Virus record (IMG/VR): IMGVR_UViG_3300042566_001780
Coordinates: 62,001 to 126,000 of that record
Direction: 5' to 3' (one strand)
DNA length: 64,000 nucleotides
Made by a program: the position numbers and the translations under genes. Positions 1 to 64,000 of the stretch are shown piece after piece (the stretch's first letter is position 1; each line of letters starts with the position of its first letter). The notes under the pieces were generated by a model. That model did no database searches. It saw nothing but the letters and a program-made list of their open reading frames with translations, and had not been told where the DNA came from.

Positions 1-2
1 AT

Positions 3-290
3 GGAAAACGTAAATTCCAAGATTCTTACAAAGAAGTGCAAATTGATCAATTATTTCGTTTAGCATCCCAAACATCAAAAGCTGATATTGAGGGATTTAA
101 AGAATACCTTTTACAAGGTACAATTGAAGCAATTAAATGGAATCAAGATCCGGTTGAAATTATGACAGACGGTACTTCATTCACGCTCAAAAAGGGTGAT
201 TACCTTTTGAGAGAATTAGATGGAAAAGAATTTGTGTTCACTGTAGAAAATCGTGGTACTTTTGAATCATCACCAAGAAAGAAAGTTTAA
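3..290 (+). CDS. hypothetical protein, 5'-truncated by window edge
   Basis: Frame of ORF 36..290 stays open to the left edge of the window. Confidence 0.6.
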   Translation, partial: GKRKFQDSYKEVQIDQLFRLASQTSKADIEGFKEYLLQGTIEAIKWNQDPVEIMTDGTSFTLKKGDYLLRELDGKEFVFTVENRGTFESSPRKKV

Positions 291-292
291 TA

Positions 293-841
293 ATGACTGC
301 TGAAAAAACCGAGAAGCCTAAGAGAAAAAATACTTCTAAGAAAAAAGGAAATGGCTTTGAATTGACAGTAGCAAAACTGTTGTCAAAAGAATTAGCACCA
401 ATGAACTTTATTCGAACCCCTGGATCTGGGGCACGAGTTGGCGGAAAGAACTTTGCTACCATTGGCCAAATGTTCGGTGAAGAGGCATTAAAGATTTTTG
501 TTGGCGATGTTGTCCCAGTTAATGAAAAACAAATAGGCAAGAAGTTTAAAGTATCATGTGAATGTAAGTTCTATGCAACGCAGGATCACTTTACATCAGT
601 TATGATGGGATCGGGCTTAATCTTCAAATGGATGAAAGAATCAGAGGATGACGCTCAAAAGATCGATAAACTTCCAGTCCTAATCTTTAAGTGGAATCAT
701 ACACCTATTTTCATTGCATGTACCGACGACAATATGCCAGTTGACTGCATTAAGATGATTCTACCGAGAGAAAATCTGTCTAGCATCAAAGTTGGTATCC
801 TTGAAGAAGTTCTCAAACATAAAGATTTTTGGATAGAATGA
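293..841 (+). CDS. Holliday junction resolvase, Hjc-like PD-(D/E)XK nuclease
   Basis: KKKGNGFELTVAKLL, RTPGSGA, GDVV and ECKFY motifs typical of phage Hjc-type resolvases. Confidence 0.75.
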   Translation: MTAEKTEKPKRKNTSKKKGNGFELTVAKLLSKELAPMNFIRTPGSGARVGGKNFATIGQMFGEEALKIFVGDVVPVNEKQIGKKFKVSCECKFYATQDHFTSVMMGSGLIFKWMKESEDDAQKIDKLPVLIFKWNHTPIFIACTDDNMPVDCIKMILPRENLSSIKVGILEEVLKHKDFWIE

Positions 842-867
842 AAGCAACGGCGTGTTAGAATAACAGC

Positions 868-2097
868 ATGACACGCCCGTTTGACTTATCTCTTAATCGA
901 GAAATTGAGGAATCTAGTCCTCTACATTGGAGAAAATTTTGGCCAAATCTCCAACGTATACATCCTACTAAAGTAGCATTACGCCAATCTATTATTTTGT
1001 GGGTAGCAAACCTGCATTATTCATGTCAAATGAATCCCCGCGGGTTCAACTATACTGAAATCCGTCTTACTGATTTGCGTCAGCAAGTCCGCGATTATCG
1101 AGTCATTATTGATTATTTCTTTGAAGTTGATCAACGCGGTTTTTGCATAGATGCTGATCATTATGAGGTGTCTCGCTTAATCCCTAAAGAAATTGGGTTT
1201 GAATTATCCCAAGAGATCAAGTTGGAAATCCCAAAGGCAGCATATATACCTCCTTCAAAACCAAAAGATGGTACTGTGTCAACAGTAAACATCTTCAATC
1301 GGGATAGTATAGAACAGCTTTTACTAGAAAATAAGCGCTATGATCTTTGGCCCCAAGTTAAGTGGCTGATAAATCAAGGCGATGCGGTAGAGTTTATTTT
1401 TCAGAAAAGTGGAAAACTTCAACAACGCGATACTAGCATTTGGCCTATTCAAGCAATTGAGACTTGGCCCTCTTGGCTGAGAGAAAAGTTATTTGGACCT
1501 GGGATTGACCTTGATTCTGCATATGTTCAGTTTATGATCAAGTCAGTGCAACCGTGCTATGATTCATTTCATAGTATGAAAACCGCTATACCAGATTTAG
1601 TTGATTTGATTTATGACAAAGAGCAATTTAGAAAATATCTGTGTCAAGATGTAATGAATTTGCCATACACAGAGAATAATATCAAGAGCATAAAACAGAT
1701 CATCATGGCTATTGCCAATGGATCTCGAATATCTGCAGATCTGACAAAATGCAGCAATTATTCTGAATCAGCAAAATTGCTTGTTGAATGTATGCGTGAT
1801 TCAAATGAAGAATATTTGGTCAAAGCTGCTAATAGGTTTCAACAAATTTCCCATCAATTTAGTACAGCTAAAAAGATGGCGTGTTTATATCTTACTAAAA
1901 GACATCCATCACGACTAAATCAAAAAGTAATTTTCAGAAACTATTTTGAGTGGGAAAGAACTGCGCGATATGCTATTTGGGAAGAATGTGGCCGACACGG
2001 TATCATGGTGCACGATGGGATTGACGGTATACCTGAATCGTACATTAAAAACATCGATTCGATAATGGATAAACTTCAACTTAAGTTGTCCACATGA
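868..2097 (+). CDS. divergent family A polymerase-like protein (palm motifs only)
   Basis: GIDLDSAY (motif A-like), IKQIIMAIANG (motif B-like), IMVHDGI (motif C-like); 409 aa. Confidence 0.45.
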   Translation: MTRPFDLSLNREIEESSPLHWRKFWPNLQRIHPTKVALRQSIILWVANLHYSCQMNPRGFNYTEIRLTDLRQQVRDYRVIIDYFFEVDQRGFCIDADHYEVSRLIPKEIGFELSQEIKLEIPKAAYIPPSKPKDGTVSTVNIFNRDSIEQLLLENKRYDLWPQVKWLINQGDAVEFIFQKSGKLQQRDTSIWPIQAIETWPSWLREKLFGPGIDLDSAYVQFMIKSVQPCYDSFHSMKTAIPDLVDLIYDKEQFRKYLCQDVMNLPYTENNIKSIKQIIMAIANGSRISADLTKCSNYSESAKLLVECMRDSNEEYLVKAANRFQQISHQFSTAKKMACLYLTKRHPSRLNQKVIFRNYFEWERTARYAIWEECGRHGIMVHDGIDGIPESYIKNIDSIMDKLQLKLST

Positions 2098-2102
2098 AAT
2101 TG

Positions 2103-2129
2103 AAAAAGGGTAGCATTGCTACCCTTTTT
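2103..2129. terminator. bidirectional intrinsic terminator
   Basis: AAAAAGGGTAGCA-T-TGCTACCCTTTTT between convergent genes. Confidence 0.8.
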
Positions 2130-2349
2130 AGCGTGAGAATGGATTTTTTGCTTCTTCTTTAAGTCGTTTGTTTAAGAATTCTACAGCTAAATCTCTTTCA
2201 ACAGCAGACATATTCAGCACTGTTTCGTAAGGTATAGCGCCTTTTGAAAAGTATGATATTTCAATTGCGGATTGTAGTAAAGATTTAGCTTCAAGCTGCA
2301 ATCGATCTATTGTTGCTATGATCCCGGTGCGATCGCCACTCGAAATCAT
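2128..2349 (-). CDS. baseplate hub assembly catalyst, T4 gp51-like
   Basis: 73 aa, YETVLNMSAVERDL motif, ATGA overlap with the gp26-like gene. Confidence 0.55.
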   Translation of the reverse strand: MISSGDRTGIIATIDRLQLEAKSLLQSAIEISYFSKGAIPYETVLNMSAVERDLAVEFLNKRLKEEAKNPFSR

Positions 2350-3143
2350 TCTGAGAAAAAACTGACAGGGTTCAATGGTAATTCAACCCTCATTTCTTCT
2401 CCACAGTCACGACACTTCAACTTTACAACTTGATCTGGGCCCCAGTCATTAAGCTGGGATGCTGCTTCGGTGATCTTATTGATTGACGGGGTGGTGAGTG
2501 TCTTGAGCCATTCTTCAATGAACTTTGGATCGGACGTGTCATCAACCTTTTCGATCATACTTAAAAGATTGCTCATAGCAATTTTCTTAATGTCATCTTG
2601 AGTTAATTCTTTTTTACCTTCAGATTGGTGGAATAACTTCACTACATCTGAAAAACGCATTGGACGCGTGACAACTTTAAACTGACCATCTACTATCACT
2701 ACCCGCTTTACCTCGATTAGGGTAGGATCCAGCTTTTTCATCGAAGCTGCCAAACTTTCTAAGTCAACCACATAAGAATGCTTTTTTGCATTCTCACAAT
2801 CATGCGTCACTTCAATGCGATACTCCGAACCATAAGTGGTTAGACGCAAGAAGAAAAGCAGCGCATCAATGTCTCTACCATATAGTTCGAGGGGCTTTTT
2901 AATTCCTGGAGCACATTCTGCCACTACTGCTTCTAATGCGGTACCATTAAATAACAGGTCCGGGTTCTTCAAGTTGATTTCTGTTAATGCTGTCATTGGG
3001 TGAATATGCATTTCACCTTCTTTGACAGAAATATCTAATTCACCATTGGAATAAAAAGCTCCTAATGATGGGAGTTGAAATACCCGACCTGGTAACTTTA
3101 CTTTGGATAATAGTGGATTGACTGTTTGCTGTGTGCTGCTCAT
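2346..3143 (-). CDS. baseplate hub subunit, T4 gp26-like
   Basis: LPSLG.FY, HPMT..E, DIDALLFFLRL.TYG and C-terminal CxxC...NPVSFF; next to the tape measure gene. Confidence 0.7.
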   Translation of the reverse strand: MSSTQQTVNPLLSKVKLPGRVFQLPSLGAFYSNGELDISVKEGEMHIHPMTALTEINLKNPDLLFNGTALEAVVAECAPGIKKPLELYGRDIDALLFFLRLTTYGSEYRIEVTHDCENAKKHSYVVDLESLAASMKKLDPTLIEVKRVVIVDGQFKVVTRPMRFSDVVKLFHQSEGKKELTQDDIKKIAMSNLLSMIEKVDDTSDPKFIEEWLKTLTTPSINKITEAASQLNDWGPDQVVKLKCRDCGEEMRVELPLNPVSFFSE

Positions 3144-3183
3144 AATTAAGTTTTAGTGAGAAAAATAGGAATGTTCACATTCT

Positions 3184-3191
3184 CTAAATAG
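3184..3191 (+). promoter_or_regulatory. late promoter CTAAATAG (tape measure)
   Basis: Variant of the T4 late TATAAATA element; recurs upstream of many structural genes. Confidence 0.65.
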
Positions 3192-3217
3192 ACAATGTTG
3201 CGATAGTTTTCTACTAT

Positions 3218-3225
3218 CTATTTAG
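3218..3225 (-). promoter_or_regulatory. late promoter CTAAATAG (baseplate hub genes)
   Basis: CTATTTAG on + strand, upstream of the minus-strand gene starting at 3143. Confidence 0.65.
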
Positions 3226-3260
3226 CTTCACCCGAAAGGGCTGAAACCTAGGATGATCTC

Positions 3261-6200
3261 ATGGATGCCGAAATTCTAAAAACCCTGCAGAACATTGAAA
3301 AGCTGTTAAAAAATACAACTTCGTTGTCTGCAAATAAAACTCTGCCTCCTGCACGTGGGAATGATAGGTCAGAACAAAAAGAAAACAGGTCTATTCAGCG
3401 CGAATTTAAGGCCTCTGCAGCTTCCCTTAAGGGTTTTAAAGATTCCATATATGGCTTGATAACGGGTGTCTCTGGGCTTAAATCTGAGGTATCCAAGGCT
3501 ACTTCTGCATTTGGTGCATTTGGTAGTCAGTTTGCGAAGTTTATGAGTTCTCTTGAATCTGTCGAAGTTAAGAGCGCTCAGCCAGTTACCTTGAATTTAA
3601 CAAGTCTAGATAAAGCAGTGCTCAAATTAATTGACACTAATTTGTCAATTGAAAAGACACTAGCCACTAGCACATCATTGTTGCAGAAAATGTCAGATTG
3701 CGTTTGTGAACGCGTTGATGCTAGACCTGAGCAAAATCAAGATGAATCTACTTGGTCTGCTATTTCCAATAAGGTTTTAGGTAAATTCTTCTCTAAAGAA
3801 ACCCAAAAGCCAGCGGAAAATACTGTCAAAGCTACTAAAGCAGTTAAAGAAGAAAATGAAAAGTTGGCTAAATCCACAAATGGATTTAATACTAATTTGA
3901 CCTTCACTGGTTCAATGCTGCATGGGCTTGGGCAACAATTTGACAAACTAAAGCAAGTTATTGTAACTGTCACTTCAGACTTCTTCAAAATAGCTGGTGT
4001 TGGCATGGGGTCTACAGAGTCGTTAATGACTTTGTATAAAAACGCTCTTCTTGCCGGTATGAGCCTTGAAGAGTATATGTCGATCCTTAAGGATAATACG
4101 GCAGTAACTCGAAGCTCGAGCTTAGCAGATTTCAATAAAACCATTTCATCTGCTGATAAGCAATTAGCGGAATTAGGCGTATTCGGTAATGAAGCCCGTG
4201 CATTACAGGCATCATTAGCTGATAGTAACACTCGAATGGGTGTTAGCCAAAATAAATTGACAAGTGCAGCAGCTGATCAAATCAGCATGTTTGAGAAGCT
4301 GCGTAAAGCTACCAACATGTCAGCAGCAGAATTTGGCACTTTAGTAAGATCAGTTGCAGAAAACGATCAAGCCCAGCGTGAACTTGTTGGCTTACATCCA
4401 GCTGAACGCCAAGCACGTCAACAGCAATTACTGAGTGTCATGTCTCTTGGCAAGCAAATGGGATTGACGACTGCTCAATCTGAGAAACTTGGTGCTGCAA
4501 TGATGGCAGCTAGAGGCGAGGGAGCATCGACCAGATATGAATCTGCCGGTCGATTGCGTCAAATGGGCGCAATAGTTGGTATGGGCGGAGAAGCTCAAAG
4601 ACTGGCTCAATTGACTCTTAAAGGTGCTTCACGATCCACTCAAGAAGAAGCAGAATATCAATCAGTCCTCGCATCATTAGATAAGCGTATCCAAAGTGAA
4701 AGATTAATGGCCCAGCAAACTGGAAATCTGGGTTATGAATATCAACTTGATGAACTAGAAAAAACAATTAAGGGGTCTGGCGCTGGTCAAATTATGGATG
4801 CTTCTCGAGCCGCTACTTTAGCACAAGAAAGTGGAAGGGCCGGGGCAAATGCAGATTTTGGTAAAAGTGTTGGTGTTTTTGAACAAGCTGTTGCACAATT
4901 TGCAACTATTATCAACGGGTTTTTTAAGAGTCCTTTAGCTGGGCTATCAGCAGCAATAGGCGGTGCTGTAGCGTTTGCATTTAAGGGCCCATTAATGCGA
5001 ATGTTGGGTGGTGCTTTTACTGGAGGACCTGGCGGTGGTGCAGTTAGTGGAGCAGCTAAAGTCGCGGCTGATGCAGCTACACAAGCTAAAAATCTATTTT
5101 ACAGTTTTGGCTATCAAGCCGGTCGGGTAACAGCCTTAATTTCTAATTCTGCAAGTAAAACTTTCTCTTTCTTAAAAGGCGGAGCCTTAAGCGCATTTGA
5201 CACAATTAGAAAAACCTATAATGCTCTATCACTATCATCTGCAATTACGAGCCCTCTTGAAGTAGTTAAGAATTTATTTGCTGGCGCAGGTAATTCAATA
5301 TTCAATTTTGTTTCAAAGCCATTTACTGCAATTAAGAATCTAATGAGTTCTATGCAGTTTGGAAATATTGCTTCTTTAATTAAAACACCTATTGAAACTA
5401 TCAAGGGATTATTTGGTAGTATCCCATCTAAATTATCTTCCATCATCCCGTCATTAAAGGGTATGGCAACCTCCATATCTGGATTTGCGCAAGCAATCCC
5501 AGGAATGTCAGCTATTGGGAATGCATTTAGTGGATTATTACCAGCAATCAAAAAGTTACCGCTTATTGGCGGATTAATTACTGCAGGAATGGAAATTTTT
5601 ACTGGTGAAATGACGGCAGCATTAAATCCAAGTGGCGGGATAATGAATACTATTTTTGGTGTAGCAACTGCATTTTTGACTGCTATACCAAATCTTATCA
5701 TAGATTCAATGGCATTTGTTTTTGGTGATGACTTAATACAACCATTAAGAAACATTTTTGACGGGGTAGTAGCTGGTATTAATCAAACATTTAAAGAGCT
5801 ACTTGGTGGAATAGCTGGTGGAATAGCTGGATTATTGAAATACATATTGCCAAAAGATTCTAAGTTAATTAAATTTTTAGAAGGCGCCCAGTCTGCGTTA
5901 AATGAATCTGCTGCAGAAACTGCAGCAACCACTAAAAAACTAGTATCAGACAAAAATGCTACTCTTTCAAAAATTTCAGAAGAGAACAAAGCTAAAGCTG
6001 CAGAAGCTAATAAAGAGGGAAAGAAAGCAGTTGATCAAGCTACTGCTACAGCAAAGCAATTTAACAATGTTATGTATGGATTGCCTGCGGCTAGCACTAT
6101 AGTTAGTGATGCAAAAACTCTTGTCGGTACGCAACAGCAAGCAGCAAAACCTATACAAGCTACTCCAGAGGTTCAAAAGCCAACGCAAGTAGCACCTGAG

Positions 6201-6452
6201 CAAATAAATAAGCAATCATCAGAACAGGGCACAACTAACTCTACCACAAGTAATACAGAAACAACTTCACTTGCATCACCTGATGTTGTTGGCATTCTTC
6301 AATCTATGTTGGCTGTATTACAACAAAATCTAATGACTGATCAAGAGCAGTTAAAGTTGACTGGACAATTGATTGGGCAATCTAGAGTAAAAGCAGATTT
6401 TAGCTCTTCCGCTATGATGGCAGACAGAATTTTAGGACCACGGTCCGTTTGA
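3261..6452 (+). CDS. tail tape measure protein
   Basis: 1063 aa, Ala/Gly/Ser-rich helical, amphipathic central repeats, next to baseplate hub genes. Confidence 0.7.
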   Translation: MDAEILKTLQNIEKLLKNTTSLSANKTLPPARGNDRSEQKENRSIQREFKASAASLKGFKDSIYGLITGVSGLKSEVSKATSAFGAFGSQFAKFMSSLESVEVKSAQPVTLNLTSLDKAVLKLIDTNLSIEKTLATSTSLLQKMSDCVCERVDARPEQNQDESTWSAISNKVLGKFFSKETQKPAENTVKATKAVKEENEKLAKSTNGFNTNLTFTGSMLHGLGQQFDKLKQVIVTVTSDFFKIAGVGMGSTESLMTLYKNALLAGMSLEEYMSILKDNTAVTRSSSLADFNKTISSADKQLAELGVFGNEARALQASLADSNTRMGVSQNKLTSAAADQISMFEKLRKATNMSAAEFGTLVRSVAENDQAQRELVGLHPAERQARQQQLLSVMSLGKQMGLTTAQSEKLGAAMMAARGEGASTRYESAGRLRQMGAIVGMGGEAQRLAQLTLKGASRSTQEEAEYQSVLASLDKRIQSERLMAQQTGNLGYEYQLDELEKTIKGSGAGQIMDASRAATLAQESGRAGANADFGKSVGVFEQAVAQFATIINGFFKSPLAGLSAAIGGAVAFAFKGPLMRMLGGAFTGGPGGGAVSGAAKVAADAATQAKNLFYSFGYQAGRVTALISNSASKTFSFLKGGALSAFDTIRKTYNALSLSSAITSPLEVVKNLFAGAGNSIFNFVSKPFTAIKNLMSSMQFGNIASLIKTPIETIKGLFGSIPSKLSSIIPSLKGMATSISGFAQAIPGMSAIGNAFSGLLPAIKKLPLIGGLITAGMEIFTGEMTAALNPSGGIMNTIFGVATAFLTAIPNLIIDSMAFVFGDDLIQPLRNIFDGVVAGINQTFKELLGGIAGGIAGLLKYILPKDSKLIKFLEGAQSALNESAAETAATTKKLVSDKNATLSKISEENKAKAAEANKEGKKAVDQATATAKQFNNVMYGLPAASTIVSDAKTLVGTQQQAAKPIQATPEVQKPTQVAPEQINKQSSEQGTTNSTTSNTETTSLASPDVVGILQSMLAVLQQNLMTDQEQLKLTGQLIGQSRVKADFSSSAMMADRILGPRSV

Positions 6453-6478
6453 AATAACTATGAGAGGAATCCAGTAAA

Positions 6479-8161
6479 GTGAGTAATTATGCTGGTATGT
6501 GGCGTATTGTAACGCCAAAAACGCGAAAGCAATTTTACACTACATTGTCTACTGACGCATATGATCCGCGAGCTACAGATTTGAGCTCAATGTCGTCGCT
6601 AACATGGTATTCTCAAGTGATGCGCGGGCCTGGTTCGCGGGTTCAATCATACAAGCAATATGACGTAATGGACGCAGACATTGATATTGCTCGTTCACTT
6701 GACATTATTGCTGAAGAAATTGCTACTCGTGATGAGAAGACTAATTTGCCATTTGTGATTGAATGGCAAAAAGAAGACAATCAAGACATTACTGATTCTA
6801 CTATTGTTACTGTTCGCGCTGCGCTGCGACAGTTTTCGCAGCTTCAAGATTTGAAGAAGCGAATGTTCAACATTGCAAGAACTATGGTCAAATATGGCGA
6901 TTGTTTCTTTAGAAAAACCTCTGATACAAAGCGCTGGCAATATATTGATCCATCTTTGGTATATGGTATTGAGATTGACGAAAACGGAGCTGCTATTGCA
7001 TATCATATTCGGCGTCCGGCTTCTGCAAATAATGCGCCTTATGGCTCAATCAAGAATGAATTCTTAGATATTGTGCCTGCATCAGCCATTATTCACTTCA
7101 CCATGTCTGATGACATGGGTGACTCTGCGCCGTTTGGACAAAGCATTTTACGGCCCATATATCGAGTATACCGCCAATTGGCTATGCTTGAAGATGCAAT
7201 GATCATTTATCGAATTGTCCGTGCTCCAGAAAGACGAGTATTCTACATTGACGTTGGTAATATGAACCAGCATCAGGTAAAGAGGTACTTGGAACAAGTT
7301 AAAAATGAAATGCGCCAGAAAAAAGTTCCAGGTACTGGAATTAATGGTGGCCGTGATACTGTTGATGGGCAGTACGATCCGCAGTCTATGCAAGACGATA
7401 TTTTCATGGCGGTTACAGCTAATGGCAGAGGATCTCGTGTTGAAACTCTTCCAGGTGGTACTGAAGATTTTGGCACTAACTTGCTTCGTCAATTCCAAGA
7501 AAAAATCTTCCGTGGTCTTCGTATTCCAACTTCTTATCTAGGCGGTACTGATGCGGCGGGTGCCCAAACCAATGATGGTAAAGTAGGTATTGCCTATATT
7601 GAAGAACTTCGTTTTGCTAATTTCATTTCTCGCTTGCAACAACGAATCAATGATGTTTTTGATGCAGAATTCAAAATCTATTTGAAAGTAACAGGTCTTC
7701 GAGTAGATGATGAAGTATTTGACATTCGCTTACCTGACCCAGCAAACTTTGCACTATATCGCCAGGCAGCGCTTGATGCGGATCTAATTAACTCATTCTC
7801 TAACATTCAAGAAGTCAAATTCTTATCTCGTCGGTTTATCCTTAAGCGTTATTTGGGTCTTTCTGATGACGAAATTCAAATGAATGAAACAATGATTAAG
7901 GAAGAGCGAGCAATTGAAGATACTGATGATACTTCTGCAATGCAGCAAATTTATGATCCAGCAGTATTTGATAATCGCGAGCCAATTTCGATCGTAAAGC
8001 CAGATGAATCTCTAAATTCATCAAACACTGATAGCTTTAACTCGCCAGAAGATGAAATGGGAATGTCTGGCGAAGAACCAGCACCAGAAGAGACTCCTAT
8101 GGCTGGTGAACTAGATGATACTGGTATTGAAGATAAACCGCCTGCTATTCCTATAGCTTAA
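6479..8161 (+). CDS. portal vertex protein, T4 gp20-like
   Basis: LEDAMIIYRIVRAPERRVFYIDVGNM, VETLPGG, EELRF; acidic tail. Confidence 0.95.
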   Translation: MSNYAGMWRIVTPKTRKQFYTTLSTDAYDPRATDLSSMSSLTWYSQVMRGPGSRVQSYKQYDVMDADIDIARSLDIIAEEIATRDEKTNLPFVIEWQKEDNQDITDSTIVTVRAALRQFSQLQDLKKRMFNIARTMVKYGDCFFRKTSDTKRWQYIDPSLVYGIEIDENGAAIAYHIRRPASANNAPYGSIKNEFLDIVPASAIIHFTMSDDMGDSAPFGQSILRPIYRVYRQLAMLEDAMIIYRIVRAPERRVFYIDVGNMNQHQVKRYLEQVKNEMRQKKVPGTGINGGRDTVDGQYDPQSMQDDIFMAVTANGRGSRVETLPGGTEDFGTNLLRQFQEKIFRGLRIPTSYLGGTDAAGAQTNDGKVGIAYIEELRFANFISRLQQRINDVFDAEFKIYLKVTGLRVDDEVFDIRLPDPANFALYRQAALDADLINSFSNIQEVKFLSRRFILKRYLGLSDDEIQMNETMIKEERAIEDTDDTSAMQQIYDPAVFDNREPISIVKPDESLNSSNTDSFNSPEDEMGMSGEEPAPEETPMAGELDDTGIEDKPPAIPIA

Positions 8162-8167
8162 CCTAAT

Positions 8168-8200
8168 AAGGGAAAGAATTGAAGAAATTCTTTCCCTTTT
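8168..8200 (+). terminator. intrinsic terminator after portal
   Basis: AAGGGAAAGAATT-GAAGA-AATTCTTTCCCTT then TT. Confidence 0.8.
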
Positions 8201-8210
8201 CATTTCATTG

Positions 8211-8218
8211 CTAAATAG
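8211..8218 (+). promoter_or_regulatory. late promoter CTAAATAG
   Basis: Upstream of the prohead protease. Confidence 0.65.
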
Positions 8219-8237
8219 AAAATAGTGTCAATGAATA

Positions 8238-8864
8238 ATGTTTTGGAGTGAAAACATGCAATTATTAGTGGAACAGTTAATGCCGTCTGCAGCTCAAATT
8301 ATGGAGCAAAAGATCGGTTCTGATCTTTATCTTTCTGGCATCATGATGCAAGCAGATGTGGTAAATGGAAATCGTAGAAAGTATAAGCTTTCTGAAATAT
8401 CTAAAGTAGTTCAAGAAGCTCAAGCAAAAATTGCTGCAGGCAATTTTATTCTAGGTGAATTAAATCACCCTGATAACCTGTCAATAAATTTAGCTAACGT
8501 GTCGCATGCTATTACTGAAATCCGTATGGATGGCAATAATGCTATTGGCAAAATGAAGCTGCTAAATACCCCGGCTGGCAATATTGCTAAAGCTATTTTA
8601 GAAGGCAATGTCCGTTTGGGTGTTTCTTCACGTGGTACCGGTAATGTAAATGAATCTGGCGATGTATCAGATTTCTCATTAGTTACTGTTGATATTGTGT
8701 CTACTCCATCTGCCCCTGATGCATATCCTTCTTTAGTATCAGAAGCTTTAGAAAATAAGAAAATTTTGACTTTAGCTGAAGCTGTGGTGCATGATCAAAA
8801 AGCACAAGACTTCTTTAAGAAAGAAATGACTAATTTCATTTCCAATTTCTTTGCAAAGAAATAA
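8238..8864 (+). CDS. prohead core protease, T4 gp21-like
   Basis: GELNHP, NVSH, LGVSSRGTG, DIVSTPSAPDAY. Confidence 0.95.
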   Translation: MFWSENMQLLVEQLMPSAAQIMEQKIGSDLYLSGIMMQADVVNGNRRKYKLSEISKVVQEAQAKIAAGNFILGELNHPDNLSINLANVSHAITEIRMDGNNAIGKMKLLNTPAGNIAKAILEGNVRLGVSSRGTGNVNESGDVSDFSLVTVDIVSTPSAPDAYPSLVSEALENKKILTLAEAVVHDQKAQDFFKKEMTNFISNFFAKK

Positions 8865-8890
8865 TAGGTTGAAAAGCTATTTTGATCAGG

Positions 8891-8898
8891 CTAAATAG
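8891..8898 (+). promoter_or_regulatory. late promoter CTAAATAG within hairpin 8872-8903
   Basis: Motif plus inverted repeat AAAAGCTATTT/AAATAGCTTTT. Confidence 0.6.
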
Positions 8899-8926
8899 CT
8901 TTTTGCAAACCAATAAAGAGGATCTT

Positions 8927-9085
8927 ATGGACGAATTGAAACAAGAATTAAAGAGTATGTTGTATGCAGTCATTGATGATAATGACGAAACTGCTCAAGA
9001 GCATTTGCACAATTACCTTGTTGCAAAAACTCGTGAAATGACTAATTTACCTGCATCTTCACAAAATTTTAACGATCAGGAATAA
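8927..9085 (+). CDS. small acidic prohead core protein (gp67-like position)
   Basis: GAGG RBS, ATG at 8927, lies between protease and scaffold. Confidence 0.45.
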   Translation: MDELKQELKSMLYAVIDDNDETAQEHLHNYLVAKTREMTNLPASSQNFNDQE

Positions 9086-9118
9086 TTAACGATTTTTAGT
9101 GAAGTTTTCATTAACTTG

Positions 9119-9126
9119 CTAAATAA
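9119..9126 (+). promoter_or_regulatory. late promoter CTAAATAA
   Basis: Upstream of scaffold and major capsid genes. Confidence 0.55.
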
Positions 9127-9216
9127 GTTCGTAGCATTTTAAAAATGCTAATCATTTTTACACACGCACCAAGTAATTACTAATTATTTGGATTTTTTAA
9201 AAGAATAGGAGAAAGC

Positions 9217-10098
9217 ATGGACGAAATCCTTAATAAGCTGTTGCAATCTGAATTGCTCAGCGAGGACACCAAAGCTGAGCTCTCTGAGCAGTGGACTACT
9301 TCCATTGAAACTTATAAAGCGAATCTTCGCGAAGAAGTGTCAAATGAAGTTAAGTTACAACTGTCTGAGCAGTGGTTAACCGAACGCGAAGAGCTGGTCA
9401 ACAAGGTTGAGCAACTTATCGAATCTGGTTTATCTACTGAAATTGCTGAGCTCAAGTCTGATATTGAACGTTTCCGTGATCTTGAAGCAGAATATGCTGA
9501 AAAGATTGTGGAAGAAAAGCACACTCTTGCTGCTCAAGTATCTGAAGAACTTGACCAACTTGTTGAGAAATTAGATGGTTTCTTTGAAGCTCGTCTTAAG
9601 TCTGAACTTGATGAACTCAAGGAAGATTTGGATATTGCTAAGCAAAACGAATTTGGCCGTAATATTTTTGAAGCTTTTGCTGCTACCTTTGCTAAGTCGC
9701 ATGTCGATGAAAACAAGGTTGCTGCCCAATTAGAAGCTGCTAAAGCACAACTCGAAGAAGTGCAAGCTCAGCTTCAAGAAGCTAAGAAGTCGCAAACTGC
9801 CGCAATTCGTGAATCCAAGATGGAACGCCTTTTGGCTAATCTGTCTGGTAAGAAGCGTGAACAAATGGAAATGCTTCTCAAGAATGTCGACACCGACAAA
9901 CTTGATGAGTCATACAAGTTTTTCATTGGTCGTATCCTGAAGGAAGATGTTGCTGAAAAGCAAACCCTTGCTGAAGGTGTTATTGATGATAAGAAAACCA
10001 CGGTCGTTACAGGTGACAAACTCGTGGAAAGTGCTCAGCCCGAAGTAGTAGTTGATGCAGCTATTGCCCGTGCTAAGCGCCTCGCAGGTATCAAGTAA
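9217..10098 (+). CDS. prohead core scaffold protein, T4 gp22-like
   Basis: Acidic coiled coil directly before the capsid gene; ends AKRLAGIK. Confidence 0.85.
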   Translation: MDEILNKLLQSELLSEDTKAELSEQWTTSIETYKANLREEVSNEVKLQLSEQWLTEREELVNKVEQLIESGLSTEIAELKSDIERFRDLEAEYAEKIVEEKHTLAAQVSEELDQLVEKLDGFFEARLKSELDELKEDLDIAKQNEFGRNIFEAFAATFAKSHVDENKVAAQLEAAKAQLEEVQAQLQEAKKSQTAAIRESKMERLLANLSGKKREQMEMLLKNVDTDKLDESYKFFIGRILKEDVAEKQTLAEGVIDDKKTTVVTGDKLVESAQPEVVVDAAIARAKRLAGIK

Positions 10099-10130
10099 TC
10101 CTGTACCTAAATTATTCAAGGAGAATTTAA

Positions 10131-11405
10131 ATGCAATTAATGGAAAATTGGACCTCTACTAAAGAGGCTCTTTTAGAAGGTTTATCTGGCACCAAGCGCC
10201 AGGTTGTTGAAACCCTTATGGAAAACCAGCGTAAGCACTTGGTGGAAACCGCTGCTGCTACTGCTACTGGTGCCGGTGCTATCGGTGACTTCCAGAAGAT
10301 CGTGATCCCGATGATCCGTCGTATCATTCCTGGTACGATTGCTCAGGATCTGGTTGGTGTTCAGCCTATGTCTGGCCCTGTTGGTTTAGTGTATTCTATG
10401 CGCTTTGCCTTCAGCGAAGCTGCTGATGCCGGCGGCGCCGCTACTACCAATGACATCGCTGCTGGTGATGAAGTGTTTGCTAACAACAGCAAGATGAAGC
10501 GTTTCTACTCGACCGCTAACGTGGGTACGACCGGCTACCCGCCTGCTCTTACTGCTGCTACGACCGCTGGTACCGCTGCTGCTCTTGCTGACTACGAAGC
10601 TTTCGGTGGTAAGGCAATGCGTCTTGCTGTTCTTAAGCAGACCGTTAGCTCTGGTTCGCGTAAGCTCCAGGCTCGTTGGTCTATGGAAGCTGCGCAAGAT
10701 CTGACCTCGCAACACGGTCTTGACCTTGAGTCCGAGATCACCGCTGCTCTGTCGGCTCAGATCGCTCATGAAATCGACAACGAAATCCTGACCGACCTTC
10801 TGTCGCTTGCTGCTACCGTGGGTACGTATGACTTTACCGCTGCTCCTACCGGTTTTGCTCCTAACTACATCGGCGATCGTTTTGCTGAACTTGGCGTGTT
10901 AGTGAACAAGCTTGCTAACGAAATCGGTGCTAAGACCCGTCGTGGCCCTGGCAACTGGTTAGTTGGTTCGCACCTGATCACCTCGATCCTCCAGTCTGCT
11001 TCTAAGTCGGTGTTTGCACCTGCTGTGCAGGGTTCGTTCGACAGCCCAACTGGCAACAAGCTCGTTGGTACCATGAACGGCCAAATGAAGGTTTACTCCT
11101 ACAACTGGGGTCTTAACGATGCTTGGACTATTGCTGATTCTGCCACCAACGCTACTGGCGCTACTGGTGAAGACATCCTCATTGGTTACAAGGGTGGTGC
11201 TTCGGAACTTGATACTGGCTACTTCTACTGCCCGTATATACCGCTTATGTCCACCGGTGTGGTGATGGATGCTCAGACATTCACTCCTGCTGTCAGCTTG
11301 TCGACCCGTTATGGTAAGGCTACCTTTACCAATACCGGCACCTCGCTTGGTAACTCGGCAGATTACTATTCGCGTTTGAGAGTGCTTAACGTGGCATTCA
11401 GCTAA
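10131..11405 (+). CDS. major capsid protein, T4 gp23-like
   Basis: LVGVQPMSGPVG, SRKLQARWSMEAAQDL, GYFYCPYIPL, STRYG; strong codon bias. Confidence 0.97.
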   Translation: MQLMENWTSTKEALLEGLSGTKRQVVETLMENQRKHLVETAAATATGAGAIGDFQKIVIPMIRRIIPGTIAQDLVGVQPMSGPVGLVYSMRFAFSEAADAGGAATTNDIAAGDEVFANNSKMKRFYSTANVGTTGYPPALTAATTAGTAAALADYEAFGGKAMRLAVLKQTVSSGSRKLQARWSMEAAQDLTSQHGLDLESEITAALSAQIAHEIDNEILTDLLSLAATVGTYDFTAAPTGFAPNYIGDRFAELGVLVNKLANEIGAKTRRGPGNWLVGSHLITSILQSASKSVFAPAVQGSFDSPTGNKLVGTMNGQMKVYSYNWGLNDAWTIADSATNATGATGEDILIGYKGGASELDTGYFYCPYIPLMSTGVVMDAQTFTPAVSLSTRYGKATFTNTGTSLGNSADYYSRLRVLNVAFS

Positions 11406-11425
11406 TCTTTAAGATTATGCATTGA

Positions 11426-11452
11426 AAAAGGGGAGCTAATAGCTCCCCTTTT
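11426..11452. terminator. bidirectional terminator after major capsid gene
   Basis: AAAAGGGGAGCTA-A-TAGCTCCCCTTTT. Confidence 0.8.
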
Positions 11453-12983
11453 CTTTTTCTAATTCCTTAGCAAAATCTTTCACATGTTGGGGGCAATTTC
11501 TAATTTGCTTTGCAGCTATTACCCATCCTAATTTTGCTAGTCGTCTTGCTTCTTCTAGTGACACTAATTTCTTAATCCCATCTGGTGATTTCATCCCTAT
11601 TCTTCCAGTCGTGGTACCTCCCACAGGGAGAGTAGCACCTTCTGGAATTTCATCTACAAGTTTCTTTTTTCCATCAATCAAAATGACTTTTTTGCCTTTG
11701 TTCGATTTTTCTAAGTGAAATCCGATTTGATCTGTTTGCAAAATCTCATCAACTAGCATCCGCTTCCCATCTCTAAGTACCCATTTCTTCCCAGAAGTAG
11801 TTGAATCTTTTCTCCCAAGTCTAGACGGATTATTTGGGATTCCTCGCCGTTGCTGATTATTTTCATCAATCCACCATGTTTTGACTGGCATGAATGTCGG
11901 CAACCTGCCTTGTTTCCATCCACGTAATTGATAAAAGTCTAAAGCTTCTCTATCTATTGATAGTTCTTTAGTACCATTATTAATCCAATTATTCCCTTTA
12001 GTTGAATAATTCACATTTGGGGATTGACCTCCAATAGCTAAATTAAGACAATCATCATTTAGTAGTGTCTCTTTGCAAACTAATTCACTTTCATGTTGAA
12101 ATGCCAATTGTCGGCTTTCATGAAATTTAAGAATAGTTTTCACATGAACTTCTCTGCCGTACTTTTGAATTGAATTAATAATTCGATTTCCAGATCCAAG
12201 ATAACCATCATTTAGATCATCGGTGCTATGTACGCCATAGTAGAAACCACTATCAATAGTAGGTCTAGTGATTTTGTAAGTATAGTGAAATTGATAGTGT
12301 TTAATGTCTTTTTGTGAATCACTTATAACTAATTCCCACCTATCATGCCCAAAATCAAAAACTTTTGTCCACCCATGCTCAATCATGATTTGAGATTCAG
12401 TCTTAGCCAAATCAATTGGGCCTAATAATTTTTCTAACCTGTGCTTTTGGCATTGATGACGACTTAGAATTTGATCATCCTTCATCCAAAAATAGCCGGG
12501 TTTTGTAGCACCTAAATGGGTGAATCCGAGTTTTTCATAGACATTACCGTCTCCAATCTTCCGATCAGAATAAGTCAGCAATTTCCCATTAAGATCAGGA
12601 ATTGCAAATTTCAATAATTTGCTCGCACCACCAACAACAGCATGATTTTTTAATGAAGCTAAACGAATAATTTCAAAATTATGTTGCTGAGAAAATCTAC
12701 TTTTCCCAATAGTAAGAACCATGAATAGTTGACCACTTTTATCAACTAATCCATAGTGAAAAGATGCTGTAGCAAAACCATCTAAATGATTGTCATCCAA
12801 GAAGAATCTAGACGTTTTTGCATCGATGACTATTGCAGAAAGTTTTCTAGCGTAGATTCGCATAGATTGACCATTTTCATGATTGATCATAGACTCAATC
12901 AGAGCAGGATTATTATTTTGCTGGTGCGGCCAAATGTTTAGCTTTTCTTGTCTAGAGGGATTTTTGTAGTTTAGGAGGTTCAT
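11436..12983 (-). mobile_element. free-standing homing endonuclease: Hef-like/GNAT-like N-part fused to GIY-YIG and NUMOD-like repeats
   Basis: YARKL..FLDDNHLDG..EIIRLAS..GGASKLL..TYSDR; then YTYKIT..YYGVHS..YLGSG..LNLAIGG; WINNG-type repeats. Confidence 0.75.
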
Positions 12984-12988
12984 TGGAG

Positions 12989-12996
12989 CTAAATAG
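12989..12996 (+). promoter_or_regulatory. late promoter CTAAATAG
   Basis: Upstream of the 13025-19426 cluster. Confidence 0.6.
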
Positions 12997-13024
12997 AAAA
13001 TGCAATTTTCATTATAACATTTTC

Positions 13025-13561
13025 ATGAAACTTCTAAAACAACTACGAGAAAATCAATCACAATTTCTTCAAACTATAGATGAAATTGAGGAATGGTTAC
13101 ACACATATCGAATCAGAAATTACACTATCAATGATGATTTGACTGTAAACGTAGATGGTCCGGTCTATTTGGTCGGTAAATTTTTGTCTTCTTTTCCAAT
13201 CCAATTCGGAGAAGTAAAAGGATTTTTCTATTGTAATGCCAATAGATTAACTTCACTTGCTGGATCACCAAGACATGTTGGCGGTGATTTTTTCTGTGAC
13301 CTTAATCCATTAAAGACTTTAGCCGGATCGCCATTGACAGTTGATGGCAATTTTAGATGTACTGACACCTATTTAGAATCTCTTAAAGGAGCGCCAAGAG
13401 AAGTGAATGGGTATTTTAGATGCAGTCGAGGCCATTTGAAATCTCTAAAGGGTGCTCCAAGAGAAGTTACTGGCGACTTTGATTGTCGTTATAATCCTCA
13501 ATTAAAATCACTAGATGGAATTGGCAATGTTACTGGTCAAATTTATTCGGACATCAAATGA
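13025..13561 (+). CDS. LRR-like 22-aa repeat protein (probable internal head protein)
   Basis: LTSLAGSPRHVGGDFFCDLNPL repeats; leader MKLLKQLRE. Confidence 0.6.
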   Translation: MKLLKQLRENQSQFLQTIDEIEEWLHTYRIRNYTINDDLTVNVDGPVYLVGKFLSSFPIQFGEVKGFFYCNANRLTSLAGSPRHVGGDFFCDLNPLKTLAGSPLTVDGNFRCTDTYLESLKGAPREVNGYFRCSRGHLKSLKGAPREVTGDFDCRYNPQLKSLDGIGNVTGQIYSDIK

Positions 13562-14304
13562 AACTTCTAAAACAATTACTTGAAAATAGCATTTCAATTG
13601 AAGATTTTGAAAAAGAAATGCTAATTAAACAGATTCAATCTCTTGTTGAACAAAACATTATTCGCGGTAAATGGATTCTTAGGAAAGATAATACCTTAGA
13701 TGTTGAAGGTGATGTTATTTTCACATCATCATCTAATTTGACTAACATTCCAGTTAAATTTGGAAAAGTATCTGGCGACTTTTCACTATCTGGTAGTAAT
13801 TGGACATCATTGAAAAATTGCCCTAATGACGTGGGTGGCAGTTTTTCAGCTAGTGCAAGCCAAAAAATAACATCATTAGAAGGTGCTCCCGAATTTGTTA
13901 GTGGTAGCTTTAGCGTGGCATATTGTGCATTAAAAAATCTTGATCATTTTCCAAAGCGTGTAGGCGCCAGTATTCATGTGCAAAATAATATGTTGACTAG
14001 TCTAATAGGATTACCAAACGAGGTTGATGGTGATGTTGATGCATCATTTAACAATCTATCTGATTTAAGTGGAAGCCCACGAATAGTGTCTGGCGATTTT
14101 CATGTGCACTTTAATAGATTAGTGACGCTAAAAGGCGGACCTAAGGACGTTGGCGGAAGATTTTTTGTATCAAACAACAAATTAACTAATTTGAAATACG
14201 CCCCAAAGTTTGTTGGAGGCAATTTTGTAGCACTCCATAATCCTATTGAAGATGATTCACATTCTGGATTAGTTAACGGTGAATTGTTTCATGACAAAAA
14301 TTGA
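13558..14304 (+). CDS. LRR-like 22-aa repeat protein
   Basis: ITSLEGAPEFVSGSFSV repeats; leader MKLLKQLLE. Confidence 0.6.
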   Translation: MKLLKQLLENSISIEDFEKEMLIKQIQSLVEQNIIRGKWILRKDNTLDVEGDVIFTSSSNLTNIPVKFGKVSGDFSLSGSNWTSLKNCPNDVGGSFSASASQKITSLEGAPEFVSGSFSVAYCALKNLDHFPKRVGASIHVQNNMLTSLIGLPNEVDGDVDASFNNLSDLSGSPRIVSGDFHVHFNRLVTLKGGPKDVGGRFFVSNNKLTNLKYAPKFVGGNFVALHNPIEDDSHSGLVNGELFHDKN

Positions 14305-14315
14305 GGAGATTCATT

Positions 14316-14714
14316 ATGAAATTTAAAGAATTAAAAGTACCTGCATCTAAACCAAGAAATCCAACCGTACCTCATATGATGAAGCGCAAAGCTGGTGAAA
14401 TGGAAGACAAAAAGAAACTAGCAAAAGCCGGTTATGAAAAGCACAAAAATCAGGTTGATGAAGGCAAGAAGCCTAAGGGAGCTCCAGATTGGCATGATTC
14501 TGATGCACCTGATGCAGAAGGCCGATTTGTTAAACTTGGCATCAACGACTTGGCAGATTGGCTAATTAAAACCCGCAATAAAGATATGCGTAAGATTACC
14601 GGTGCTCTCAATCAACAAATTGTTTTCAATCGAAAGCAAGATCCTAATTATGCTGAGAAAATGGAAAAAGTCCGTGCAGCCATTAAAAGAAAATTGGGGA
14701 TTGAAGACAAATGA
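14316..14714 (+). CDS. basic hypothetical protein, probable head-packaged
   Basis: GAGGAG RBS; KPRNP..KAG..KHK motif seen in phage virion proteins. Confidence 0.5.
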   Translation: MKFKELKVPASKPRNPTVPHMMKRKAGEMEDKKKLAKAGYEKHKNQVDEGKKPKGAPDWHDSDAPDAEGRFVKLGINDLADWLIKTRNKDMRKITGALNQQIVFNRKQDPNYAEKMEKVRAAIKRKLGIEDK

Positions 14715-14852
14715 AACTAATAGATCTCACAAAGGTCAAGCAGGTTCACAAAGGAACTGTAGCTGCTGACAAGCAACCAGAATTAGACTTAGGAGTTCTT
14801 GGTATCAAAATTGGCCAAGAACAATCAACTGGACTTACATCAAGGGTAGAAC

Positions 14853-15497
14853 ATGCCAGTAGCCGCATTAAAAAGCTTAGCAAAAAAGGCTAAAGTTAGT
14901 CAAGAGAAAGCAGAGAAAGCATGGGACAAGGCATCTGCGATTGTTGACAAAGAATATCCCAAAGGCATTGACTATTATTATGCATTAGTGATGGGCATTA
15001 CAAAGAAAATGCTTGGGTTAAAAGAAGATTTAGAGCTAATTGATTTTCTGATTCTGACTGAAGTCAATAAGTCTTATTTCAAAGGTCTAAATAGAGAAGA
15101 GAAGAAAAAGATGAAGGCTGAAATAGAGCGTTTCAGCAAAATGGATTCTTCAGACCCAAGAGCTTATCCCGATGATTGGACTGCAGATAAATCATATCGT
15201 GATCGAGTAAAGAAGCTTCCTAAATCCCGTCACACAAAGAAGTACCATAAGCAATTTGAAGAACTTGTTGAAAGTGAAAGTAAGATTGACCTTACATTAA
15301 AAAACAAAGCTAAGAAATCAGGAATTAGCTTTTCAATTTTGAAGAATGTGTGGAGACGTGGAATGGCTGCATGGCGAACAGGCCATCGCCCTGGGGTAAG
15401 TCAGCATCAATGGGCCATGGCTAGAGTCAACAGTTTTATAACTGGCGGTCCTGCTAGAAAAGCCGATTCAGATCTTTGGGAAAAACACAAATCATGA
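14853..15497 (+). CDS. multi-module protein with C-terminal DUF5824-like domain
   Basis: LKNVWRRGMAAWRTGHRPGVSQHQWAMARVNSF. Confidence 0.6.
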   Translation: MPVAALKSLAKKAKVSQEKAEKAWDKASAIVDKEYPKGIDYYYALVMGITKKMLGLKEDLELIDFLILTEVNKSYFKGLNREEKKKMKAEIERFSKMDSSDPRAYPDDWTADKSYRDRVKKLPKSRHTKKYHKQFEELVESESKIDLTLKNKAKKSGISFSILKNVWRRGMAAWRTGHRPGVSQHQWAMARVNSFITGGPARKADSDLWEKHKS

Positions 15498-16549
15498 AAC
15501 TAAAACAATTATTTGAAAATAGCAATTCTCAATTTCTTCAAACAAGAGAAGAAATTGAGGAATGGTTAAATCTCTATAACATTAGAAACTACACTATTAG
15601 AGATGATCTTACCGTGGATGTGGATGGTGAAGTTGATATTAGCCGCGAAAAACTAAAATTCTTCCCAGTTAGATTCGGGTATGTTGACGGCTCTTTCATG
15701 TGCGGCATCAATGAATTGACTTCTTTAAAGGGTGCACCAAGAGAAGTAAATGGGCAATTTTGGTGTGGGATGAATCCATTAACATCATTAGTTGGTGGAC
15801 CTAAAGAAGTTAGTGAAAGCTTTGATTGCAGCGGTTGCAACTTAAAAACCCTTGAAGGCGCTCCAAAAAATGTGTACGGAAACTTTGACTGCAGTTCAAA
15901 TCAATTAATTTCTCTTAAGGGTTCACCAAAAGAGATTCACGGTGATTTCTTTTGTTATTCAAATGCTTTGACCAATCTTGAAGGCGGTCCTACTGAAGTT
16001 TCTAATGATTTTGCATGCTTTGCTAATCAATTGACTTCATTAAAGGGCGCACCACAAAAAATAGGTGGTACGTTTGAATGTGCTGGTAATCCTAGATTGA
16101 AATCCCTTGATGGTTTAGGAGAAGTAGGTGGTCGAATCTATTCGGATCTTGATCCAATTAATGAATCAAAAGATGAAGATCGAAAGAAAGAAATCTACTC
16201 ACGTTGGAAAAAGTTGATAAATATGTCAGCAGCTGAAGTTGAGAACTTCAAATCAAAGCAATTAGAGTTAGCCAAAAAATCAGACAAGCTTTATCCTGGG
16301 CTCAAACCCAAAGAAGCTCGGAAAATAGGAATTTCTTCGGGTGTCCAATCTGCTGAATGGATTATCAAAATGAAGAATACTTCTGTTAAGGATTGGACAC
16401 CTGAAATGTGGAAATGGGCAAGTAAGCAAATTTCTTTTGTTTCAAGAATGTCCGGCAATAAAGGCCCACTTTATGATGATAAAGGCAATCCTACTCGAAA
16501 ATTGTTGAGTCTTAAAATTTGGGGTCATAATCCCAGTAAAGGAAAATGA
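15494..16549 (+). CDS. LRR-like repeat protein fused to DUF3140-like domain
   Basis: About seven LTSLxGxP repeats; C-terminal INMS..SLKIWGHNP. Confidence 0.6.
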   Translation: MKLKQLFENSNSQFLQTREEIEEWLNLYNIRNYTIRDDLTVDVDGEVDISREKLKFFPVRFGYVDGSFMCGINELTSLKGAPREVNGQFWCGMNPLTSLVGGPKEVSESFDCSGCNLKTLEGAPKNVYGNFDCSSNQLISLKGSPKEIHGDFFCYSNALTNLEGGPTEVSNDFACFANQLTSLKGAPQKIGGTFECAGNPRLKSLDGLGEVGGRIYSDLDPINESKDEDRKKEIYSRWKKLINMSAAEVENFKSKQLELAKKSDKLYPGLKPKEARKIGISSGVQSAEWIIKMKNTSVKDWTPEMWKWASKQISFVSRMSGNKGPLYDDKGNPTRKLLSLKIWGHNPSKGK

Positions 16550-16920
16550 AAATGAATGAACAAATGATCTTTATGGCAATGCTTGCAAATATGCTTCGTG
16601 CTCGCAATGTAGCACAAGAATTACATTGGAAAACCAAATCGCTGTCAAAGCATTTGGCATTAGGCGATCTTTATGATGGCATTGACGGTTTAGTTGATGG
16701 ATTAGCCGAAATCTATATGGGCACCTATGGTGATCTTGGTGAATTAACTGCAGATGTAGAATTTGACAAAGAAGATACATTAGTATTCATTTCTCAACTG
16801 GCTGATCAATTGGCTGCTTATCATGATACAATCCCGCAAGACGGATTTATTGTGAACAAGTTTGAAGAACTACAGGAATTGATTGCCACTATCAAGTACA
16901 AGCTGGAGAAATTGGCATGA
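16546..16920 (+). CDS. ferritin/Dps-like four-helix protein (DUF5856-like)
   Basis: LHWKT..HLALGDLYD..DGLAEIYMG. Confidence 0.65.
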   Translation: MKMNEQMIFMAMLANMLRARNVAQELHWKTKSLSKHLALGDLYDGIDGLVDGLAEIYMGTYGDLGELTADVEFDKEDTLVFISQLADQLAAYHDTIPQDGFIVNKFEELQELIATIKYKLEKLA

Positions 16921-17567
16921 AAGAAACTGCAGCTTCTTTTTGGGCTAAAGCTGAAATTGATTTTGACAAACTTGATGATATGCCCAAAAAGCCATATACT
17001 CCAGAAGATATTATGGCTGCGTTAAAGATTCTTAATAAGATGGTTCATCTGCAGGCGCATGCTTATGGCGGTAAAGAATCAAAGCTTTTACCGGTTGGTA
17101 TTGCGGAAGGTTCTTTATTGAAGCAGGTTTCTTTAATTTCTGAAGCATTCACTAGCAAGTTTAATCCTATATCATTACGTGCTAATAATAGCACGTATAA
17201 AGCAGTTGCTCATATTGGTGATCGCGATATTATCTTCCGTGGAGCTGAAGAACTTCCTGGAGAATGGGGTGTTGTGTTTTCAGAGAAGCGTCCTAAAACC
17301 GGTGAAACCTTCAGGATTACTGGATCGGGTAACCAAATGCAGGTAATGGCATTTGCAATTTCGTCAATTAAAGATATTGTCGCGCGATATGCCCCATCTA
17401 AAATCAACTTTACTGCGGAAGAAGAGGAAGATTCTGAAAAGAAATCTCGAGCAAAATTGTATACGACTATGGTAAACAAGTTAGAATTGCCAGGTTATAA
17501 AGCTAAAATAACTCAGCATGAGAAATCTGTTGAATTTGATCTAATTAGACAAAATGAACAATCCTGA
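16917..17567 (+). CDS. hypothetical protein
   Basis: Coupled ORF; FRITGSG..SRAKLY motif seen in T4-like virion ORFs. Confidence 0.5.
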   Translation: MKETAASFWAKAEIDFDKLDDMPKKPYTPEDIMAALKILNKMVHLQAHAYGGKESKLLPVGIAEGSLLKQVSLISEAFTSKFNPISLRANNSTYKAVAHIGDRDIIFRGAEELPGEWGVVFSEKRPKTGETFRITGSGNQMQVMAFAISSIKDIVARYAPSKINFTAEEEEDSEKKSRAKLYTTMVNKLELPGYKAKITQHEKSVEFDLIRQNEQS

Positions 17568-18408
17568 TCTTATTGAAGCGGTGAAGTGGTTCAAAAATCA
17601 CTTCATTCATATTGATGCTAATCTTGTTACCATTAAGAATGGTAAGGTTAATGTTGCCCACAGCCTCGAAATTGGTGCACGCGGAATGGTTATGGACACT
17701 GTGAGTAAGCCACCATTCAAATTAGGGAAAGTTGAAGGTTCTTTTGCAATTGCTTCATACGAGTTTGAAGACCTCAAATCACTAATACCAGAAGAAATCA
17801 ATGGTCCGTTTAGCATTATCAGCCCAAGACTATCTCTAGATAATTTAGAAGGTTGTATTCCTAAGGGATGTACGTCTATCATTTTAAGATTTGCTCAGAT
17901 TGGAAATCTAAAAGGATGCCCAGATGAGTTGCGTGATAATTTTTCGATCTTCAAAACAATCATTGGGTCACTTGAAGGGTGTCCGCAATATGTCGACAAT
18001 TTCATCATTGATCATTGCATGTTAGACACTTTAGAAGGTTCTCCTAGAGAAGTTGGTTCTACGCTTCATGTTCAAAGCTCAAGATTGAAATCACTAAAAG
18101 GTTCCCCACGTGAAGTTGGCGGAGACTTTGACGTTAGGAGCAATGAATTAGTTGATCTTCGTGGAATGACGCGAAGAATTGGTGGAAGCATTTTGTGCAC
18201 CACTAACAACTTAAAAACTCTTGAAGGCGCCCCTAAGAAGGTTTATGGCAATTTCAATTGTATGAATAACCAATTGGAAAATTTAATTGGCGCGCCAGAA
18301 TATGTTGAGCGTGATTTCATGGCAATGTCTAATCCATGGATGAAATCTCATGAAGGCGCTCCTAGAGATGTTGGCGGAAGATTGCTTCTCCCAACCATCC
18401 AATTATGA
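17554..18408 (+). CDS. LRR-like 22-aa repeat protein
   Basis: LKSLKGSPREVGGDFDVRSNEL repeats. Confidence 0.6.
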   Translation: MNNPDLIEAVKWFKNHFIHIDANLVTIKNGKVNVAHSLEIGARGMVMDTVSKPPFKLGKVEGSFAIASYEFEDLKSLIPEEINGPFSIISPRLSLDNLEGCIPKGCTSIILRFAQIGNLKGCPDELRDNFSIFKTIIGSLEGCPQYVDNFIIDHCMLDTLEGSPREVGSTLHVQSSRLKSLKGSPREVGGDFDVRSNELVDLRGMTRRIGGSILCTTNNLKTLEGAPKKVYGNFNCMNNQLENLIGAPEYVERDFMAMSNPWMKSHEGAPRDVGGRLLLPTIQL

Positions 18409-18983
18409 ACCCAACCATTGTCTACATTCCAGGATTCAATTCTACCACGGTAGCATTTTCGCACATTCGCGAAATGTTGCCTAGTCACAACATCATCTTG
18501 GCCAATTATGATACGCATCAGTCATTGAGAAAATCAATAGAAGCAGTCTCGGCATTAATTCCCAAAAAGACACCAGTTCATATAGTGTCTCATTCTCTCG
18601 GCGGAATTATTGCCTGTCATGTTGCTGCAGCAAATCAACATCAAATCCATAAGATCGTGTCAATAAGTACGCCTTTTGGCGGTTCAAAGGCTGCTTGGAT
18701 TATGAGGTGGATAATGCGTAGCCCAGTTATGGGTGACATTACTCCTGATTCTATTCATATTAGAACATTGAATCAGTTAGAATTGCCACCAGTGAAAAGC
18801 ATCATTTCCACAAATGGTTCTATCCCGATGGGATTCGAAAAGAATGATTCAGTCGTGACATTGAATTCACAACTTCATTTACAAAATAATGAGCGCTTTC
18901 TAGTGAAGGCAAATCATTTCGAAGTTTTGCAACATCCAAAAACCATCAAAATTATTCACGATCAAATTTGGGGCAAACTATGA
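18405..18983 (+). CDS. alpha/beta hydrolase (lipase/esterase-like)
   Basis: IPGFNS, SHSLGG nucleophile elbow, STPFGGS, ND..V, NH. Confidence 0.8.
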   Translation: MNPTIVYIPGFNSTTVAFSHIREMLPSHNIILANYDTHQSLRKSIEAVSALIPKKTPVHIVSHSLGGIIACHVAAANQHQIHKIVSISTPFGGSKAAWIMRWIMRSPVMGDITPDSIHIRTLNQLELPPVKSIISTNGSIPMGFEKNDSVVTLNSQLHLQNNERFLVKANHFEVLQHPKTIKIIHDQIWGKL

Positions 18984-19426
18984 GACTCTTCTTCATACCA
19001 TTTCCAGTCATTATGATCTTCACTAACAGATTTCTGTCTAATTGGATGGGAGCTCTTAGTTTTGGGCCGTTCATTCTAATGAGACCAAAGTACGAATCAG
19101 ATCGTGGATTGCACGTCCACGAACTTGAACACTCTAAGCACTGGTGGGCAACATTTCTAATAGGATTAGCTGCCTATTTGCTCACAAACCGAATCATCTT
19201 CCTATCACTTGGAATAGGAGCATATGGAATAGCCTACAAACTATCCAAGAAGTTTAGGCTCCTGGTTGAAGCCCACTGCTATCGTGAACAGATAGCACAT
19301 TACCCACCTGAGCGCAATGTCATGTGGGCAGCAAAACATCTAGCATCTAACTATAGCCTCGGAATCACCCAGGATGACGCCAGAGGAATCCTTAACATAG
19401 ATGCTGATGGGTACTACAGGCCTTAG
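18980..19426 (+). CDS. membrane protein with HExxH motif
   Basis: HELEH, hydrophobic segments, downstream EAH. Confidence 0.5.
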   Translation: MRLFFIPFPVIMIFTNRFLSNWMGALSFGPFILMRPKYESDRGLHVHELEHSKHWWATFLIGLAAYLLTNRIIFLSLGIGAYGIAYKLSKKFRLLVEAHCYREQIAHYPPERNVMWAAKHLASNYSLGITQDDARGILNIDADGYYRP

Positions 19427-19746
19427 AATGGGATGTCGTCGTCCCATTCTGGAGGCAATGCCTTAGGCTCTGGTCCAACATAAGACGGATCATAGAAATT
19501 GTTAATGACGTCTTGATAATGCCCACGAAGACGTCGTTGATCATCTAAAAGAATGTTGATCTTTCCAATACACGAAAAATCGCCATCTGGCGGACCATAT
19601 ACAGTAATGCGACCATCACTGTACTTTCCATCCCAACAACCATTCACTACCCAAAAATCAAATTCCAATTTGCCATCATCAGTGAAATGCATTCCTTTGC
19701 ACTCTACCAATAATGATGGCTCATCATACCCCAAAATCAATCTCAT
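19423..19746 (-). CDS. hypothetical protein
   Basis: FWVVNGCWDG motif, DDDIPF C-terminus. Confidence 0.6.
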   Translation of the reverse strand: MRLILGYDEPSLLVECKGMHFTDDGKLEFDFWVVNGCWDGKYSDGRITVYGPPDGDFSCIGKINILLDDQRRLRGHYQDVINNFYDPSYVGPEPKALPPEWDDDIPF

Positions 19747-19997
19747 TGGTCAATCCCAAAATGTTGCTTGATGAGCTCTGCGCTACTCACTGAACCATTG
19801 TTGAAATGATCTGCGCCAGAAAATTGGTTCTTCATACAAATGTCAACACATTTTTGAATTAACAACTTTGAGTAGATCTCAAGTTCACGTGTATAGTCAC
19901 AAGACCAATCAATTGGAGTCCAAGGATCTTCATCTGGTTCAAATCGAACAAATCCTGCTTCTTGAGCAAGATCTTTCAAAACAGTTTTCATTTTCAC
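19743..19997 (-). CDS. three-helix paralog family member (outlier copy)
   Basis: LKDLA..YSKLLIQKC..IKQHFGID. Confidence 0.65.
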   Translation of the reverse strand: MKMKTVLKDLAQEAGFVRFEPDEDPWTPIDWSCDYTRELEIYSKLLIQKCVDICMKNQFSGADHFNNGSVSSAELIKQHFGIDQ

Positions 19998-20225
19998 TCC
20001 TCAATAACAGTGACTGTTTTGCGTGTCTTTCCGGATTGTTGATTGACAGATACGGAACTATTCGGGCATCGAATGACAATTAGACTGGAACCATTTGAAT
20101 CTCGCAGAGTGTAAGCTTTACAATCTTGGAGACCTTCGGGCCAAACTAGGTCAACTTTGGGTTTAGCCGAAGGGGGTGCATGCTACTAGCAAAGTAGCGA
20201 CTGTCAAAATTAAAAGAGTTTTCAT
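19994..20225 (-). pseudogene. lipoprotein gene with +1 frameshift in C5 run
   Basis: MKTLLILTVATLLVAC lipobox; removing one base from 20172-20176 gives a 76-aa ORF (..LQDCKAY..IRCPNS..) coupled to both neighbours. Confidence 0.7.
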
Positions 20226-20419
20226 TCAAGTCTTTCTGCAGAAAATTCACATCCGCATGGTGTGTTCAACATGTCAGCTAAGCTAGATTTTGGAGTAATC
20301 TTGTCTTCTTCTTTGCAAGTTTTGCAAATAAAACTATAGAGAAGACGACCCAGATCTTTTTCGTGTCCTACCACATCCCAACCAGGATCAGACATTTTCG
20401 AGAGTTCAAATTTCGCCAT
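20222..20419 (-). CDS. small Cys-rich hypothetical protein
   Basis: CxxC..CGC; TAGAAT 5 nt before the ATG. Confidence 0.55.
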   Translation of the reverse strand: MAKFELSKMSDPGWDVVGHEKDLGRLLYSFICKTCKEEDKITPKSSLADMLNTPCGCEFSAERLE

Positions 20420-20444
20420 GATGAATTCTACACCTTTCTTGATC

Positions 20445-22013
20445 TTAGAGACGAACTAATTTGTGGTTGCCACAATCGAGCAACTTGATGAACTTGTTCC
20501 TACGCATGTTCTCATCTTCAGTGACATTTGGATCGAATGATTCTCCAAGCAATTCTGGAAGCTTGCTCTTCATCGATTCATAACGTGTCACGATCCCAAA
20601 TCTCGGATGGAACCAAGAATAGCCAGGTTGAGTTTGCTTGACGTGGTTGAATCCAGATGCCAAATAACCAGCACCATTTGAAAACCGAGCATCAGCATAA
20701 GTCAAAATTGGACCATCTACTAAGCTCATCAATTTGCTAACACCACCACGAACACTAACATTTTCTTTGAAGCACATCCTGAGCAGTTCAAGCCCTTCAA
20801 ATTTCTCGAACCTAGGTTTCCCAAAGGTGGCTACTCCAACTAATTCATTTTTGAAGAACAATCCCAACTTCAAACTAGATCGGCATGAACCTTGCAAATG
20901 GTAAGTTTCCAAAAAATCTGAACTAGTTTGAAGATCAATTTCTCTCACTTCACACTGTCTTGCATTCAACTTTCGTTCAGCTTTTCCCAACTTGGACCTA
21001 ATTATAGATTTGATAATGGATTGCTTTTCACTCCATTCATAATCCCAAATGTGAATGACTTGCACTCCTGCTTTTTCTGCCATTAATGATTTCTCAAGCA
21101 AGCCAATTTTGCCAGATTCATCATGATGCCAATAGACACCATTCATCTCTATTGCGATGTTTTTCTCGGGGATGACAATATCAAGTTCTTTTGGTGCTAT
21201 GATTTTTCGGTCATTTCTTAAACATTCAAAACCCAAAGAGCTAACAAAAGAAAATAGCTCTTTTTCAGGTTTAGATTGCCCGCAACATCCAGGGCATCTT
21301 AGCTTTTCAAATAATCCTAAATTGAACTCATGCCCACACTCATGCTTAACTTTAACAAAATCACTTGTTAAGTTGATAATGTCAAATTCTTGTTGAACTC
21401 GATTTATGAATTTTTGCAGTTGAATCTCATGTAATTTTGGCAACAAGATTGATGAGGACCAGGAGCAGGAGCTTTCTGCCCCGTACCGGCTCATCATAGT
21501 AGAACGCATTTTTGCATTTAGCTCAGCAGATTCGGTAGTGAAACCCCCAAACTTTTCTTGCATTGTAGAAGCAATTTGCTTTCTTATTGCTGCAACTTTT
21601 AGCGGGTGATCAACACCATAACGAGATAAGCATGTTTCTTTAGTCTTTGCTCTATGCAGTTCTGTCTTTGCAAAATTGTCTGCACCATACCGTGAAACCA
21701 TAGTAGAAGCTGATTTCTGCCTAACTTCCTCAACTGCCAATGTACTTCTCACCCCATAACGCTCTACACACGTAGATTCAATGGAGTTGAGTCTCTTCTC
21801 TTTCACCCTCTTCGAAGATGAAGCACACTCAGCAGAACAAAAATCCCGATAGCCTTTCATGAAGGAAAGAAAAGCCGTCTTCCTTCCACATTCACAAACT
21901 TTTTCTGAAATGCCGTTCAACGCAACATAAATGAGTTCAGAAACCGTGTCAAACTTTCCATGAACCTTCTCTAGTTCATTAATCAATTCTTTGTTTCTAG
22001 AAGCGGATGCCAT
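20445..22013 (-). mobile_element. Hef-like homing endonuclease (repeats, Vsr-like nuclease, GNAT-like domain)
   Basis: TCxxRYG repeats; ELDIVIP..AIEMNGVYWH; ELLRMCF..GGVSKL..TYADARF. Confidence 0.8.
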
Positions 22014-22095
22014 CTTAGCATTGAAGACTCATCTTTGAATGCTGCATCTATTATGTTCTGTCTGTTCATTTTGATTTTAGCCAGTATTGAAATTG

Positions 22096-22103
22096 TATTT
22101 ATA
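22096..22103 (-). promoter_or_regulatory. T4-type late promoter TATAAATA
   Basis: Exact consensus, upstream of the Hef-like endonuclease. Confidence 0.65.
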
Positions 22104-22108
22104 CCAGC

Positions 22109-22116
22109 TATAAATA
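22109..22116 (+). promoter_or_regulatory. T4-type late promoter TATAAATA
   Basis: Exact consensus 30 nt before the terL start. Confidence 0.75.
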
Positions 22117-22146
22117 GATTATCATATCACCATTTGAAATGTAAAG

Positions 22147-22512
22147 ATGGCTAAAAATCCAGGTTTAAAACGCGCTCATGAAACCGATGAGTATACCCAA
22201 GAAATGATTATGGAATTACAGAAGTGTTCTGTAGATCCAATTTATTTCATGGAGAAATATGTAAAAGTGCAACACCCCGTAAAGGGATCTGTGCCATTTG
22301 TTCTTTATGACTACCAAAAAGAAATGGTAATGGGGATACATGAGAATAGATCTACAATTTTGCTCCTGAGTCGCCAACTGGGAAAGTGTTTTTTTGGGTC
22401 CACAAAACTGCTAAATATTGTTAAGCCAACGGGCTTTAAAAAATATTTACTTAAGTTATTGGACAAGGAAACATATGACAACTTATTTCGCCCAAGCTCT
22501 ACAGAAGAATAA
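22147..22512 (+). CDS. terL: terminase large subunit part 1 (80 aa) plus split intein 1 N-fragment (41 aa, from 22387)
   Basis: DPIYF..LYDYQ..SRQLGK followed by intein block A CFFGST. Confidence 0.9.
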   Translation: MAKNPGLKRAHETDEYTQEMIMELQKCSVDPIYFMEKYVKVQHPVKGSVPFVLYDYQKEMVMGIHENRSTILLLSRQLGKCFFGSTKLLNIVKPTGFKKYLLKLLDKETYDNLFRPSSTEE

Positions 22513-23572
22513 AACCAAAACTCTTTTCACCAATTTGAATAAATGCCCAGTCTGCGAATCTACATTTTCAGATAATGAAGGTCATGGCAAATTTTGCTCT
22601 AAAGCGTGCTCTTCTAAAATAGAAAAGATGTGCATAATTTGCAATAAGAAAATTATTAGCAAAAAGCCTGACAAATTTTGCTCTAAGGCATGTCGTGATG
22701 TACCTGGCAAAATTAAACTAAACGAAAAGAGAAAAGCTGAAGGCGGAGTGCAATGTCTTATTTGCGGGGATTATGGTAAATCATTAGCATTACATCTTAA
22801 GAAACTCCATAACATTAGTGCTGAAGATTATCGAAATCAGTATGGTGGTAAAACAGTATGTGAATCTACTTCCACTAAGCTTTCTGAATTAACATCTGGA
22901 GAAAACAATCCATGGTATAACCACGGTGGTACTATTTCTCCATTCTCCAAGAACAACAAAAAGTTCATTGGTCTTTCTGAAGAAGAAAAACAGCAGAAGG
23001 TTAATGAAGCAGTTGATGCTTATATCAAAACTACCCCAAAAGAAAATCGTCCGATGAATGTTGAGTATTGGATCAAACGCGGTATGACTGAGGAAGAAGC
23101 AAAAGCACAAGTTTCTAAAAGACAAACTACTTTCAGCTTAGAGAAATGTATTGAGCGCTATGGTGAAGAAGCAGGTAAAGCTCGTTGGCAAGAACGGCAA
23201 GAAAAATGGCACAAAAATTATAAAAAGAGCAATTACAGCCAAGTCTCCCAAAGATTATTCTTTAACCTAGTTGAAGAATATCCTGATGCTATGTTTGCTG
23301 AGCACGGTTCTGAATTTGTCTTTAGGACCAAAACGGGATCAGTTTTCAAATTAGATTTTTGGGTACCATCTTCTAAACATTTGATTGAATTTGATGGTGA
23401 CTATTGGCATGGAAAACGAGATGCAATCGCAAACCCTAATAGGTCAGCTAATAGAGATAAACAAATTTTAGAAACAGATAGTGAAATAAAAATCTTACAC
23501 GTCAAAGAGCGCGATTTCTACAAGGATCCAGAAGGAACAATCCAAAAATGCAAAGACTTCTTAAAAACTTAA
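22475..23572 (+). mobile_element. free-standing Vsr-like homing endonuclease inside fractured terL
   Basis: Zn-finger repeats, KRQTTFSLEKCIERYG, LDFW..IEFDGDYWH; AAGGA RBS; CTAAATA at 22411. Confidence 0.8.
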
Positions 23573-24642
23573 AGCAGCGTCTTATTGATTGGTGCTTGCA
23601 GAAACAAGAAATTACCATCAAAGAACTTTTTCAATCATCAAATCCTTACCAAGTTTCCATTGATGATCTTACTGGAAATTTGAAATTTGTCCAAGAAGGC
23701 CATACTGAACGGTTAGTCCAAACTCCAACAGGCTGGGCACCTATCAAACGAGTTCTCCAAACTGTGCCATATCAAGCATGGCAATTGCGTGTTGATAGTT
23801 TAGAACCATTGATTGCAGCAGATGAGCATATCATTATGACTGAATCTGGCGAAAAATGGATGAAGGACTTATCACCCGGAGATTTAGTTCATACTATTAA
23901 TGGACTAAAGCCCGTTGAATCTATTCAAAATTTGGATAGATATGAAACTATGTATGACTTGGAATTAGATGACGATGGTCACGTCTTCTACACCAATGGT
24001 ATTTTGAGCCATAATACGACAGTAGCAGCCATGTATATTCTATGGTTTGCTACATTTCATGCGGCAAAAAGATGTGTCATTGCATCTAAAGCAATGAACC
24101 ATGCTGTGGAAATTATGTCTCGTATTAAATTTGCTTACGAGGAATTGCCGAGCTGGATTAAAAGTGGCTGTACCTTCTATAATAGAACTAGTATCGAATT
24201 TTCAAATAAATCTGTCATCGTTTCTGAGGCAACATCAGAGAAAACAGGTCGAGGTTCTTCGCCATCTATTATTTTCCTTGATGAGATTGCGTTTATTTCG
24301 CGCAGAATTCAAGAAGAAATGTGGAGTTCTTTAACTCCAGCATTAAGTACGGGCGGCAAATTTATTGTAACCTCTACACCTAATGGAGATTCTGATCTAT
24401 TTGCTACATTATGGCGTGGAGCAAATGCTGGTACAAATGGTTTTACGCCAATGCAGTTCTTATGGTGGCGCCATCCTGATCGAGATCAGGCTTATTATGA
24501 CGATATGGTTGGGAAACTCGGGCCGGTAAAATCCGCCCAAGAGTTAAACTGTGCCTCATATGACACTCTATTAGACACTTCTATAGGTAATTTAACTATT
24601 GAAGAGTTGTATACGCGGTTGTGCGGCAATCAGGGAGAGTAA
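23548..24642 (+). CDS. terL: intein 1 C-fragment (156 aa), terminase part 2 (178 aa), intein 2 N-fragment (30 aa)
   Basis: MYDLE..NGILSHN/TTV; Walker B IIFLDE; STPNG; AQELN/CASYDT. Confidence 0.9.
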   Translation: MQRLLKNLKQRLIDWCLQKQEITIKELFQSSNPYQVSIDDLTGNLKFVQEGHTERLVQTPTGWAPIKRVLQTVPYQAWQLRVDSLEPLIAADEHIIMTESGEKWMKDLSPGDLVHTINGLKPVESIQNLDRYETMYDLELDDDGHVFYTNGILSHNTTVAAMYILWFATFHAAKRCVIASKAMNHAVEIMSRIKFAYEELPSWIKSGCTFYNRTSIEFSNKSVIVSEATSEKTGRGSSPSIIFLDEIAFISRRIQEEMWSSLTPALSTGGKFIVTSTPNGDSDLFATLWRGANAGTNGFTPMQFLWWRHPDRDQAYYDDMVGKLGPVKSAQELNCASYDTLLDTSIGNLTIEELYTRLCGNQGE

Positions 24643-24644
24643 GT

Positions 24645-25751
24645 ATGGCATCAAATCAAACAATTGCACTCAATTATGAAGGCGTTAAAGTTCTTACCCC
24701 AACTGGTTATCAGTATTTTACTGGTATAAGCAGATCCTGGCATGAAGAAATTATTGAGATAAAGACGGCAAATAGAAGTATTAAAGCCGGAGTAAAGCAT
24801 AAATTCTTAACTTTAGATGGTTGGGTCCAATCTAGAGATTTAAAAGTTGGCGATGCTTTAGTCAATAATCAATGTGAAGATGAATGCATTACTGAAATAA
24901 ACATCTTAGCTGAACCTCAGTGGATGTATGACTTATTAGATGTTGAGTCCGGTAATACATATGTAGCTAATGGGCTTATTTGTCATAATTGCGAGTTTCT
25001 CTCAAGCGATGCGCTGCTAATTAGCTCGGTAAAGCTGCATCAAATCAAATATGAAAAGCCTATTTTTGAATCAATGGGATTTAAATTTTGGGTACCAGAA
25101 GAAGCGCTTGGTGGTAAAGGCAAAATATATCTAGTAGGTTTAGATCCAGCTACTGGGGGCGGGAATGATTTTTCTGTTATCGAAATATTTGATTTTCCTG
25201 GGTTAAATCAAATTGGAGAATTTCGCTCTAATGAAATCAACATTCCATTATTGTATGCTAAACTGTCGTGGATTTTAAAGAAGCTTACAGCCAATGTCAA
25301 TGGTGGCATTGCTGAAGTATCATGGACATTTGAGCGTAATGGCATTGGCGAAGCGATTGGTGCGTTATACTTTAATGATGAGAAACAAGTTGAAGAAGCA
25401 GATTTGTTTAATGATCATCATACAAAGTTTGGGGTGTATACAACTGGAAAAACGAAGATTTTGAATTGTTTGCAGTTGAAGACACTGGTTGAAAAGATCC
25501 ATAATGGTTTGAACATCAAGAGCGAACTGCTTATACATGAACTGAAGAACTTTGTGGCAAAGGGTGGTGGGTATGAGGCCAAGTCGGGTTCTACGGATGA
25601 CGCGGTGATGGCGACGATCTTGATCATGCGGTTGCTAAAGCGGCTTTCAGAGTATAATGAAGAAGCTTTTTCAACAGTCCATGAGTACGTTGACCCGAAT
25701 GCCGACATACCTGCAGAAGATTCTGATTCACCTCTGCCAATAATTCTATGA
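24645..25751 (+). CDS. terL: intein 2 C-fragment (115 aa) plus terminase nuclease domain (253 aa)
   Basis: GGGAG RBS; MYDLL..NGLICHN/CEFLSS; GLDPATG, FERN, DDAVMA. Confidence 0.9.
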   Translation: MASNQTIALNYEGVKVLTPTGYQYFTGISRSWHEEIIEIKTANRSIKAGVKHKFLTLDGWVQSRDLKVGDALVNNQCEDECITEINILAEPQWMYDLLDVESGNTYVANGLICHNCEFLSSDALLISSVKLHQIKYEKPIFESMGFKFWVPEEALGGKGKIYLVGLDPATGGGNDFSVIEIFDFPGLNQIGEFRSNEINIPLLYAKLSWILKKLTANVNGGIAEVSWTFERNGIGEAIGALYFNDEKQVEEADLFNDHHTKFGVYTTGKTKILNCLQLKTLVEKIHNGLNIKSELLIHELKNFVAKGGGYEAKSGSTDDAVMATILIMRLLKRLSEYNEEAFSTVHEYVDPNADIPAEDSDSPLPIIL

Positions 25752-26071
25752 GCACACTATCCATGTGGGAAATTCTTGTTCCCACTCTTCGTCGAGTCGA
25801 TGGGAAACCGTATCGCACTCGCTACCATCGCATATGGGATGAGAAAGTTCGGTCCATCACTGGTGGGTTGACGATCTTGACCCCAGCAAAAGGTCAGTGG
25901 GTAGCACCATGTGGACAACTCTATTCTGAGCGAATGATTCCAGTTCGGATCATGGCTACTCGTGAGCAGATTGAGCAAATTATTGATCACACGATCGTCT
26001 ACTATGATCAGCTTGCCGTTCTTTGTTATAGAATTAGCGATGAAGTTATTATGCGTTACGCAGAGGAATGA
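25748..26071 (+). CDS. hypothetical protein
   Basis: Coupled ORF; GGLTILTPAKGQW. Confidence 0.6.
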   Translation: MSTLSMWEILVPTLRRVDGKPYRTRYHRIWDEKVRSITGGLTILTPAKGQWVAPCGQLYSERMIPVRIMATREQIEQIIDHTIVYYDQLAVLCYRISDEVIMRYAEE

Positions 26072-26074
26072 AGT

Positions 26075-26269
26075 ATGAGTCAAAATCTGCGCACTGTCAA
26101 AAAGAAGCAAGGTGATGAATGGATCACTGTTCGATTGGAGAACGTCTCAATTGGTGATACCTTTATCATGCTAGATGATGGCGTTCGATTTGGTGATGAA
26201 TGGATTGCTATGTCTGAACCTACTCTTCGAGACGGGATTTGGGGAATCAATGCAAAAGCAAAGGAATAA
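26075..26269 (+). CDS. hypothetical protein
   Basis: Short ORF in operon. Confidence 0.5.
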   Translation: MSQNLRTVKKKQGDEWITVRLENVSIGDTFIMLDDGVRFGDEWIAMSEPTLRDGIWGINAKAKE

Positions 26270-26272
26270 AGA

Positions 26273-26557
26273 ATGAATTTTCCAGATCTAGTGAATGGTG
26301 GATTTGAGGCTTGTGCCTCAATTTTCATTTTGAACCACTGCAGAGTTTTGTGGAAATCAAAACAAGCAAACGGTGTTTCTGTAGTAAGCACCATGTTCTT
26401 TTTGGCATGGGGATTGTGGAATCTTTTCTACTATCCTCATCTTGGTCAAATGTTTAGCTTCTACGCGGGAATTGCAGTAGTGCTAGCAAACTTGATTTGG
26501 ATTGGGTTCATCCTCAAGATTCGCATGATGGAAAAGAAAAATGTACTGGGAAGATGA
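26273..26557 (+). CDS. small three-TM membrane protein, PQ-loop/SemiSWEET-like
   Basis: KQANGVS..WGLWNLFYY, three hydrophobic helices. Confidence 0.5.
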   Translation: MNFPDLVNGGFEACASIFILNHCRVLWKSKQANGVSVVSTMFFLAWGLWNLFYYPHLGQMFSFYAGIAVVLANLIWIGFILKIRMMEKKNVLGR

Positions 26558-26789
26558 AGAGGATGAAGTTCCACAATTCAATCATGAGCTTCGAGCTGCA
26601 GCAGAAGAGGGCATTGAATGGTTGTCTGGTGGAAAAAGAAAAGCGCCAATGATGAAGGGCCGCGCTGATGGTTCTTGTGGTGTTTGTGAAAAGCCAGTTG
26701 AAGCTAGATCAGGTAACAAATTCTATTGTTTGAATTGTCAATCTTATGGTTATGTTCGCATGTGGTATGCTGCAGATCCAGATCTGTAA
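26541..26789 (+). CDS. zinc-ribbon hypothetical protein
   Basis: CGVC..CLNC. Confidence 0.5.
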   Translation: MYWEDEEDEVPQFNHELRAAAEEGIEWLSGGKRKAPMMKGRADGSCGVCEKPVEARSGNKFYCLNCQSYGYVRMWYAADPDL

Positions 26790-26831
26790 CTAAAACTGTT
26801 ACACTTTTCTTGGTGAGGTTGAACGTTTTTA

Positions 26832-26848
26832 GTGTACAATTCATCCAT
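26832..26848 (+). promoter_or_regulatory. early promoter -10/start motif GTGTACAATTCATCCAT
   Basis: Same motif at 30010, 50510, 62791 and 20417-20434 (minus). Confidence 0.6.
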
Positions 26849-26874
26849 CGCAACATCAACTTCACATAAACATC

Positions 26875-27318
26875 ATGTACTTCGAACTGGTCAAAGGTAA
26901 AGTCACTCAGGTATCTGAGAAAGCCCCCACTTACAAAGTTGACTGGACGTATGACACAAAAACTGGCACTGGTTGGACTTCTACTCGTGACATCAAGTCG
27001 TATGAAGAAACCATTCGTATCGCAGAAGAAATTTCTGCCCTGACGGAAAAGTTTCATCTGCCAGTTGATTGTGGTGATTGTGTCTATCCGCGGTATGATG
27101 TCATTCTTCCTCCTGCCATTGGTGACAAAGTCAGCCGCAGTTTCAACGGTGACACAACTCCCTGTGGTGAAATTGTAAAAATTACTCCTAAGTGGAGAAT
27201 TACAACCTCGGATGGTGTAAAATTCAATCGTGTGAAGAACACTGGAAGCTGGAAAGTTATTGGCGGCTATCAATCTTTGGTCAATGGACACTATCATGAA
27301 CGCAACCCTCACTTTTGA
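26875..27318 (+). CDS. early hypothetical protein
   Basis: ORF directly after the early motif. Confidence 0.65.
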   Translation: MYFELVKGKVTQVSEKAPTYKVDWTYDTKTGTGWTSTRDIKSYEETIRIAEEISALTEKFHLPVDCGDCVYPRYDVILPPAIGDKVSRSFNGDTTPCGEIVKITPKWRITTSDGVKFNRVKNTGSWKVIGGYQSLVNGHYHERNPHF

Positions 27319-27319
27319 A

Positions 27320-27547
27320 ATGACTGCAGACGAACTCAAATTCAAGCAACCCCGAAGCTTGATTTCTCGAATGATTGCTGGTTCTCTGACTAGCTATGTC
27401 AATGAACTTCGCGCTGAAGGCAAAGACAAAGAACATGTGCTGAAGCAAGCACTGTTTATGATCGAGTCCCACCGCAAGCATGTCGGTTTCACGACCGAGA
27501 CCCAAAAAGTTTTGAAGGAAAAAATCAATGAGCTCTTCGAAGGTTGA
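27320..27547 (+). CDS. hypothetical protein
   Basis: Likely start ATG 27320 in ORF 27260..27547. Confidence 0.5.
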   Translation: MTADELKFKQPRSLISRMIAGSLTSYVNELRAEGKDKEHVLKQALFMIESHRKHVGFTTETQKVLKEKINELFEG

Positions 27548-27869
27548 TCCTATGGTGAAAGCAATTGCTATTGAAGCTTTTGAAGCTGCAGCAGTCGCAA
27601 CCCAAAAGTACTTGGATGAAAATCCCGGTCAATGGTACCCTTGTGGTTTTGCATGGGTCAAAATCAAGCCAGCACGTGGAAAGTTGGTGTCTTACTTGAA
27701 GGAAGAAAAGCTGGGACGTACTGATGAGTTTGAAGGCGGTTTCAGCGTGTGGAATCCTTCTGGTCATGCTACTCAATGGATGGATGCAAAACGCGCCGGT
27801 GCAGTAGCATTTGCTGAAGTTCTGAAGAAGTATGGTATTAACGCCTTCGCTCAAACTCGGATTGATTGA
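27528..27869 (+). CDS. conserved phage hypothetical protein
   Basis: PCGFAWV..TQWMDAK..A.AFA motif. Confidence 0.65.
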   Translation: MSSSKVDPMVKAIAIEAFEAAAVATQKYLDENPGQWYPCGFAWVKIKPARGKLVSYLKEEKLGRTDEFEGGFSVWNPSGHATQWMDAKRAGAVAFAEVLKKYGINAFAQTRID

Positions 27870-28225
27870 TAATGAAAATCAAAGTCCTTGATCGAAGTGT
27901 GATGCTTGGGAATATGAGTGATCTTCACGGGATGACTCCTGAAGAAGTAGCAAACTATTTCCATTCAATCCACAAGGATTATGAAAAGGAAACGTTCAAT
28001 CAAGGCCATGAAGTGAAGATGCGCTTCATCTATGGTTACGGTGACATTGAATTGGAAATTTTCCGTCTTGAAACTGACAGAGAGTTTGAAAAACGAGTTG
28101 CAAAAATAAAGCGAGAAGCGGAAAAAGAAGCTCGCGAAAAAGAATTGCAAGCAAAGAAAAAAGAGGGTGCAGAGTACAAGACTTTCTTGCGGCTCAAGAA
28201 AAAATTTGAAGGCAGCGAAAAATGA
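27866..28225 (+). CDS. hypothetical protein
   Basis: RLETDREFEKR coiled coil ending LKKKFE. Confidence 0.6.
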   Translation: MIMKIKVLDRSVMLGNMSDLHGMTPEEVANYFHSIHKDYEKETFNQGHEVKMRFIYGYGDIELEIFRLETDREFEKRVAKIKREAEKEAREKELQAKKKEGAEYKTFLRLKKKFEGSEK

Positions 28226-28638
28226 AAAAAGATGTGTTAGAATTTGCAGAAGCTGCGGGAATTCGATACAACCACAAAACTGCGGCAAAGATCACAAAGT
28301 TTGCTCAGCTGATTTTAGCTGAGCTGATCAAAGAGATCAATGCACAACCCAATCCGCAAAATCTCAATTACAAACCTTCTGAGACCTATGCGTATTTGGT
28401 CCAAAATCATTTTGATCTTGAGATCAACGAATTCACTGGTGTAAAATTCTCGAAAGTTTCAAAGAACACTGATGTGATGACTTTGAAGGAATTTGAAGAA
28501 GCTTGCGAAATGATCATGTTCACTCAGGATGACGGTGATGGTTATTTCATGAAATCCGAAACTGAAGAATCAAACATTAGCGTGTGGGGTTATGAAACTC
28601 CATCTTGGGATACCCATGTAGCTTGGTACAACAAGTAA
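28222..28638 (+). CDS. three-helix paralog family domain fused to C-terminal FTxDDGDGY..VAWYNK domain
   Basis: KFAQLILAE..QNHFDLE followed by a second module. Confidence 0.55.
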   Translation: MKKDVLEFAEAAGIRYNHKTAAKITKFAQLILAELIKEINAQPNPQNLNYKPSETYAYLVQNHFDLEINEFTGVKFSKVSKNTDVMTLKEFEEACEMIMFTQDDGDGYFMKSETEESNISVWGYETPSWDTHVAWYNK

Positions 28639-28643
28639 TTATT

Positions 28644-29780
28644 ATGTCAAATTTCCTCTTTGATTTCTTTGCTGAGTTCATCAAAGGTCCTATCTGGAAA
28701 CAGATGGAAGAAACCGTTGAAAACAGCCCGTGGCATCGTGAAGCAAACGTTGCTACTCATACTTTGATGGTGGTTTCGTATTTCAATGACCACTTTGCTC
28801 ACAAGTACACTGCAAAGCAACAAATGATTGCCATGTTGGCTCTCCTGTTTCATGATACTGGGAAGCCTGAAGCAGAAGAAGAGCTGGAAAAAGCTGATGG
28901 TTCTGGAAAATATCGCCGGTATGCTGGTCATGAGCTCGAGTCTGCTCACGTTTTCATGGAACAATATTTGGCCTCTTCATTGAAGGATCACTTGTCTGTC
29001 GAAGAAGCTCGTGCTATTCGTTGGATCATTGAGCATCATTTGCCCTATGGTTACAAAAACAAGCAGAAGCTTCAAGATCTGAAGAAGGCAACTATGTCGG
29101 CTCTTCATGCAGCAGATTGCCCAATGGGATTGTTCTATGATTGTCTGCGTGCTGATGCTCATGGCCGCATTAGCGATAACCATGAAGAGAAGCTGCAGAA
29201 CGTGGAAACTTGGATTTATTCTTTTCATGCTGTCACTTTTGAAGTTGGTGCAAAACGTCAGTATTCTGGAAAGATGTACATTTTGGTGGGCCCGTCGGGA
29301 TCAGGCAAGAGCACTTTTACTCAAGAGCTTTCGAAGAATCATGACGTTAGCGTCATCAATGATGATCAGATGAAGATGGATTTGTTCAGGAGCATCTTCG
29401 CTAATGACGCGCGATCTGATTTTGACATCTATGATGATGCATGGCAATATTGCACGATGGACCACAAACCAGAATATACGTTTTATCGCAACAAACAAAT
29501 CAGTGACATTGCATCAAATACTGCTAAAAACGGATCCGTTGTAGTTTGTGATATGGTCAATTCTTCTAAGAAACGCCGTGCGCAAATGGTAGATGTTGCC
29601 AAATGCCACGATCTGGATGTTGAGGTAGTTGAGTTTTGGGTTCCGCTTGATACCCTGCTTGCTCGACAGCAATCTCGGAGTGACAAGAGAGTCCCGGTTG
29701 ATTCCATCAAGAAACAATATAGCGCCATTCAACTTGCATGGTTGGGTGTCGAGTGCAACTCCGTAAAGGTGATTTCATGA
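28644..29780 (+). CDS. HD phosphohydrolase plus P-loop polynucleotide kinase (HD-Pnk-like)
   Basis: WHRE..HT, LFHDTGK, GHE, EHH; GPSGSGKS; RSDKRVP. Confidence 0.75.
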   Translation: MSNFLFDFFAEFIKGPIWKQMEETVENSPWHREANVATHTLMVVSYFNDHFAHKYTAKQQMIAMLALLFHDTGKPEAEEELEKADGSGKYRRYAGHELESAHVFMEQYLASSLKDHLSVEEARAIRWIIEHHLPYGYKNKQKLQDLKKATMSALHAADCPMGLFYDCLRADAHGRISDNHEEKLQNVETWIYSFHAVTFEVGAKRQYSGKMYILVGPSGSGKSTFTQELSKNHDVSVINDDQMKMDLFRSIFANDARSDFDIYDDAWQYCTMDHKPEYTFYRNKQISDIASNTAKNGSVVVCDMVNSSKKRRAQMVDVAKCHDLDVEVVEFWVPLDTLLARQQSRSDKRVPVDSIKKQYSAIQLAWLGVECNSVKVIS

Positions 29781-30051
29781 GTCAAAAAATGCAGCGAAGC
29801 TTTAGCCCCCGGTCTAAAGTCCTTCAAAAAATTTTGGCAAAGGGGCTTCATGCCCTTTTGTGCCATCATGAAGATGATGTTCTAGTCATTCATCATGTCC
29901 ATGATTCTTACAGTAAGCTTCAAGTTGAGTTTGAAATTCGCCATCACACCGGCAAAATTTCATTTGGCCGCAAAATTTTTGCAGGTTGATGGTTTTCAAC
30001 CTAGAATTGGTGTACAATTCATTCATGTTTAACACCAACTGAGATTCTGAA

Positions 30052-30243
30052 ATGATTGCTCAAACTTCTGGAATTCGCAAAGGCTATTTGGTGAAAGCCG
30101 AAGACATCAAGCATGAAGGTCGACTTTCTACTGAAGATATTCAGGACATTGACCACAAATTGGTGTTTGAATGGGTGAAGACTGGTCAGTGGAAACGCCA
30201 TGACTTTGAAAAGTGGCTGAAGGCAATTCGCGTCATTGAATAA
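30052..30243 (+). CDS. hypothetical protein
   Basis: VFEWVKTGQW motif; follows the early promoter at 30010. Confidence 0.55.
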   Translation: MIAQTSGIRKGYLVKAEDIKHEGRLSTEDIQDIDHKLVFEWVKTGQWKRHDFEKWLKAIRVIE

Positions 30244-30553
30244 GGAAACAAAAATGAGTGCTCTTCCTAAGTGGGATCCTATTTTTCTTCAAGAAGAATT
30301 TGGTGATGATGTTGTATCAAAGTTGGCATTTTTGTCTGGTTGCAATCGTCACTCTCTAGGTAATTCTAGCGTGAATGGTTGGATCATTGATGATGAGACT
30401 CTTCGCCAGTTTGCAGTTGCAATTGTGGATGAATGTCGAGAAGTTTTGAAGAAAGAAATGCAACGGCTTGATGAAATTCCTGGTCGTGAAATCAGCGCAC
30501 AGTCTTTTGAAACCGCGCATCTGTTGATCAAAAAACATTTCAATCAACCATGA
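30236..30553 (+). CDS. three-helix paralog family member
   Basis: QFAVAIVDEC..IKKHFN. Confidence 0.65.
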   Translation: MNKETKMSALPKWDPIFLQEEFGDDVVSKLAFLSGCNRHSLGNSSVNGWIIDDETLRQFAVAIVDECREVLKKEMQRLDEIPGREISAQSFETAHLLIKKHFNQP

Positions 30554-30756
30554 CTCTTGAACTGAATAAAATCAAGCGATCGATGCATGCAGATGTCATC
30601 GCATCTTTTTGGATGATGCTGCGTGAACTTGAAGAAAAAGCTGATTATGGCAGCCAACTTGACAAAGTTCAAGTTGAAGGTTGGTATAGGCAATGGAATC
30701 GAATGACTGGCGATGACAAAGTGCCACGTTGGAAACAGGTGAAAAATGATGAATGA
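30550..30756 (+). CDS. hypothetical protein
   Basis: Coupled ORF. Confidence 0.55.
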   Translation: MTLELNKIKRSMHADVIASFWMMLRELEEKADYGSQLDKVQVEGWYRQWNRMTGDDKVPRWKQVKNDE

Positions 30757-30988
30757 ACGAATCAAAGAGCTTGCTATGCAAGCAGACCCAGAATATACTG
30801 GTGATGAAGATGACAACATGGGTCATGCTTTGGTAGGAAATGCCGCTATTCAAAGATTTGCCGAGTTGATTGTGAAGGAATGTGCTATGCTTATTGGGGG
30901 TTTTGAAATTACCCAAGAAGTTGCCCTTGACGAATATGTTGATTATGAAGCAAGTGCGGTATTGAAAGAGCATTTCGGAGTTGAATGA
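30746..30988 (+). CDS. three-helix paralog family member
   Basis: MNERIKELA..RFAELIVKEC..LKEHFGVE. Confidence 0.75.
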   Translation: MMNERIKELAMQADPEYTGDEDDNMGHALVGNAAIQRFAELIVKECAMLIGGFEITQEVALDEYVDYEASAVLKEHFGVE

Positions 30989-31150
30989 TGAAAGTTAACA
31001 CCGCAGTACGTCGTATTGAAAATGCTATCAATTGCGGGGACTACAAAGAAGCAGATGCTATGCTAAAACGTTATTGCCGTAAATTTGGTAATCGTAAGTT
31101 CACTTATTGGCTTAGAACGTTTATTACAAATGGACTTTGGGAAATGAATT

Positions 31151-31402
31151 ATGAATGAACGAATCAAAGAACTTTTGCCCAACCCATTTGCTGTAGATTA
31201 TCAAGCTAGAGAAACGCCGCTTGATTTGTACACTGAAGTAGAAATGCAAAAATTTGCTTCTCGAATCATTGAAGAATGTGCAGCTATTATGCGAGCGCGT
31301 CTCTTCCCGGATTATGAGGGAAATTCACATAAAGTAGCACACAACAATGCACTGCTATGCGCAATCAGCGACTTGAATGAATTGATGGAGAATGAAGAAT
31401 GA
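31151..31402 (+). CDS. three-helix paralog family member
   Basis: MNERIKELL..KFASRIIEEC. Confidence 0.7.
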   Translation: MNERIKELLPNPFAVDYQARETPLDLYTEVEMQKFASRIIEECAAIMRARLFPDYEGNSHKVAHNNALLCAISDLNELMENEE

Positions 31403-31574
31403 ATACAGTTGTTTGGATTATGCTACTAGCCACTCATGGCTATAAGATGTCTGCAGGACCTGAATTTTCCACAAAAGAAAAGTGCGAGAAGGCTGCAGTC
31501 GTTATGGTTAATGCATTCGATGCAACACGACTCATCGGTAAATCTGAGATGCCACTTTGCGTGAAGATCGAAAA

Positions 31575-31808
31575 ATGAATGAACAACACATCAAGCAACT
31601 TGTCGGTCAAGCTAAATTCATGACTGAGGAAGCGCTCAACTGCAAATTATCATTCAATTCTGATCTGAAGACATTTAGTGAATTTTTTGCTGACTTGATT
31701 ATTCGCGAATGCGCAGATGTAGTTGCAGACATTAACCAAGACTATGATGGTGGGTCCACGACAGTCAATGCTGCAGAAGAAATCAAACAACATTTTGGAA
31801 TTGAATGA
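31575..31808 (+). CDS. three-helix paralog family member
   Basis: MNEQHIKQL..FADLIIREC..IKQHFGIE. Confidence 0.7.
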   Translation: MNEQHIKQLVGQAKFMTEEALNCKLSFNSDLKTFSEFFADLIIRECADVVADINQDYDGGSTTVNAAEEIKQHFGIE

Positions 31809-32029
31809 TGAATATCCGCATTCAGGAAATCAAAAATCGAGCTTCAGTGTGGTGTGATGAGAACATTCCTGAACAGTTTTCTGAAGAAACCAATGGTTAT
31901 GGAGCGGCTTGGGAAAACAAGTTTGCAGAGTTGATTATTAATGTGTGTGCTATATTGGGCGACTTTGCAGAAAATGGCGACGTTTTGAAACCTAGTGTGA
32001 TGATCAAAGATTATTTTGGAGTAGAATGA
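31805..32029 (+). CDS. three-helix paralog family member
   Basis: MNIRIQEI..KFAELIINVC..IKDYFGVE. Confidence 0.7.
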   Translation: MMNIRIQEIKNRASVWCDENIPEQFSEETNGYGAAWENKFAELIINVCAILGDFAENGDVLKPSVMIKDYFGVE

Positions 32030-32072
32030 TGCATGAACGAATTCAAGCGTTGATTAAGGATGCCACTAGAAT
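31997..32072 (+). repeat. 76-bp direct repeat, copy 1 (gene junction)
   Basis: 74/76 identical to 37146-37221 by manual alignment. Confidence 0.85.
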
Positions 32073-32277
32073 AATCCCTGCTGATTGGAATTGCGTAGAA
32101 GATCTTGAAGAATTTGACAAAGAAAAATTTGCTAAGTTAATTATACAGGAATGTCTGAAAATAACAGGTAGTCTTTCTATGCTACATTCTAGAAAAGATG
32201 TGGCATTTGATGTAGGCTACACAATGGGATGCGAGCGAGCAACTAAAGAAATCAAAAAACATTTTGGAGTAGAATGA
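32026..32277 (+). CDS. three-helix paralog family member
   Basis: MHERIQAL..KFAKLIIQEC..IKKHFGVE. Confidence 0.7.
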   Translation: MMHERIQALIKDATRIIPADWNCVEDLEEFDKEKFAKLIIQECLKITGSLSMLHSRKDVAFDVGYTMGCERATKEIKKHFGVE

Positions 32278-32278
32278 A

Positions 32279-32539
32279 ATGCAATACCTTTTGACACAGG
32301 AAGAGTATGATGCTCTGCATACCCACAAAGAGGAACACACTGCTCTTGAGAAAAAGAAACTACAAAAACTCTGCACCAAGATTGCAAATGAAATGCCAGT
32401 AGCATGGGGTTGGGGTGGCCCTGATCCTAAGCCATGGGGATGCTATTTGACAGCCAGAGACAATGATGAAGAATGGTATTGCGATAAGTGCCCTGTTCAG
32501 GAAATTTGTCCGTCTGATGAGAGAGCTTACTCACAATGA
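32279..32539 (+). CDS. Cys-rich hypothetical protein
   Basis: MQYLLTQEEY..WGC..YCDKCPV..CP. Confidence 0.6.
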   Translation: MQYLLTQEEYDALHTHKEEHTALEKKKLQKLCTKIANEMPVAWGWGGPDPKPWGCYLTARDNDEEWYCDKCPVQEICPSDERAYSQ

Positions 32540-32781
32540 ATGAAAAATTGAAAGATCTTGCATTCAGGGCAGGATTTGTTGGTGAAAGCATGTTTCCCAT
32601 TCTTGGCACATGTCAGGAAACTGCTTTGCAAAATTTTGCCAATTTGATTGTTGAAGAATGTTGCCAAGCTGCAAAGACGAAGCTATTGCCTAATTTGAGA
32701 GTTCATGAGACTCATCAAATGTCTTACAATGAAGGCATTCATTCTACTATCTTGGCCATCAATTCAAATTTCAAGAAGTGA
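32536..32781 (+). CDS. three-helix paralog family member
   Basis: MNEKLKDLA..NFANLIVEEC. Confidence 0.7.
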   Translation: MNEKLKDLAFRAGFVGESMFPILGTCQETALQNFANLIVEECCQAAKTKLLPNLRVHETHQMSYNEGIHSTILAINSNFKK

Positions 32782-33011
32782 ATATGCTAAGCCCAAAACT
32801 AAATGAGCTTCATTCTGCAGCATGGCTTGAAATTTCCAAGGGTCTCAATAATTGTGAACTGCAGTCTCATGAATTTGAAAGTGCAGTCAACGCTAAGTTT
32901 GCAAAGCTAATCATTGAAGAGTGCATCAAGTTTTTGCCTGAAGATTGTCAAGACCCGAAAACAAAAATTCATCTAAGCTATGTTCTTTTGAACCATTTTG
33001 AGGTAGAATAA
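32778..33011 (+). CDS. three-helix paralog family member
   Basis: KFAKLIIEEC..LNHFEVE. Confidence 0.7.
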   Translation: MNMLSPKLNELHSAAWLEISKGLNNCELQSHEFESAVNAKFAKLIIEECIKFLPEDCQDPKTKIHLSYVLLNHFEVE

Positions 33012-33249
33012 TGTCATTAGCAGAGAAATGGAAAAGTTTTGTTAAACGTCATCTTGATGCTATGATGGAAGCAGCTCAGGCAGATTCAGAAATTTCTTAT
33101 GCCGAATGGCAAGAGCTCAAAACTGAGTACAAGAAAACACTAGGTGAAGACTATGAACGAGGACAAAAAGTTCCAAAATCGCAGGTACGATGATTTCCAT
33201 AATCATGGTGGTTGGAAGAAGCGATTCAATCGATGGCTGAAAAAGTTCT

Positions 33250-33513
33250 TTGGTGAATGAAATGAAAAGCTACGAGGAAATGATTCAGTGGCACGTTGAT
33301 CAAGCAGACAACGGGAAGATTCGCCACTATGAATGGCCATCGTACTTTGCTATTTCGGAAGTTTTTGGAAAAGATGTCAACTCAGTTGTCGCTGACATTA
33401 ATGGTGAAAAGGCGCGGCGTGAAGAGATCAAAAAGCAGCAACGAAAAGAACAGCATCGTGTTGAAAATGAAAAACGCCGTCTAGCTAATTTACAGAAAGC
33501 TCAAAATGTCTAA
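33250..33513 (+). CDS. hypothetical protein
   Basis: ORF in early operon; start probably ATG near 33262. Confidence 0.5.
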   Translation: MVNEMKSYEEMIQWHVDQADNGKIRHYEWPSYFAISEVFGKDVNSVVADINGEKARREEIKKQQRKEQHRVENEKRRLANLQKAQNV

Positions 33514-33757
33514 AAGAATCTTGGAAATTGCTGAACGCGCTGGCATTCATTTTAGTAATAAGAGGATTCTTAATGGTGGCAATGAAATTGCTCAGTTTGT
33601 TACAAAATCTAGTGTGGAGTATTTTGCTGAGCTAGTTGCCCAAGAATGTGCTAGAGTTATTGAAGAGCACGCAAAACTGTTTCCTGAGGCAGATACAACT
33701 TGGCGTTGTGCTATGATAGAATCTGCCAAAGTCGTAAAAGATAATTTTCGGAGTTGA
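33506..33757 (+). CDS. three-helix paralog family member
   Basis: MSKRILEIA..YFAELVAQEC..VKDNF. Confidence 0.7.
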   Translation: MSKRILEIAERAGIHFSNKRILNGGNEIAQFVTKSSVEYFAELVAQECARVIEEHAKLFPEADTTWRCAMIESAKVVKDNFRS

Positions 33758-33760
33758 AGA

Positions 33761-33988
33761 ATGAATCCAGATGCTATCAAAAGATTTCGGTTCGCTGCTG
33801 CTGATCATGCAAATGAATTGAAACCTCTAGGTATTATGAAGTGGAATGAAGTTCGTGATGAAAAATTTGCTGAGTTGATCATTGAAGAAAATTCATCTAA
33901 AATGGTGGCAGCTTTGATGAGTGATCCTAATTTTGCAAAAGCTATGGATGCTTATTACGAAATCAAATGGGCACATCGTTTCGATTGA
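33761..33988 (+). CDS. three-helix paralog family member (divergent C-terminus)
   Basis: EKFAELIIEE. Confidence 0.6.
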   Translation: MNPDAIKRFRFAAADHANELKPLGIMKWNEVRDEKFAELIIEENSSKMVAALMSDPNFAKAMDAYYEIKWAHRFD

Positions 33989-33995
33989 ATAGATT

Positions 33996-34268
33996 ATGAA
34001 TAGCATCACAAAACGTCTAATGTCAGCGGCAGGTGCAGGATTTTATGACAAATGGCATCAAGGTAAGCACACAATAGAATTTACTACTGAAAAATTTGAT
34101 CCTGAAAAATTTGCCGAACTGATTGTACAAGAATGTATTTGCCTTGTGCTAAATGGGAAGCATGATAATGAAAAGTTTGACATTAATGACAAATTTCATT
34201 GTGGACACAACATTGCCCTGGAAAACGCTTCCGAAGGAATAGCAAAGCATTTCGGAGTTGAAAAATGA
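33996..34268 (+). CDS. three-helix paralog family member
   Basis: FDPEKFAELIVQEC..IAKHFGVE. Confidence 0.7.
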   Translation: MNSITKRLMSAAGAGFYDKWHQGKHTIEFTTEKFDPEKFAELIVQECICLVLNGKHDNEKFDINDKFHCGHNIALENASEGIAKHFGVEK

Positions 34269-34585
34269 TCTCAGCAAAAGAAGCTAAAGAACTCTATGAA
34301 AAGAGCAGCGCCCGCGTCAAAGTGTTTCTAGACAAAGAAGTTGAACCAAAAGTCAAAGAAGCTATTGATCTAGGCAAGAATTCCTGCACAATCTATCTTG
34401 GTGCAGAGCCGGTATTCAAGATTATTGCACCATCGGTTTTTCACCAACATGTGATGGAACAATTGCGCATTCTAGGCTACAAGGTTCAGTTTGGCCGTTA
34501 TGGTGAAACGTATGTGCCTCGAGGTCTGGGTGATGGGGTTTGCAGAGACGAGTACTGCAACTACGGCATTATGATTAGTTGGTGA
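34265..34585 (+). CDS. hypothetical protein
   Basis: MISAKEA..LGYKV..ISW architecture. Confidence 0.6.
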   Translation: MISAKEAKELYEKSSARVKVFLDKEVEPKVKEAIDLGKNSCTIYLGAEPVFKIIAPSVFHQHVMEQLRILGYKVQFGRYGETYVPRGLGDGVCRDEYCNYGIMISW

Positions 34586-34599
34586 TCTAAGGAAATGAA

Positions 34600-34872
34600 A
34601 TGACAATTGGATTCAGGAATCTTGTTCTTGGTGATGAAAGCACTACACCAGTGTCAGTCACAAAGTTGTTGAATGATGATCAGCAACTACAAAATTACGT
34701 GACAGCAATCAGGACAGAACTTGCTCGAGTAGAAGCCCAAAAGAAAATGCTGTCTGAGCTGCTTGAAGAGCAAATGGCAAAATGTCAGCACCTCGTTTTC
34801 AGGGACGTTGATGCTGGCATGTATGCATTTCGAAAATGCGTAATTTGCGGTTTTGACATGGGAAGCGTATGA
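34600..34872 (+). CDS. hypothetical protein with C-terminal CxH/CxxC
   Basis: ORF with AAGGA RBS. Confidence 0.55.
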   Translation: MTIGFRNLVLGDESTTPVSVTKLLNDDQQLQNYVTAIRTELARVEAQKKMLSELLEEQMAKCQHLVFRDVDAGMYAFRKCVICGFDMGSV

Positions 34873-35135
34873 TTGCTAAGATGGATGAGCTGGCCTTGAA
34901 AGCTGGTGCTTCATTCATTGGTGGGCACATTGAATTTCCGCCCGGATCAGGAGATTGGGTTTGGTACGAGTACAAGCACATCGACTATAATGACATGTGC
35001 CACCGCGAATTCATGAAGCTAATTGTTGAAGAATGCTTCAAGGCTGCTATGATTGAATCAAAAGGTCACATAAACCCGGTTGATCTAATGAATAGAATGA
35101 AAGAAATGACGGGGCTCAGTCAAAATGACATCTAA
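34869..35135 (+). CDS. three-helix paralog family member
   Basis: MDELALKAG..EFMKLIVEEC. Confidence 0.6.
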   Translation: MIAKMDELALKAGASFIGGHIEFPPGSGDWVWYEYKHIDYNDMCHREFMKLIVEECFKAAMIESKGHINPVDLMNRMKEMTGLSQNDI

Positions 35136-35928
35136 CAAAGACATTATCAATCAACTCCAAGACTGCATTCGTGATCTACTTGAGTTTGTAGAATCGCACA
35201 GTCATCATTGGAATGGCGTAGTTGCGCAGCATCCGCAAATTTTGGCAGAAGTTGCACATCCGCTATTGGAATTGAATGCAGCTGACATGAAGATGCCGGT
35301 GAAGACTCCAACACCTCCAGCAATGGCGGAAATGAGCGATATCATTTTTGCTGAAGGATGGAATGCATGCGTTGAGGCATTCTTCGATGGTGTTGAATCA
35401 GATCCGCCAACAATTATCACCGTAACTGAGACACTTGGAAAAGAGCCAGTTGGGTGGCAAGTTTGGTCTGGCGTGATGGATATGCGCCCACATTGGCCGC
35501 CCTTTCAAACTAAACCAGAAGCTGAAGCTCTTGCTGAGCGTATCAAAAGTAATACAGAAGTTCGTCCTGTGTATGCTGGTGAAATGAAACAATCACCAAA
35601 GCAGTACTTCTATAAGAATAACGAATGCACTGCACAATCCGCAAAAGATCCTGGCTGCAAATGTTGGTGGGACATTGGCACAGGTCCATTAAAAGATGGG
35701 ACTCCTACTGATTTTCGTGAAAAGCCAAAGGTGTCACAATGTGAACTTCCTCCCGCTGGTTGGATTTGCACTAGACAAGCAGGACATGATGGCCCCTGTG
35801 CAGCCCATAATGCTGAATCTATCATTGAGCTTCAAACTCAACTAGAAAATTTGAAAAAGGTCGTTGATGTCAAAATGAATGAGATTAGAAATGTCATTAT
35901 GTCTACCTTGACTAAGGATTTGAAATGA
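35125..35928 (+). CDS. mosaic hypothetical protein (Ead/Eaa-like modules)
   Basis: GWNAC, EPVGW..RPVY, PPAGWICTR..HDGPCAA modules. Confidence 0.5.
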   Translation: MTSNKDIINQLQDCIRDLLEFVESHSHHWNGVVAQHPQILAEVAHPLLELNAADMKMPVKTPTPPAMAEMSDIIFAEGWNACVEAFFDGVESDPPTIITVTETLGKEPVGWQVWSGVMDMRPHWPPFQTKPEAEALAERIKSNTEVRPVYAGEMKQSPKQYFYKNNECTAQSAKDPGCKCWWDIGTGPLKDGTPTDFREKPKVSQCELPPAGWICTRQAGHDGPCAAHNAESIIELQTQLENLKKVVDVKMNEIRNVIMSTLTKDLK

Positions 35929-36275
35929 TGAAGTGCTTTAGCATCGATGATGAGAACTTCAACTATGATTCTCTCGGTGATTTAATAATGTCAACTAGTC
36001 CTGAAGTGGGCGATTTCTACTATGAAGCAGATTGTGTTGATGTGATTGTTGACAATTATCTGGTGAATCATTTGCTTGAAGATGCCGATGATTTGCTATA
36101 TGACGATCTCGGTGAAATCTATGATAGTGATTTTTCAAAGGTGTCTGATGAAGCCAAGAAAGAATTGCTAATTTTGCTGCAAACCTGGGCAGCAAAGCAC
36201 GTCAACTTGGATCGCTATTGGAAAATTGTTGGGGAAAGCAGGAAGCTGCAATTCACCAAAGAAGATCTTGAATGA
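35925..36275 (+). CDS. acidic hypothetical protein
   Basis: Coupled ORF. Confidence 0.55.
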   Translation: MMKCFSIDDENFNYDSLGDLIMSTSPEVGDFYYEADCVDVIVDNYLVNHLLEDADDLLYDDLGEIYDSDFSKVSDEAKKELLILLQTWAAKHVNLDRYWKIVGESRKLQFTKEDLE

Positions 36276-36285
36276 AGGATTGAAA

Positions 36286-36948
36286 ATGTTTGAAGAAGAA
36301 TGGGACGCGGCTGATTGGGTCAAATTGCTTAAGCTAGCTGCAAATGGAAAAACCACTTTGTCAAAAGACCAGCTCAAAGAAGTAGCTGCGTTTCTTTTTC
36401 AACAAGCTACAGAAATTGTGAAATTGAAAAGTAAGTTGGAAGAGGAGGGTGAGATTGTTATCACTACTAGTTTTGAAACTGGCAAGTGTCTTGCTGTCAC
36501 ACGCCAAGATGAAGAAGGTCGAATCCTAAGAATTGTTTGGGAAGCACCTGATGTTGTTGAACAGGATGAGCCGAGCGTAGAAGAAGCTCTTCGTGTTTTG
36601 CATAGTGTAGAGACCTCAGTGCAAAGTGGAATCAATGTCACCGATGGTTGGAGAATTTTGCGAAATCTCATTAGCAAGTTCAAAATTGTCCCTCACGGTG
36701 TGCAAAAAGCTATTGAGAATGCGGGATTCACTTTGGTGAAAAACCAGTTTGGTTATCATCTCATGAAACTTGGCAAAATTGAGGCACATTCTGTTCAAGA
36801 TGAAGAATCTCAACCAGTAGCTTGGAGACTTCGTGATGAAGAGCCTGGAATGAAACCTCGATGGGTCTACTATGATGAGGACGATTTTGTAAAAGGCGTC
36901 ATTCCACATGAGGTTTTTCCAAAGCTTCAAAAGCTCTACACAAAATGA
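36286..36948 (+). CDS. mosaic hypothetical protein
   Basis: AVTRQDEEGRILRIVW and QPVAW modules; start uncertain. Confidence 0.5.
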   Translation: MFEEEWDAADWVKLLKLAANGKTTLSKDQLKEVAAFLFQQATEIVKLKSKLEEEGEIVITTSFETGKCLAVTRQDEEGRILRIVWEAPDVVEQDEPSVEEALRVLHSVETSVQSGINVTDGWRILRNLISKFKIVPHGVQKAIENAGFTLVKNQFGYHLMKLGKIEAHSVQDEESQPVAWRLRDEEPGMKPRWVYYDEDDFVKGVIPHEVFPKLQKLYTK

Positions 36949-37178
36949 AACTAACTGCACAACAGAAGTTTGACCTACTTCCAAAAATTCAACTCAAGGG
37001 CGAAAAAAAGCCTACTACTCAAGTTTGGTTGACCCAAAAAGATGCACTCAACTATGCAGATCAAATTGAATCTGCTGCTAGTGAACATTTTCAAAAACGT
37101 ATCGATCAATTGGAAGAAATCATTGAAGAGCAACGCAGAGCTCTAGTGATGATCAAAGATTATTTTGGAGTAGAATGA
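36945..37178 (+). CDS. hypothetical protein ending in the family C-terminus MIKDYFGVE
   Basis: Unrelated body with repeat-derived end. Confidence 0.55.
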   Translation: MKLTAQQKFDLLPKIQLKGEKKPTTQVWLTQKDALNYADQIESAASEHFQKRIDQLEEIIEEQRRALVMIKDYFGVE

Positions 37179-37221
37179 TGCATGAACGAATTCAAGCATT
37201 GATTGAGGATGCCACTAGAAT
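37146..37221 (+). repeat. 76-bp direct repeat, copy 2
   Basis: 74/76 identical to 31997-32072. Confidence 0.85.
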
Positions 37222-37375
37222 GAACCGAATTTTGAAAAATGGTCTTATTACGGCCTACATCATTTTTATGTCACTTGCTTTTCTTGGAAAAACTGGTGAC
37301 TATTTTGTAGCTGGTGTTGCTGCACTATCAATGTTTGCAGTTTGGTCATTTGCTGTCAAAATTAAAACAAAATGA
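37175..37375 (+). CDS. two-TM protein with repeat-derived N-terminus
   Basis: MMHERIQALIEDATR followed by a hydrophobic body. Confidence 0.5.
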   Translation: MMHERIQALIEDATRMNRILKNGLITAYIIFMSLAFLGKTGDYFVAGVAALSMFAVWSFAVKIKTK

Positions 37376-37698
37376 AAACAAAAGATTTTCCATCAGTTGT
37401 AGCTGCAAGAAAAGTTGTAGAAAAACAGGCTGCGCGCTATCATCAAATGATGGGCACTAATCATCAAATGAATGAAGCAACCAAGCAGCTCATCATCAAA
37501 TCCGGTCTTTCCCCAACTGAACAATGTTATGATGCGCATGGTTACTGTTTTGAAGCAACTAACCAAAAGCTGAAAGCACTGGTCGAGAATGTAGTTCGAC
37601 AAGCTATTTGGATTGCTTATCATAGTCATGCAATGAATAAGGATGCCAAATTCACCGAGCATCTGGATGAAGTGAAACGTTACTATGGGATTGAATGA
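37372..37698 (+). CDS. three-helix paralog family member (divergent)
   Basis: MNEATKQL..VKRYYGIE. Confidence 0.55.
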   Translation: MKTKDFPSVVAARKVVEKQAARYHQMMGTNHQMNEATKQLIIKSGLSPTEQCYDAHGYCFEATNQKLKALVENVVRQAIWIAYHSHAMNKDAKFTEHLDEVKRYYGIE

Positions 37699-37842
37699 TG
37701 AAGGGTCCTCGAGAATTGAAGAACTATGTAGCTCGATTTCGCAAAGAGCTCAAGGCAATGCATTGGGATGACCTGCTTATCTTCAAACTGCAACGCTGTA
37801 AGAAATGGTTCAAACGGGACAAACGAATCAAGAAAGAAGACT

Positions 37843-38067
37843 ATGAATGAAATAGTGAAGCAACTTTTGGATGAATCAACCCAAACTATTGAAATTATTG
37901 ATCCTGACACCAAGCTTACGCATCACCGGTCTTTCATTGATCAAGAAGAATTTGTGAAGTTGCTTGTTGAAGAAATCCAGCACCGATGCATGCAAGAATG
38001 GTTTGGCGATTCTCTTGAAGATATTATCTATGATAGATTGCCGAAGCACTTTGGACTAACATCCTAA
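37843..38067 (+). CDS. three-helix paralog family member
   Basis: MNEIVKQLL..EFVKLLVEE..PKHFGL. Confidence 0.6.
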   Translation: MNEIVKQLLDESTQTIEIIDPDTKLTHHRSFIDQEEFVKLLVEEIQHRCMQEWFGDSLEDIIYDRLPKHFGLTS

Positions 38068-38088
38068 TATTTGTAGAATTCACCAGAT

Positions 38089-38118
38089 GAGGCCCAGAGA
38101 TGAAAATTTCTGGGCCTC
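38089..38118 (+). terminator. hairpin/terminator ending the early operon
   Basis: GAGGCCCAGAGA..TTTCTGGGCCTC. Confidence 0.6.
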
Positions 38119-38263
38119 AATTAGTTTCACATCCATCAAAACAAAGCGCCCTCAGAGCCCTCGGCAATCCTAAAACTTTGTTACAAATAGGATGTAAAAA
38201 AGTTACAATAGACTCTTATCGAAATTTGTTGATGAAATTGGAAGAAATCATCACCAGATTTTG

Positions 38264-38271
38264 CTAAATAG
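38264..38271 (+). promoter_or_regulatory. late promoter CTAAATAG
   Basis: Upstream of the ssb gene. Confidence 0.55.
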
Positions 38272-38320
38272 ATTTGTCTGCAAAGACATTTTTTAACTTT
38301 TCAAAACTTTAGGAGTTTTT

Positions 38321-39244
38321 ATGACAACCAAACGTTCCCTTGCTGATCTTGCTGCTGCTTTTTCTTCCAAAGCTAATGAAGGCGGATCCAGCCCCACTTG
38401 GAAGCTTTTCTTCAATTTCTGGAAAGCTCCTGTCGATAGCGTATCCACTGTTCGTTTCTTGCCTGATGCTAATCAAGATAACCCTATGGGTTTCCTTGTT
38501 GAAAATCTAGTGCATGAGCTGACGATCAATGGCAAACGCGAAAAAGTGCCTTGCTTGAAGATGTACGGTGAATCTTGTCCAGTTTGTGAGCTTTCTGCTC
38601 AATACTACGATGAGAAGAATCCGCTGCATTCTGAAGAACTTGGTAAGAAGTTCTATCGTAAAAAGTCTTACATTGGCCAAGTGCTTGTGATTGACACTCC
38701 CGTTGAACATGATGGTGACCAACTTGTCAAGCTAATTGAATTCGGTCCTCAGGTCTTTAAGCAAATCCAAGCTGCATTCCAGTCTGGTGATCTTGAAGAA
38801 GCCCCCTATGAGCTTAAGGGTGGTTACAATTTCCGTTTCCGTAAGACTTTGACTGGCGCAGGTCAGAATTCTTACACCACTTCTAACTTTGCTCCTAAGC
38901 AAACTGACGTAGCAGACGATACGCTGAATGCAATTACACTGTATGATCTTTCTCAGTATCGCACTCCGAAAATGGATCGCACTGCTTTGGAAGCTATGCT
39001 CGTAGCTGCTCAGACCGGTGAAAGCTATACTGCAGAATCCGATGCTCCTGCTAAGACTGCAGACACAGTGAACAAGCTTCGCGATCGTCTTGCACAATCG
39101 GCCGATGCTGATGATGCTCCTGCGGCAGAAACTCCTAAGGCATCTGCTCCTGAAGAGTCGTCTGGTGGCAACAAGCAATCTGTGGTGGAAATGCTTCGCG
39201 CACGTGCTGCAGCTGCTAAGGCTGCACAGCAAGCTGCTCAGTAA
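38321..39244 (+). CDS. single-stranded DNA-binding protein, T4 gp32-like
   Basis: VRFLPD, H..C..CPVC zinc site, GYNFRFRK, Y..SNF. Confidence 0.9.
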   Translation: MTTKRSLADLAAAFSSKANEGGSSPTWKLFFNFWKAPVDSVSTVRFLPDANQDNPMGFLVENLVHELTINGKREKVPCLKMYGESCPVCELSAQYYDEKNPLHSEELGKKFYRKKSYIGQVLVIDTPVEHDGDQLVKLIEFGPQVFKQIQAAFQSGDLEEAPYELKGGYNFRFRKTLTGAGQNSYTTSNFAPKQTDVADDTLNAITLYDLSQYRTPKMDRTALEAMLVAAQTGESYTAESDAPAKTADTVNKLRDRLAQSADADDAPAAETPKASAPEESSGGNKQSVVEMLRARAAAAKAAQQAAQ

Positions 39245-39257
39245 TTTTTACTAGCAC

Positions 39258-39295
39258 GAGGCCCATCTTGTTTACTCGAGATGGGCCTTATTTTT
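39258..39295 (+). terminator. intrinsic terminator
   Basis: GAGGCCCATCTTG..CGAGATGGGCCTT then ATTTTT. Confidence 0.75.
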
Positions 39296-39317
39296 CTTTG
39301 ATTTTTGGAGAATAATT

Positions 39318-39593
39318 ATGGGTTTACCATTTTTAGACAAGTTTAAAAAAGAAGTTGCTAAGCTTGAAACGGTTGGCGTCGGCATTAAAGAAACAGAAGT
39401 TTGGTTGAGTACTGGCAATTATGCATTGAATCGCGCATTGTCTGGTGATTTCAAAAAAGGCGTTCCGCTCAGTAAGATCACCCTGTTCGCGGGTCCCAGT
39501 GGGTGTTTGCCGGCTGATGAGAAGGTTGGAATTTATGTTTTTAAATCGCAGCCCTCAATAACAACGCCAATCTTTTTTGAAGAAAAAAAGTAA
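39318..39593 (+). CDS. uvsX: UvsX/RecA part 1 (62 aa) plus split intein N-fragment (29 aa, from 39504)
   Basis: STGNYALNRALSG..FAGPSG then CLPADEKV. Confidence 0.9.
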   Translation: MGLPFLDKFKKEVAKLETVGVGIKETEVWLSTGNYALNRALSGDFKKGVPLSKITLFAGPSGCLPADEKVGIYVFKSQPSITTPIFFEEKK

Positions 39594-39601
39594 AAAGTGT
39601 G

Positions 39602-39634
39602 ACGCTCCTATAAATAGCTTATTTATAGGAGCGT
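39602..39634 (+). promoter_or_regulatory. late promoter TATAAATA in a perfect 15-bp hairpin that covers the endonuclease RBS
   Basis: ACGCTCCTATAAATA-GCT-TATTTATAGGAGCGT; ATG at 39638. Confidence 0.8.
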
Positions 39635-39637
39635 ATT

Positions 39638-40879
39638 ATGACAGCAAAACTTTACGATTTATTTCTTCATGCTAACACTGGCAAAAAACCAGTTAAACCG
39701 AGACCATTAGTATCTTTTGAAACATTTAAAGACATAATTCTCTCAAATATCAGTAATATATTTGAAGATGATGCGTTTTTAAAAAATAAATATGATCAAT
39801 ACTGTGCTTTATATAACAGTACAGTGTTAACAAAAATTAGTGGTGTAGCAGCTATTTTAGGATTTGAATCAAAAAATACATGCTTAAATTATTGGCTTTC
39901 ACGTGGATGGCCCGCAGATATTGCATTAGAAAAACATCGAAATAGGCAAGCTACAGTTAAATTGGCAAATATAGCCAAATCGCACAATGTTTCAATGTCT
40001 GAAGCTAAAAGAATAAAAACTGAGAGACTTAATCGTGGAATAGAAACATTAAAAAATAAAAGCAATTACGATGAAATTTGCTATTCGCGTGGAAATAGTA
40101 TGCGAGTTTCATATTATGAAACTAAAATAAATCCCAAAACTGGAAATTTATATACGTCTAAAGAGGCAGCTGATTTAATTGCGCAAAAATCAGCAAAAAG
40201 AGCAACTAAATTTTGGGATGATGTACGCGCTGGGAGAAAAATTTATGATGCTTCGACATCGCTAAATTATTATCTGAAAAAGGGTATGACAGAAGATGAA
40301 GCGCGGGCAGCTTTAACCAAGAGGCAAACAACTTTTTCTAAGCAAATATGCATAGAAAAACATGGACATGATAAGGGATTAGAAATATTTAATAAAAGAC
40401 AGGAAAAATGGTTGGCTACTTTAAATTCTTTTTCTGATGAAGAGAAACAAAGAATTTTAATAGCAAAAACCAGTAAATCAAAATCATATTCTCAAGAAGC
40501 TACTAAATTTTTAATTAAACTTTTGGATAAACTTGGCATTTCTAGAAACTCAGAATATGTTAAAATGTGTGATAACGAAATGTTTTTATGGTCGCGAGAT
40601 AAAAAGATAGGTTTTTATGATTTAGCAATTGTAAATTTAAAAATAATTGTTGAATACCATGGATCATCATTTCATCCAAATCCAAATTTATCTGAGGATC
40701 AATTAAAATGCTGGATAAACCCAATTACTAAGGTGAGTGCATATGATCAAAGAAAAAGAGATTTTCAAAAACTGATAACTGCAAAAGAGCATGGATATAC
40801 AGTGTTTGAAGTTTGGGACGCAGACGATCATGATTCAAAAATTATTGAAATTTGTAACTTTATAAAGGAAAAACTATGA
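39638..40879 (+). mobile_element. free-standing Vsr-like homing endonuclease inside fractured uvsX
   Basis: KRQTTFSKQICIEKHG..RQEKW; YDL..IVEYHGSSFH..GYTVFEVW; locally very AT-rich. Confidence 0.8.
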
Positions 40880-42312
40880 GTACTTTTACCGCTGAAGTGA
40901 TGTTAGCAGAGTTGTTAGCTAATTTTTCATCGCAAGATTTGATCAAGAAAATTGGTATTTCTAAACCAACACTTAAAAAGCTTTATGATGGTGAAGCTAG
41001 CAATGAAGTGTTGTTTAAACTAGAACAGGCTTTTTTGGCACATGTAAGAGCAAACATTAAACAGATTTCGATGTCAAATTTAAAGTCGATTTTGGAATCT
41101 GGTAATACTGTAATGGTGGATACGCCTGATGGGCCTCAGGCGATTATTAAATTTTTTAATAAAGATGCTAGGTCTATTGTTAAACTCAGCACAGCAAATG
41201 GAAAAACACTAACATGTTCAAATGACCATTTAGTTGAAACTGATTTTGGGTGGGCGTATGCAAATAAAGATGTAGTTGGCAAAAATGTACTAACTGGTGA
41301 AGGCTTTAATCCTGTAATTAAAGTTGAAGACCTAGCACCTGAACCCGTTTTCGACTTTGAAGTAGCACATCCAAACCATCGTTATTGGGGCGGTGATGGT
41401 ATTTCTTCTCACAATTCTGGAAAATCCTTCATAGCTTCCAATCTTGCATTGCAGGCTCAAAAAGATGGATACCATGTTCTGTATCTTGACTCCGAGCATG
41501 CTATTGATGTTGATTATCTGAAGAAGATTGGTGTTGACGTTAGTGAAGATAGTCTTACATATCTCTCAGTCACTACCATTGAAGATGTCAACTCGGTGCT
41601 TTCCGAATTCTTTAGTGGGTATGTTAAGGCGTATGGTAAGGATTCTACGACTGCACCCAAAACCCTGATTGTTCTTGATAGTCTTGCTATGTTGAGTTCT
41701 GCTACTGAGATGGAGAACTATGACAAAGGCGGCATCATTAAAGCGGACCAAGGTATTCTCGCAAAACGTCGTAAAGCAATGCTTCGACTAGCTACTGGTC
41801 ATTTGGGTCGGTTGCCAGTCAACATGGTGATTACCGACCACGTGTACCCCGCTGATATTATGGCAGGTGACGGTGCATGGGCAATTACAAACTCCACTAA
41901 ATTCTCATCTTCAATTATTGGTATTGTCACAAAGCTCAAGCTAAAAGAAGAAGGTGAAATTACTGGTGTTCGCATGCGTTTTGAAACGTATAAGAGCCGA
42001 TTTGCAAAGCTTGGCACTAAGGTTGAGCTTGAAGTTCCTTATAACAAGGGAATGAGCCCTTTTAGTGGATTGCTTCCGCTTCTTGAAAGCATGGGAGTTA
42101 TTGCTAAAGGTACTAAGCCTGGTGAAAAGCTTCTTTGGGTATGCGAATGGACAGATGAAGATGGCGAAATTCATGAAGTCAAGTTCAAGGAAAAAGATTT
42201 GACTGATGACATTGTTCAGGAACTTCTTAAGCATCCTCTTTGCGCTGCAACAATGGCTCGCCCAGCTACTAAAGAAGATGAACCTTCTCTTGAAGATGAC
42301 GATGTAGAGTAA
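40876..42312 (+). CDS. uvsX: HTH-like segment plus split intein C-fragment (180 aa total), then UvsX part 2 (298 aa)
   Basis: TCSNDH, VFDFEV..SSHN/SGKS; YLDSE, IVLDSL. Confidence 0.9.
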   Translation: MSTFTAEVMLAELLANFSSQDLIKKIGISKPTLKKLYDGEASNEVLFKLEQAFLAHVRANIKQISMSNLKSILESGNTVMVDTPDGPQAIIKFFNKDARSIVKLSTANGKTLTCSNDHLVETDFGWAYANKDVVGKNVLTGEGFNPVIKVEDLAPEPVFDFEVAHPNHRYWGGDGISSHNSGKSFIASNLALQAQKDGYHVLYLDSEHAIDVDYLKKIGVDVSEDSLTYLSVTTIEDVNSVLSEFFSGYVKAYGKDSTTAPKTLIVLDSLAMLSSATEMENYDKGGIIKADQGILAKRRKAMLRLATGHLGRLPVNMVITDHVYPADIMAGDGAWAITNSTKFSSSIIGIVTKLKLKEEGEITGVRMRFETYKSRFAKLGTKVELEVPYNKGMSPFSGLLPLLESMGVIAKGTKPGEKLLWVCEWTDEDGEIHEVKFKEKDLTDDIVQELLKHPLCAATMARPATKEDEPSLEDDDVE

Positions 42313-42316
42313 GCAT

Positions 42317-42338
42317 GCACGGGGGAATTCCCCCGTGC
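42317..42338. terminator. GC-rich palindrome/terminator
   Basis: GCACGGGGGAATTCCCCCGTGC. Confidence 0.55.
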
Positions 42339-42352
42339 CTTAACTGATTACC

Positions 42353-42832
42353 ATGGCAAAAAACTCAATTAATCTTTTCGCTTTAGGTCTAACTTTTGAT
42401 CAACTTTCAGGCGAGCTGTTATCTTTCTTCACTCAATGGTCTGAAGAGATTGCACAAGCTGAGCCAATTTTTGACATTAAAGGTGCGCATCTTGAAAAAG
42501 TAACTCGTGATGTACCGCACCACCAATCTTTCTATTCGCAAAGAGCAGCAGAAGCAAAAGCTGTTGTGAAATGGTTGGAGATCTTCAAATCTCAAAAAGA
42601 GTCAAAGTATTTGAAGAATTACAACAATTCGCCTCGGGCTCTCGGTGTTAAAGAGCAAGCAATTTATTTGCAGGGTGAAAAAGAAATTGTTGAAATTAAT
42701 CAATTGTTAGTTGAGGCAAATTTGAGAATGCAACAATTTGAAGAGATTGTCGAAGCAATCAAACAACTGAGTTGGACATGTTCAAACATTGTCAAGCTTC
42801 GAGTAGCAGAACTTACCGACATTGTGATCTAA
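42353..42832 (+). CDS. uvsY: recombination mediator UvsY-like
   Basis: Helical 159 aa between uvsX and uvsW; ends SNIVKLRVAE. Confidence 0.75.
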   Translation: MAKNSINLFALGLTFDQLSGELLSFFTQWSEEIAQAEPIFDIKGAHLEKVTRDVPHHQSFYSQRAAEAKAVVKWLEIFKSQKESKYLKNYNNSPRALGVKEQAIYLQGEKEIVEINQLLVEANLRMQQFEEIVEAIKQLSWTCSNIVKLRVAELTDIVI

Positions 42833-42833
42833 C

Positions 42834-44276
42834 ATGAAAACTGCGCATATTTGGGTAAAAGACGAAGTCTGGATGACAGTCACAGGTCTTGAATCTGCCG
42901 ACTCAACATTCTTATGGAACTATTTTGGAATTGAAGTCGAAGGTTCTTGGTACATGCCAGCTCGCAAGCTTGGCCGGTGGGATGGAAAGATTCGTTTCTT
43001 TGATAAGACTGGCAAAATTTATTTGCGGCTACTTGAGGAAGTGCTTCCATTTCTTGAGAAATGGGGTTACGAGATTGAGCTGCACGATGAGCGTCGCCCA
43101 GTGCCAATCATTACGGCTCGAGCTACTGAGAATATGTTTGATGGCAAATCTCAAGTGCCTATCAAAATCCGCCCTTATCAGCTTGAAGCTGTCAATGCCG
43201 CTCTTGAAAACGGGTCAGGTATTGTTTTAGCGGCTACTTCAAGTGGCAAAACTATTATGTGTGCTGCTTTGTGTGAAGCGCTTGGCAGCCATGATATTCG
43301 TTGTTTGCTGATTGTTCCATCTGCTGATCTTGTTGACCAAACTGTTAATACATTCAAATTAGCAGGTGTTGACGTTGGTACGTATAGTGGAAGCAAAAAA
43401 GATTTAGCGCATCAGCACATTGTGGCTACTTGGCAAGCTCTGCAAAATCAGATGCATATTGTCTCAAATCCTTCCTCTCCAGGTATTGAGCTTGAGCATC
43501 GCGGATTCAATTGCTTGATTGTTGATGAGTGCCACGGTGCTGCAGCTAAAGTTCTTGGAGAGCTGATCAACAATCATGGGCAGCATATTGCATATCGTTT
43601 TGGATTGACTGGTACTTTACCAACTCCAAAAACGGATATGTATACCATTCGTGGATCACTTGGAGAAGTCATTTATGAAATCTCTGCAGCCACGTTAATG
43701 GAACAAGGTTACCTCGCGCAAGTTGAAATTCAGCCTGTTGAGATTCAAGAACTTGCAGATGAAGATTTTCCAGATTACACATCTGAAAAAGCATTCATTT
43801 CCCGCCAGCCAAATCGTCTAGATTTTATTGCTGATTACATTATTGATAGGGCTAATGCTCACGGAAATACCTTGGTGTTGGTGAATAACATCAAACAGGG
43901 TCAACAGCTTCATAAGCTTATTAAAGATTCCGTATTTTTGTATGGGGCTACAGAAAACGAAATTCGAGCTGAATGGTATTCGACTTTTGCTAACCGCGAT
44001 GACTTGATTGTGATTGCTACATTCGGTATTGCAAGTACTGGCATTTCAATTGATCGGATCTTTTGCTTATTCATGATTGATTCTGGAAAGAGCGCCATTA
44101 GAACTATTCAATCTATTGGACGTTCTCTAAGAAAAGGTCATGATAAAAATAGTGCTAAAGTTTATGACGTGTACTCATCTTTGAAATGGGGCAAAAAACA
44201 TGCAAGAGAACGCGTAAAGTATTACAAAAAAGCTCTATACCCAGTGCTAAAGGCCATTAAAGCAAAACTATCCTGA
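42834..44276 (+). CDS. uvsW: SF2 DNA helicase UvsW-like
   Basis: WDGKI, RPYQ, ATSSGKT, DECH, GLTGT, QSIGR. Confidence 0.92.
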   Translation: MKTAHIWVKDEVWMTVTGLESADSTFLWNYFGIEVEGSWYMPARKLGRWDGKIRFFDKTGKIYLRLLEEVLPFLEKWGYEIELHDERRPVPIITARATENMFDGKSQVPIKIRPYQLEAVNAALENGSGIVLAATSSGKTIMCAALCEALGSHDIRCLLIVPSADLVDQTVNTFKLAGVDVGTYSGSKKDLAHQHIVATWQALQNQMHIVSNPSSPGIELEHRGFNCLIVDECHGAAAKVLGELINNHGQHIAYRFGLTGTLPTPKTDMYTIRGSLGEVIYEISAATLMEQGYLAQVEIQPVEIQELADEDFPDYTSEKAFISRQPNRLDFIADYIIDRANAHGNTLVLVNNIKQGQQLHKLIKDSVFLYGATENEIRAEWYSTFANRDDLIVIATFGIASTGISIDRIFCLFMIDSGKSAIRTIQSIGRSLRKGHDKNSAKVYDVYSSLKWGKKHARERVKYYKKALYPVLKAIKAKLS

Positions 44277-44349
44277 ATTCATTGTTACGTAACATTGTAA
44301 ACTTGTTACAATGTTACATGTTGTGGCGCATTCCTGAAAGATCATCCCA

Positions 44350-44862
44350 ATGAGCATTGTTATTAACGAAATCAATAAACCATATCTAATAGATTCATTG
44401 ACTCAGCCACTTCCCCTAAGACATCATTGGATTTTTGATGCACATTTTCTTGATTTCACTTTAGCCGAGATCAATTACTTAGAGGAAACAGTTGGTCCTG
44501 CTATTTCACTGCTTATTGCAGAGTGTGAAATAAAGGTGCCTAGTGGTTGGAACATTTTGATTGTTGACAGGGAAACGTCCACAGTCGACGTAGTTCCAGT
44601 GTCAAAATGCGCAGCAATGGAATATTTGGCATTTGTTTTTTCTCCTGAAGATGGTAAACTGATTACTGAGCCAATTAAAGTTATTGATTGGGCTGAGAAA
44701 GACGCTTGTATTTTTCCAGCAGTGGCTACAGGCACTGCAGTTATTCACTCAATTGCTCCAGGTGTTTTACATGGTAAAACAATCAATCGTGGGATTATCT
44801 TAAGCCCCCATGATCTGTGGAGATGGATCGGTGGTAAAACAATTGGTGATATTTTGGGTTGA
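44350..44862 (+). CDS. conserved hypothetical protein (beta-rich)
   Basis: 170-aa ORF between uvsW and nrdA. Confidence 0.6.
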   Translation: MSIVINEINKPYLIDSLTQPLPLRHHWIFDAHFLDFTLAEINYLEETVGPAISLLIAECEIKVPSGWNILIVDRETSTVDVVPVSKCAAMEYLAFVFSPEDGKLITEPIKVIDWAEKDACIFPAVATGTAVIHSIAPGVLHGKTINRGIILSPHDLWRWIGGKTIGDILG

Positions 44863-44880
44863 TTTTTCGCCCACCACCAA

Positions 44881-44888
44881 ATAAATAG
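44881..44888 (+). promoter_or_regulatory. late-type promoter ATAAATAG
   Basis: 31 nt upstream of nrdA. Confidence 0.5.
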
Positions 44889-44919
44889 ACATTCTTTTCA
44901 ACAATAGGCATCAATAAAA

Positions 44920-47634
44920 ATGATCAAAACAATTATCAAGCGCAATGGATCTCGTGAACAATTTAATGCAGCAAAGCTAAATGGCTGGGGAGAATGGGCA
45001 GCACGCAAACTAGGCCATCTAGTTGATTGGCCTGCAGTAGTATTGCATGCAGTTAGCACTCTACCAGAAGATTGTACTAGTGAACAGCTGCAAAATGCGC
45101 TTATTGATTTTTGTTTGGCTAAGAAAACTTGGGAATACAACCTGATGGCTGGTCGGTTGTATGCTGCACTAATGTCTAAGCAAATTCATGGTCGTAAGAA
45201 GCCATCTATTAAAGATCTGCAAACTGCATTGTTCAATGATGGCTTGATGGCTCAGCTTAATTATTCTGATGAAGAATATGAGCAGATTGAGAAAATGATC
45301 AATCATAATCTTGATCTGAAAAGCTCACATTATGAATTGCAACAGATTCGTTACAAATATGCCCTTCGCAATAAAGTGACTGGTAAAGAATACGAAACTC
45401 CACAGTTCACGTATATGCGCATGGCTATGGCTCTTGCAGAAAATGAGCCAAAAGAAAATCGCATGACTGATGTTGCTAAATGGTACGAGCATCTTTCACA
45501 TAAGCGCATCAATGCTCCGACACCTTACTACACTAACCTTGGCACTACTCATAACGGTTATGCATCGTGCTGCGTGTATACAACGGGTGATACGGCTCCT
45601 TCTCTTGCCGCTGGCGATCATATTGCTTATATGATGACGGTGATGAGCGCCGGTATTGGTTCGCATATCAAAACCCGGTCACTTGGAGATCCAGTGCGTG
45701 GCGGCCTCATTAAGCACCAAGGTAAAATTCCATACTATCGCGCATTGGTCGGTGCTATTGGTGCAAACTTGCAAAATGGCCGGGGCGGCGCAGCTACTGT
45801 CCACTACACCGCGTATGATCCAGAAGTTGAAGTTATTGCAAAGCTCAAGAATGCAATGACACCAGCTGCTAAGCAAGTTCGTGGCTGCGACTACAGTTTT
45901 GGATCTAACAAGTTCTTCGCAAAAATGGCTGCGCAGGATAAAGAAATTGCCACCTTCTCTTATCACGATGCTCCTGAACTCTATGAAGCACAGTATGACG
46001 GCGATTCCACCAAATTCGAAAGACTTTATGAAGAATTTTTAGCTTCAGAAAAAAAGCGCACAGTTTTTTCTGCGCGCAAAATTCTTATAAGCGCTCTTGA
46101 AGAGGCGTATGAAACTGGCCGCCATTACCTGCACTTCACTGATACTATCAATAAGCATACACCTTTCAAGGAAAAGATTTATTCCTCGAACCTGTGTCTT
46201 GCGGGTAATACTTTAGTTAAAGCTAAGATTGATGGCTTTGAACGTGAAGTTACTCTTGAAGTTCTAGATGATGCATTCTGGGCTGGTGCTTCTATTGAAG
46301 TTATGTCGATGAATGATAGCACAAAGATTCGCGAGTACAAAAAAGTGGTGGCATCTAAACTGATGCGTCGCTCTGCAGAAGTTTTGTCTATCAAAGATGA
46401 ACTGTTTAGCAATGAGATTGTTTGCACTGGCGATCACAAAGTGTATACAGTTAATCGCGGCTATGTGGAAGCTAAAGATCTTCTGCCAAGTGATGCCCTT
46501 AATGTCAATGGCGAAATTAGCTTTGGCGTGATTAAAACCGAATTGCAAGATCGCATTGATGTCTATGACATTACTGTTGAAGACAACCACAATTTTTATG
46601 CAAACAATATTCTGGTGCATAACTGCCAAGAAATTGCTTTGGTGACCAAACCATTCAAGTCAGTGCAGCAGCTGTATGAAGATTACACCGAGGACTCTGG
46701 CGAAATCGCTCTTTGCAATATTGCCGCTATCGTAGTCTCAAACATTGAGAATGATGCTCAATATGATGAAGTTGCTTATTACACATTGAAGATGATTGAT
46801 GTAGGTATTCATAAGAGCACCTACGTCTTTAAGGCTCTTGAGCAAACTGCAAAAGCCCGCCTTAATGCTGGTGTTGGAATGATGGGTGTTGCTCATCTAA
46901 TGGCAAAAAATGGTAAGAAGTATTCTTCTCAAGAAGGTAAAAACTTTATGCATGAACTAGCAGAAACTCATGCATGGCATGTCATCAATGCTTCTCTGAA
47001 GCTTGCAAAAGAAAAAGGCAATGCTCCATGGATGCATAAGACCAAGTGGCCTGAAGGGTGGTTGCCAATTGACACGTATGAAAAGAAAGTCGATAGTTTA
47101 GTGACTGTTGAAAATAAGCGTGATTGGGAATCTCTTAGAAAAGAAATCATTGCCAATGGTGGCATTCGTAATTCTGTCTGTATAGCCTTCATGCCGGGTG
47201 AGTCGTCAAGTTTGTCGAGCGGAACCACTAATGGCCTATATCCAATCCGAGATTTTGACCTTGTTAAGACTAGCGATACTATGGCAGTCAATTACGTAGT
47301 ACCTGATGCCACGAAGCTCCGCGATAAATATGAAATAGCCTGGGATGTTCCTACCACTGATCTAATTCATCATTATGCAATTGTCCAAAAATGGACAGAT
47401 CAAGCAATTAGCGCTGATCTTTATCGCAAGATTCAAGGTGATGATACGGTTGGCACTACTGAAATGATGGAAATTTATTTCAATCTGGTACGCTATGGAA
47501 TTAAGACCCGCTATTACCAAAATAGCTTGACTGCAAAGGGTATTGATCTTAATTCATCTGAAACAAATGATGATGCCCAAGTTATAATTAACGACTCTGA
47601 TGATGAAGCTAATTGTGAAGGCTGTTCTCTATGA
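44920..47634 (+). CDS. nrdA: class Ia ribonucleotide reductase alpha subunit with cis mini-intein
   Basis: ATP cone IIKRNG, ASCC, SSNL/C.EI, MPGESSS, C-terminal CEGC. Confidence 0.95.
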   Translation: MIKTIIKRNGSREQFNAAKLNGWGEWAARKLGHLVDWPAVVLHAVSTLPEDCTSEQLQNALIDFCLAKKTWEYNLMAGRLYAALMSKQIHGRKKPSIKDLQTALFNDGLMAQLNYSDEEYEQIEKMINHNLDLKSSHYELQQIRYKYALRNKVTGKEYETPQFTYMRMAMALAENEPKENRMTDVAKWYEHLSHKRINAPTPYYTNLGTTHNGYASCCVYTTGDTAPSLAAGDHIAYMMTVMSAGIGSHIKTRSLGDPVRGGLIKHQGKIPYYRALVGAIGANLQNGRGGAATVHYTAYDPEVEVIAKLKNAMTPAAKQVRGCDYSFGSNKFFAKMAAQDKEIATFSYHDAPELYEAQYDGDSTKFERLYEEFLASEKKRTVFSARKILISALEEAYETGRHYLHFTDTINKHTPFKEKIYSSNLCLAGNTLVKAKIDGFEREVTLEVLDDAFWAGASIEVMSMNDSTKIREYKKVVASKLMRRSAEVLSIKDELFSNEIVCTGDHKVYTVNRGYVEAKDLLPSDALNVNGEISFGVIKTELQDRIDVYDITVEDNHNFYANNILVHNCQEIALVTKPFKSVQQLYEDYTEDSGEIALCNIAAIVVSNIENDAQYDEVAYYTLKMIDVGIHKSTYVFKALEQTAKARLNAGVGMMGVAHLMAKNGKKYSSQEGKNFMHELAETHAWHVINASLKLAKEKGNAPWMHKTKWPEGWLPIDTYEKKVDSLVTVENKRDWESLRKEIIANGGIRNSVCIAFMPGESSSLSSGTTNGLYPIRDFDLVKTSDTMAVNYVVPDATKLRDKYEIAWDVPTTDLIHHYAIVQKWTDQAISADLYRKIQGDDTVGTTEMMEIYFNLVRYGIKTRYYQNSLTAKGIDLNSSETNDDAQVIINDSDDEANCEGCSL
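46195..46623 (+). mobile_element. 143-aa contiguous mini-intein in nrdA
   Basis: CLAGNT..CTGDH..VYDITV..ILVHN/C. Confidence 0.92.
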
Positions 47635-48731
47635 CAACTAGTGTTTTTAATGCGCAAAAAACAATTGAAGAGTATCAAAATGAATCTCTCCTGATGGGCT
47701 CGGATCCGGGCCTTTTTGATACTATTCACAAACGACATCCAAAGATCTGGTCTCTTTATAAGGAGATGAAATCTTTGGATTGGTCTGAGGATGAATTTGA
47801 TTATTCTCAGTGCAACATGGACTTCAAATCTTGCCCGAAATCTGTGGCAGATATGATGATTCGCACCTTGATGTGGCAGTGGGAAGCTGATAGTGTGGCT
47901 TCTCGTTCTATTATCTCTGTGGTAGCACCTTTTATTTCGTCAAGTGAATTATGGGCTGCATGGCAACGGGTGTCTGATAATGAAGTGATTCATGCAGCCA
48001 CCTATTCTGAAATTGTTCGGATGTCTTTTGATGATCCACGACAAGTTCTATCAGAAATCCTTGAGCTAAAAGAAACATTGTTTCGATTGAATGCAGTTAC
48101 CAGTGTCTTTGATGAAGTGTTCAAAGTAAGTCATGAGTATGCTCTAGGCTTACGTGAAAATAATCAAGACACTTACAACTATGCATTTTTGATTGCTGCT
48201 ACGATGTTGATGTTAGAAAGAATCCAGTTTATGGCTTCTTTTGCAGTCACGTTTACTATTTGCGCATCTGGTGTTTTCCAACCAATTGGAAAAGCGGTTC
48301 AGAAAATTGCTCAAGATGAACTTGAGGTACATGCTGAACTCGATAAAGCAATCATTGCTCATGAATTGACTACAGCCCGCGGTCAAATTGCGCGTGATCA
48401 AATGGATGCTCGTATTCATGAAATCTTCAACAACATTGTTGAGTCAGAATTTGCATGGATAGATTATCTCTTCTCTGAGGGTCGCACTCTTGTTGGTGCA
48501 AATGCAGAACTTCTGAAACAATGGGTTCTATTCAATGCTAAGGATGTAGCTCGATTCCTTAATTTGAAGACCAACCACCGTTTCCCAAAACACAATCCAA
48601 TGCCGCTTCTGGAAAACTGGATCAACATTAATAAGCAACAAGCTGCTCCGCAAGAGCAAGATATTGCAGCTTATAAGGTTGGTACTACTGTGTCTGATGA
48701 TGCCGGCGTTAAATTTGATGTCGATTTCTAA
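47631..48731 (+). CDS. nrdB: ribonucleotide reductase beta subunit
   Basis: W...E, NEVIH..TY, LERIQF, DELEVH, APQE. Confidence 0.93.
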   Translation: MTTSVFNAQKTIEEYQNESLLMGSDPGLFDTIHKRHPKIWSLYKEMKSLDWSEDEFDYSQCNMDFKSCPKSVADMMIRTLMWQWEADSVASRSIISVVAPFISSSELWAAWQRVSDNEVIHAATYSEIVRMSFDDPRQVLSEILELKETLFRLNAVTSVFDEVFKVSHEYALGLRENNQDTYNYAFLIAATMLMLERIQFMASFAVTFTICASGVFQPIGKAVQKIAQDELEVHAELDKAIIAHELTTARGQIARDQMDARIHEIFNNIVESEFAWIDYLFSEGRTLVGANAELLKQWVLFNAKDVARFLNLKTNHRFPKHNPMPLLENWININKQQAAPQEQDIAAYKVGTTVSDDAGVKFDVDF

Positions 48732-48734
48732 ACT

Positions 48735-48742
48735 CTAAATAG
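48735..48742 (+). promoter_or_regulatory. late promoter CTAAATAG
   Basis: 8 nt before the glutaredoxin ATG. Confidence 0.5.
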
Positions 48743-48750
48743 AAAGTCTT

Positions 48751-49005
48751 ATGCTCAATAATGTTACTCTTTACAGCAAGCCAAATTGCCAATATTGTGA
48801 AAAAGCTAAATTTCTTCTTGAATCCAAAGGTATTCAGTATGATGCTGTTCATTTGGATGTTGGTCAACCTAAGATTGATGGAGTATCTTACATTTCTCGG
48901 GATAATTTACTTCAACTAATTCCAGGGGCAAAAACGATGCCTCAAATCTTGGTTGATGGAATACCAATTGGCGGATATACTGACTTAGCAGCAATGCTTA
49001 ACTGA
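48751..49005 (+). CDS. nrdC: glutaredoxin
   Basis: CQYC, TMPQI, IGGY. Confidence 0.9.
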   Translation: MLNNVTLYSKPNCQYCEKAKFLLESKGIQYDAVHLDVGQPKIDGVSYISRDNLLQLIPGAKTMPQILVDGIPIGGYTDLAAMLN

Positions 49006-49027
49006 ATTAGATTTTTCTTCTTCGACG

Positions 49028-49058
49028 AAGGACTACATGTCAAAGTGTAGTCCTTTTT
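49028..49058 (+). terminator. intrinsic terminator
   Basis: AAGGACTACAT-GTCAAA-GTGTAGTCCTT then TTT. Confidence 0.75.
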
Positions 49059-49382
49059 GTTTTGCTTGGATGAAGATCAACTCGAGAGAGAAGATCGTTT
49101 GAAGAGAAAACGAAGGCTCAGCCATAAGCAGTGCGCGCAATTTATAGGCATTATGGGGCAAATAAGCTTTAGTGCTGAGCAGTGACAAATAAGAAAGGTG
49201 ATTTTTCATAAGCTATAGCTTAGACATAGCACCATCAATTGAAAAGAAGCACTATTCACCCTAATTACACCAGAGGATCCCAGGGACACCAAAATAAGAA
49301 TAACATATGGTACCTTATCCGAGTAAAGAAACACCTCTGGTGACACCTAATGCATTTTGTTAGCCACTCAACCTGCGTTTGT

Positions 49383-49390
49383 CTAAATAG
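49383..49390 (+). promoter_or_regulatory. late promoter CTAAATAG (lysis genes)
   Basis: Upstream of the endolysin. Confidence 0.65.
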
Positions 49391-49442
49391 ACTATAGAAC
49401 CAAAAAGAAAAAGTAAAACAAAGTTATTACAGGGAGACCATC

Positions 49443-50060
49443 ATGATTTCATTTGACCAGTTTATGGCATGCACTTCATCTTCAAGAGAGAATGCTATGA
49501 AGTACTATCAGCCGACTTTAGATGCTATGAAACGTTTTGACATCAGCACACCAAAAAGAATTGCTGGTTTTTTAGCTCAGATTGCACATGAAAGCGGAAA
49601 TCTAGCCAGACTTGAGGAAAACTTAAACTATTCTGCAGAAGGTCTGATGAGAGTGTGGCCTTCACGTTTCCCGACTTTAGCATCTGCATCTCGCTATCAC
49701 CGGAACCCTAGGCTCATTGCTAATAAAGTTTATTCTAGTCGAATGGGAAATGGTGATGAAGCTTCTGGTGATGGATGGAAATATCGTGGTCGCGGGTTAA
49801 AGCAGCTGACCGGAAAAGACAATTATCGCAGAGCTTCATCTTCTTTAGGTGTTGATCTTGTTGAAAATCCAGATGCTTTATTGACCCCGCAATATGCTGC
49901 GTTATCAGCAGCATGGTTTTGGTCAGTTAATGGGCTTAATGCTATAGCAGACGGTGGAACAATAGAAGCAATGACAAAAAAGATTAATGGCGGTCTCATT
50001 GGCATAGAAGACAGAAGAGCGCGTTACCAAAAAGCGCTTAGAATTTTAGGCGTGTTATGA
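49443..50060 (+). CDS. endolysin, glycoside hydrolase family 19
   Basis: FLAQIAHESG, ENLNYS, YRGRGLKQLTG..NY, INGG. Confidence 0.9.
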   Translation: MISFDQFMACTSSSRENAMKYYQPTLDAMKRFDISTPKRIAGFLAQIAHESGNLARLEENLNYSAEGLMRVWPSRFPTLASASRYHRNPRLIANKVYSSRMGNGDEASGDGWKYRGRGLKQLTGKDNYRRASSSLGVDLVENPDALLTPQYAALSAAWFWSVNGLNAIADGGTIEAMTKKINGGLIGIEDRRARYQKALRILGVL

Positions 50061-50512
50061 ATAACTTTTTGACGATATTTGGGATGCAAATTGAACCTGT
50101 ATCCCTAATCATTTTTATTGCTATCATTGGCATCATTTTTCTTTTCTATCGAATACAGAAAACTGAAAAATTGGATTTTGCCGATATGATAACAAAAAAT
50201 GGTAGATCTGTATCATTGACCAAGGTGCTTCAGTTAGTAGGTGGTGTCACTTCTACTTGGGTCATTATCAAATTGACTTTGAGTGGGACGCTTGCTATGG
50301 AAATGTTCGCCGTGTATTTGACGTACGTAGCATCAATCGAAGGTTTCAGCAAATTTATGGCAGCAAAATATCGCTACGAAGAAAAATCTGTGCGCGATAA
50401 TTCTGAGTACCCACCAAGTCAACCATACTCACCGTACGAAGATACCAATCCACCGACGACGGAAACTGTAACAGAGTGTAAAAAGTGCAAAGAGCACGAA
50501 AATCTAGGTTAG
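50057..50512 (+). CDS. putative holin-like membrane protein
   Basis: Three hydrophobic segments; coupled to the endolysin. Confidence 0.45.
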   Translation: MNNFLTIFGMQIEPVSLIIFIAIIGIIFLFYRIQKTEKLDFADMITKNGRSVSLTKVLQLVGGVTSTWVIIKLTLSGTLAMEMFAVYLTYVASIEGFSKFMAAKYRYEEKSVRDNSEYPPSQPYSPYEDTNPPTTETVTECKKCKEHENLG

Positions 50513-50551
50513 AATTCATCCATGTTCAACAACACTGTTAAGGTGTAAATC

Positions 50552-50812
50552 ATGCCCTCTATCCTGAATCGTGCTCAACTGGTCAATCGTCAGCTGTTTG
50601 ACCCCACCAATGAAGCTCACCTGATCAGTTTGAAAAACTATCTGAGGACCGGAAATTGGGGTGATGTGCAGTTCTTTGCAGAACTGCCGTTTGTTGAAGT
50701 GCCGATCACTGTGCTGACCAAATATGCTCAGCATCTGCTTGATGTTGTTCCCGAAACGGTTCGGGAAAAAGATGCTCGTATGAATGAAAAACGTGTGATT
50801 CGTGTGAAATGA
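50552..50812 (+). CDS. hypothetical protein
   Basis: FDPTNEAH motif; early promoter at 50510. Confidence 0.6.
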   Translation: MPSILNRAQLVNRQLFDPTNEAHLISLKNYLRTGNWGDVQFFAELPFVEVPITVLTKYAQHLLDVVPETVREKDARMNEKRVIRVK

Positions 50813-51090
50813 CAGAAATGGCATTTGCGCTTAGGACTAGTCGGGTGATCTCAAAAAATCCACTAGTCCTAACCAACAAACCTGATGGCATGTTCATCAG
50901 GAAGAAAGATCATCTTTTTACTGATCACAAACCTTCTGCAATGATTTTCACAAAAGCATATGACGCAGAGGACTTTTTGATTGACTGGAAAAAGATTCAT
51001 TATGAGTTCAGAAACTATCCATTCTTCTTGATTCAAGTAGAAGTCGAACCTGTAGTTCAGCGACAAGTAGCAGTTCTTCGGCAGTTGTAA
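50809..51090 (+). CDS. hypothetical protein
   Basis: Coupled ORF. Confidence 0.55.
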   Translation: MTEMAFALRTSRVISKNPLVLTNKPDGMFIRKKDHLFTDHKPSAMIFTKAYDAEDFLIDWKKIHYEFRNYPFFLIQVEVEPVVQRQVAVLRQL

Positions 51091-51141
51091 GATTGGGAAG
51101 CCCAAAAAGCGTGTTAGAATAGCTTTTTGGGCTTTTTCTTT

Positions 51142-51579
51142 ATGAAATCAAATTTAGACTCAACCTACATTAGAATGGCCATCATGATGGCAGAGAACTC
51201 TAAGGCTGTGCGTTCTAAGGTAGGCGCTATCTTGGTGACCAGCCATGGCGTTATTCTACCTGGTTATAATGGTACTGTTCGCGGACTTGACAACATTTGC
51301 GAAAACGAAGTGAATGGCGTTCTTGTTACCAAACCTGAAGTCATTCATGCTGAGCTAAATTGCATTCTTAAAGCTGCAAAAGAAGGCATTTCGATTGTAG
51401 ACTCCACCGTCTACATTACTTTGTCTCCATGCATGCAGTGCTCTGCAATGATTGCACAGAGCGGCATAAAGCGCGTAGTATTTTTGCATAAGTATCGTGA
51501 TTCTGCAGGAATTGATTTCCTTCATAAAGCCGGTGTTTCAGTTGAACATATCAACATAGATGGCAATGCAAGAAGTTGA
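51142..51579 (+). CDS. dCMP deaminase
   Basis: KVGA, GYNG, HAELN, TLSPCMQC. Confidence 0.92.
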   Translation: MKSNLDSTYIRMAIMMAENSKAVRSKVGAILVTSHGVILPGYNGTVRGLDNICENEVNGVLVTKPEVIHAELNCILKAAKEGISIVDSTVYITLSPCMQCSAMIAQSGIKRVVFLHKYRDSAGIDFLHKAGVSVEHINIDGNARS

Positions 51580-52117
51580 AAATTGGGTTGAGCTTGAAGA
51601 TCGCATTCTTCGATTTGATGGCGTGTCCATTATCTCTCCTATAGATGTACCTGCGTTTTTAATGCGTGGTGCACTCCCTAATTCTATTCGCGTCACCGAA
51701 ATCAATAAAGACATTGACTTATTCAATCAAAGCTGTCTTGAGTCAGATTTGATTGGCACTGACATTTTTGACATTCAACTATCACCCATTGAAATTTGTA
51801 TTCCAGAAAAATACAAACATTTGGATGTAGTTGAACTTATTCTCCCAAGATACAAAAAAGTTTGCCAATCATATTCAAAAGAAGAAATAGAAAAATCTGA
51901 AATTCGAATAGCTCAGGAGCTTAATGAATTTGAGCGGCGTAATATTCTTGACCTAATCAAAATCATTGCTTTTATTATTGATGAGTTTAAGCACTCAAAT
52001 CAACTTTGGGGAGTTGGTCGTGGATCTTCATGCGCCTCATATCTTCTGTTTTTGATCGGCCTTCATATGGTAGATCCTGTCAAATATGACATACCACTAT
52101 CCGAATTCTTGAAGTGA
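51560..52117 (+). CDS. DnaE (Pol III alpha)-like fragment A
   Basis: WGVGRGSSCASYLLFLIGLHMVDPVKYDI..EFL. Confidence 0.85.
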   Translation: MAMQEVENWVELEDRILRFDGVSIISPIDVPAFLMRGALPNSIRVTEINKDIDLFNQSCLESDLIGTDIFDIQLSPIEICIPEKYKHLDVVELILPRYKKVCQSYSKEEIEKSEIRIAQELNEFERRNILDLIKIIAFIIDEFKHSNQLWGVGRGSSCASYLLFLIGLHMVDPVKYDIPLSEFLK

Positions 52118-52142
52118 TCAAGAAAACAGCAAAAAATTCTTG

Positions 52143-52150
52143 CTAAATAG
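52143..52150 (+). promoter_or_regulatory. late promoter CTAAATAG
   Basis: Upstream of the GroES operon. Confidence 0.6.
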
Positions 52151-52182
52151 AGAATCCCCTATATTTTATGGAGTAATCATAG

Positions 52183-52383
52183 ATGCTCAAAACAGTTCGA
52201 AGTGCGCGTGGCACAGTTGTAGATTTTCAATTACTTGCAATTAAGTCGCAGTTGGCGGCAAAGCCTGCCCCGAAAGAAGTAATTGATCGTAAAGTGTTCA
52301 TTGAAGAACGAGACGGAGTGAAAGCTAAAAACTCCATTCCTACCACACCAGAAGAAATTATTTCTGCACCTAAGACAAAGTGA
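52183..52383 (+). CDS. conserved hypothetical protein
   Basis: RSARGTVVDF; GGAG RBS. Confidence 0.55.
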   Translation: MLKTVRSARGTVVDFQLLAIKSQLAAKPAPKEVIDRKVFIEERDGVKAKNSIPTTPEEIISAPKTK

Positions 52384-52712
52384 ATCTAATGACAAATTTA
52401 CGTCCCCTCAAAAATACTGTTCTCTTCCAATTTCTTGATGATACTGGTGGAGCAAAAGGTCGCTTCTCTGAAAGATATAACGGGTCTATTGTTATTCCGG
52501 TTCTTAACTCCAATCAAAACAAATCTTCCCGATGGGGTAAAGTTGTTAGCATTGGCCCAGAGGTTCAAGAGGTTAAAGTTGGCGACTTCATTTTGATTGA
52601 ACCTCTCCAATGGACAAACAATGAAGTTTTTGAGGGTGAGAAGATCTGGAAGACAGATGAAGGCAAGATTATGCTTTCAACAGACGACGAATCTCAAACC
52701 TATAATTTCTAA
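52380..52712 (+). CDS. GroES-like co-chaperonin
   Basis: LRPL..VL, GKVVSIGP, VKVGD. Confidence 0.8.
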   Translation: MNLMTNLRPLKNTVLFQFLDDTGGAKGRFSERYNGSIVIPVLNSNQNKSSRWGKVVSIGPEVQEVKVGDFILIEPLQWTNNEVFEGEKIWKTDEGKIMLSTDDESQTYNF

Positions 52713-52714
52713 TC

Positions 52715-53872
52715 ATGTTTTTTATTGCACTAACTTTTGCTGCGGCTTTTTTGATTGAAGGGCTCGGCACACTCGTATCCGTCATTGGATTGAGTAGCCT
52801 GTTTGGCTCAAATTTGATCATTATTGCTTTAGCAATTTCCCTAGATCTTGGGAAAATTGTTGTTGTGAGTTTGCTTTACACTTACTGGAACAAGCTTGGT
52901 GCAATCATGAAAAGCTATGCACTGGTGGCAGCAATAGTCACTATGACTATTACTTCTGCCGGTGCTGCAGGATACTTGACAGGAAAATTCCAAGAAGCTA
53001 TCCTTGGATCTCAAGAATCATCGATTAGACTCAATGCTCTTCTTGATGAGCAAAAACAATTGACTGAAAGAAAGCAGCAGATTGATGCCCAAATTGCTGC
53101 TATTCCTGATCGATATACCGCTGCCCAAAAAATTCGTTTGATGAATCAGTTTAAAGCTGAACAGACTATTGTCAATAAGCGAATTAATGAGATCACTGCA
53201 CAAGTACCAGAGCTGAAAGTTGCCGATATTAGCAAACAAGCTAAAGCTGGTCCAATTATTCTGCTTGCAAAATCATTCAACGTTACGATTGAAGAAGCTA
53301 TCCTATGGGTGGTGATGATGATCATATTCGTGTTTGATCCATTGGCTGTATTCTTGATCGTTGCTGGCAACTTCTTAGTAGCACAAAGAAAGAAAAATGA
53401 AGAAGTGGCTAAAGAAGTGGCTAAAGAAGTGGTAATTGAGCCTACAGATGCTCCATTAATTGAAGATGATGCAGCGGTGATACCACGAGCTGAAGCTATC
53501 ATTCAACCAATGATCATTGAAGAAAAACCTCAAGTTGACCTTGAATTAGTTCCTATCGAAGAAAAAGAAGAACCTATTCAAGAAGAAGTTATTTCTGAAA
53601 TTCAAAAAGTCAAGAAGCCAAGAAAACCTCGTGCTCCTAAGAAATTGAAACTGGTTCCTATTGTTGAAGAACTGCAAATTGAAGAAGAACCAGTAAAAGA
53701 GACTGTATCTAAAAGACCAGAAATTAAGTTAACTGACTTAATTCATAAAGGCCCACGCCCTGCATCAATTTTGGATGATGTTACACCGGATAATTCTGTA
53801 AAGTTTGATGAAACCCCGGATGCCAATCTGGCATCTTTCTATAAGGACCAAAAGCCTACATCCTCAAACTAA
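52715..53872 (+). CDS. membrane protein with coiled coil and acidic tail
   Basis: N-terminal TMs, IIFVFDPLAV motif. Confidence 0.6.
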   Translation: MFFIALTFAAAFLIEGLGTLVSVIGLSSLFGSNLIIIALAISLDLGKIVVVSLLYTYWNKLGAIMKSYALVAAIVTMTITSAGAAGYLTGKFQEAILGSQESSIRLNALLDEQKQLTERKQQIDAQIAAIPDRYTAAQKIRLMNQFKAEQTIVNKRINEITAQVPELKVADISKQAKAGPIILLAKSFNVTIEEAILWVVMMIIFVFDPLAVFLIVAGNFLVAQRKKNEEVAKEVAKEVVIEPTDAPLIEDDAAVIPRAEAIIQPMIIEEKPQVDLELVPIEEKEEPIQEEVISEIQKVKKPRKPRAPKKLKLVPIVEELQIEEEPVKETVSKRPEIKLTDLIHKGPRPASILDDVTPDNSVKFDETPDANLASFYKDQKPTSSN

Positions 53873-53925
53873 GATAGTTTAGCTAATTTTGAAGTTTACA
53901 ATTTTATTTTTTGGAGTTTTACATA

Positions 53926-54852
53926 ATGAGCATTTTGAAAAGTCTTTGGGTTGAAAAGCATAAACCGTCTACACTTGATGATGTCATTTTCAAAAATGAG
54001 CATGAAAAAGACATTTTTGCAAAGTTTGTTAAAAATAAATCAATCCCAAATCTTTTGCTTGTAGGCGTACAGGGCACGGGTAAAACTACGACTTCTGATG
54101 TCTTGGTCAATGAACTTGGCATTGACAAGATGGATGTACTTCGCATCAACTGCTCAGACGAAAAGATTGATGCAATGCGGGATAAGGTGAAGACATTTGC
54201 CTATACTATGCCAGTTGGTGATTTCAAGGTTGTTCAACTTGAAGAGCTTGATTATGCAGGTCCAGACGCACAGGCGCTTCTTCGAGTATTGATTGAAGAT
54301 GTTAGTGAATCTTGTCGTTTTATTGCCACGGCAAACTATGTCAATAAAATCATCCCAGCTATTCAATCTCGATTCCAAAAAGTCACATTCTCTTTGCCAA
54401 ACAAAGACGATGTTCTGATTCGAGCAGCTGATATTCTTGAAAAAGAAAAGGTTGAATTTGACATCGATGTACTTGATGAACTAGTTTGCATCACTTATCC
54501 AGATATTCGATCAACAATTACTGCACTTGAAATTTACTCTTCAGGTGGAAAGCTTGTCCTTAGTAAAGGCTCTCAATCTGGGATTGCTGACTGGAAATTT
54601 GAACTTCTGGACCTACTTGAAGCTGGTAAATTTTCAGATGCTCGAAAGCTTGTTTGCAATTCTGCAAGCAAAGAAGAATTGCAAGATATTTTCTCATTCC
54701 TCTATCAAAATTCTCATAAGCTAAAGTGTCCTCAGGATGAAGCAGTGGTGTTGATTGCAAACTATGCTTACAAACACACTTTTGTAGCTGATGCTGAATT
54801 GAATGTGGCAGCATTGATGATCGAACTGGGAATGTTGAATGGCAGCAAGTAA
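53926..54852 (+). CDS. clamp loader large subunit, T4 gp44/RFC-like
   Basis: LWVEKHKP, GVQGTGKT, IQSRF, YPDIR. Confidence 0.9.
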   Translation: MSILKSLWVEKHKPSTLDDVIFKNEHEKDIFAKFVKNKSIPNLLLVGVQGTGKTTTSDVLVNELGIDKMDVLRINCSDEKIDAMRDKVKTFAYTMPVGDFKVVQLEELDYAGPDAQALLRVLIEDVSESCRFIATANYVNKIIPAIQSRFQKVTFSLPNKDDVLIRAADILEKEKVEFDIDVLDELVCITYPDIRSTITALEIYSSGGKLVLSKGSQSGIADWKFELLDLLEAGKFSDARKLVCNSASKEELQDIFSFLYQNSHKLKCPQDEAVVLIANYAYKHTFVADAELNVAALMIELGMLNGSK

Positions 54853-55333
54853 AGAGTTTGATCTTTTTGGATTTTTGGAAAAGCTCGGTTCTCGTAGCCT
54901 AAATGCATACACTAATTTATCTGATGAAGAGAAAAAACAAGCATCTCCTCTAATTATTGCTCGTTGGCTTACTGGCACTAATGATGCTGCTCAAATCATC
55001 CGCATGAATGAAGCAGTTAATCCCTTTGTTTTTAGTTTAGGTTCGCATAAAGAGCTTCTATTCAAATTGATGGCATCTGCATCAACTGGGAATACTAGAC
55101 GTTATTCCTGGAAGAAAATGCCATCATCAAGTTCTGAAAAGCTAAAGATTGAAGTCATCAAACAGAGCCTTGGAATATCGACACGTGAAGCTAAAATGCA
55201 TGCTGATACATTCAAAGATCCTGTCCATCTGGTTCAGGCTGCTGAGGAACTTGGGTGGTCAAAAGATCAAATAAAGAAACTGCAAGGCGAATTAGGATTA
55301 GAATTACCTTCTAAGAAGGCTTCAAAGAAATGA
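54839..55333 (+). CDS. clamp loader small subunit, gp62-like
   Basis: Follows gp44; PLIIARWL..MNE..STREA. Confidence 0.65.
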   Translation: MAASKEFDLFGFLEKLGSRSLNAYTNLSDEEKKQASPLIIARWLTGTNDAAQIIRMNEAVNPFVFSLGSHKELLFKLMASASTGNTRRYSWKKMPSSSSEKLKIEVIKQSLGISTREAKMHADTFKDPVHLVQAAEELGWSKDQIKKLQGELGLELPSKKASKK

Positions 55334-56085
55334 CTGTTATGGATAGAGATGAGATCCGTCAATCTGCAAAAAGTCGTAGGTCATCTGCTACGATTGAGCA
55401 ATCTGCCTTTAAAAAGGTAGTATGGGAATGTGAATATTGCTCTCGATCATTTGCAACTGAAACAGGATTCATGGATCACCGTTGCGCAGCAAAAGCAAAG
55501 CTAGATCAATTGAAATCTCCAACCGGTCAGGCTGCGTATTCGCACTATTCTGAATGGATGAAACAGAAGGGACGAAGTGTGCCACCACCTGAAACATTTC
55601 TAGAATCACGGCAATATTCTAATTTCATACGATTTGCAGAATGGTCAAATAAACTGTCAATCCCAAATCCAAAGCAATTCATTAAATTAATGATTGAAGC
55701 AGATGTGTCACCGGTTCTATGGTGTCGGCATAATGCTTACACTATGTTCTTGGAATGGTATGATGGCGTCCATTCACCAGAAGAACAATTTATTGAATCT
55801 CTTGAAGAATTGAAACAGCTTGCGGTTGATGCTGGGTGCGGCCTTTCAGAAATTTATAATGTCTTGGGGGCAGCAGAAATTGCCAAATTGGTGCGCAAGC
55901 GAAAATTGTCGGCTTGGTTGCTAGTGACATCAAAAGTATTTTTGATGTGGGCTCAAAAATTACCGCAACATGAAAAAGACATGTTGAATGAAGCTATTGA
56001 CTTTAAAACTTTTGCAAATAAACTGGGTTCTCGCCCAGACATTACACCGCTATTCAAGAAAGCTTGTGAAAGTGAAGGAATTTAG
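55330..56085 (+). CDS. zinc-finger hypothetical replication protein
   Basis: CEYC..HRC; lies between clamp loader and DnaE fragment B. Confidence 0.55.
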   Translation: MTVMDRDEIRQSAKSRRSSATIEQSAFKKVVWECEYCSRSFATETGFMDHRCAAKAKLDQLKSPTGQAAYSHYSEWMKQKGRSVPPPETFLESRQYSNFIRFAEWSNKLSIPNPKQFIKLMIEADVSPVLWCRHNAYTMFLEWYDGVHSPEEQFIESLEELKQLAVDAGCGLSEIYNVLGAAEIAKLVRKRKLSAWLLVTSKVFLMWAQKLPQHEKDMLNEAIDFKTFANKLGSRPDITPLFKKACESEGI

Positions 56086-56677
56086 ATTTTCCTCTGGTGA
56101 TATCGACATTGATACACCTTCCTCTTTTGATCCTTGCGATTTATTCAAAAATTGGGTTAGGGCTTCTTTAGTAAAAGATGGAAAATTAGTACCACACCCA
56201 AGTGGATACTATCCATCTAATATTCCAAAGGATCCTATCACTAGTCTATCTAGTATCCCATATAACGAAGCTGAATTATTGGGATATTCAAAGATTGACT
56301 TCCTTCATCTGTCAATTTACAATTATGTCAAAGATCGAGCTGATCTTGAACAGTTAGCAAATTCACAGCCCGATTGGAATTTGCTATTGCTACCATCTGT
56401 CCAAACCAGATTATTTCAACTTTCAAATCACGGTCAATTGCTAGATGAAATAAGACCTAAAAGTATCCAAGATCTTGCAGATTGTTTGGCACTCATTCGG
56501 CCCGGCAAGAGAGAAATTCTGCCAATTTATAAAAAAGACAAACAAGTTGGAAGAAGAATGTTGTGGGCAAAGTCTGATAATGATGCATATACCTTCAAAA
56601 AATCGCATGCTATCTCATATGCACTGGTGATTGTGGTGCAATTGAATTTGATAGCCAATTCAAGGATGACATTGTGA
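56066..56677 (+). CDS. DnaE (Pol III alpha)-like fragment B, catalytic palm
   Basis: GDIDID, HPSG, KIDFLHL, ALIRPG, YTFKKSHA.SY; start uncertain. Confidence 0.85.
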   Translation: MKVKEFRFSSGDIDIDTPSSFDPCDLFKNWVRASLVKDGKLVPHPSGYYPSNIPKDPITSLSSIPYNEAELLGYSKIDFLHLSIYNYVKDRADLEQLANSQPDWNLLLLPSVQTRLFQLSNHGQLLDEIRPKSIQDLADCLALIRPGKREILPIYKKDKQVGRRMLWAKSDNDAYTFKKSHAISYALVIVVQLNLIANSRMTL

Positions 56678-56868
56678 CCGAGGAAGATTGGGGGCAGCGA
56701 GCTAAAGAGCTGATTGAAATCTTTTCAGACGACAAGATTAGTGATAAGATTGACAAGATTATGTGTCAAGGGTGCCAAAGAATTATTTTTGTTGACGCGC
56801 AAAAATGTGTACAAACCTCAAATGTAGTATTACAATCAACCCATCTCATCAACCAAGCTAAATTGATC

Positions 56869-57048
56869 ATGGCAGCAAAACAGGTAGTCTACAAAGGTCT
56901 GGTTCTCATGAAAGGCAGCACTGCACTTGAACTGTGGGATGCATGGCAGAAAGAAACGAAGGATCGAAATTCTGCCCAAAAGAAACTTGATGTCCACATG
57001 AAAGACGTTGAAACTCGTCACAAAGAACTTCTGGAGCGCTACAAATGA
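56869..57048 (+). CDS. small hypothetical protein
   Basis: Likely ATG 56869, after TACAAT at 56831. Confidence 0.5.
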   Translation: MAAKQVVYKGLVLMKGSTALELWDAWQKETKDRNSAQKKLDVHMKDVETRHKELLERYK

Positions 57049-58073
57049 ATATCCTAGCTAAAGTGTTGTACGGTTCCCACCTTTATGGGACCAACACTCC
57101 AACTTCCGATCAGGACTTCAAAATTGTCTATCTGCCAAGTTTGAAGACTGCTTTGCTTGGTCAAAAATTCAATACTGTTCGTCATCGCTATGATAAGGAT
57201 GGGAATGTTATTGCTGATAACCAAAGTATGCCGGCAGATGGATATGAGGATGAATGCATTCCTATTCAAAAGTTTGTGGCTGACTATATCAGCGGGCAGA
57301 CTTACGCAATTGAACTTGCACATGCAATTGCTAACAATGCATTTACTGGAACTGCAACTACAGAGTTTCAGGAACTTTGTCAAGATCTGGTGTTTCAATA
57401 TGCACATTCTTCTATCATGGGAATGATGGGTTTTGCAATGAAGCAGACATTTGACTATGTGATGCGCGGTGAGCGTTTGAACAAAGCTCAGCAAGTTCAT
57501 GATGTGCTTGAACGTATCATGGCAGAGAATTTCCAAACGTACACAAAGCGTCCACGCCTCGACTCTCTTCTCCCAAATGGGCTGACGGTTCTTGAAGAAG
57601 TTGCAAAAGTATGCGAACTCGAGTCTGGAATTGTTCACAGTCACGATATTCCATTCAAGACTTTGAAATTGAATGGCCGTGAGTATCTCATCACTACTAC
57701 GATCGAGAATATGATTGACGCGGCCAAGCGGCTCGTTGATCAATATGGCAATCGTTCAAATCGAGCTGCAGAAACAGAGGTTGATCCAAAATCTCTCATG
57801 CATGCAGTTCGTGTTTACGAGCAAGTGGTAGAACTTTTGACTACCGGGAAGATTGTATTTCCTCGTCAAAATGCTCAAGAGTTGCTGACAATCAAAAATC
57901 AGCAGATGAAATCCGAAGATTGCAAAAAGCTTTTGATTGCCCTGGACAAAGACGCAAATCGTATGATCGAGGAAGCAACTCTGTTGCCTAAAATGAGCCC
58001 GGAATTTCAGCAACAGATCCTGGATTATTTTTATTCCAATTATTTGCTCCCAATGTACGACTCAAATCCTTAA
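57045..58073 (+). CDS. nucleotidyltransferase (T4 NrdC.11/RlaP-like)
   Basis: YGSHLYGTNTPTSDQD; KSLMHAVR. Confidence 0.8.
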   Translation: MNILAKVLYGSHLYGTNTPTSDQDFKIVYLPSLKTALLGQKFNTVRHRYDKDGNVIADNQSMPADGYEDECIPIQKFVADYISGQTYAIELAHAIANNAFTGTATTEFQELCQDLVFQYAHSSIMGMMGFAMKQTFDYVMRGERLNKAQQVHDVLERIMAENFQTYTKRPRLDSLLPNGLTVLEEVAKVCELESGIVHSHDIPFKTLKLNGREYLITTTIENMIDAAKRLVDQYGNRSNRAAETEVDPKSLMHAVRVYEQVVELLTTGKIVFPRQNAQELLTIKNQQMKSEDCKKLLIALDKDANRMIEEATLLPKMSPEFQQQILDYFYSNYLLPMYDSNP

Positions 58074-58496
58074 CGATTTTGGCCGTATTTCAATAGTTGG
58101 AGAAATTGTAATGACACGACGTCTTTTTACTTTAGGCGTCGTGTCATATTTATTTTCATACACTGTCCCAACGAGTCGAGTAATGAATGGAATTTCAAAC
58201 GTCTTGTAGATGTTTTTGGTGATTGGAGTAACTCCAAGTTTTGATAATTCAAAACTTAATGGATATGCCCCCTTTGAATCAATCAACCATTTTTTGGCAT
58301 ATTCCATAAACATCTGTAGATTCAGCCCCTCCTGAAGTGCATAGTCTAATACGTATGCACCGACTGAATCTGGTGTTACAATATCTACAATGACCAAATA
58401 GGATTCTTGTTTATGCTCTATCATTGAAAGCATATTCAAATTTGTGGAATCGTTAACTGGTTCTATAATTAATTTTGGTAATTTCTTTTTTGCCAT
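58062..58496 (-). CDS. conserved hypothetical protein
   Basis: TTAAATAG late-type motif at 58522-58529 upstream. Confidence 0.6.
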   Translation of the reverse strand: MAKKKLPKLIIEPVNDSTNLNMLSMIEHKQESYLVIVDIVTPDSVGAYVLDYALQEGLNLQMFMEYAKKWLIDSKGAYPLSFELSKLGVTPITKNIYKTFEIPFITRLVGTVYENKYDTTPKVKRRRVITISPTIEIRPKSLRI

Positions 58497-58556
58497 AGTA
58501 TTCTGAATTCATAATCAGAACCTATTTAACCTGATTTTTCGATCAAAAACAACCCC

Positions 58557-58958
58557 ATGATCAACGTGGAAAGTCTTAAGGAAGATCTTGCTCGAGAACT
58601 TCAGAATGTAGCCAATAAGCACGGGCTAACTCCAGGCCAATTGAAAATTGTTTACTCAGATGTAGATGTCAAAATTTCATTAGTGATGGTCGAGACTCAA
58701 GCACCGGACATTCAAGCGGAGTTTGTCAGAAATTTACGTAAAAATGGGCATTTTTACAATTTGACTCTCGATCATCTCAACCGTGATGTTATAATAGGTC
58801 TAAGCACTGCTACTTTTCAGGGTCTTCGTGGAAAGAAAGCCGTGCTTAAGCAATCTAGTGGAAAGCTGGTTTTCCATGATGCATCTATCATTTCTCAATT
58901 GTTGAAAATTTCAAATGAGCCAAAAGACTACTCCTCCGCAACGCCAAATTCTGACTGA
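58557..58958 (+). CDS. hypothetical protein
   Basis: 133-aa ORF. Confidence 0.55.
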   Translation: MINVESLKEDLARELQNVANKHGLTPGQLKIVYSDVDVKISLVMVETQAPDIQAEFVRNLRKNGHFYNLTLDHLNRDVIIGLSTATFQGLRGKKAVLKQSSGKLVFHDASIISQLLKISNEPKDYSSATPNSD

Positions 58959-59524
58959 CGAAATCAAAGAAAAAGTCAATGTTCGGGTGAAAGAACTTTT
59001 GGCCAAGGCAGCTGAGCTTTGGCCTGAGCACAAGGACCAGTTTGATGTTGTGCCAGTTGTTCGGTTTGACATCAAGTCGAAATTGGGTGGATTGGCTTAT
59101 TCTGGCGGCACTCTTGATTGGACCATTCGGCTCAATGTCATTCTTTGCTATGAGAATGAAGATCATTTCATTCAACAAACTGTTGGCCATGAAGTTGCTC
59201 ATTTGATCCAACGAAAAGTCTACGGGTTCACGAAGACTGTCATCATCAATGAAAAGCCCGTGACCAAAAAGGTTATGTCTCATGGTGTGGAATGGAAACA
59301 CGTCATGAGTGAACTTGGGTTGGCAGTTGAAAAAATTTCACTACTATAGTTTGAAATCTATTGAACAACCGAAGCGAAAGCGCCAAAAACGTGGTACAAT
59401 TATCACAGACCCGCTCAAGCTCGAGCAAATGTTGAAATCTATCAAGAATTCCTATCATCGACTTCCTGACGAAGCAAAGAAAGAGTTTGCAAGTTGGGTG
59501 GTTGAAGCCGATCAAATTATCTAA
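58915..59524 (+). pseudogene. SprT-like zinc metalloprotease with +1 frameshift in A6 run
   Basis: HEVAH, HGVEWK; removing one A at 59330-59335 joins it to FHYYSLK.. Confidence 0.65.
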
Positions 59525-59535
59525 GGATTATCAAA

Positions 59536-60891
59536 ATGTCTATTCAAAGTATTCAAAATTTTGTTGATGTCATCAAGGCTTGTGAGTCTGCAGGTGGTGC
59601 AGGTACCAAGGATATGATTAAACAAGCCATTCAAAAAATGGATGATGGTTGTCGTGTTTTGGTGAAATATGCAATGGATCCATTCCTCGTGTTTGGTGTA
59701 AAGAAATTTGATGATCCAGTTTCTTACAGCACAGAAAATACTTTGCACGTGACTGATGTCACTGAACTTCTGGACAAACTTGCATCTCGTCAATTGACCG
59801 GTAATGCAGCCCGTAACGCTGTTACTGAGTTGATGAGCATGTTTACTCAAGACACTGCTCAATACATTGCTCGAATTATTGGCAAAGATCTTCAAGCTGG
59901 TTTTTCTGCAGATACATACAACAAGGTCTGGAAGAAAGATCAAGTTCGCGTTTTTGATGTAATGCTTGCAGATAAATGCGAGACTGAAGAAGACTTTTCC
60001 GCCATCACTTTTCCTTGTATTTCGGACACCAAACTGGACGGAGAGAGAAATATTTGCTTCCAGTTGAAGGAAGAAAGCAACTTTGCCCCTGCTGGTTCTT
60101 CTTACCGTTCGCGAAGCGGCAAAGTTGCAGCCCATATGAATGGACTGTTTGATGAAGAACTTGCACGTATTCGTGAATATCTTGGATATGACTTTGTTCT
60201 GGATGGCGAACGCATGGCGTCTAACTATATTGAAACCATCAATGCTAAGAAGTCTGGTGTTGAAGGTGAAGAAGGCAAAAAGAATATGCGATTTCATGCA
60301 TTCTTCATTATGCCACTCACTGATTGGATGAATCAAAGTTGTCCTATCACCATGGAAGAAAATCGCCAAAATCTGCAAAAGATTCTTATGGAATGTGATT
60401 GCAAAAAGATCATCCTGTCTGATGCTATCATTGTCCGTGATTATGCCCACATGCTCGAGCATCTTGATGTAGTGACTACTCCTGGATATGACGGAATGCC
60501 TAATGGACAAGAGGGCCTTATTCTGAAACGTCCTGATGCTACATATCGTTGGGATCGTTCTCTTGATTGGTGCAAAGTCAAGAAGTTCTTTGATGCCGAT
60601 GCCCGCATTGTTAGTTGGGAATATGGCAAGAAGCGTCTTGCAAATACAATGGGGCGGGTGAATACTGTTGGCTTCCTTGAAGATGGCACCCGTTTTGAAG
60701 TCGCTGTCGGTTCTGGGTGGACTGACGAAATGCGAAAAGATGTGATGGAAAACTGGGATACCAAATGGAAAGATGCCACCATTACTATCAAGTACCAAGA
60801 AGTCTCCAAAAGCAAGAATAAAGAAGTTTGCTCGCTGCGGTTTCCTACTTTCTTCCGTGGTCCTCGCGACGACAAGTTCATTGAAATCTGA
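59536..60891 (+). CDS. ATP-dependent DNA ligase
   Basis: KLDGER, SRSG, LDGE, EGLILK, WCKVK, SLRFP. Confidence 0.93.
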   Translation: MSIQSIQNFVDVIKACESAGGAGTKDMIKQAIQKMDDGCRVLVKYAMDPFLVFGVKKFDDPVSYSTENTLHVTDVTELLDKLASRQLTGNAARNAVTELMSMFTQDTAQYIARIIGKDLQAGFSADTYNKVWKKDQVRVFDVMLADKCETEEDFSAITFPCISDTKLDGERNICFQLKEESNFAPAGSSYRSRSGKVAAHMNGLFDEELARIREYLGYDFVLDGERMASNYIETINAKKSGVEGEEGKKNMRFHAFFIMPLTDWMNQSCPITMEENRQNLQKILMECDCKKIILSDAIIVRDYAHMLEHLDVVTTPGYDGMPNGQEGLILKRPDATYRWDRSLDWCKVKKFFDADARIVSWEYGKKRLANTMGRVNTVGFLEDGTRFEVAVGSGWTDEMRKDVMENWDTKWKDATITIKYQEVSKSKNKEVCSLRFPTFFRGPRDDKFIEI

Positions 60892-60893
60892 TC

Positions 60894-61175
60894 ATGGAAC
60901 CAATCAAAGCTGGCGATCTTTGTGAAGTCATTTCTGGACTAGGTCGACACAAGAGCCCTAATCTTGGTCTTTTTGTGAAAGCCATTTCAACTGTTGGTGA
61001 TCATTCACTATATGGAAGAGTGTGGCGTTGTGAAGGACCACATGTGCAGCAATTGACAGACACTGGTACTTATCAGGTGACTGGTTGGGCAGATTTCCCA
61101 GTCACTTGGCTGCGCAAAATCAAGCCTGATGAAAATGTTGGTGTGAAAGACGAAAAACTTGAGAATTCAGTGTAG
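60894..61175 (+). CDS. hypothetical protein
   Basis: KAGDLC..WLRKI motif. Confidence 0.55.
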   Translation: MEPIKAGDLCEVISGLGRHKSPNLGLFVKAISTVGDHSLYGRVWRCEGPHVQQLTDTGTYQVTGWADFPVTWLRKIKPDENVGVKDEKLENSV

Positions 61176-61184
61176 AATAGATAC

Positions 61185-61376
61185 ATGAACAAAATCATGT
61201 CTTTCATTGAAGAATGGTGGATGATTCCTCCTATTATTTTCGTCATTCTTCAACTCTTCATCACTGTCCCTCAAGCTGTGTTGATGATCGCGGGATTGAT
61301 TGGATTTGCGATTGCACTCGCAATCATTGTAGCTATGATGATTACCATCAAATGGCTACTTAGCAAATGCTTTTAG
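61185..61376 (+). CDS. small two-TM protein
   Basis: Hydrophobic; TAGAAT 6 nt before the ATG. Confidence 0.5.
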   Translation: MNKIMSFIEEWWMIPPIIFVILQLFITVPQAVLMIAGLIGFAIALAIIVAMMITIKWLLSKCF

Positions 61377-61751
61377 CCGCAGATAGAGCAATAATGCAAA
61401 ACATCTTGCATGCTGTTCAGAGAAAAATTCAGGAGTGTGAACTGATTTTTCTCCTACCTTAAAAGCAGAAATCCAACCGGTTTGGTTAACCGATAAACTG
61501 AAGGGAGCATAGTTTATTAGGCTTAATTTGTAGTCTTGCTCAAGCCGACTGATAGCATTTAAATCAGTAGTGTAGTTTTCATTACTAGATCTAAATGCAA
61601 AAGTGCGGAAGAATTCATTTAGCGAATTCTTCCGCATTGCTGTTTCCCATTCGCTAACAAGATAGTCTACAGATTCTATGAGCAAAGAATTCCATTCTTG
61701 CTCAGGATTTCTTCGGCGATCTGATAGATGAATGACATTGCTCATAATCAA
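61356..61751 (-). CDS. hypothetical protein
   Basis: MSNVIHL start, coupled to the phosphoesterase. Confidence 0.55.
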   Translation of the reverse strand: MIMSNVIHLSDRRRNPEQEWNSLLIESVDYLVSEWETAMRKNSLNEFFRTFAFRSSNENYTTDLNAISRLEQDYKLSLINYAPFSLSVNQTGWISAFKVGEKSVHTPEFFSEQHARCFALLLYLRLKAFAK

Positions 61752-62545
61752 ACATTGACAAATTTAGGTGACAAATGGTACTGATTGAAATCAGTATTCC
61801 ATTCAGAACGATATCCACAAGGGTTGCAAATGACTCTAGTACCATGCACTACTTGATCCACAGTATCATGCGTATGTCCAAAAACCCAAAGATCAGGTTT
61901 CATTTCAAGCAAGTGATCACACGGGCTCGCAAACCCTCCATCGATTTCATTACCAAATCGGGGGTGACAAAGACTCACAGATGGCATGTGGTGAGTGATG
62001 ACTATAGTCTTCTTATCCTTTGCTTTTAGATCGTTCCCCAAAAGACCTGACATTCTCTTAAATTCTTCAATCATAAAGTGAATAGAGAATTTTTGATCAT
62101 CAACGCGAATCAACCTGAAATCATTCAGTGCCCGCGACACCATAATTTGCTCAAGTGGAGTACTTCCTCCATATGACCACAGCGTAGTTATCAGAAAGTC
62201 AACATCTTCAAAGGTATATTTCAGATAACCCAAGGCCTCCTCAGAGTAAGGAGTTACGGTGTTTGAAAGGGTATTATCAAAGCTTGCAAAAATACCATTC
62301 AGCTCATGATAATCATGGCGATAGTACTCATGGTTGCCAGGTACAAAAATGACTTTCTTAAACCGACGCTCTGCTTGCTCAAGAAAATCGTGAAGCAAAT
62401 CTACATCTGAGCAAATATCACCTGCTAAAATTAGGACAGACTCTTTGTCTTTTTCTTCAAGCGGCAGAAATCTTTCCACGAGAAGAGGAATTGGCATAGA
62501 AGAAAAACCTTCAAGATGAAGGTCTGATGCTACTCGTAGTTTCAT
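61748..62545 (-). CDS. calcineurin-like metallophosphoesterase
   Basis: SDLH, LAGD, PGNHE, THH, GHTH, NPxGY. Confidence 0.9.
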   Translation of the reverse strand: MKLRVASDLHLEGFSSMPIPLLVERFLPLEEKDKESVLILAGDICSDVDLLHDFLEQAERRFKKVIFVPGNHEYYRHDYHELNGIFASFDNTLSNTVTPYSEEALGYLKYTFEDVDFLITTLWSYGGSTPLEQIMVSRALNDFRLIRVDDQKFSIHFMIEEFKRMSGLLGNDLKAKDKKTIVITHHMPSVSLCHPRFGNEIDGGFASPCDHLLEMKPDLWVFGHTHDTVDQVVHGTRVICNPCGYRSEWNTDFNQYHLSPKFVNV

Positions 62546-62546
62546 T

Positions 62547-62708
62547 TCAATCGTCTCTTTTTGAAAGATCTGTCCAAGATTTGAACTTTTGTTTTAATTC
62601 CAAGAAAACACCTGGCTCATTTAGCCTTGGGAACATAGCAAGAATAGCTAGACCTATACGCCTAGCTAAGATTTTTCTCTTTGAGTCTTCGAAGTCATAG
62701 ATGGCCAT
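62547..62708 (-). CDS. 53-aa hypothetical protein (not in ORF track)
   Basis: MAIYDFEDSKRKILARR..; CTAAATAG at 62733-62740 (minus). Confidence 0.45.
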   Translation of the reverse strand: MAIYDFEDSKRKILARRIGLAILAMFPRLNEPGVFLELKQKFKSWTDLSKRDD

Positions 62709-62870
62709 GAAGTTTGATTCTAACTTATCTGTCTATTTAGGTGTTACATGCTGATACCACTTTGTTTTGGTTCAGACCCTAAGATTGTTATATAATTCAT
62801 TCATACACTAAAACAAACAAGTTATCTAGTGTATGAAACCTCAACTTTTTAACTTTTGGAAATTTTGAAA

Positions 62871-63371
62871 ATGACCACTACCTTTGAAGCCGCGCTGAAG
62901 CAAGCTGGTGTTAGCGTTCCCTCTCAACAAGAACGTGTGTGGCGTGTGATTAAGGATCATCCTGGTATCACGGCAAAGCGCATTTCGTCCATCACCAACA
63001 TTGATCAGGCGCAAGTCAGTTCTTACTGCTCTCTCATGCTGGCACGAAAAATGCTGGAAGTGGCTTATATCCCCATGCACCTGCGGTTGGGTCGTGGTCA
63101 CGGTATCAAAAATGTGTCTACTTTCAAGGTGACTCAGCAACAATACGAAGTTCTGCCCAAAGTTGAAGCAGAAAAGGAAGTGGTCAAGGGTAAGGGCCAA
63201 TGCTCTGAAGTGAAAATCATTCACCCCACGACCCCCGTTGAACAGCAAAAGGCCCCGCAGATTGCAAAGCGCGAATCTGAAGAACATTGGAAAGCTGATG
63301 TTGAATCCATGACGGTGGCAGAAGCTCGTGCTCTCTACAACGTGCTCCACAAAATGTTCGGCGCAAACTAA
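62871..63371 (+). CDS. winged-HTH DNA-binding protein (early)
   Basis: VWRVIKDHPGITAKRIS..QVSSYCSLM; early motif at 62791. Confidence 0.65.
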   Translation: MTTTFEAALKQAGVSVPSQQERVWRVIKDHPGITAKRISSITNIDQAQVSSYCSLMLARKMLEVAYIPMHLRLGRGHGIKNVSTFKVTQQQYEVLPKVEAEKEVVKGKGQCSEVKIIHPTTPVEQQKAPQIAKRESEEHWKADVESMTVAEARALYNVLHKMFGAN

Positions 63372-63477
63372 TTCTTTCTTCTCCTGCTATTTTGCAAAAT
63401 AGCAGGAGAAAGTTGACAAAAATGATTTAAAATTCAACCTAGATCATTTCTCTCAATTCAATTTAGGAAACTACATC

Positions 63478-64000
63478 ATGGACATCGATCGCAAACTTGC
63501 CACTCTTCGCATTATTGACGACATTATTCCAATTGAAAAAGCTGACGCTATTGAATGCGCGGTTATCGGTGGTTGGAAAGTGGTTGTGAAGAAAAACACA
63601 TTCAAACCTGGTGACACCGCGCTTTACATTGAAATTGATGCATTCCTTCCTGAAGGAAATCCCGCTTGGCAGTTTCTTGTTGACAAGCAATCTCGCATTT
63701 TCAATGGTGTTAAGGGACATCAACTCCGCACCATTCGGCTGCGCGGTCAAATTTCTCAAGGCCTCATCCTACCTATTCATGAAATTAAGGAAGTTCAAGC
63801 AACCATTGACTTTGAAACTAATAGTGAAAAGTTGTTTGAAATGGACTTTGGACCAGTACTTGGCATTACCAAGTATGAAGCACCACTTCCGGCTGCATTG
63901 AGCGGTAAAGCTCTGGGCTTGTTCCCATCTTACATTCGTAAGACTGATGAGCCACGGTGCCAAAACATGGTTGGCGATATTTTTGGCTATGACCATCAAG
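63478..64000 (+). CDS. RNA ligase, DRB0094/Rnl5 family, 3'-truncated by window edge
   Basis: MDIDRKLATLRII..ADAIE..GWKVVVKK..YIEIDAFLP..LRGQISQGL..FPSYIRKTDE. Confidence 0.85.
   Translation, partial: MDIDRKLATLRIIDDIIPIEKADAIECAVIGGWKVVVKKNTFKPGDTALYIEIDAFLPEGNPAWQFLVDKQSRIFNGVKGHQLRTIRLRGQISQGLILPIHEIKEVQATIDFETNSEKLFEMDFGPVLGITKYEAPLPAALSGKALGLFPSYIRKTDEPRCQNMVGDIFGYDHQ

What the first reader, a model, noticed from the sequence alone, without database searches (positions are those of the whole stretch)
868..2097. Compact, highly divergent PolA/T7-RNAP-superfamily protein
Motif order is SGKLQQRDTS..WLREKLF (like TGRLSS..IR..F), GIDLDSAY (A), KSIKQIIMAIANG (B), MVHDGI (C) in 409 aa with no exonuclease domain. 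It may be a stand-alone polymerase or primase of unknown template, in a genome that also has a mini-DnaE.
Basis: inference. Interest (0 to 1): 0.6.

Follow-up and report, generated by a model that had tools for sequence, protein, structure and literature searches.

The report
Minimal family-A polymerase in jumbo phage
An unannotated 409-residue gene of an uncultured T4-like jumbo phage encodes a stripped-down, proofreading-less relative of DNA polymerase I and T7 RNA polymerase with its catalytic residues intact, giving the phage a third polymerase-like enzyme that is predicted to be made late, together with its DNA-junction-cutting enzyme.

Summary
It has no Pfam, PHROG, NCBIfam, PDB-sequence or cultured-phage match. 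It belongs to a narrow family: 218 word-search hits, but only 50 representatives among 1.84 billion proteins. All members sit on T4-like jumbo-phage contigs.

[quoted passage not shown] Profile-profile alignment scores 33, against 10-18 for shuffled controls, and gives the predicted register. R187, R205, D214, K276, G285, E363, H382 and D383 are invariant down to 18% identity.

The protein has palm and fingers, two short helices where the thumb would be, and a new 130-residue N-terminal domain. It has no exonuclease. The motif-B Tyr is Asn.

The phage also has PolB, a DnaG-type primase, gp41, gp55 and the known split mini-Pol III, so this is an accessory enzyme. The gene closes a conserved string (gp47-gp46-F161-junction resolvase-...-target), and a CTAAATAG late promoter heads the F161-to-target part.

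My best reading is a late accessory DNA polymerase acting on recombination or packaging intermediates. Substrate and template are untested. The closest known enzymes are the TV-Pol and CcPol minimal A-family polymerases.

The parts
868..2097 (+). Gene for the 409-aa minimal family-A-type polymerase (P0001)
   Evidence: ORF. Family of 218 homologs. AF2 model with pLDDT 92.5. PolA/ssRNAP-only structural matches.
868..1257 (+). N-terminal domain (aa 1-130), alpha/beta, no significant known fold. Weak resemblance to winged-helix DNA binders. Takes the place of the exonuclease domains of Pol I.
   Evidence: Domain model with pLDDT 90.8. VIA best Z 4.0 and Foldseek E > 0.5; weak rows are enriched in wHTH proteins. 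Invariant F84, F85, G91.
1258..1518 (+). Palm, first part (aa 131-217). Two short helices (148-154, 158-169) lie where the thumb would be. A beta-hairpin (173-192) carries invariant R187 (codon 1426-1428). Helix 202-209 carries invariant R205. Strand 212-215 ends in motif-A D214 (codon 1507-1509).
   Evidence: DSSP of the model. hhalign register R187~Klenow R668 and R205~R690. Conservation.
1519..1986 (+). Fingers (aa 218-373), all-helical. Motif B is K276xxxM280xxA283-N284-G285-S286 (codons 1693-1725). Helix 349-373 carries F356, Y359, F360, W362, E363, R364, R367, Y368 (PolA 'ER841' helix Q equivalent).
   Evidence: hhalign: K276~Klenow K758 / T7 RNAP K631; N284-G285~Y766-G767 / Y639-G640; E363-R364~ER841. 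Conservation.
1987..2094 (+). Palm, second part (aa 374-409). Beta-hairpin 379-386 with motif C M-V-H382-D383-G-I-D386-G-V-P (codons 2005-2034).
   Evidence: H382 and D383 invariant in A2. Aligned to Klenow H881-D882 and to T7 RNAP H811-D812...P818.
293..841 (+). Upstream gene of the same operon: PDDEXK_15 / RusA-like Holliday-junction resolvase. 26 nt separate its stop from the target's start.
   Evidence: PF24608 E 3e-22. phrog_244. Linked to the target in 29 of 54 loci; Endo VII takes its place in 10.
1..290 (+). 3' part of the first gene of the operon (family F161; the full ORF is genome C1:61796-62290, 164 aa; function unknown). Its late promoter GCTAAATAG lies just outside the window, about 220 nt before window position 1.
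   Evidence: ORF map. Promoter sequence. Motif enrichment 39 of 356 upstream regions against 2 expected. F161 is conserved in 31 loci.
2128..2349 (-). Convergent small conserved gene f74 (phrog_18291, unknown function), first gene of the structural block that follows.
   Evidence: Present in 30 loci directly after the target module.
2346..3143 (-). T4-type baseplate hub gene, which marks the conserved downstream boundary of the module.
   Evidence: PF12322 E 2e-13 and phrog_150. Present in 42 loci.

Best explanation
The gene encodes a catalytically competent, exonuclease-less, minimal polymerase of the family-A / T7-RNAP superfamily. It has palm and fingers, two short helices in place of a thumb, and a lineage-specific N-terminal domain. 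It is carried by a clade of uncultured T4-like jumbo phages, the 'group 2.2'-like phages that also have PolB and a split mini-Pol III. It is not the replicase and does not replace the primase. It is an accessory enzyme transcribed late, from a gp55-type CTAAATAG promoter, as the last gene of a unit that also encodes the Holliday-junction resolvase. In most relatives that unit lies directly downstream of the Mre11/Rad50-like gp47/gp46. I infer that it performs short-patch, low-processivity, template-directed DNA synthesis on recombination or packaging intermediates, for example gap filling or extension of 3' ends made by gp46/47 and the resolvase. Chemistry would be the usual two-metal mechanism, with D214 and D383 holding the metals, K276 binding the triphosphate and R187 contacting the primer terminus. 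Shown here: the fold, the invariant residues, gene linkage and the promoter motif. Inferred: enzymatic activity, the DNA (not RNA) product, and the substrate.
For: Fold: AF2 pLDDT 92.5, pTM 0.87. Foldseek PDB: all 50 listed hits are family-A polymerases. VIA-align wide: the top 13 are all PolA or ssRNAP. Examples: Pol theta Z 9.9 (235 aligned, rmsd 4.6), Klenow Z 9.3, yeast mtRNAP Z 8.8, T7 RNAP Z 8.0. BFVD and the ESM Atlas also return PolA-annotated and unnamed viral clusters. Sequence: hhalign scores 33.2 against PolA (P 0.0018) and 33.0-35.6 against T7-like RNAP (P 0.002-0.004). Reversed templates score 13-16 and shuffled templates 10.6-18.4. Catalytic residues are invariant to 18% identity. 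Accessory role: the own genome has split PolB gp43, mini-Pol III, gp41, an adjacent Toprim primase, FEN, a DEDD exonuclease, gp44, gp32, UvsX, gp46, gp47 and gp55. Linkage: in 54 loci the order gp47-gp46-F161-(PDDEXK or EndoVII)-F199-f72-TARGET-f74-hub-TMP recurs at 33-51% identity. Late expression: CTAAATAG is 15-19-fold enriched upstream of genes and heads the F161-resolvase-target operon. In other contigs it lies upstream of F161 in 9/30 loci and of TMP in 12/33, against a 0.7% background, and never directly upstream of the target. DNA product: an aromatic residue (Y219; Y/F in 39 of 48) sits five residues after the motif-A Asp, where Pol I has its steric-gate Glu and T7 RNAP has Gly. This is inferred from the alignment and from established knowledge of Klenow E710 and T7 G542.
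Against: No activity, expression or structural data exist. Motifs B and C look more like T7 RNAP (K..M..A[Y>N]GS; HDxxxxxP) than Pol I. The near-universal motif-B Tyr is Asn, and the O-helix Arg is present in only 23 of 67 members, so nucleotide handling may be atypical. In the own genome gp46/47 lie 52 kb away, so that linkage is not obligatory. Operon membership suggests, but does not prove, a shared pathway. A cultured relative (RsoM2USA) lacks the gene, so it is dispensable for at least some phages. Late timing rests on a promoter motif only.
Confidence: 0.45

Rival explanations
1. It is a minimal single-subunit RNA polymerase, in the manner of T7 RNAP, mtRNAP or phage N4 RNAP II gp16 (404 aa). 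It would transcribe a special gene set or make RNA primers or R-loops for late, recombination-dependent replication, and the N-terminal domain would provide DNA recognition.
For: Motif B K276xxxM280xxA283(N)G285S286 matches T7 RNAP K631xxxM635xxA638(Y639)G640S641 at five of six positions. Motif C HDGIDGVP matches HDSFGTIP. Q221 lies at Asp+7 as in T7 (D537...Q544), a comparison read directly from the sequence. mtRNAP and T7 RNAP score within about 2 Z of the best DNA polymerases, and mtRNAP is tied with them. N4 RNAP II gp16, of similar size, matches at Z 5.8. Weak structural hits of the N-terminal domain are mostly winged-helix DNA binders.
Against: The phage encodes gp55 and DsbA, and its single strongly enriched upstream 7-mer family is the gp55-type CTAAATAG; no second promoter-like motif emerged. 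The protein has no T7-type promoter-binding N-terminal domain and no specificity loop: only about 100 helical residues lie between motifs B and C. Tyr639, which selects rNTPs in T7 RNAP, is Asn. A bulky Tyr occupies the position of T7 G542. PF00940 gives no hit. Iyer et al. 2021 report no RNAP in group 2 jumbo phages.
Confidence: 0.2
2. It is a primase or prim-pol of the TV-Pol / CcPol-MP kind: a minimal A-family polymerase that starts DNA chains de novo on single-stranded DNA, possibly with a small partner encoded nearby (F161, F199 or f72).
For: The minimal architecture has no nuclease domain, a reduced thumb and a size of 400-600 aa. This is the architecture Iyer et al. 2008 describe for TV-Pols, which they predict to be prim-pols. 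CcPol-MP shows experimentally that an A-family polymerase with a shortened thumb plus a small ssDNA-binding partner is a primase. Small conserved genes of unknown function accompany the target, and f72 often overlaps its start codon. BFVD matches include virophage replication proteins.
Against: The phage has a DnaG-type Toprim primase adjacent to gp41. There is no linkage to any helicase, D5-like or otherwise. F199 and f72 are absent from the own genome, so no universal partner apart from F161 and the resolvase. The family HMM finds nothing in Ma-LMM01, which carries a TV-Pol (a weak negative).
Confidence: 0.15
3. It is not a templated polymerase. It is either an inactive structural or regulatory relic, or a nucleotidyltransferase with another job, such as template-independent tailing of DNA ends or synthesis of a small nucleotide product.
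For: The thumb is nearly absent. The motif-B Tyr that stacks on the template base is replaced by Asn, and the O-helix Arg is mostly missing. RsoM2USA appears to have lost the gene.
Against: The full set of residues that contact primer, metals and triphosphate (R187, D214, K276, H382, D383) and the template-side helix (E363, R364, R367) is invariant or nearly so across very divergent members. That pattern is expected of an enzyme that acts on a primer-template. Strong purifying selection acts over the whole length (mean column identity 56% among 67 sequences).
Confidence: 0.1

Closest known systems
TV-Pol family (Iyer, Abhiman & Aravind 2008, Biol Direct 3:39), including SCCmec CcPol of the CcPol-MP primase (Bebel et al. 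2020; Rice 2022)
   Same: Minimal superfamily-A polymerase core with no nuclease domain, within the 400-600 aa size range of TV-Pols. Beta-hairpin with an invariant Arg. Two catalytic Asp. Helical fingers with a conserved Lys. Reduced thumb (as reported for CcPol). Encoded by viruses or mobile elements that already have other polymerases.
   Different: No detectable sequence-profile link. RxxxK is reduced to K in two thirds of members. The motif-B Tyr is Asn. The N-terminal domain differs. Gene context is a T4-like late recombination/resolvase module, not a D5-like helicase, integrase, gamma-delta resolvase or transposase. No OB-fold partner is shown.
Bacterial and phage DNA polymerase I family (Klenow, Bst, Taq, T7 gp5; Pol theta and Pol nu), Pfam PF00476
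   Same: Palm and fingers topology. Motif order TGR(LSS) - motif A Asp - O-helix Lys...(Y)G - ER helix - motif C HD. Compact spacing between the Arg hairpin and motif A (27 residues against 37 in Klenow).
   Different: No 3'-5' or 5'-3' exonuclease domain. Thumb reduced to two short helices. No PF00476 match. Y766 is Asn, F762 is Met and E883 is Gly. About 280 residues for palm plus fingers, against about 400 in Klenow.
T7-like single-subunit RNA polymerases, especially phage N4 RNAP II gp16 (404 aa, PDB 6dt7)
   Same: Motifs B (K..M..A.GS) and C (HD.....P) are closest to T7 RNAP. Similar size to the N4 RNAP II catalytic subunit. Structural match Z 8.0 (T7 RNAP), 8.8 (yeast mtRNAP), 5.8 (N4 RNAP II).
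   Different: No promoter-recognition domain, specificity loop or intercalating hairpin. Y639 is Asn and G542 is Tyr. No PF00940 match. The host phage uses a gp55-type late sigma factor.
Split minimal Pol III alpha of group 2.2 jumbo phages (Iyer et al. 2021)
   Same: Another accessory, minimised polymerase in the same phage lineage and in this same genome (window ~51.8-52.1 kb).
   Different: Unrelated fold (Pol beta-like nucleotidyltransferase, not an RRM palm), and already described. The protein studied here is not mentioned in that survey.

Membership tests
Family-A polymerase superfamily (PolA + T7-like RNAP + TV-Pol) | Right-hand palm (RRM-like) with a fingers insert after the first palm strand | tested here: met
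   AF2 model with pLDDT 92.5. Foldseek: all 50 listed hits are PolA. VIA: the top 13 are PolA or ssRNAP, Z 6.5-9.9 over residues 130-409.
Family-A polymerase superfamily | Motif A Asp at the end of the palm strand and motif C Asp in a beta-hairpin (metal ligands) | tested here: met
   D214 (strand 212-215) and H382-D383 (hairpin 379-386) are invariant in 48 sequences down to 18% identity. hhalign aligns HD to Klenow H881-D882 and T7 H811-D812. The motif A register is uncertain by 1-2 residues. No 3-D superposition was available.
Family-A polymerase superfamily | Beta-hairpin Arg (T/DxxGR; Klenow R668, T7 R425) | tested here: met
   R187 in hairpin 173-192 is invariant and aligns to R668.
DNA polymerase I family (PF00476) | O-helix RxxxKxxxFxxxYG | tested here: not met
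   K276 and G285 are invariant. The Arg is present in only 23 of 67 members, Phe is Met, and Tyr is Asn in 67 of 67.
DNA polymerase I family (PF00476) | Match to the Pfam model at or near threshold | tested here: not met
   No PF00476 hit for the protein, for the own genome, or for any of 48 family members at E <= 10.
DNA polymerase I family (PF00476) | Helical thumb gripping the duplex | tested here: inconclusive
   Only two short helices (148-154, 158-169) lie between the N-terminal domain and the Arg hairpin. Whether they act as a thumb cannot be told.
T7-like single-subunit RNAP (PF00940) | Pfam model match; N-terminal promoter-binding domain; specificity loop between motifs B and C | tested here: not met
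   No PF00940 hit. The protein is 409 aa in all. Residues 286-378 are helices only.
T7-like single-subunit RNAP (PF00940) | Motif B Tyr (Y639) that selects rNTPs | tested here: not met
   The aligned residue is N284, invariant in the close family.
TV-Pol (Iyer et al. 2008) | Standalone minimal domain of 400-600 aa with thumb, Arg hairpin, two Asp and fingers, and no nuclease | tested here: met
   409 aa with the features above. No exonuclease fold in residues 1-130.
TV-Pol (Iyer et al. 2008) | Fingers RxxxK motif | tested here: inconclusive
   The Lys is invariant. R/K at K-4 in 23 of 67 members, otherwise I or L.
TV-Pol (Iyer et al. 2008) | Linkage or fusion to a D5-like helicase, or to an integrase, gamma-delta resolvase or transposase of a mobile element | tested here: not met
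   In 54 loci the neighbours are gp47, gp46, a junction resolvase, a baseplate hub and a tape measure; no helicase or integrase.
TV-Pol (Iyer et al. 2008) | Sequence-profile connection to recognised TV-Pol members | tested here: inconclusive
   The family HMM found nothing in Microcystis phage Ma-LMM01, which is reported to carry a TV-Pol. No TV-Pol sequence was available for a direct profile-profile test.
PolA-SSB primase (CcPol-MP) | Adjacent small OB-fold ssDNA-binding partner, with a helicase in the same operon | not tested
   Small conserved neighbours (F161, F199, f72) have no family assignment. No helicase is in the operon.

The most novel reading that the evidence does not exclude
The family is a previously unrecognised third lineage-specific polymerase of T4-like jumbo phages. 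It is mechanistically intermediate between Pol I and T7-type RNA polymerases: a Pol I-like compact palm entry combined with T7-like motifs B and C, and Asn in place of the sugar-sensing or template-stacking Tyr. It would act as a late, resolvase-coupled initiator or extender, making short RNA or mixed primers, or DNA patches, at processed recombination junctions. That would link junction resolution directly to DNA synthesis before packaging.
Probability: 0.15. Interest if true: 0.8.

Novelty: new variant of a known kind. Interest (0 to 1): 0.62.

Why it matters
T4-type phages are the textbook model of a self-contained replisome built around a family-B polymerase. The 2021 census of jumbo phages lists PolB plus a split mini-Pol III for this group and no RRM-palm family-A enzyme or phage RNA polymerase. 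A conserved, catalytically intact, about 280-residue palm-plus-fingers core is one of the smallest family-A-type polymerases seen. It helps define the minimal functional core of the superfamily, and its motifs mix Pol I and T7 RNAP signatures. Its fixed position behind Mre11/Rad50 and the junction resolvase, under a late promoter, gives a directly testable idea: that late recombination-dependent replication or concatemer processing in these phages uses a dedicated polymerase. A very small, exonuclease-free polymerase with an unusual nucleotide-binding helix may also interest enzyme engineers.

Tried and rejected
1. Sequence-family searches with the single protein against Pfam, PHROGs, NCBIfam, PDB sequences, and tblastn of 50,697 phage records gave no significant hit. 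A PDB search with the A1 profile found nothing. A Pfam scan of all 48 extended-family members at E <= 10 gave no PolA or RNAP hit.

2. hhalign of the family profile against single sequences (Klenow, T7 RNAP, T7 DNAP) was not significant. It became informative only with diverse profiles.

3. The two word searches seeded with T7 RNAP and Klenow returned only close relatives (74-100% identity) and added little.

4. The distant cousins P0161, P0163 and P0164 have no Pfam and no PDB-sequence hits, and sit on contigs of 3-4 kb with no useful context.

5. Primase-replacement hypothesis: rejected. A Toprim ORF lies next to gp41.

6. Sole or replicative polymerase: rejected. PolB is present.

7. Counterpart in cultured relatives: RsoM2USA has an ORF-free 1.4-kb gap in the slot, with only weak remnant-like hits. 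XacN1 has a different arrangement.

8. TV-Pol link through Ma-LMM01: no hit, and uninformative.

9. N-terminal domain fold: no significant match.

10. F161, F199, f72 and f74: no function from Pfam, PHROGs or the atlas.

11. Virion-packaged enzyme with a T4-type capsid-targeting, protease-cleaved N-terminus: considered, but the N-terminal 15 residues are not conserved (consensus), so not pursued.

No other route was tried and read laying was not used.

13. Complex prediction was not used. I do not claim a specific physical partner, and a pass among neighbours has low evidential value by the tool's own figures.
Full report
**1. The observation**

The window is part of a 291,687-bp IMG/VR virus record (window = C1:62001-126000). 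The ORF at 868..2097 (+) starts with ATG and encodes 409 residues.

The phage is T4-like. The window holds a gp20 portal, gp21 protease, gp23 capsid, baseplate hub, gp32, UvsX, UvsW, RNR, the gp44 clamp loader and a ligase. Its capsid protein is closest (42-53% identity) to the jumbo myoviruses RsoM2USA, Stenotrophomonas CM1/RAS14, XacN1 and Xoo-sp13, and then (40%) to Rak2/PBECO4-type phages.

It is the split minimal Pol III alpha that Iyer et al. 2021 described as a hallmark of 'group 2.2' jumbo phages.

**2. A real but unannotated family**

The protein has no significant match in Pfam, PHROGs, NCBIfam or PDB sequences, and none by tblastn in 50,697 phage records.

The word-index search found 218 homologs. 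All are about 410 aa, none is named, none has a Pfam domain, and several lie on contigs of 100-350 kb. The exhaustive profile search of 1.84 billion representatives found only 50 at E <= 1e-3, many of them fragments. A few distant cousins of 360-750 aa were among them; they also lack Pfam and PDB-sequence matches.

Sixty-seven members, mostly at 41-50% identity to the query, share 56 invariant columns. When cousins at 18-20% identity are added, the invariant set shrinks to G91, R187, P193, P201, R205, D214, K276, G285, E363, G378, H382 and D383.

**3. Fold**

AlphaFold2 with the 67-sequence alignment gave pLDDT 92.5 and pTM 0.87.

- Foldseek against the PDB returned only family-A DNA polymerases in its 50 listed rows. 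These were Aquifex, Klenow, Bst, Taq, Pol theta, M. smegmatis Pol1, apicoplast Pol and T7 gp5, with prob 0.69-1.00 (at least 0.9 for most) and best E 1.4e-3.
- VIA-align, run independently against 48,161 chains, put only PolA or single-subunit RNAP entries in the first 13 rows. Among them were Pol theta (Z 9.9, 235 aligned, rmsd 4.6), SFM4-3/Taq (9.8), Klenow (9.3), Pol nu (8.9), yeast mtRNAP (8.8), T7 RNAP (8.0), T7 DNAP (7.8) and Pol gamma (7.6). N4 RNAP II (404 aa) came at Z 5.8.
- The aligned range is residues ~130-409.
- BFVD gave unnamed viral proteins (best E 3.5e-8), then PolA-annotated phage proteins and virophage replication proteins.
- The ESM Atlas gave an unnamed 461-aa cluster (TM 0.55) and a PF00476 cluster.

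Z values of 8-10 are not high on their own. What carries the argument is that the hit lists are exclusive to this superfamily and that two aligners agree.

**4. Residue-level test**

I built a diverse PolA profile (82 sequences: Klenow, T7 gp5, and 80 IMG/VR PolAs at 25-68% identity to Klenow) and a T7-like RNAP profile.

hhalign of the extended family gave these scores:

| Comparison | Score | P |
|---|---|---|
| Family vs PolA | 33.2 | 0.0018 |
| Family vs T7-like RNAP | 33.0 | 0.0039 |
| Family vs reversed templates | 13.3, 16.3 | - |
| Family vs 20 column-shuffled PolA templates | 10.6-18.4 | - |
| PolA vs T7-like RNAP (known relatives, same profiles) | 23.3 | 0.077 |

The PolA alignment puts R187 on Klenow R668 (the TGRLSS hairpin), R205 on R690, K276 on K758, N284-G285 on Y766-G767, E363-R364 on the ER841 helix, and H382-D383 on H881-D882. 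Around motif A the register is uncertain by one or two residues. D214 is invariant. D216 is Asp or Glu in 67 of 67 close members but varies in the cousins.

The secondary structure of the model agrees with the PolA palm: hairpin 173-192, helix 202-209, strand 212-215 ending in D214, helix from 218, an all-helical insert to 373, then hairpin 379-386 with HD at its tip.

Against T7 RNAP, motifs B and C are notably closer than to Pol I. K276xxxM280xxA283-N284-G285-S286 aligns with K631xxxM635xxA638-Y639-G640-S641, and HDGIDGVP with H811-D812-SFGTIP.

Departures from both families:

- The motif-B Tyr is Asn in all 67 close members.
- The O-helix Arg is R/K in only 23 of 67.
- The third carboxylate (Klenow E883) is Gly.
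- An aromatic residue (Y219) sits five residues after D214, where Pol I has the steric-gate Glu and T7 RNAP a Gly. That assignment rests on the alignment and on textbook knowledge of those enzymes, not on a superposition.

**5. What is missing**

Residues 1-130 fold confidently on their own (pLDDT 90.8) but match nothing significantly (best Z 4.0; Foldseek E > 0.5). The weak rows lean towards winged-helix DNA binders. There is no DEDD or FEN exonuclease domain.

Only two short helices (148-169) lie where the thumb should be. The catalytic core is thus about 280 residues, which is very small for the superfamily.

**6. Genome context**

The phage keeps the standard T4 set:

- a split gp43 PolB;
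- gp41, with a Toprim ORF directly adjacent;
- a FEN-type 5'-3' exonuclease, a DEDD 3'-5' exonuclease and DsbA;
- gp44, gp32, UvsX, UvsW and ligase;
- gp46, gp47 and gp55.

The PolA-like protein is therefore a third, accessory polymerase. It is neither the replicase nor a substitute for the primase.

In the own genome it is the last gene of a tight three-gene + strand operon: F161 (164 aa), the PDDEXK_15 junction resolvase, then the target. This operon diverges from the - strand replication cluster and converges on the structural block f74-hub, which is followed by the tape measure and portal.

Across 54 loci from IMG/VR and other assemblies (33-51% identity), the order gp55-gp47-gp46-F161-(PDDEXK or Endo VII)-F199-f72-TARGET-f74-hub-TMP recurs. 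F199 and f72 are missing from the own genome, and there gp55-gp47-gp46 lie 52 kb away. The constant companions are therefore F161, the resolvase and the structural block. F161, F199, f72 and f74 have no assignable function.

**7. Timing**

The 7-mers CTAAATA and TAAATAG are 15-19-fold enriched in the 60 nt upstream of genes (35-39 of 356 genes against about 2 expected). They precede the tape measure, prohead protease, gp32 and many large structural genes. With a gp55 homolog present, this is the late promoter of the phage (T4 consensus TATAAATA; my knowledge).

One copy, GCTAAATAG, lies just upstream of F161.

In the other contigs the motif counts are:

| Gene | Loci with motif upstream |
|---|---|
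| F161 | 9/30 |
| TMP | 12/33 |
| Endo VII | 3/10 |
| Target (directly upstream) | 0/51 |
| gp46/gp47 | 0/58 |
| Background per window | 0.7% |

The F161-to-target string is therefore predicted to be a late transcription unit.

**8. Interpretation**

Shown: a polymerase fold of the family-A superfamily with every core catalytic residue under strong constraint; an accessory status in the genome; conserved linkage to the junction resolvase, and usually to Mre11/Rad50; and a late-promoter signal.

Inferred: that the enzyme synthesises DNA in short patches on recombination or packaging intermediates. The aromatic residue at the steric-gate position, the compact Pol I-like spacing between the Arg hairpin and motif A, and the recombination context all favour DNA.

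The T7-like motifs B and C, the Tyr-to-Asn change and a possible DNA-binding N-terminal domain keep an RNA polymerase or primer-synthesis role open. The experimentally proven CcPol-MP primase and the predicted prim-pol function of TV-Pols keep a primase role open. I give these 0.45, 0.20 and 0.15, with 0.10 for a non-templated or inactive protein and the remainder unassigned.

**9. Comparison with the known**

The nearest described kind is the TV-Pol/CcPol group of minimal A-family polymerases. The architecture is the same. However, no sequence-profile link was found, the helicase/integrase context that characterises TV-Pols is absent, and the RxxxK and Tyr features differ. I therefore file it as working like a TV-Pol, not as a member.

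It fails the Pfam models and the O-helix signature of Pol I. It lacks the promoter-recognition elements and Y639 of T7-like RNAPs.

The family is not mentioned in the jumbo-phage census, which states that group 2 phages have PolB plus mini-Pol III and no RNAP of their own. I did not find it in the 2024 Caudoviricetes polymerase survey (term search only) or in my other literature searches.

**10. Verdict**

This is a new, narrow, strongly conserved family: a new variant within the known family-A polymerase superfamily. Its biological role is plausible but untested.

Noticed in passing
window 51560-53872 (PF07733 match at ~51854-52129): A piece of the split minimal Pol III alpha ('mini-DnaE'). 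The match contains one in-frame TGA. The family is already described for group 2.2 jumbo phages (Iyer et al. 2021).
   Followed up: partly
window 23548-25751: The large terminase region reads as two ORFs carrying Intein_splicing/PT-HINT plus Terminase_6N signals, so an intein (or a split) interrupts the terminase gene.
   Followed up: no
window 44920-47634: The ribonucleotide reductase large subunit carries an intein (Intein_splicing and PT-HINT hits at residues ~460-568).
   Followed up: no
genome C1:54504-55694 and 56103-57896 (- strand; about 4-7.5 kb before window position 1): The gp43-type family-B DNA polymerase is split into two ORFs (396 and 597 aa) with a 101-aa ORF between them.
   Followed up: no
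whole genome; within the window upstream of 3261, 8238, 38321, 48751, 49443 and 52183: CTAAATAG is the phage's late-promoter-like motif: 42 copies in the genome, and 39 of 356 upstream regions hold it against about 2 expected.
   Followed up: yes
L005:13625-15025 (Ralstonia phage RsoM2USA MG752970, record 251624-253024): A 1.4-kb unannotated, ORF-free gap lies exactly where the target gene sits in relatives (after PDDEXK-F199-f72, before the hub). Several family members give weak but co-located tblastn hits there (E 0.1-0.4, query residues ~181-250), so it may be a decayed copy.
   Followed up: partly
window 20445-22013 (-) and 22418-23572 (+): A 522-aa protein combines DUF7487, Vsr-like and Mom-like regions. 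It lies next to a ROS/MucR zinc-finger protein with a REase_MTES_1575-like end. Together they may be a DNA-modification or nuclease pair.
   Followed up: no
window 1-290 (F161), 2128-2349 (f74); L193:5141-5743 (F199), L193:5765-5992 (f72): Four conserved small proteins of unknown function travel with the polymerase gene. f72 often overlaps the target's start codon but is absent from this genome.
   Followed up: partly
window 57045-58073: A 342-aa protein has an RlaP-like (Pol-beta-superfamily nucleotidyltransferase, RNA-repair-associated) region and lies near the ATP-dependent DNA ligase at 59536-60891.
   Followed up: no

What the first reader, a model, noticed from the sequence alone, without database searches (positions are those of the whole stretch)
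22387..41415. Three co-encoded split inteins in one genome imply orthogonality, or cross-spliced chimeras
TerL-1 (41/156 aa), TerL-2 (30/115 aa) and UvsX (29/180 aa) fragment pairs could coexist in an infected cell. Without specificity, IntN1 with IntC2 would skip the ATPase core, piece 2 could cyclise via its own IntC1 and IntN2, and UvsX/TerL hybrids could form because both are split within Walker A. Selection for mutual orthogonality is an inference.
Basis: inference. Interest (0 to 1): 0.7.

Follow-up and report, generated by a model that had tools for sequence, protein, structure and literature searches.

The report
Multiple split inteins in a jumbo phage
A 292-kb phage encodes its DNA-packaging motor in three pieces and its recombinase in two, to be stitched together by three unrelated self-splicing split inteins (five in the whole genome); these are new members of known intein families, and their specificity most likely comes from separate ancestry rather than from tuning inside this genome.

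Summary
TerL is encoded as three ORFs and UvsX as two. The intein fragment lengths are 41/156, 30/115 and 29/180 aa, exactly at the stated coordinates. Intein-free relatives show the exteins abutting residue for residue, so the boundaries are exact. All splicing residues are intact and the intein parts are under purifying selection.

The count is too low. The genome holds five split inteins (also gp46/Rad50-like and topoisomerase II, outside the window) and one contiguous NrdA mini-intein.

The three inteins belong to different known families: TerL-2 resembles Cat/AceL-TerL, UvsX resembles VidaL, and TerL-1 belongs to a P-loop-site family. They share 21-26% identity in IntC and nothing detectable in IntN. 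They are also split at different positions (S1 versus S2), and each is present or absent independently in relatives.

Orthogonality is therefore likely, but it is inherited from separate acquisitions, not shown to be selected in situ. A four-chain fold placed IntN1 only on IntC1.

Three-piece TerL recurs in at least 8 metagenomic protein clusters. Conserved extra segments at the two S1 split sites (a helix pair in TerL-1, a four-helix head in UvsX) are the most novel feature.

The parts
22147..22386 (+). TerL N-extein (80 aa), ending in the Walker A SRQLGK
   Evidence: Matches PHROG 5989 terminase large subunit at 3e-23. It is 52-71% identical to the N-terminus of TerL in relatives, where it abuts the next extein directly.
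22387..22512 (+). IntN1 of the TerL-1 split intein (41 aa plus stop). It has Cys1, a block A hairpin (residues 1-14), and a conserved tail KPTGFKKYLLKLLDKETYDNLF
   Evidence: The tail motif is conserved in alleles L018, L067 and L068. In the fold, residues 1-14 and 18-33 contact IntC1.
22475..23572 (+). Free-standing homing endonuclease gene HEG1 (365 aa from ATG 22475). It overlaps the end of IntN1 and the start of IntC1. It has a Ros/MucR-type zinc finger and a C-terminal Vsr/PD-(D/E)xK-like nuclease (..EFDGDYWHG..)
   Evidence: Pfam ROS_MUCR 1.4e-6; MTES_1575 5.9e-4, below its cut-off. It is a paralogue of HEG2 and of a topoisomerase-locus HEG. It is 36% identical to the HEG at the same place in L018.
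23548..24015 (+). IntC1 of TerL-1 (156 aa). Head helix is residues 2-16 (..LIDWCL..), block N2 is ITIKELF, followed by the HINT core ending ..ILSHN. The +1 residue is Thr
   Evidence: PDB gp41-1 6qaz 2.5e-6. PF14890. The head is conserved in at least 25 homologues. dN/dS is 0.10 against a 96% identical allele.
24016..24549 (+). TerL middle extein (178 aa, ATPase core after Walker A)
   Evidence: Pfam Terminase_6N. It is 78-81% identical to the same stretch of uninterrupted TerL in relatives.
24550..24642 (+). IntN2 of the TerL-2 split intein (30 aa plus stop). It has Cys1, block A and the first helix (..LTIEELYTRL), which makes it an S2-type split
   Evidence: Alleles are present in L011, P0016, P0020, P0029 and P0033. 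dN/dS is 0.12.
24645..24989 (+). IntC2 of TerL-2 (115 aa from ATG 24645), ending ..LICHN. The +1 residue is Cys (CEFLSS). No HEG lies between IntN2 and IntC2
   Evidence: PDB CatC 6dsl_B 1.8e-10, with the alignment running into the C-extein CE. PF14890 8e-10.
24990..25751 (+). TerL C-extein (253 aa, nuclease half)
   Evidence: It is 51-71% identical to relatives and directly follows the middle extein there.
39318..39503 (+). UvsX N-extein (62 aa), ending ..AGPSG inside Walker A
   Evidence: PHROG 97 UvsX-like recombinase 5.6e-10. It is 63-90% identical to relatives and 100% identical in L066.
39504..39593 (+). IntN of the UvsX split intein (29 aa plus stop). The core is CLPADEKVGIYV, followed by a conserved tail
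   Evidence: Alleles in L065 and L066 keep CLPA.E.V.[IV]Y.FK..P. PA5oct has only 17 aa.
39602..39634 (+). Perfect 15-bp hairpin that buries the Shine-Dalgarno sequence of HEG2 and contains TATAAATA
   Evidence: dG -21 kcal/mol, z -5.6, 0 of 200 shuffles fold as well.
39638..40879 (+). Free-standing homing endonuclease gene HEG2 (413 aa), a paralogue of HEG1
   Evidence: 27% identical to HEG1 and 29-32% identical to the topoisomerase-locus HEG over about 200 aa. A HEG sits at the same place in PA5oct and L065.
40876..41058 (+). Head of the UvsX IntC (residues 1-61), a four-helix HTH-like domain
   Evidence: AF2 pLDDT is about 90 for helices 6-16, 19-26, 30-37 and 43-59. Weak Pfam HTH_26 hit, 2.4e-3. 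It is conserved in at least 8 alleles and absent in PA5oct and P0013.
41059..41415 (+). HINT core of the UvsX IntC (119 aa), ending ..ISSHN. The +1 residue is Ser
   Evidence: PDB VidaL 6vgv 1.1e-22 by sequence and Foldseek 4e-9, 40% identity.
41416..42312 (+). UvsX C-extein (298 aa, RecA core from SGKS)
   Evidence: Pfam RecA 1.2e-11. It is 61-78% identical to uninterrupted UvsX of relatives.

Best explanation
Two essential phage genes have been invaded by three unrelated mobile inteins, each naturally split close to its N-terminus ('atypical' split).

Two of the inteins (TerL-1, UvsX) have the 'fractured gene' layout, with a free-standing Vsr-like homing endonuclease gene between the halves. 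The third (TerL-2) has no endonuclease gene.

After translation, each short IntN docks on its own IntC, completes a HINT fold and trans-splices. This gives a 511-aa TerL from three polypeptides (natural tandem trans-splicing) and a 360-aa UvsX from two. This step is inferred.

Pairing is specific for three reasons:
- The inteins come from different lineages.
- They are split at different structural positions: S1 for TerL-1 and UvsX, S2 for TerL-2.
- The two S1 inteins carry family-specific extra segments at the split site. TerL-1 has a tail helix on IntN packing on a head helix of IntC. UvsX has a conserved IntN tail plus a four-helix head on IntC.

Orthogonality is thus mostly inherited with each element. 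Selection acts at most as a filter on which combinations persist.
For: Shown:
- The extein pieces rejoin exactly into the uninterrupted proteins of relatives.
- Cys1, the block B His, the block F Asp and the terminal HN plus a +1 Thr/Cys/Ser are present in all inteins.
- dN/dS against a 96% identical allele is 0.10 for IntC1 and 0.12 for IntN2, compared with 0.06 for the extein.
- Family matches are Cat (1.8e-10), VidaL (1.1e-22; Foldseek 4e-9) and gp41-1 (2.5e-6).
- IntC identities are 21-26% and the IntN parts show no significant similarity.
- The inteins are present or absent independently. L018 has site 1 only, L011 site 2 only, L020-23 a third site. Many relatives have none, and five near-complete related jumbo phages have 0-1 intein.
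- The same trio occurs in a second 277-kb contig at about 54-55% identity.
- Middle pieces of type IntC1-extein-IntN occur in at least 8 clusters.
- The S1 and S2 natural split positions are as described in PMC13014065.

Model only: a four-chain fold (IntC1, IntC2, IntN2, and IntN1 as partner) scored 0.63 against a best control of 0.00. That mark was reached by 51 of 78 solved complexes and 2 of 108 mismatched pairs. The counts hold only roughly here, because this job is unlike the calibration. The runs agree in at least 99% of contacts and the partner's pLDDT is at least 77. All confident contacts are with IntC1. With IntC1 replaced and IntC2 still present, the score is 0.00.
Against: - No splicing was measured.
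- The fold may be recalled from solved inteins, and it tested one IntN only.
- Pinto et al. 2020 (PMC7090010) found that most residual cross-reactivity in a 24x24 matrix involved inteins split at atypical sites, which is the type found here. Divergence alone is therefore no guarantee.
- TerL-1 and the gp46 intein of the same genome are 40% identical in IntC and share the junction residues.
- The AF2 model of piece 2 was too poor to say whether IntN2 can fold back on IntC1.
Confidence: 0.72

Rival explanations
1. One reading: the co-resident inteins have been shaped by selection inside this genome lineage to avoid each other, so orthogonality is an evolved trait.
For: - Mis-splicing of an essential motor would be costly.
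- Atypically split inteins are the ones that tend to cross-react (PMC7090010).
- The IntN tails and IntC heads are conserved and could be specificity devices.
- The same trio is kept in a second genome.
Against: - Each intein's nearest relatives sit at the same site in other phages that lack the other inteins.
- The tail and head modules are also present in alleles that occur alone. L018 has only TerL-1.
- The family-level differences and the S1/S2 split positions predate this genome (PMC13014065).
Confidence: 0.15
2. Timing rather than molecular specificity keeps UvsX and TerL fragments apart. UvsX is made early or in the middle of infection and TerL late, so cross-pairs seldom meet.
For: In T4-type phages uvsX is an early/middle gene and gene 17 a late gene (established knowledge). 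A TATAAATA motif lies 31 nt upstream of TerL piece 1.
Against: - This cannot apply to TerL-1 versus TerL-2, which are co-linear in one gene string.
- Proteins persist through infection.
- TATAAATA is not enriched in the window: 4 matches against 2.7 expected. The promoter type is therefore unproven.
Confidence: 0.08
3. The pieces are not spliced. Either they are debris of genes killed by endonuclease insertion, or the fragments work as a non-covalent complex, as T4 gp39/gp60 do.
For: HEG-split genes without inteins exist. One lies in this genome's own topoisomerase locus, and SbcD is described in PMC2677866.
Against: - All catalytic intein residues are kept.
- The intein parts are under purifying selection.
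- No second intact TerL or UvsX was noticed in the window's ORFs.
- The same layout recurs in many independent contigs.
Confidence: 0.04
4. Cross-spliced chimeras or a cyclised middle piece are made at meaningful levels and may even be used.
For: IntN2 with IntC1 would overlap rather than lack a structural element.
Against: - Identity is 26% or less.
- The split registers differ.
- IntN1 made no confident contact with IntC2 or IntN2.
- A TerL without its ATPase core has no obvious use.
Confidence: 0.03

Closest known systems
'Fractured genes' of Dassa et al. 2009 (PMC2677866): split intein halves flanking a free-standing GIY-YIG or Vsr-like homing endonuclease gene in phage DNA-metabolism genes, terminase included
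   Same: TerL-1 and UvsX have exactly this layout: N piece plus IntN, a HEG in another frame with overlaps, then IntC plus C piece. The HEGs carry a Vsr/PD-(D/E)xK-like C-terminal domain. HEG2 has a 5' hairpin like the control elements described there.
   Different: The inteins analysed there (for example gp41-1) are split at the canonical site. Here the split is near the N-terminus. TerL-2 has no HEG. Here several such loci sit in one complete genome, two of them in one protein.
AceL-TerL, GOS-TerL and their consensus Cat (PDB 6DSL): natural S2-type atypically split TerL inteins with IntN of 25-37 aa (PMC11766414, PMC13014065)
   Same: TerL-2 has a 30-aa IntN containing the first helix and a 115-aa IntC that matches CatC at 1.8e-10. 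It has Cys1 and +1 Cys followed by Glu.
   Different: The aligned regions share only modest residue identity.
VidaL intein (PDB 6VGV): S1-type atypically split intein with a 16-aa IntN
   Same: The UvsX IntC core matches at 1.1e-22 by sequence and is the top Foldseek hit (4e-9, 40% identity). The split lies before the first helix.
   Different: Here IntN is 29 aa with a conserved tail, and IntC carries a conserved 61-aa four-helix head that is absent from VidaL and from PA5oct.
TerL inteins of cultured phages: Vibrio phage VP-1 (MH363700), Kuttervirus such as Salmonella phage bering, and Agrobacterium phage Atu_ph07
   Same: They use the same two TerL sites. VP-1 has a contiguous intein after the Walker A Lys and a split intein at ..EYD|C... 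The Kuttervirus intein at site 1 is contiguous. Atu_ph07 has a site-1 split intein without a HEG.
   Different: In VP-1 only site 2 is split, and its IntN is fused to a GIY-YIG domain. None of these phages has both sites split with short IntN fragments.
Pseudomonas jumbo phages PA5oct and MIJ3
   Same: UvsX is fractured at the same Walker A position, with a Vsr-like HEG between an 81-aa and a 423-aa ORF. A PolB split intein is reported for MIJ3 (PMC6892783).
   Different: The UvsX pieces are annotated as hypothetical or structural proteins there. The allele is 38% identical in the IntC core and has no head domain.
Engineered tandem trans-splicing with orthogonal split inteins (for example the 15-member set of Pinto et al. 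2020, PMC7090010; three-segment labelling cited in PMC13014065)
   Same: One protein is assembled from three fragments by two non-cross-reacting split inteins.
   Different: That is an engineered design. This is a natural case in an essential gene, and both inteins have short IntN fragments.

Membership tests
Class 1 intein (HINT splicing domain), split form | Nucleophile (Cys/Ser) as first intein residue | tested here: met
   Cys1 is present in IntN1, IntN2 and the UvsX IntN.
Class 1 intein (HINT splicing domain), split form | Block B His, block F Asp, terminal His-Asn and a +1 Cys/Ser/Thr | tested here: met
   H47, D90, H108 and N109 are invariant in alignment A3. The +1 residues are Thr, Cys and Ser.
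Class 1 intein (HINT splicing domain), split form | Removing the intein restores a conserved host protein without gap or overlap | tested here: met
   Exteins abut exactly in intein-free relatives.
Class 1 intein (HINT splicing domain), split form | HINT fold | tested here: met
   Pfam PF14890 for IntC1 and IntC2. PDB intein hits for all three. The AF2 model of the UvsX IntC matches only inteins.
Class 1 intein (HINT splicing domain), split form | Protein trans-splicing activity | not testable with these tools
   Support is indirect only: purifying selection and a predicted IntN1-IntC1 complex scoring 0.63 against a best control of 0.00.
Fractured gene (Dassa 2009) | Free-standing HEG ORF between the IntN-bearing and IntC-bearing ORFs | tested here: met
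   Met for TerL-1 (HEG1, 22475-23572) and UvsX (HEG2, 39638-40879). Not met for TerL-2, whose halves are 2 nt apart.
Fractured gene (Dassa 2009) | HEG of the GIY-YIG or Vsr-like family | tested here: inconclusive
   HEG1 hits MTES_1575 (a PD-(D/E)xK REase) at 5.9e-4, below the cut-off. HEG2 has no nuclease hit in Pfam. A neighbouring ORF (20445-22013) that shares a weak MTES_1575 hit but gave no blastp match to HEG1 or HEG2 hits Vsr at 3.5e-5, also below the cut-off. No match to a solved nuclease.
AceL-TerL / GOS-TerL / Cat (S2 atypically split TerL inteins) | Short IntN (25-37 aa) that includes the first helix, and a large IntC similar to Cat | tested here: met
   IntN2 is 30 aa with ..LTIEELYTRL. 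IntC2 matches CatC at 1.8e-10. Family ranges are from PMC13014065 and PMC11766414.
AceL-TerL / GOS-TerL / Cat (S2 atypically split TerL inteins) | Same insertion site in TerL | not testable with these tools
   The native flanks of AceL-TerL and GOS-TerL were not available. Only the CE at the +1/+2 positions of the Cat construct agrees.
VidaL-type (S1 atypically split) | Split right after the first beta-hairpin, with IntC carrying the first helix, and sequence similarity to VidaL | tested here: met
   The alignment to 6vgv starts at ..KQISMSNLKSI.. (block N2) of IntC, E 1.1e-22. Helix 66-74 appears in the model.
VidaL-type (S1 atypically split) | Ultra-short IntN (about 16 aa) and a minimal IntC | tested here: not met
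   IntN is 29 aa. IntC is 180 aa with a conserved 61-aa head. It works like VidaL but belongs to a distinct sub-family.

The most novel reading that the evidence does not exclude
The conserved extra segments at the two S1 split sites are natural pairing modules. In TerL-1 these are the IntN tail KPTG.KK.LLK..D..T.D..F and the IntC head helix ..LI.WCL... In UvsX they are the IntN tail and the four-helix IntC head. On this reading they raise affinity and enforce cognate choice among several co-resident short-IntN inteins. This genome would then offer a ready-made natural set of five mutually orthogonal split inteins, including a natural tandem trans-splicing system for an essential motor.
Probability: 0.3. 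Interest if true: 0.7.

Novelty: new variant of a known kind. Interest (0 to 1): 0.5.

Why it matters
Split inteins with short N-fragments are sought-after tools for protein labelling and multi-fragment assembly. Few natural ones are known, and they tend to cross-react.

Here four atypically split inteins and one canonical split intein coexist in one virus, two of them in a single essential protein. Nature has therefore already tested a compatible set.

The conserved tail and head segments suggest a way that specificity or affinity is added to a minimal IntN.

For phage biology, the comparison with intein-free relatives shows how fast endonuclease-driven elements can break up core genes. This genome has six inteins; five near-complete relatives have 0-1. 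A packaging motor assembled from three polypeptides recurs in environmental phages.

Tried and rejected
- Megablast of the TerL region against GenBank phages gave no match.
- phmmer of the 29- and 30-aa IntN peptides against the PDB found nothing; the queries are too short.
- An AF2 model of the whole middle piece (IntC1-extein-IntN2) was made to see whether IntN2 folds back on IntC1. Mean pLDDT was 57.5 and pTM 0.34, so it cannot be interpreted either way.
- Net charges of the fragments show no telling complementarity.
- TATAAATA as a late-promoter marker gave 4 matches against 2.7 expected, so it is not enriched.
- The inverted repeat upstream of TerL piece 1 is not a significant fold, z -1.0.
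- HEG1 against solved structures matched only a weak Ros zinc-finger hit.
- The primary papers on AceL-TerL, GOS-TerL and Cat are not held. Allelism of TerL-2 with those inteins therefore rests on the CatC match only.
- Literature searches for a natural protein assembled by two split inteins found none in the held library. This does not show that none has been described.
- An internal start at Met66 for the UvsX IntC was considered and rejected. It lies inside block N2. In addition, the upstream 61 residues are conserved in at least 8 alleles, including one without a HEG, where the ORF starts 16 nt after the N piece.

Full report
**What is there.** The window is bases 62,001-126,000 of a single 291,687-bp virus record, a jumbo phage. 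Between 22,147 and 25,751 on the + strand lie four ORFs.
- TerL piece 1 has an 80-aa extein ending in the Walker A SRQLGK, followed by a 41-aa IntN.
- A 365-aa endonuclease gene sits in another frame and overlaps both neighbours.
- TerL piece 2 has a 156-aa IntC ending SHN, a 178-aa ATPase core starting TTV, and a 30-aa IntN starting CASYDT.
- Two bases after the stop comes TerL piece 3, with a 115-aa IntC ending CHN and a 253-aa nuclease half starting CEFLSS.

From 39,318 to 42,312 lie three more ORFs.
- UvsX-N has a 62-aa extein ending AGPSG and a 29-aa IntN.
- A 413-aa endonuclease gene follows.
- UvsX-C has a 180-aa IntC ending SHN and a 298-aa extein starting SGKSF.

The 115-aa figure needs the ATG at 24,645, which has a good Shine-Dalgarno sequence.

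**The boundaries are exact.** IMG/VR holds relatives with 66-81% (TerL) and 61-90% (UvsX) identical exteins. In seven TerL loci (L012-L017, L019) and about 35 UvsX loci the extein pieces follow each other without a single residue missing or added. The junctions read ..SRQMGK|TTVAAMY....KQELD|CEFLSS.. and ..AGPSG|SGKSF... Splicing would therefore give a normal 511-aa TerL and a 360-aa UvsX. TerL-1 and the UvsX intein do sit inside Walker A motifs.

**They look active.**
- All three have Cys1, the block B His, the block F Asp, a terminal His-Asn and a +1 Thr, Cys or Ser.
- Against a 96% identical allele from another metagenome, dN/dS is 0.10 for IntC1 and 0.12 for IntN2. The extein between them gives 0.06.
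- TerL is indispensable. No intact second copy was noticed in the window's ORF lists.

Trans-splicing itself is inferred, not shown.

**The count is too low.** Three scans of the whole genome were run: Pfam PF14890, a profile built from the genome's own inteins, and a block-G pattern. They find six inteins. Besides the three above:
- A gp46/Rad50-like ATPase is split after its Walker A Lys. Its IntN is 34 aa, its IntC 128 aa, the +1 residue is Thr, and there is no HEG (genome 6,489-8,761, minus strand).
- A topoisomerase II large subunit carries a canonically split intein, with IntN 165 aa, IntC 51 aa and a HEG between them (genome 270,629-274,018).
- NrdA carries a contiguous 143-aa mini-intein inside the window (46,195-46,623).

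The orthogonality problem is therefore 5x5, not 3x3.

**Which inteins they are.**
- IntC2 matches the consensus atypical TerL intein CatC (6dsl_B) at 1.8e-10, and the alignment runs into the C-extein Cys-Glu.
- The UvsX IntC matches VidaL (6vgv) at 1.1e-22. VidaL is also the top structural hit of its AF2 model, at 4e-9 and 40% identity.
- IntC1 is nearest to gp41-1, but weakly, at 2.5e-6. Its real family is a large metagenomic group of inteins that sit after the Walker A Lys of TerL and of other P-loop proteins: AAA_2/ClpB-like, DnaB_C, ABC and AAA. The gp46 intein of this genome belongs to the same group. It is 40% identical to IntC1 over 101 aa (E 6e-26) and has the same Lys|Thr junction.

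Natural atypical splits are known at two positions. S1 lies after the first hairpin (VidaL, PolB16). S2 lies after the first helix (AceL-TerL, GOS-TerL) (PMC13014065). From the sequences, the block N2 helix (ITIKELF; ISMSNLKSI) lies in IntC for TerL-1 and UvsX, making them S1-type. It lies in IntN (LTIEELY; KIGEFHEMI) for TerL-2 and gp46, making them S2-type.

**Mobility and ancestry.** Relatives carry these elements independently.
- L018 has only the TerL-1 split intein with its HEG (IntN 59%, HEG 36%, IntC 52% identical).
- L011 has only IntN2.
- L020-23 have a different contiguous intein at a third TerL site.
- Most relatives have none.
- None of about 35 close UvsX relatives has an intein.
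- Five near-complete related jumbo phages of 310-350 kb give no PF14890 hit and a single hit to the genome's own intein profile.

Among cultured phages:
- Vibrio phage VP-1 has inteins at the same two TerL sites. Site 1 is contiguous, and site 2 is split with a GIY-YIG domain fused to IntN.
- Kuttervirus TerL has a contiguous site-1 intein.
- Atu_ph07 has a site-1 split intein without a HEG.
- PA5oct has the same fractured UvsX, which is not annotated as such.

A 2.9-kb contig encodes a UvsX N-extein 100% identical to ours. Its intein allele is only about 49% identical and has no HEG. Intein alleles therefore turn over faster than their host gene.

The layout of TerL-1 and UvsX is the 'fractured gene' arrangement with a Vsr-like HEG described by Dassa et al. 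2009 (PMC2677866). HEG1, HEG2 and one topoisomerase-locus HEG are paralogues. HEG2 is preceded by a perfect 15-bp hairpin that hides its ribosome-binding site.

**Three-piece TerL is not unique.** At least eight 90%-identity protein clusters are middle pieces of the form IntC1-ATPase core-IntN (P0016, P0020, P0023, P0029, P0030, P0033, P0035, P0039). Two more clusters use the third site. A 277-kb JGI contig has the three-piece TerL without HEGs together with the fractured UvsX. That is the same trio at about 54-55% identity. A 65-kb contig has a Vsr-like HEG at site 1 and an HNH HEG at site 2. I found no description of a natural protein assembled by two split inteins in the held literature, but the library lacks most subscription journals.

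**Specificity.** The three IntC parts are 21-26% identical pairwise. The IntN parts share nothing detectable beyond Cys1. The different split positions add a structural barrier.
- IntN1 or the UvsX IntN combined with IntC2 would lack the first helix.
- IntN2 combined with IntC1 or the UvsX IntC would have the helix twice.
- The two S1 inteins share a register but carry different extra segments.

In TerL-1 the most conserved part of IntN is not block A but the tail (KPTG.KK.LLK[IL].D..T.D..F in four alleles). IntC starts with a conserved helix (..LI.WCL..) that is present in all full-coverage homologues.

In the UvsX family, alleles with a 26-29-aa IntN have a 55-60-aa head on IntC. That head folds as four helices with pLDDT near 90. 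PA5oct-type alleles have a 17-aa IntN and no head.

One four-chain fold was run with IntC1, IntC2, IntN2, and IntN1 as partner.
- It scored 0.63, against a best control of 0.00.
- That mark was reached by 51 of 78 solved complexes and 2 of 108 mismatched pairs. The counts hold only roughly because the job differs from the calibration.
- The runs agree in at least 99% of contacts, and the partner's pLDDT is at least 77.
- All confident contacts of IntN1 are with IntC1. Residues 1-14 pair as a strand with IntC1 17-25 and touch the HINT core. The tail helix 18-33 packs on head residues 9-17.
- With IntC1 replaced and IntC2 still present, the score fell to 0.00.

This supports cognate choice in a model. 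It may partly reflect memory of solved inteins, and it says nothing about kinetics.

**Verdict on the interpretation.** Orthogonality is likely and biologically required within TerL. The data fit 'orthogonal by descent': separate acquisitions of already different elements, with selection at most filtering combinations. They do not show tuning inside this genome.

A caution comes from Pinto et al. 2020. In their 24x24 matrix, most residual cross-talk involved inteins split at atypical sites (PMC7090010). It should be extended to five pairs, with TerL-1/gp46 as the critical cells.

**Novelty.** The inteins are new members of known families in a known arrangement. Three features appear new relative to what I could read:
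- the obligatory three-fragment assembly of an essential protein by two short-IntN inteins;
- the load of five split inteins in one phage;
- the conserved tail and head segments at S1 split sites.

The last is the most interesting and the least proven.

Noticed in passing
window 46195-46623 (+), inside NrdA ORF 44920-47634: NrdA contains a contiguous 143-aa mini-intein (..YSSNL|CLAGNT...ILVHN|CQEIA..) with no endonuclease domain. It is a fourth intein in the window that the finding does not mention.
   Followed up: yes
outside the window: genome 6489-8761 (-), locus L008: A gp46/Rad50-like ATPase is split after its Walker A Lys by an S2-type atypical split intein (IntN 34 aa, IntC 128 aa, +1 Thr, no HEG). 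Its IntC is 40% identical to the TerL-1 IntC, making it the closest pair in the genome. Its IntN resembles the N-terminus of the contiguous TerL intein of Vibrio phage VP-1.
   Followed up: partly
outside the window: genome 270629-275677 (+), locus L009: The topoisomerase II large subunit carries a canonically split intein (IntN 165 aa, IntC 51 aa) with a HEG between the halves. The gene is then cut a second time by another HEG (274022-275110) with no intein at all, comparable to T4 genes 39/60.
   Followed up: partly
window 39602-39634 (+): A perfect 15-bp hairpin (dG -21 kcal/mol, z -5.6) buries the Shine-Dalgarno sequence of HEG2 and contains TATAAATA. This resembles the late-promoter-in-hairpin control of T4 intron and free-standing endonucleases. 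The same octamer lies 31 nt upstream of TerL piece 1 (22109-22116).
   Followed up: partly
window 20445-22013 (-), and paralogue at window 11436-12983 (-): A 522-aa ORF next to TerL on the opposite strand combines DUF7487 with weak Vsr-like and Mom-like hits. Its C-terminal 200 aa have a paralogue about 9 kb upstream, near a local GC peak (0.47 at 10001-12000). The function is unknown; it may be another endonuclease-derived gene.
   Followed up: no
loci L012-L016 (IMG/VR relatives), about 700 bp upstream of TerL: Intein-free relatives carry a second, diverged TerL-like N-terminal ATPase fragment (20-50% identical to E1 and E2) directly upstream of the real TerL. This window lacks it.
   Followed up: no
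L066 (ENA 2.9-kb contig) versus window 39318-41415: The UvsX N-extein is 100% identical to the window's, but the intein allele is only about 49% identical and has no HEG. This suggests intein replacement or very fast intein divergence between near-identical phages. HEG1 is likewise only 59% identical in a contig whose flanking IntC1 is 96% identical (L069).
   Followed up: partly
L065 6345-8147; protein P0005: In the 277-kb relative, UvsW carries a contiguous intein that the window's UvsW (42834-44276) lacks. P0005 is a contiguous UvsX intein allele with a further ~80-aa insert lying upstream of the head-like segment, between the IntN-like tail and that segment. This marks the position as an insertion hot spot.
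   Followed up: no

Follow-up and report, generated by a model that had tools for sequence, protein, structure and literature searches.

Several described systems resemble parts of the locus reported here. The fractured genes of Dassa et al. (2009) consist of an N-extein fused to an N-intein half (IntN), a free-standing endonuclease gene, and a C-intein half (IntC) fused to a C-extein, and include a phage terminase and endonucleases of the Vsr-like family; these loci are two-part, with one split intein each, and have a 27-51-nt spacer (PMC2677866). Among atypically split inteins, halves of the AceL/GOS-TerL type have been published with N-halves of 25, 37, and 30 aa and C-halves of 104-115 aa (PMC11766414), and PolB16 OarG has a 15-aa IntN (PMC10189870). 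In phage large terminases (TerL), Aeromonas phage PX29 is annotated with an N-intein in gp17A and a GIY-YIG endonuclease plus C-intein in gp17B, at the junction of the ATPase and nuclease domains, and in Vibrio phage VP-1 (Ackermannviridae) the Walker A site is occupied by a contiguous intein and that second site by a broken one. Other Ackermannviridae TerL proteins of ~735 aa (e.g., those of Serratia phage Kevin and Salmonella phage bering) carry a mini-intein in Walker A. Finally, engineered tandem trans-splicing joins three segments, the middle one bearing the IntC of one pair and the IntN of another (PMC12707363, PMC7210297).

In a 64-kb window (the whole stretch of DNA that was analyzed) of a ~292-kb jumbo phage genome, we found terL distributed over three adjacent genes on the plus strand. 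We consider it probable (roughly 85%), judging from sequence, that these genes encode three polypeptides that two split inteins stitch into one 511-residue enzyme. This is the logic of the engineered tandem systems, although those are man-made and combine inteins from different genes, whereas here a single natural gene contains both inteins. Searching the literature for a natural gene that carries two split inteins yielded engineered tandem splicing and intron-split terL only. The individual components all belong to known kinds of element, and the natural tandem combination appears to be undescribed in the literature searched. The locus had no DNA-level match among GenBank phages, and hence no annotated near relative there.

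Piece 1 (22147-22512, 121 aa) comprises 80 aa of TerL (..SRQLGK) and a 41-aa IntN1 (CFFGST..); piece 2 (23548-24642, 364 aa) comprises a 156-aa IntC1 (..SHN/TTV), 178 aa of TerL (..AQELN), and a 30-aa IntN2 (CASYDT..); and piece 3 (24645-25751) comprises a 115-aa IntC2 (..CHN/CEFLSS) and 253 aa of TerL, with its stop at 25751. The ORFs, motifs, half lengths, and sum of the exteins (80+178+253 = 511 aa) are as a first-pass annotation of this DNA had given them. That annotation's three-piece reading and arrangement stood, but it had passed over a 365-aa ORF (22475-23572), the putative endonuclease gene, which overlaps piece 1 at its end and piece 2 at its start, and it contained neither the conserved extra helices nor the clade-wide layout described below. 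A scan for promoters and terminators found nothing beyond shuffled expectation.

Comparison with T4 gp17 and with intein models, which the first-pass annotation had proposed as a check, supported its reading. The N-extein (TerL 1-80, ending in the Walker A Lys; 22147-22386), the middle extein (TerL 81-258, the remainder of the ATPase domain, beginning at the Walker A Thr; 24016-24549), and the C-extein (TerL 259-511, the nuclease/translocation domain; 24990-25751 including the stop) aligned in gp17 order with T4 gp17 residues 91-166 (ending LSRQLGK), 167-326, and 360-550 (E 1e-8 to 1e-21). Moreover, the N-extein matched phrog_5989 (terminase large subunit, E 3e-23), the C-extein matched phrog_36964, and the middle extein superposed on the gp17 ATPase with an rmsd of 2.1 Å (Foldseek). 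Taken together, the exteins have the features of a T4 gp17-type large terminase, namely Walker A (SRQLGKT), the ATPase domain, and an RNase H-like nuclease domain at the C terminus, arranged as in gp17. Both the TerL and the intein matches (TIGR01443, the intein C-terminal model, was above its cut-off in pieces 2 and 3) are far above chance level. In at least seven intein-free relatives, the three extein blocks are uninterrupted and share a single frame (e.g., L010, with blocks at 4761-5000, 5001-5534, and 5535-6290), and the junctions predicted earlier, LGK/TTV and ELN/CEF, are therefore exact. They map to T4 gp17 K166/T167 and approximately residue 353/354.

Intein 1 is inserted within Walker A, between Lys and Thr. 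IntN1 (22387-22512 including the stop) contains a Cys1 beta-hairpin core of ~20 aa, the remainder being a conserved helical tail (LLKLLD..TYD..F). It is conserved in 13 other piece-1 proteins (114-127 aa), and the same arrangement is found in the relatives L011, L064, and L065. IntC1 (23548-24015) opens with a head helix (..LIDWCL) and continues through the alpha1 helix (ITIKEL) and block B (ADEH) to block G (..SHN), after which comes Thr+1. It scored 22.8 bits against TIGR01443 (cut-off 15.6) and matched the gp41-1 intein (E 2.5e-6) and VidaL (E 0.015) in phmmer, and its top intein match in Foldseek was VidaL (PDB 6vgv). An AlphaFold2 (AF2) model of piece 2 (pLDDT 86) matched the VidaL, gp41-1, RecA, and DnaB intein structures, which points to a HINT fold; the Pfam Intein_splicing score of piece 2 was 22.4, below the cut-off of 35.8. 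IntN1 alone gave no detectable match to the PDB.

Contiguous relatives (P0044, P0007, and P0013) place the break of intein 1 between strand beta2 and the ITIKEL helix, with ~21 conserved extra residues on each side that AF2 predicts to be helical. According to these alignments and models, the split in intein 1 precedes alpha1 and falls within a conserved helical insert. An alternative alignment, in which IntN1 would contain alpha1 (with KPTG-FKKYLLKLL matched to the hairpin and helix of VP-1) and the break would fall at the same place as in intein 2, is argued against by the same three relatives and the AF2 models. Intein 1 resembles VidaL and PolB16 OarG in its ultra-short N-half core (the ~20-aa first beta-hairpin), and among intein structures VidaL is the closest to IntC1. 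Intein 1 differs from both in its Cys1/Thr+1 pairing, its site in the TerL Walker A motif, and the extra residues flanking the break. The mini-intein of phages Kevin and bering occupies the same insertion point and shows homology to IntC1 along most of its sequence, but is unsplit and free of an endonuclease gene, and no helical insert has been established in it.

The 365-aa ORF at 22475-23572 lies in the third frame and overlaps both intein 1 halves. Based on Pfam and on a profile of three homologues, it is a putative free-standing Vsr-like homing endonuclease gene, with a zinc-finger/Ros-MucR-like N-terminal part and a Vsr-like (EDxHD-type) nuclease C-terminal part. ROS_MUCR was above the Pfam cut-off and MTES_1575 below it (E 6e-4). 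As a single sequence, the protein matched only a Ros zinc finger in the PDB; the three-homologue profile gave weak matches (E 0.03-0.05) to Vsr (1odg, 1vsr, 1cw0) and I-Bth0305I (3r3p). Residues E305, D309, H312, D335, and E345 are invariant, and the three homologues show no variation in the motif EF.GDYWH or in D and E residues further along. The copy in the window has a deletion of ~9 residues in its core and a dN/dS of 0.21 relative to L066, and a homologue sits at the same place in L011.

Junction 1 has the layout of Dassa et al., with an endonuclease gene of putative Vsr-like type between the IntN and IntC ORFs and all three ORFs on the same strand. Junction 2 has only 2 nt between its ORFs in the window and thus lacks the fractured-gene arrangement, while in L018 and L020 this junction contains a complete endonuclease gene, likewise in the Dassa layout. 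The locus differs from the earlier loci in that terL is fractured twice and in that the endonuclease gene stands at an atypical site near the intein N terminus, overlapping both halves rather than being set off by a spacer. The terL gene neighborhood is rich in homing endonucleases and inteins.

Intein 2, at the ATPase-nuclease junction, is assigned by sequence to the atypical AceL/GOS-TerL (Cat) family, split after helix alpha1. IntN2 (24550-24642 including the stop) is formed by the Cys1 hairpin and the alpha1 helix (LTIEELY), and AF2 predicts a strand, a strand, and a helix; 17 other clusters, as well as L004 and L018, have homologous tails with an identical end point. The contiguous relative P0219 puts the break just after alpha1. 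The two break positions proposed in the first-pass annotation, before and after this helix, are thus confirmed from contiguous relatives. IntN2 alone had no detectable match to the PDB. IntC2 (24645-24989), with block B ..VKH and block G ..CHN followed by Cys+1, matched best in the PDB to 6dsl_B, "Consensus engineered intein CatC" (E 1.3e-8, residues 6-114 to 9-111); its HINT fold is assigned from sequence matching only. Piece 3 scored 39.1 against Pfam Intein_splicing (cut-off 35.8). With AceL-TerL, GOS-TerL, and Cat (PDB 6dsl), intein 2 shares the TerL host, a short N-half (30 aa, containing alpha1), a long C-half (115 aa), and Cys+1, but the sequence similarity is only moderate, and here another split intein precedes it in the same protein. 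PX29 and VP-1, in turn, differ in being two-piece systems with one split, in having the endonuclease fused to an intein half, and in TerL proteins <45% identical to that of the window. Inteins 1 and 2 share ~26% identity and, as far as sequence indicates, are of unrelated lineage and broken at different places.

The frames of pieces 2 and 3 differ, and the piece 2 stop (TAA, 24640-24642) and the piece 3 ATG (24645) are just 2 nt apart. Moreover, the piece 3 frame is open back to 24603, so that a single indel could in principle fuse both pieces, making intein 2 a contiguous mini-intein and terL a gene of at most two pieces. That this geometry is an assembly or sequencing error, a concern raised with the initial annotation, is extremely unlikely and is refuted by the relatives. 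L066 (ENA), an independent assembly from another sample with another assembler, keeps the stop, the 2 nt, and the ATG despite an extra codon (a 3-nt insertion) and several substitutions nearby. The junction also varies, from a 47-nt spacer in L064 to a ATGGTTGA overlap in L065 and the endonuclease gene in L018 and L020, and 20 clusters end 25-40 aa past Cys1 with tails of variable length. A ribosome-binding motif, GGGAGAG (24633-24639), precedes the ATG, completing a restart signal at 24633-24647, and translation of piece 3 likely starts at this ATG rather than at the first in-frame GTG (24621). Both inteins have the layout of naturally split ones: different ORFs encode the two halves, every half is joined to an extein, and each has its own stop or start, an arrangement kept in L011, L018, L020, L064, L065, and L066.

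Joining of the pieces at the RNA or ribosome level, through a group I intron with an endonuclease gene or through programmed frameshifting or hopping, has precedent in the Jug jumbo phages, where group I introns split terL into two or three fragments (PMC12880540), and Vsr-like endonucleases also reside in group I introns (PMC2677866). We nonetheless regard this route as highly improbable. No Rfam match, to a group I intron or otherwise, was found in the 64-kb window at the gathering threshold, nor in 22000-25900 at E<=1. Furthermore, the breaks are flanked by recognizable HINT halves, each carrying its own stop or start, a slippery site is absent at 24603-24640, and the junction geometry varies among relatives.

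In the favored reading, protein trans-splicing would proceed from three precursors, TerL(1-80)-IntN1, IntC1-TerL(81-258)-IntN2, and IntC2-TerL(259-511). IntN1 would dock with IntC1 and IntN2 with IntC2, rebuilding two HINT domains. Both inteins have class 1 features (Cys at position 1, and block G motifs SHN/T and CHN/C), and splicing would begin with a Cys1 acyl shift, followed by transesterification to Thr+1 in intein 1 or Cys+1 in intein 2, cyclization of the terminal Asn, and a final acyl shift that forms the peptide bond. This would yield a 511-residue TerL of the gp17 type in which both Walker A (SRQLGK-TT) and the ATPase-nuclease junction (QELN-CEF) are whole again. The break of intein 1 would still harbor a selfish Vsr-like endonuclease gene, in the manner of a fractured gene, and the counterpart at intein 2 would have been lost in this phage and retained in relatives.

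Alternatively, the intein halves could be non-splicing docking domains that hold the terminase together as a non-covalent complex of three chains. In phage Aeh1, the enzyme NrdA is reported to be fractured by a mobile element and its fragments to assemble non-covalently via element-derived domains (PMC3045599), and both inteins here have another residue in place of the block B Thr (Ala in intein 1, ADEH; Gly in intein 2, GVKH). This Thr position is variable (T/G/S) among relatives, including active family relatives, and the block B His is invariant in both inteins. In intein 1, H94, H155, and N156 never vary across 18 sequences, and position 1 is Cys in 13 of the 14 piece-1 proteins; in intein 2, the same holds for H52, H114, N115, and C+1 across 46 sequences, and position 1 is Cys or Ser in 18 sequences. 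The Thr+1 and Cys+1 nucleophiles named at the outset both stand in motifs that are invariant in these alignments. Such conservation across diverged sequences counts against docking, because docking alone would not need these residues. An unspliced break between the Lys and Thr of Walker A would also place ~200 intein residues inside the P-loop. Hence, docking alone is unlikely, and we infer that trans-splicing of both inteins occurs, from the invariant catalytic residues and from dN/dS values of 0.05-0.12.

Calculated against L066, these values were lowest for IntC2 (0.05) and the middle extein (0.06), followed by IntC1 (0.10) and IntN2 (0.12), and exteins and inteins alike are under purifying selection. 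The three-piece layout is common across a whole phage clade. It recurs in at least 20 clusters of middle-piece proteins (43-94% identity), and was found in three other contigs, L064 (NCBI GCA_013332875.1), L065 (JGI, a 277-kb contig), and L066; ~15 more distant middle-piece representatives (50%-identity) are 328-398 aa long. Partial arrangements also exist: L011 has split 1 and the endonuclease without intein 2, L004 and nine clusters of ~289 aa have split 2 alone, and some relatives carry three inteins within one terL gene. An extra TerL-ATPase-like ORF is present upstream in some relatives.

With that upstream ORF and so many homing endonucleases and inteins nearby, terL might be thought a decaying gene inactivated by selfish elements, with packaging left to another terminase. 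This is very unlikely given the low dN/dS across exteins and inteins, the retention of the three-piece layout from 94% to ~35% identity, and the absence of a second terL or any other TerL-like sequence within the 64-kb window.

In the three-chain reading, the two intein pairs presumably act without cross-reaction, and the helical extras may aid IntN1 in finding IntC1. A middle chain of the form IntC-X-IntN would self-cyclize on cross-reaction, so selection would keep the two inteins incompatible, here with breaks before and after alpha1. It is a tentative possibility, which we think less likely than not to hold in full, that the locus is a naturally selected orthogonal tandem trans-splicing pair in which "zipper" helices of intein 1 recruit a very short catalytic hairpin. 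The zipper would be formed by the conserved amphipathic helices LLKLLD..TYD..F of IntN1 and ..LIDWCL of IntC1, in the loop where the endonuclease lodges.

Because synthetic production is feasible for them, short N-halves are much sought after, and this locus and its ~20 or more relatives would offer predicted ready-made pairs that co-exist in one cell and one chain. The relatives show stages side by side, from an empty site through a contiguous intein, a split with an endonuclease, and a split with a degenerate endonuclease to a split alone. This series helps explain the atypical break points, as insertions of an endonuclease gene near the intein N terminus. An essential single-copy phage enzyme can bear two independent fractures, and these persist across a deep clade.

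The terL locus (22147–25751, + strand) of the jumbo phage contig IMGVR_UViG_3300042566_001780 (291,687 bp) contains four ORFs. The first-pass annotation had described a terminase in three pieces, with segment lengths and motifs that were all correct, but overlooked an ORF of 365 aa. Piece 1 (22147–22512, +, 121 aa) comprises 80 TerL residues ending in SRQLGK, with the Walker A lysine, followed by 41 Cys-initiated residues (IntN1, the N-half of intein 1). Piece 2 (23548–24642, +, 364 aa) carries 156 residues ending in SHN (IntC1, the C-half), 178 TerL residues (TTV to AQELN), and 30 residues from a Cys (IntN2), while piece 3 (+) consists of 115 residues ending in CHN (IntC2) and 253 TerL residues from CEF. 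The start of piece 3 is most plausibly the ATG at 24645, before which stand GGGAGAG, the stop codon TAA, and two bases. The overlooked ORF (ATG at 22475 to 23572, +) is in a different frame from piece 1; its start overlaps piece 1 by 38 nt, and its end overlaps piece 2 by 25 nt.

Aligned with T4 gp17, the terminase blocks match in order residues 91–166 (to LSRQLGK), 167–326 (from TTV), and 360–550, and the AF2 prediction for piece 2 can be superposed on the ATPase of gp17 at 2.1 Å. This alignment and superposition place intein 1 between the Walker A Lys and Thr, and intein 2 (QELN|CEF) at the ATPase/nuclease domain boundary. Judged by alignment, the locus is a gp17-type terminase interrupted at two exact points. 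In IMG/VR relatives with 66–81% identity, the blocks are fully contiguous in a single frame (e.g., 4761–5000, 5001–5534, and 5535–6290 in the intein-free contig L010), and the junctions proposed earlier are therefore exact to the residue. No second TerL-like sequence was found within the window. Many related contigs (e.g., L005–L007, L009, L018 [874–1482], and L019) have an ORF of ~200 aa directly upstream of the true terL that is similar to the ATPase portion at the TerL N terminus (27–50% identity to the first two extein, i.e., terminase, blocks); this ORF is absent from the window.

Profile and fold comparisons identify the inserted segments as intein halves. Pieces 2 and 3 both score above cut-off against the NCBIfam model of the intein C-terminal region; with Pfam Intein_splicing, piece 3 is above cut-off and piece 2 sub-threshold. 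The closest solved relative of IntC2 (E = 1.3e-8) is CatC, the consensus sequence for atypical split inteins of the AceL/GOS-TerL family (half sizes of this family from PMC11766414), and since the alignment begins at its first residues, the two share one break point. For IntC1, the sequence match is to gp41-1 and the fold match to VidaL. The block B His, block F acidic residues, penultimate His, terminal Asn, and Thr/Ser+1 are (nearly) invariant in 18 middle pieces (piece 2 type), as are H52, D96, H114, N115, and Cys+1 in 46 piece-3 proteins; the sole departure from the intein canon is a substituted block B Thr in both inteins. Nei-Gojobori dN/dS against the related contig L066 was 0.10 for IntC1, 0.12 for IntN2, 0.05 for IntC2, 0.06 for the middle extein, and 0.21 for the 365-aa ORF. 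Together, the conserved catalytic residues and dN/dS suggest that both inteins are functional. No group I intron or any other Rfam family was found in the window.

Breaks before and after the same helix, as the first-pass annotation had proposed, were borne out by contiguous relatives and AF2 models. IntN2 is predicted to fold as strand, strand, helix, and a short loop connects that helix to the next strand in P0219, a contiguous intein 2 relative, placing the intein 2 break just after alpha1, as in AceL-TerL. For intein 1, the hairpin (SGQIKN) directly adjoins the helix (MSIEDVF) in the minimal contiguous relative P0044, inserts of intermediate size separate them in P0007 and P0015, and P0013 has both the IntN1-tail and IntC1-head motifs with 16 residues between. 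Between beta2 and alpha1 of P0013, AF2 predicts a pair of short helices, then a loop and a single long helix; hence, the intein 1 break and the endonuclease-like gene both fall within the loop of a helical insert that precedes alpha1. The conserved IntN1 tail (F-K/R-K-x-LLK-LLD-x-x-T-Y/H-D-x-x-F) and IntC1 head (L-I-D-W-C-L, Trp invariant) co-occur in the sequences examined and may pair. The Walker A intein of other lineages is broken elsewhere, after alpha1 and the following hairpin, because the site-1 C-intein of more distant double-split middle pieces (P0272, P0312, P0286, and P0251; 328–355 aa) begins only ~16–20 residues ahead of the 'W.I.T..GW' strand.

An assembly indel at the piece 2/3 junction was considered as an alternative. 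L066, an ENA contig from an independent assembly with a 94% identical piece 2, retains the same junction (stop, 2 nt, ATG) despite several nearby substitutions and one extra codon. The split layout is not an artefact. The whole three-piece layout also occurs in L064 (NCBI assembly, ~45% identity), with the endonuclease reduced to a Zn-finger-only remnant, and in L065 (JGI, 277-kb contig), where both junctions lack an endonuclease. In L011, split 1 and a homologous endonuclease gene occur without intein 2; L004 lacks intein 1 and has an IntN2-like tail terminated by a stop. Between the intein 2 halves, L018 carries a Vsr-like and L020 an HNH endonuclease gene. The 216 retrieved protein clusters, sorted by layout, included intein-free (86), IntC2-C (45), IntC1-middle-C (32), IntC1-middle-IntN2 (20), N-IntN1 (12), and N-middle-IntN2 (9) forms, and contiguous intein 1 plus IntN2 (5). 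An exhaustive search at 50% clustering added ~15 more distant middle pieces (328–398 aa).

The product of 22475–23572 has Ros/MucR-type zinc fingers and a C-terminal domain with the motif EF.GDYWH, weakly matching Vsr and the intron endonuclease I-Bth0305I; it is tentatively a free-standing Vsr-like endonuclease gene. The corresponding ORF of L064 (3006–3980) has repeated zinc-finger/Ros-like motifs without a recognisable nuclease domain and looks like a decayed endonuclease; in L065, the gene between the intein 1 halves is wholly lost. Synonymous divergence from the near-identical phage L066 across 22475–24989 was very uneven (IntC1, 0.19; middle extein, 0.54; IntC2, 0.83; endonuclease, 1.04; IntN2, 1.29), and the endonuclease protein is only 71% identical, against 94% for piece 2, which suggests recombination or gene-conversion tracts around mobile elements. 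Next to terL on its upstream side, in opposite orientation (20445–22013, −), lies a free-standing gene of 522 aa that resembles homing endonucleases (phrog_3339; with DUF7487, Vsr-like, and Mom-like parts). In L019, an 840-aa ORF (906–3428) extends uninterrupted from TerL across the site-2 intein and contains, in another frame, a 202-aa HNH endonuclease ORF (1765–2373); ~200 open codons in an alternative frame are not expected by chance.

The UvsX/RecA-like recombinase (39318–42312, +) is also fractured, into an N piece (39318–39593, +, 91 aa; extein ending in FAGPSG, then a 29-aa Cys-initiated N-intein), a 413-aa homolog of the terL-locus endonuclease (39638–40879, +), and a C piece (40876–42312, +; ~180-aa C-intein ending in SHN before SGKS of Walker A, then the RecA domain). 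A further atypical split, resembling VidaL-UvsX, seems likely here. The class I ribonucleotide reductase large subunit (44920–47634, +, 904 aa) carries a contiguous mini-intein (SSNL|CLAGN to ILVHN|CQE; Pfam Intein_splicing above cut-off). In relatives (P0075, P0082, P0111, and P0044; L013–L016 and L056), a third TerL intein site occurs at Walker B (LY|C to N|CDE); P0075 and P0082 combine it, as a contiguous intein, with split sites 1 and 2, giving three inteins in one terminase.

Terminases and P-loops are frequent intein targets (PMC4760082), and atypically split TerL inteins, ultra-short N-halves, and fractured genes have been published (PMC11766414, PMC10189870, PMC2677866), with a phage terminase already listed among fractured-gene hosts by Dassa et al. 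2009 (PMC2677866). Junction 1 has the fractured-gene arrangement of that study: N-extein with IntN, a free-standing Vsr-like endonuclease gene, and IntC with C-extein on one strand. One split TerL intein is present in each of the cultured phages PX29 and VP-1, a contiguous version of the Walker A intein occurs in Ackermannviridae, and tandem trans-splicing of three segments is known as an engineered method (PMC12707363, PMC7210297). The literature search turned up no natural gene described as needing two split inteins, which is weak evidence since many subscription papers lay outside it.

In the proposed mechanism, three chains would be produced, two docking events would reconstitute two HINT domains, and two class 1 splicing reactions would produce a TerL of 511 residues and release four intein fragments. 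The P-loop would not be intact before intein 1 splices, nor would the ATPase and nuclease domains be linked before intein 2 splices. Because the middle chain carries an IntC at its N terminus and an IntN at its C terminus, cross-reaction of the inteins would circularise it; their low similarity (about 26%) and different break points should prevent this.
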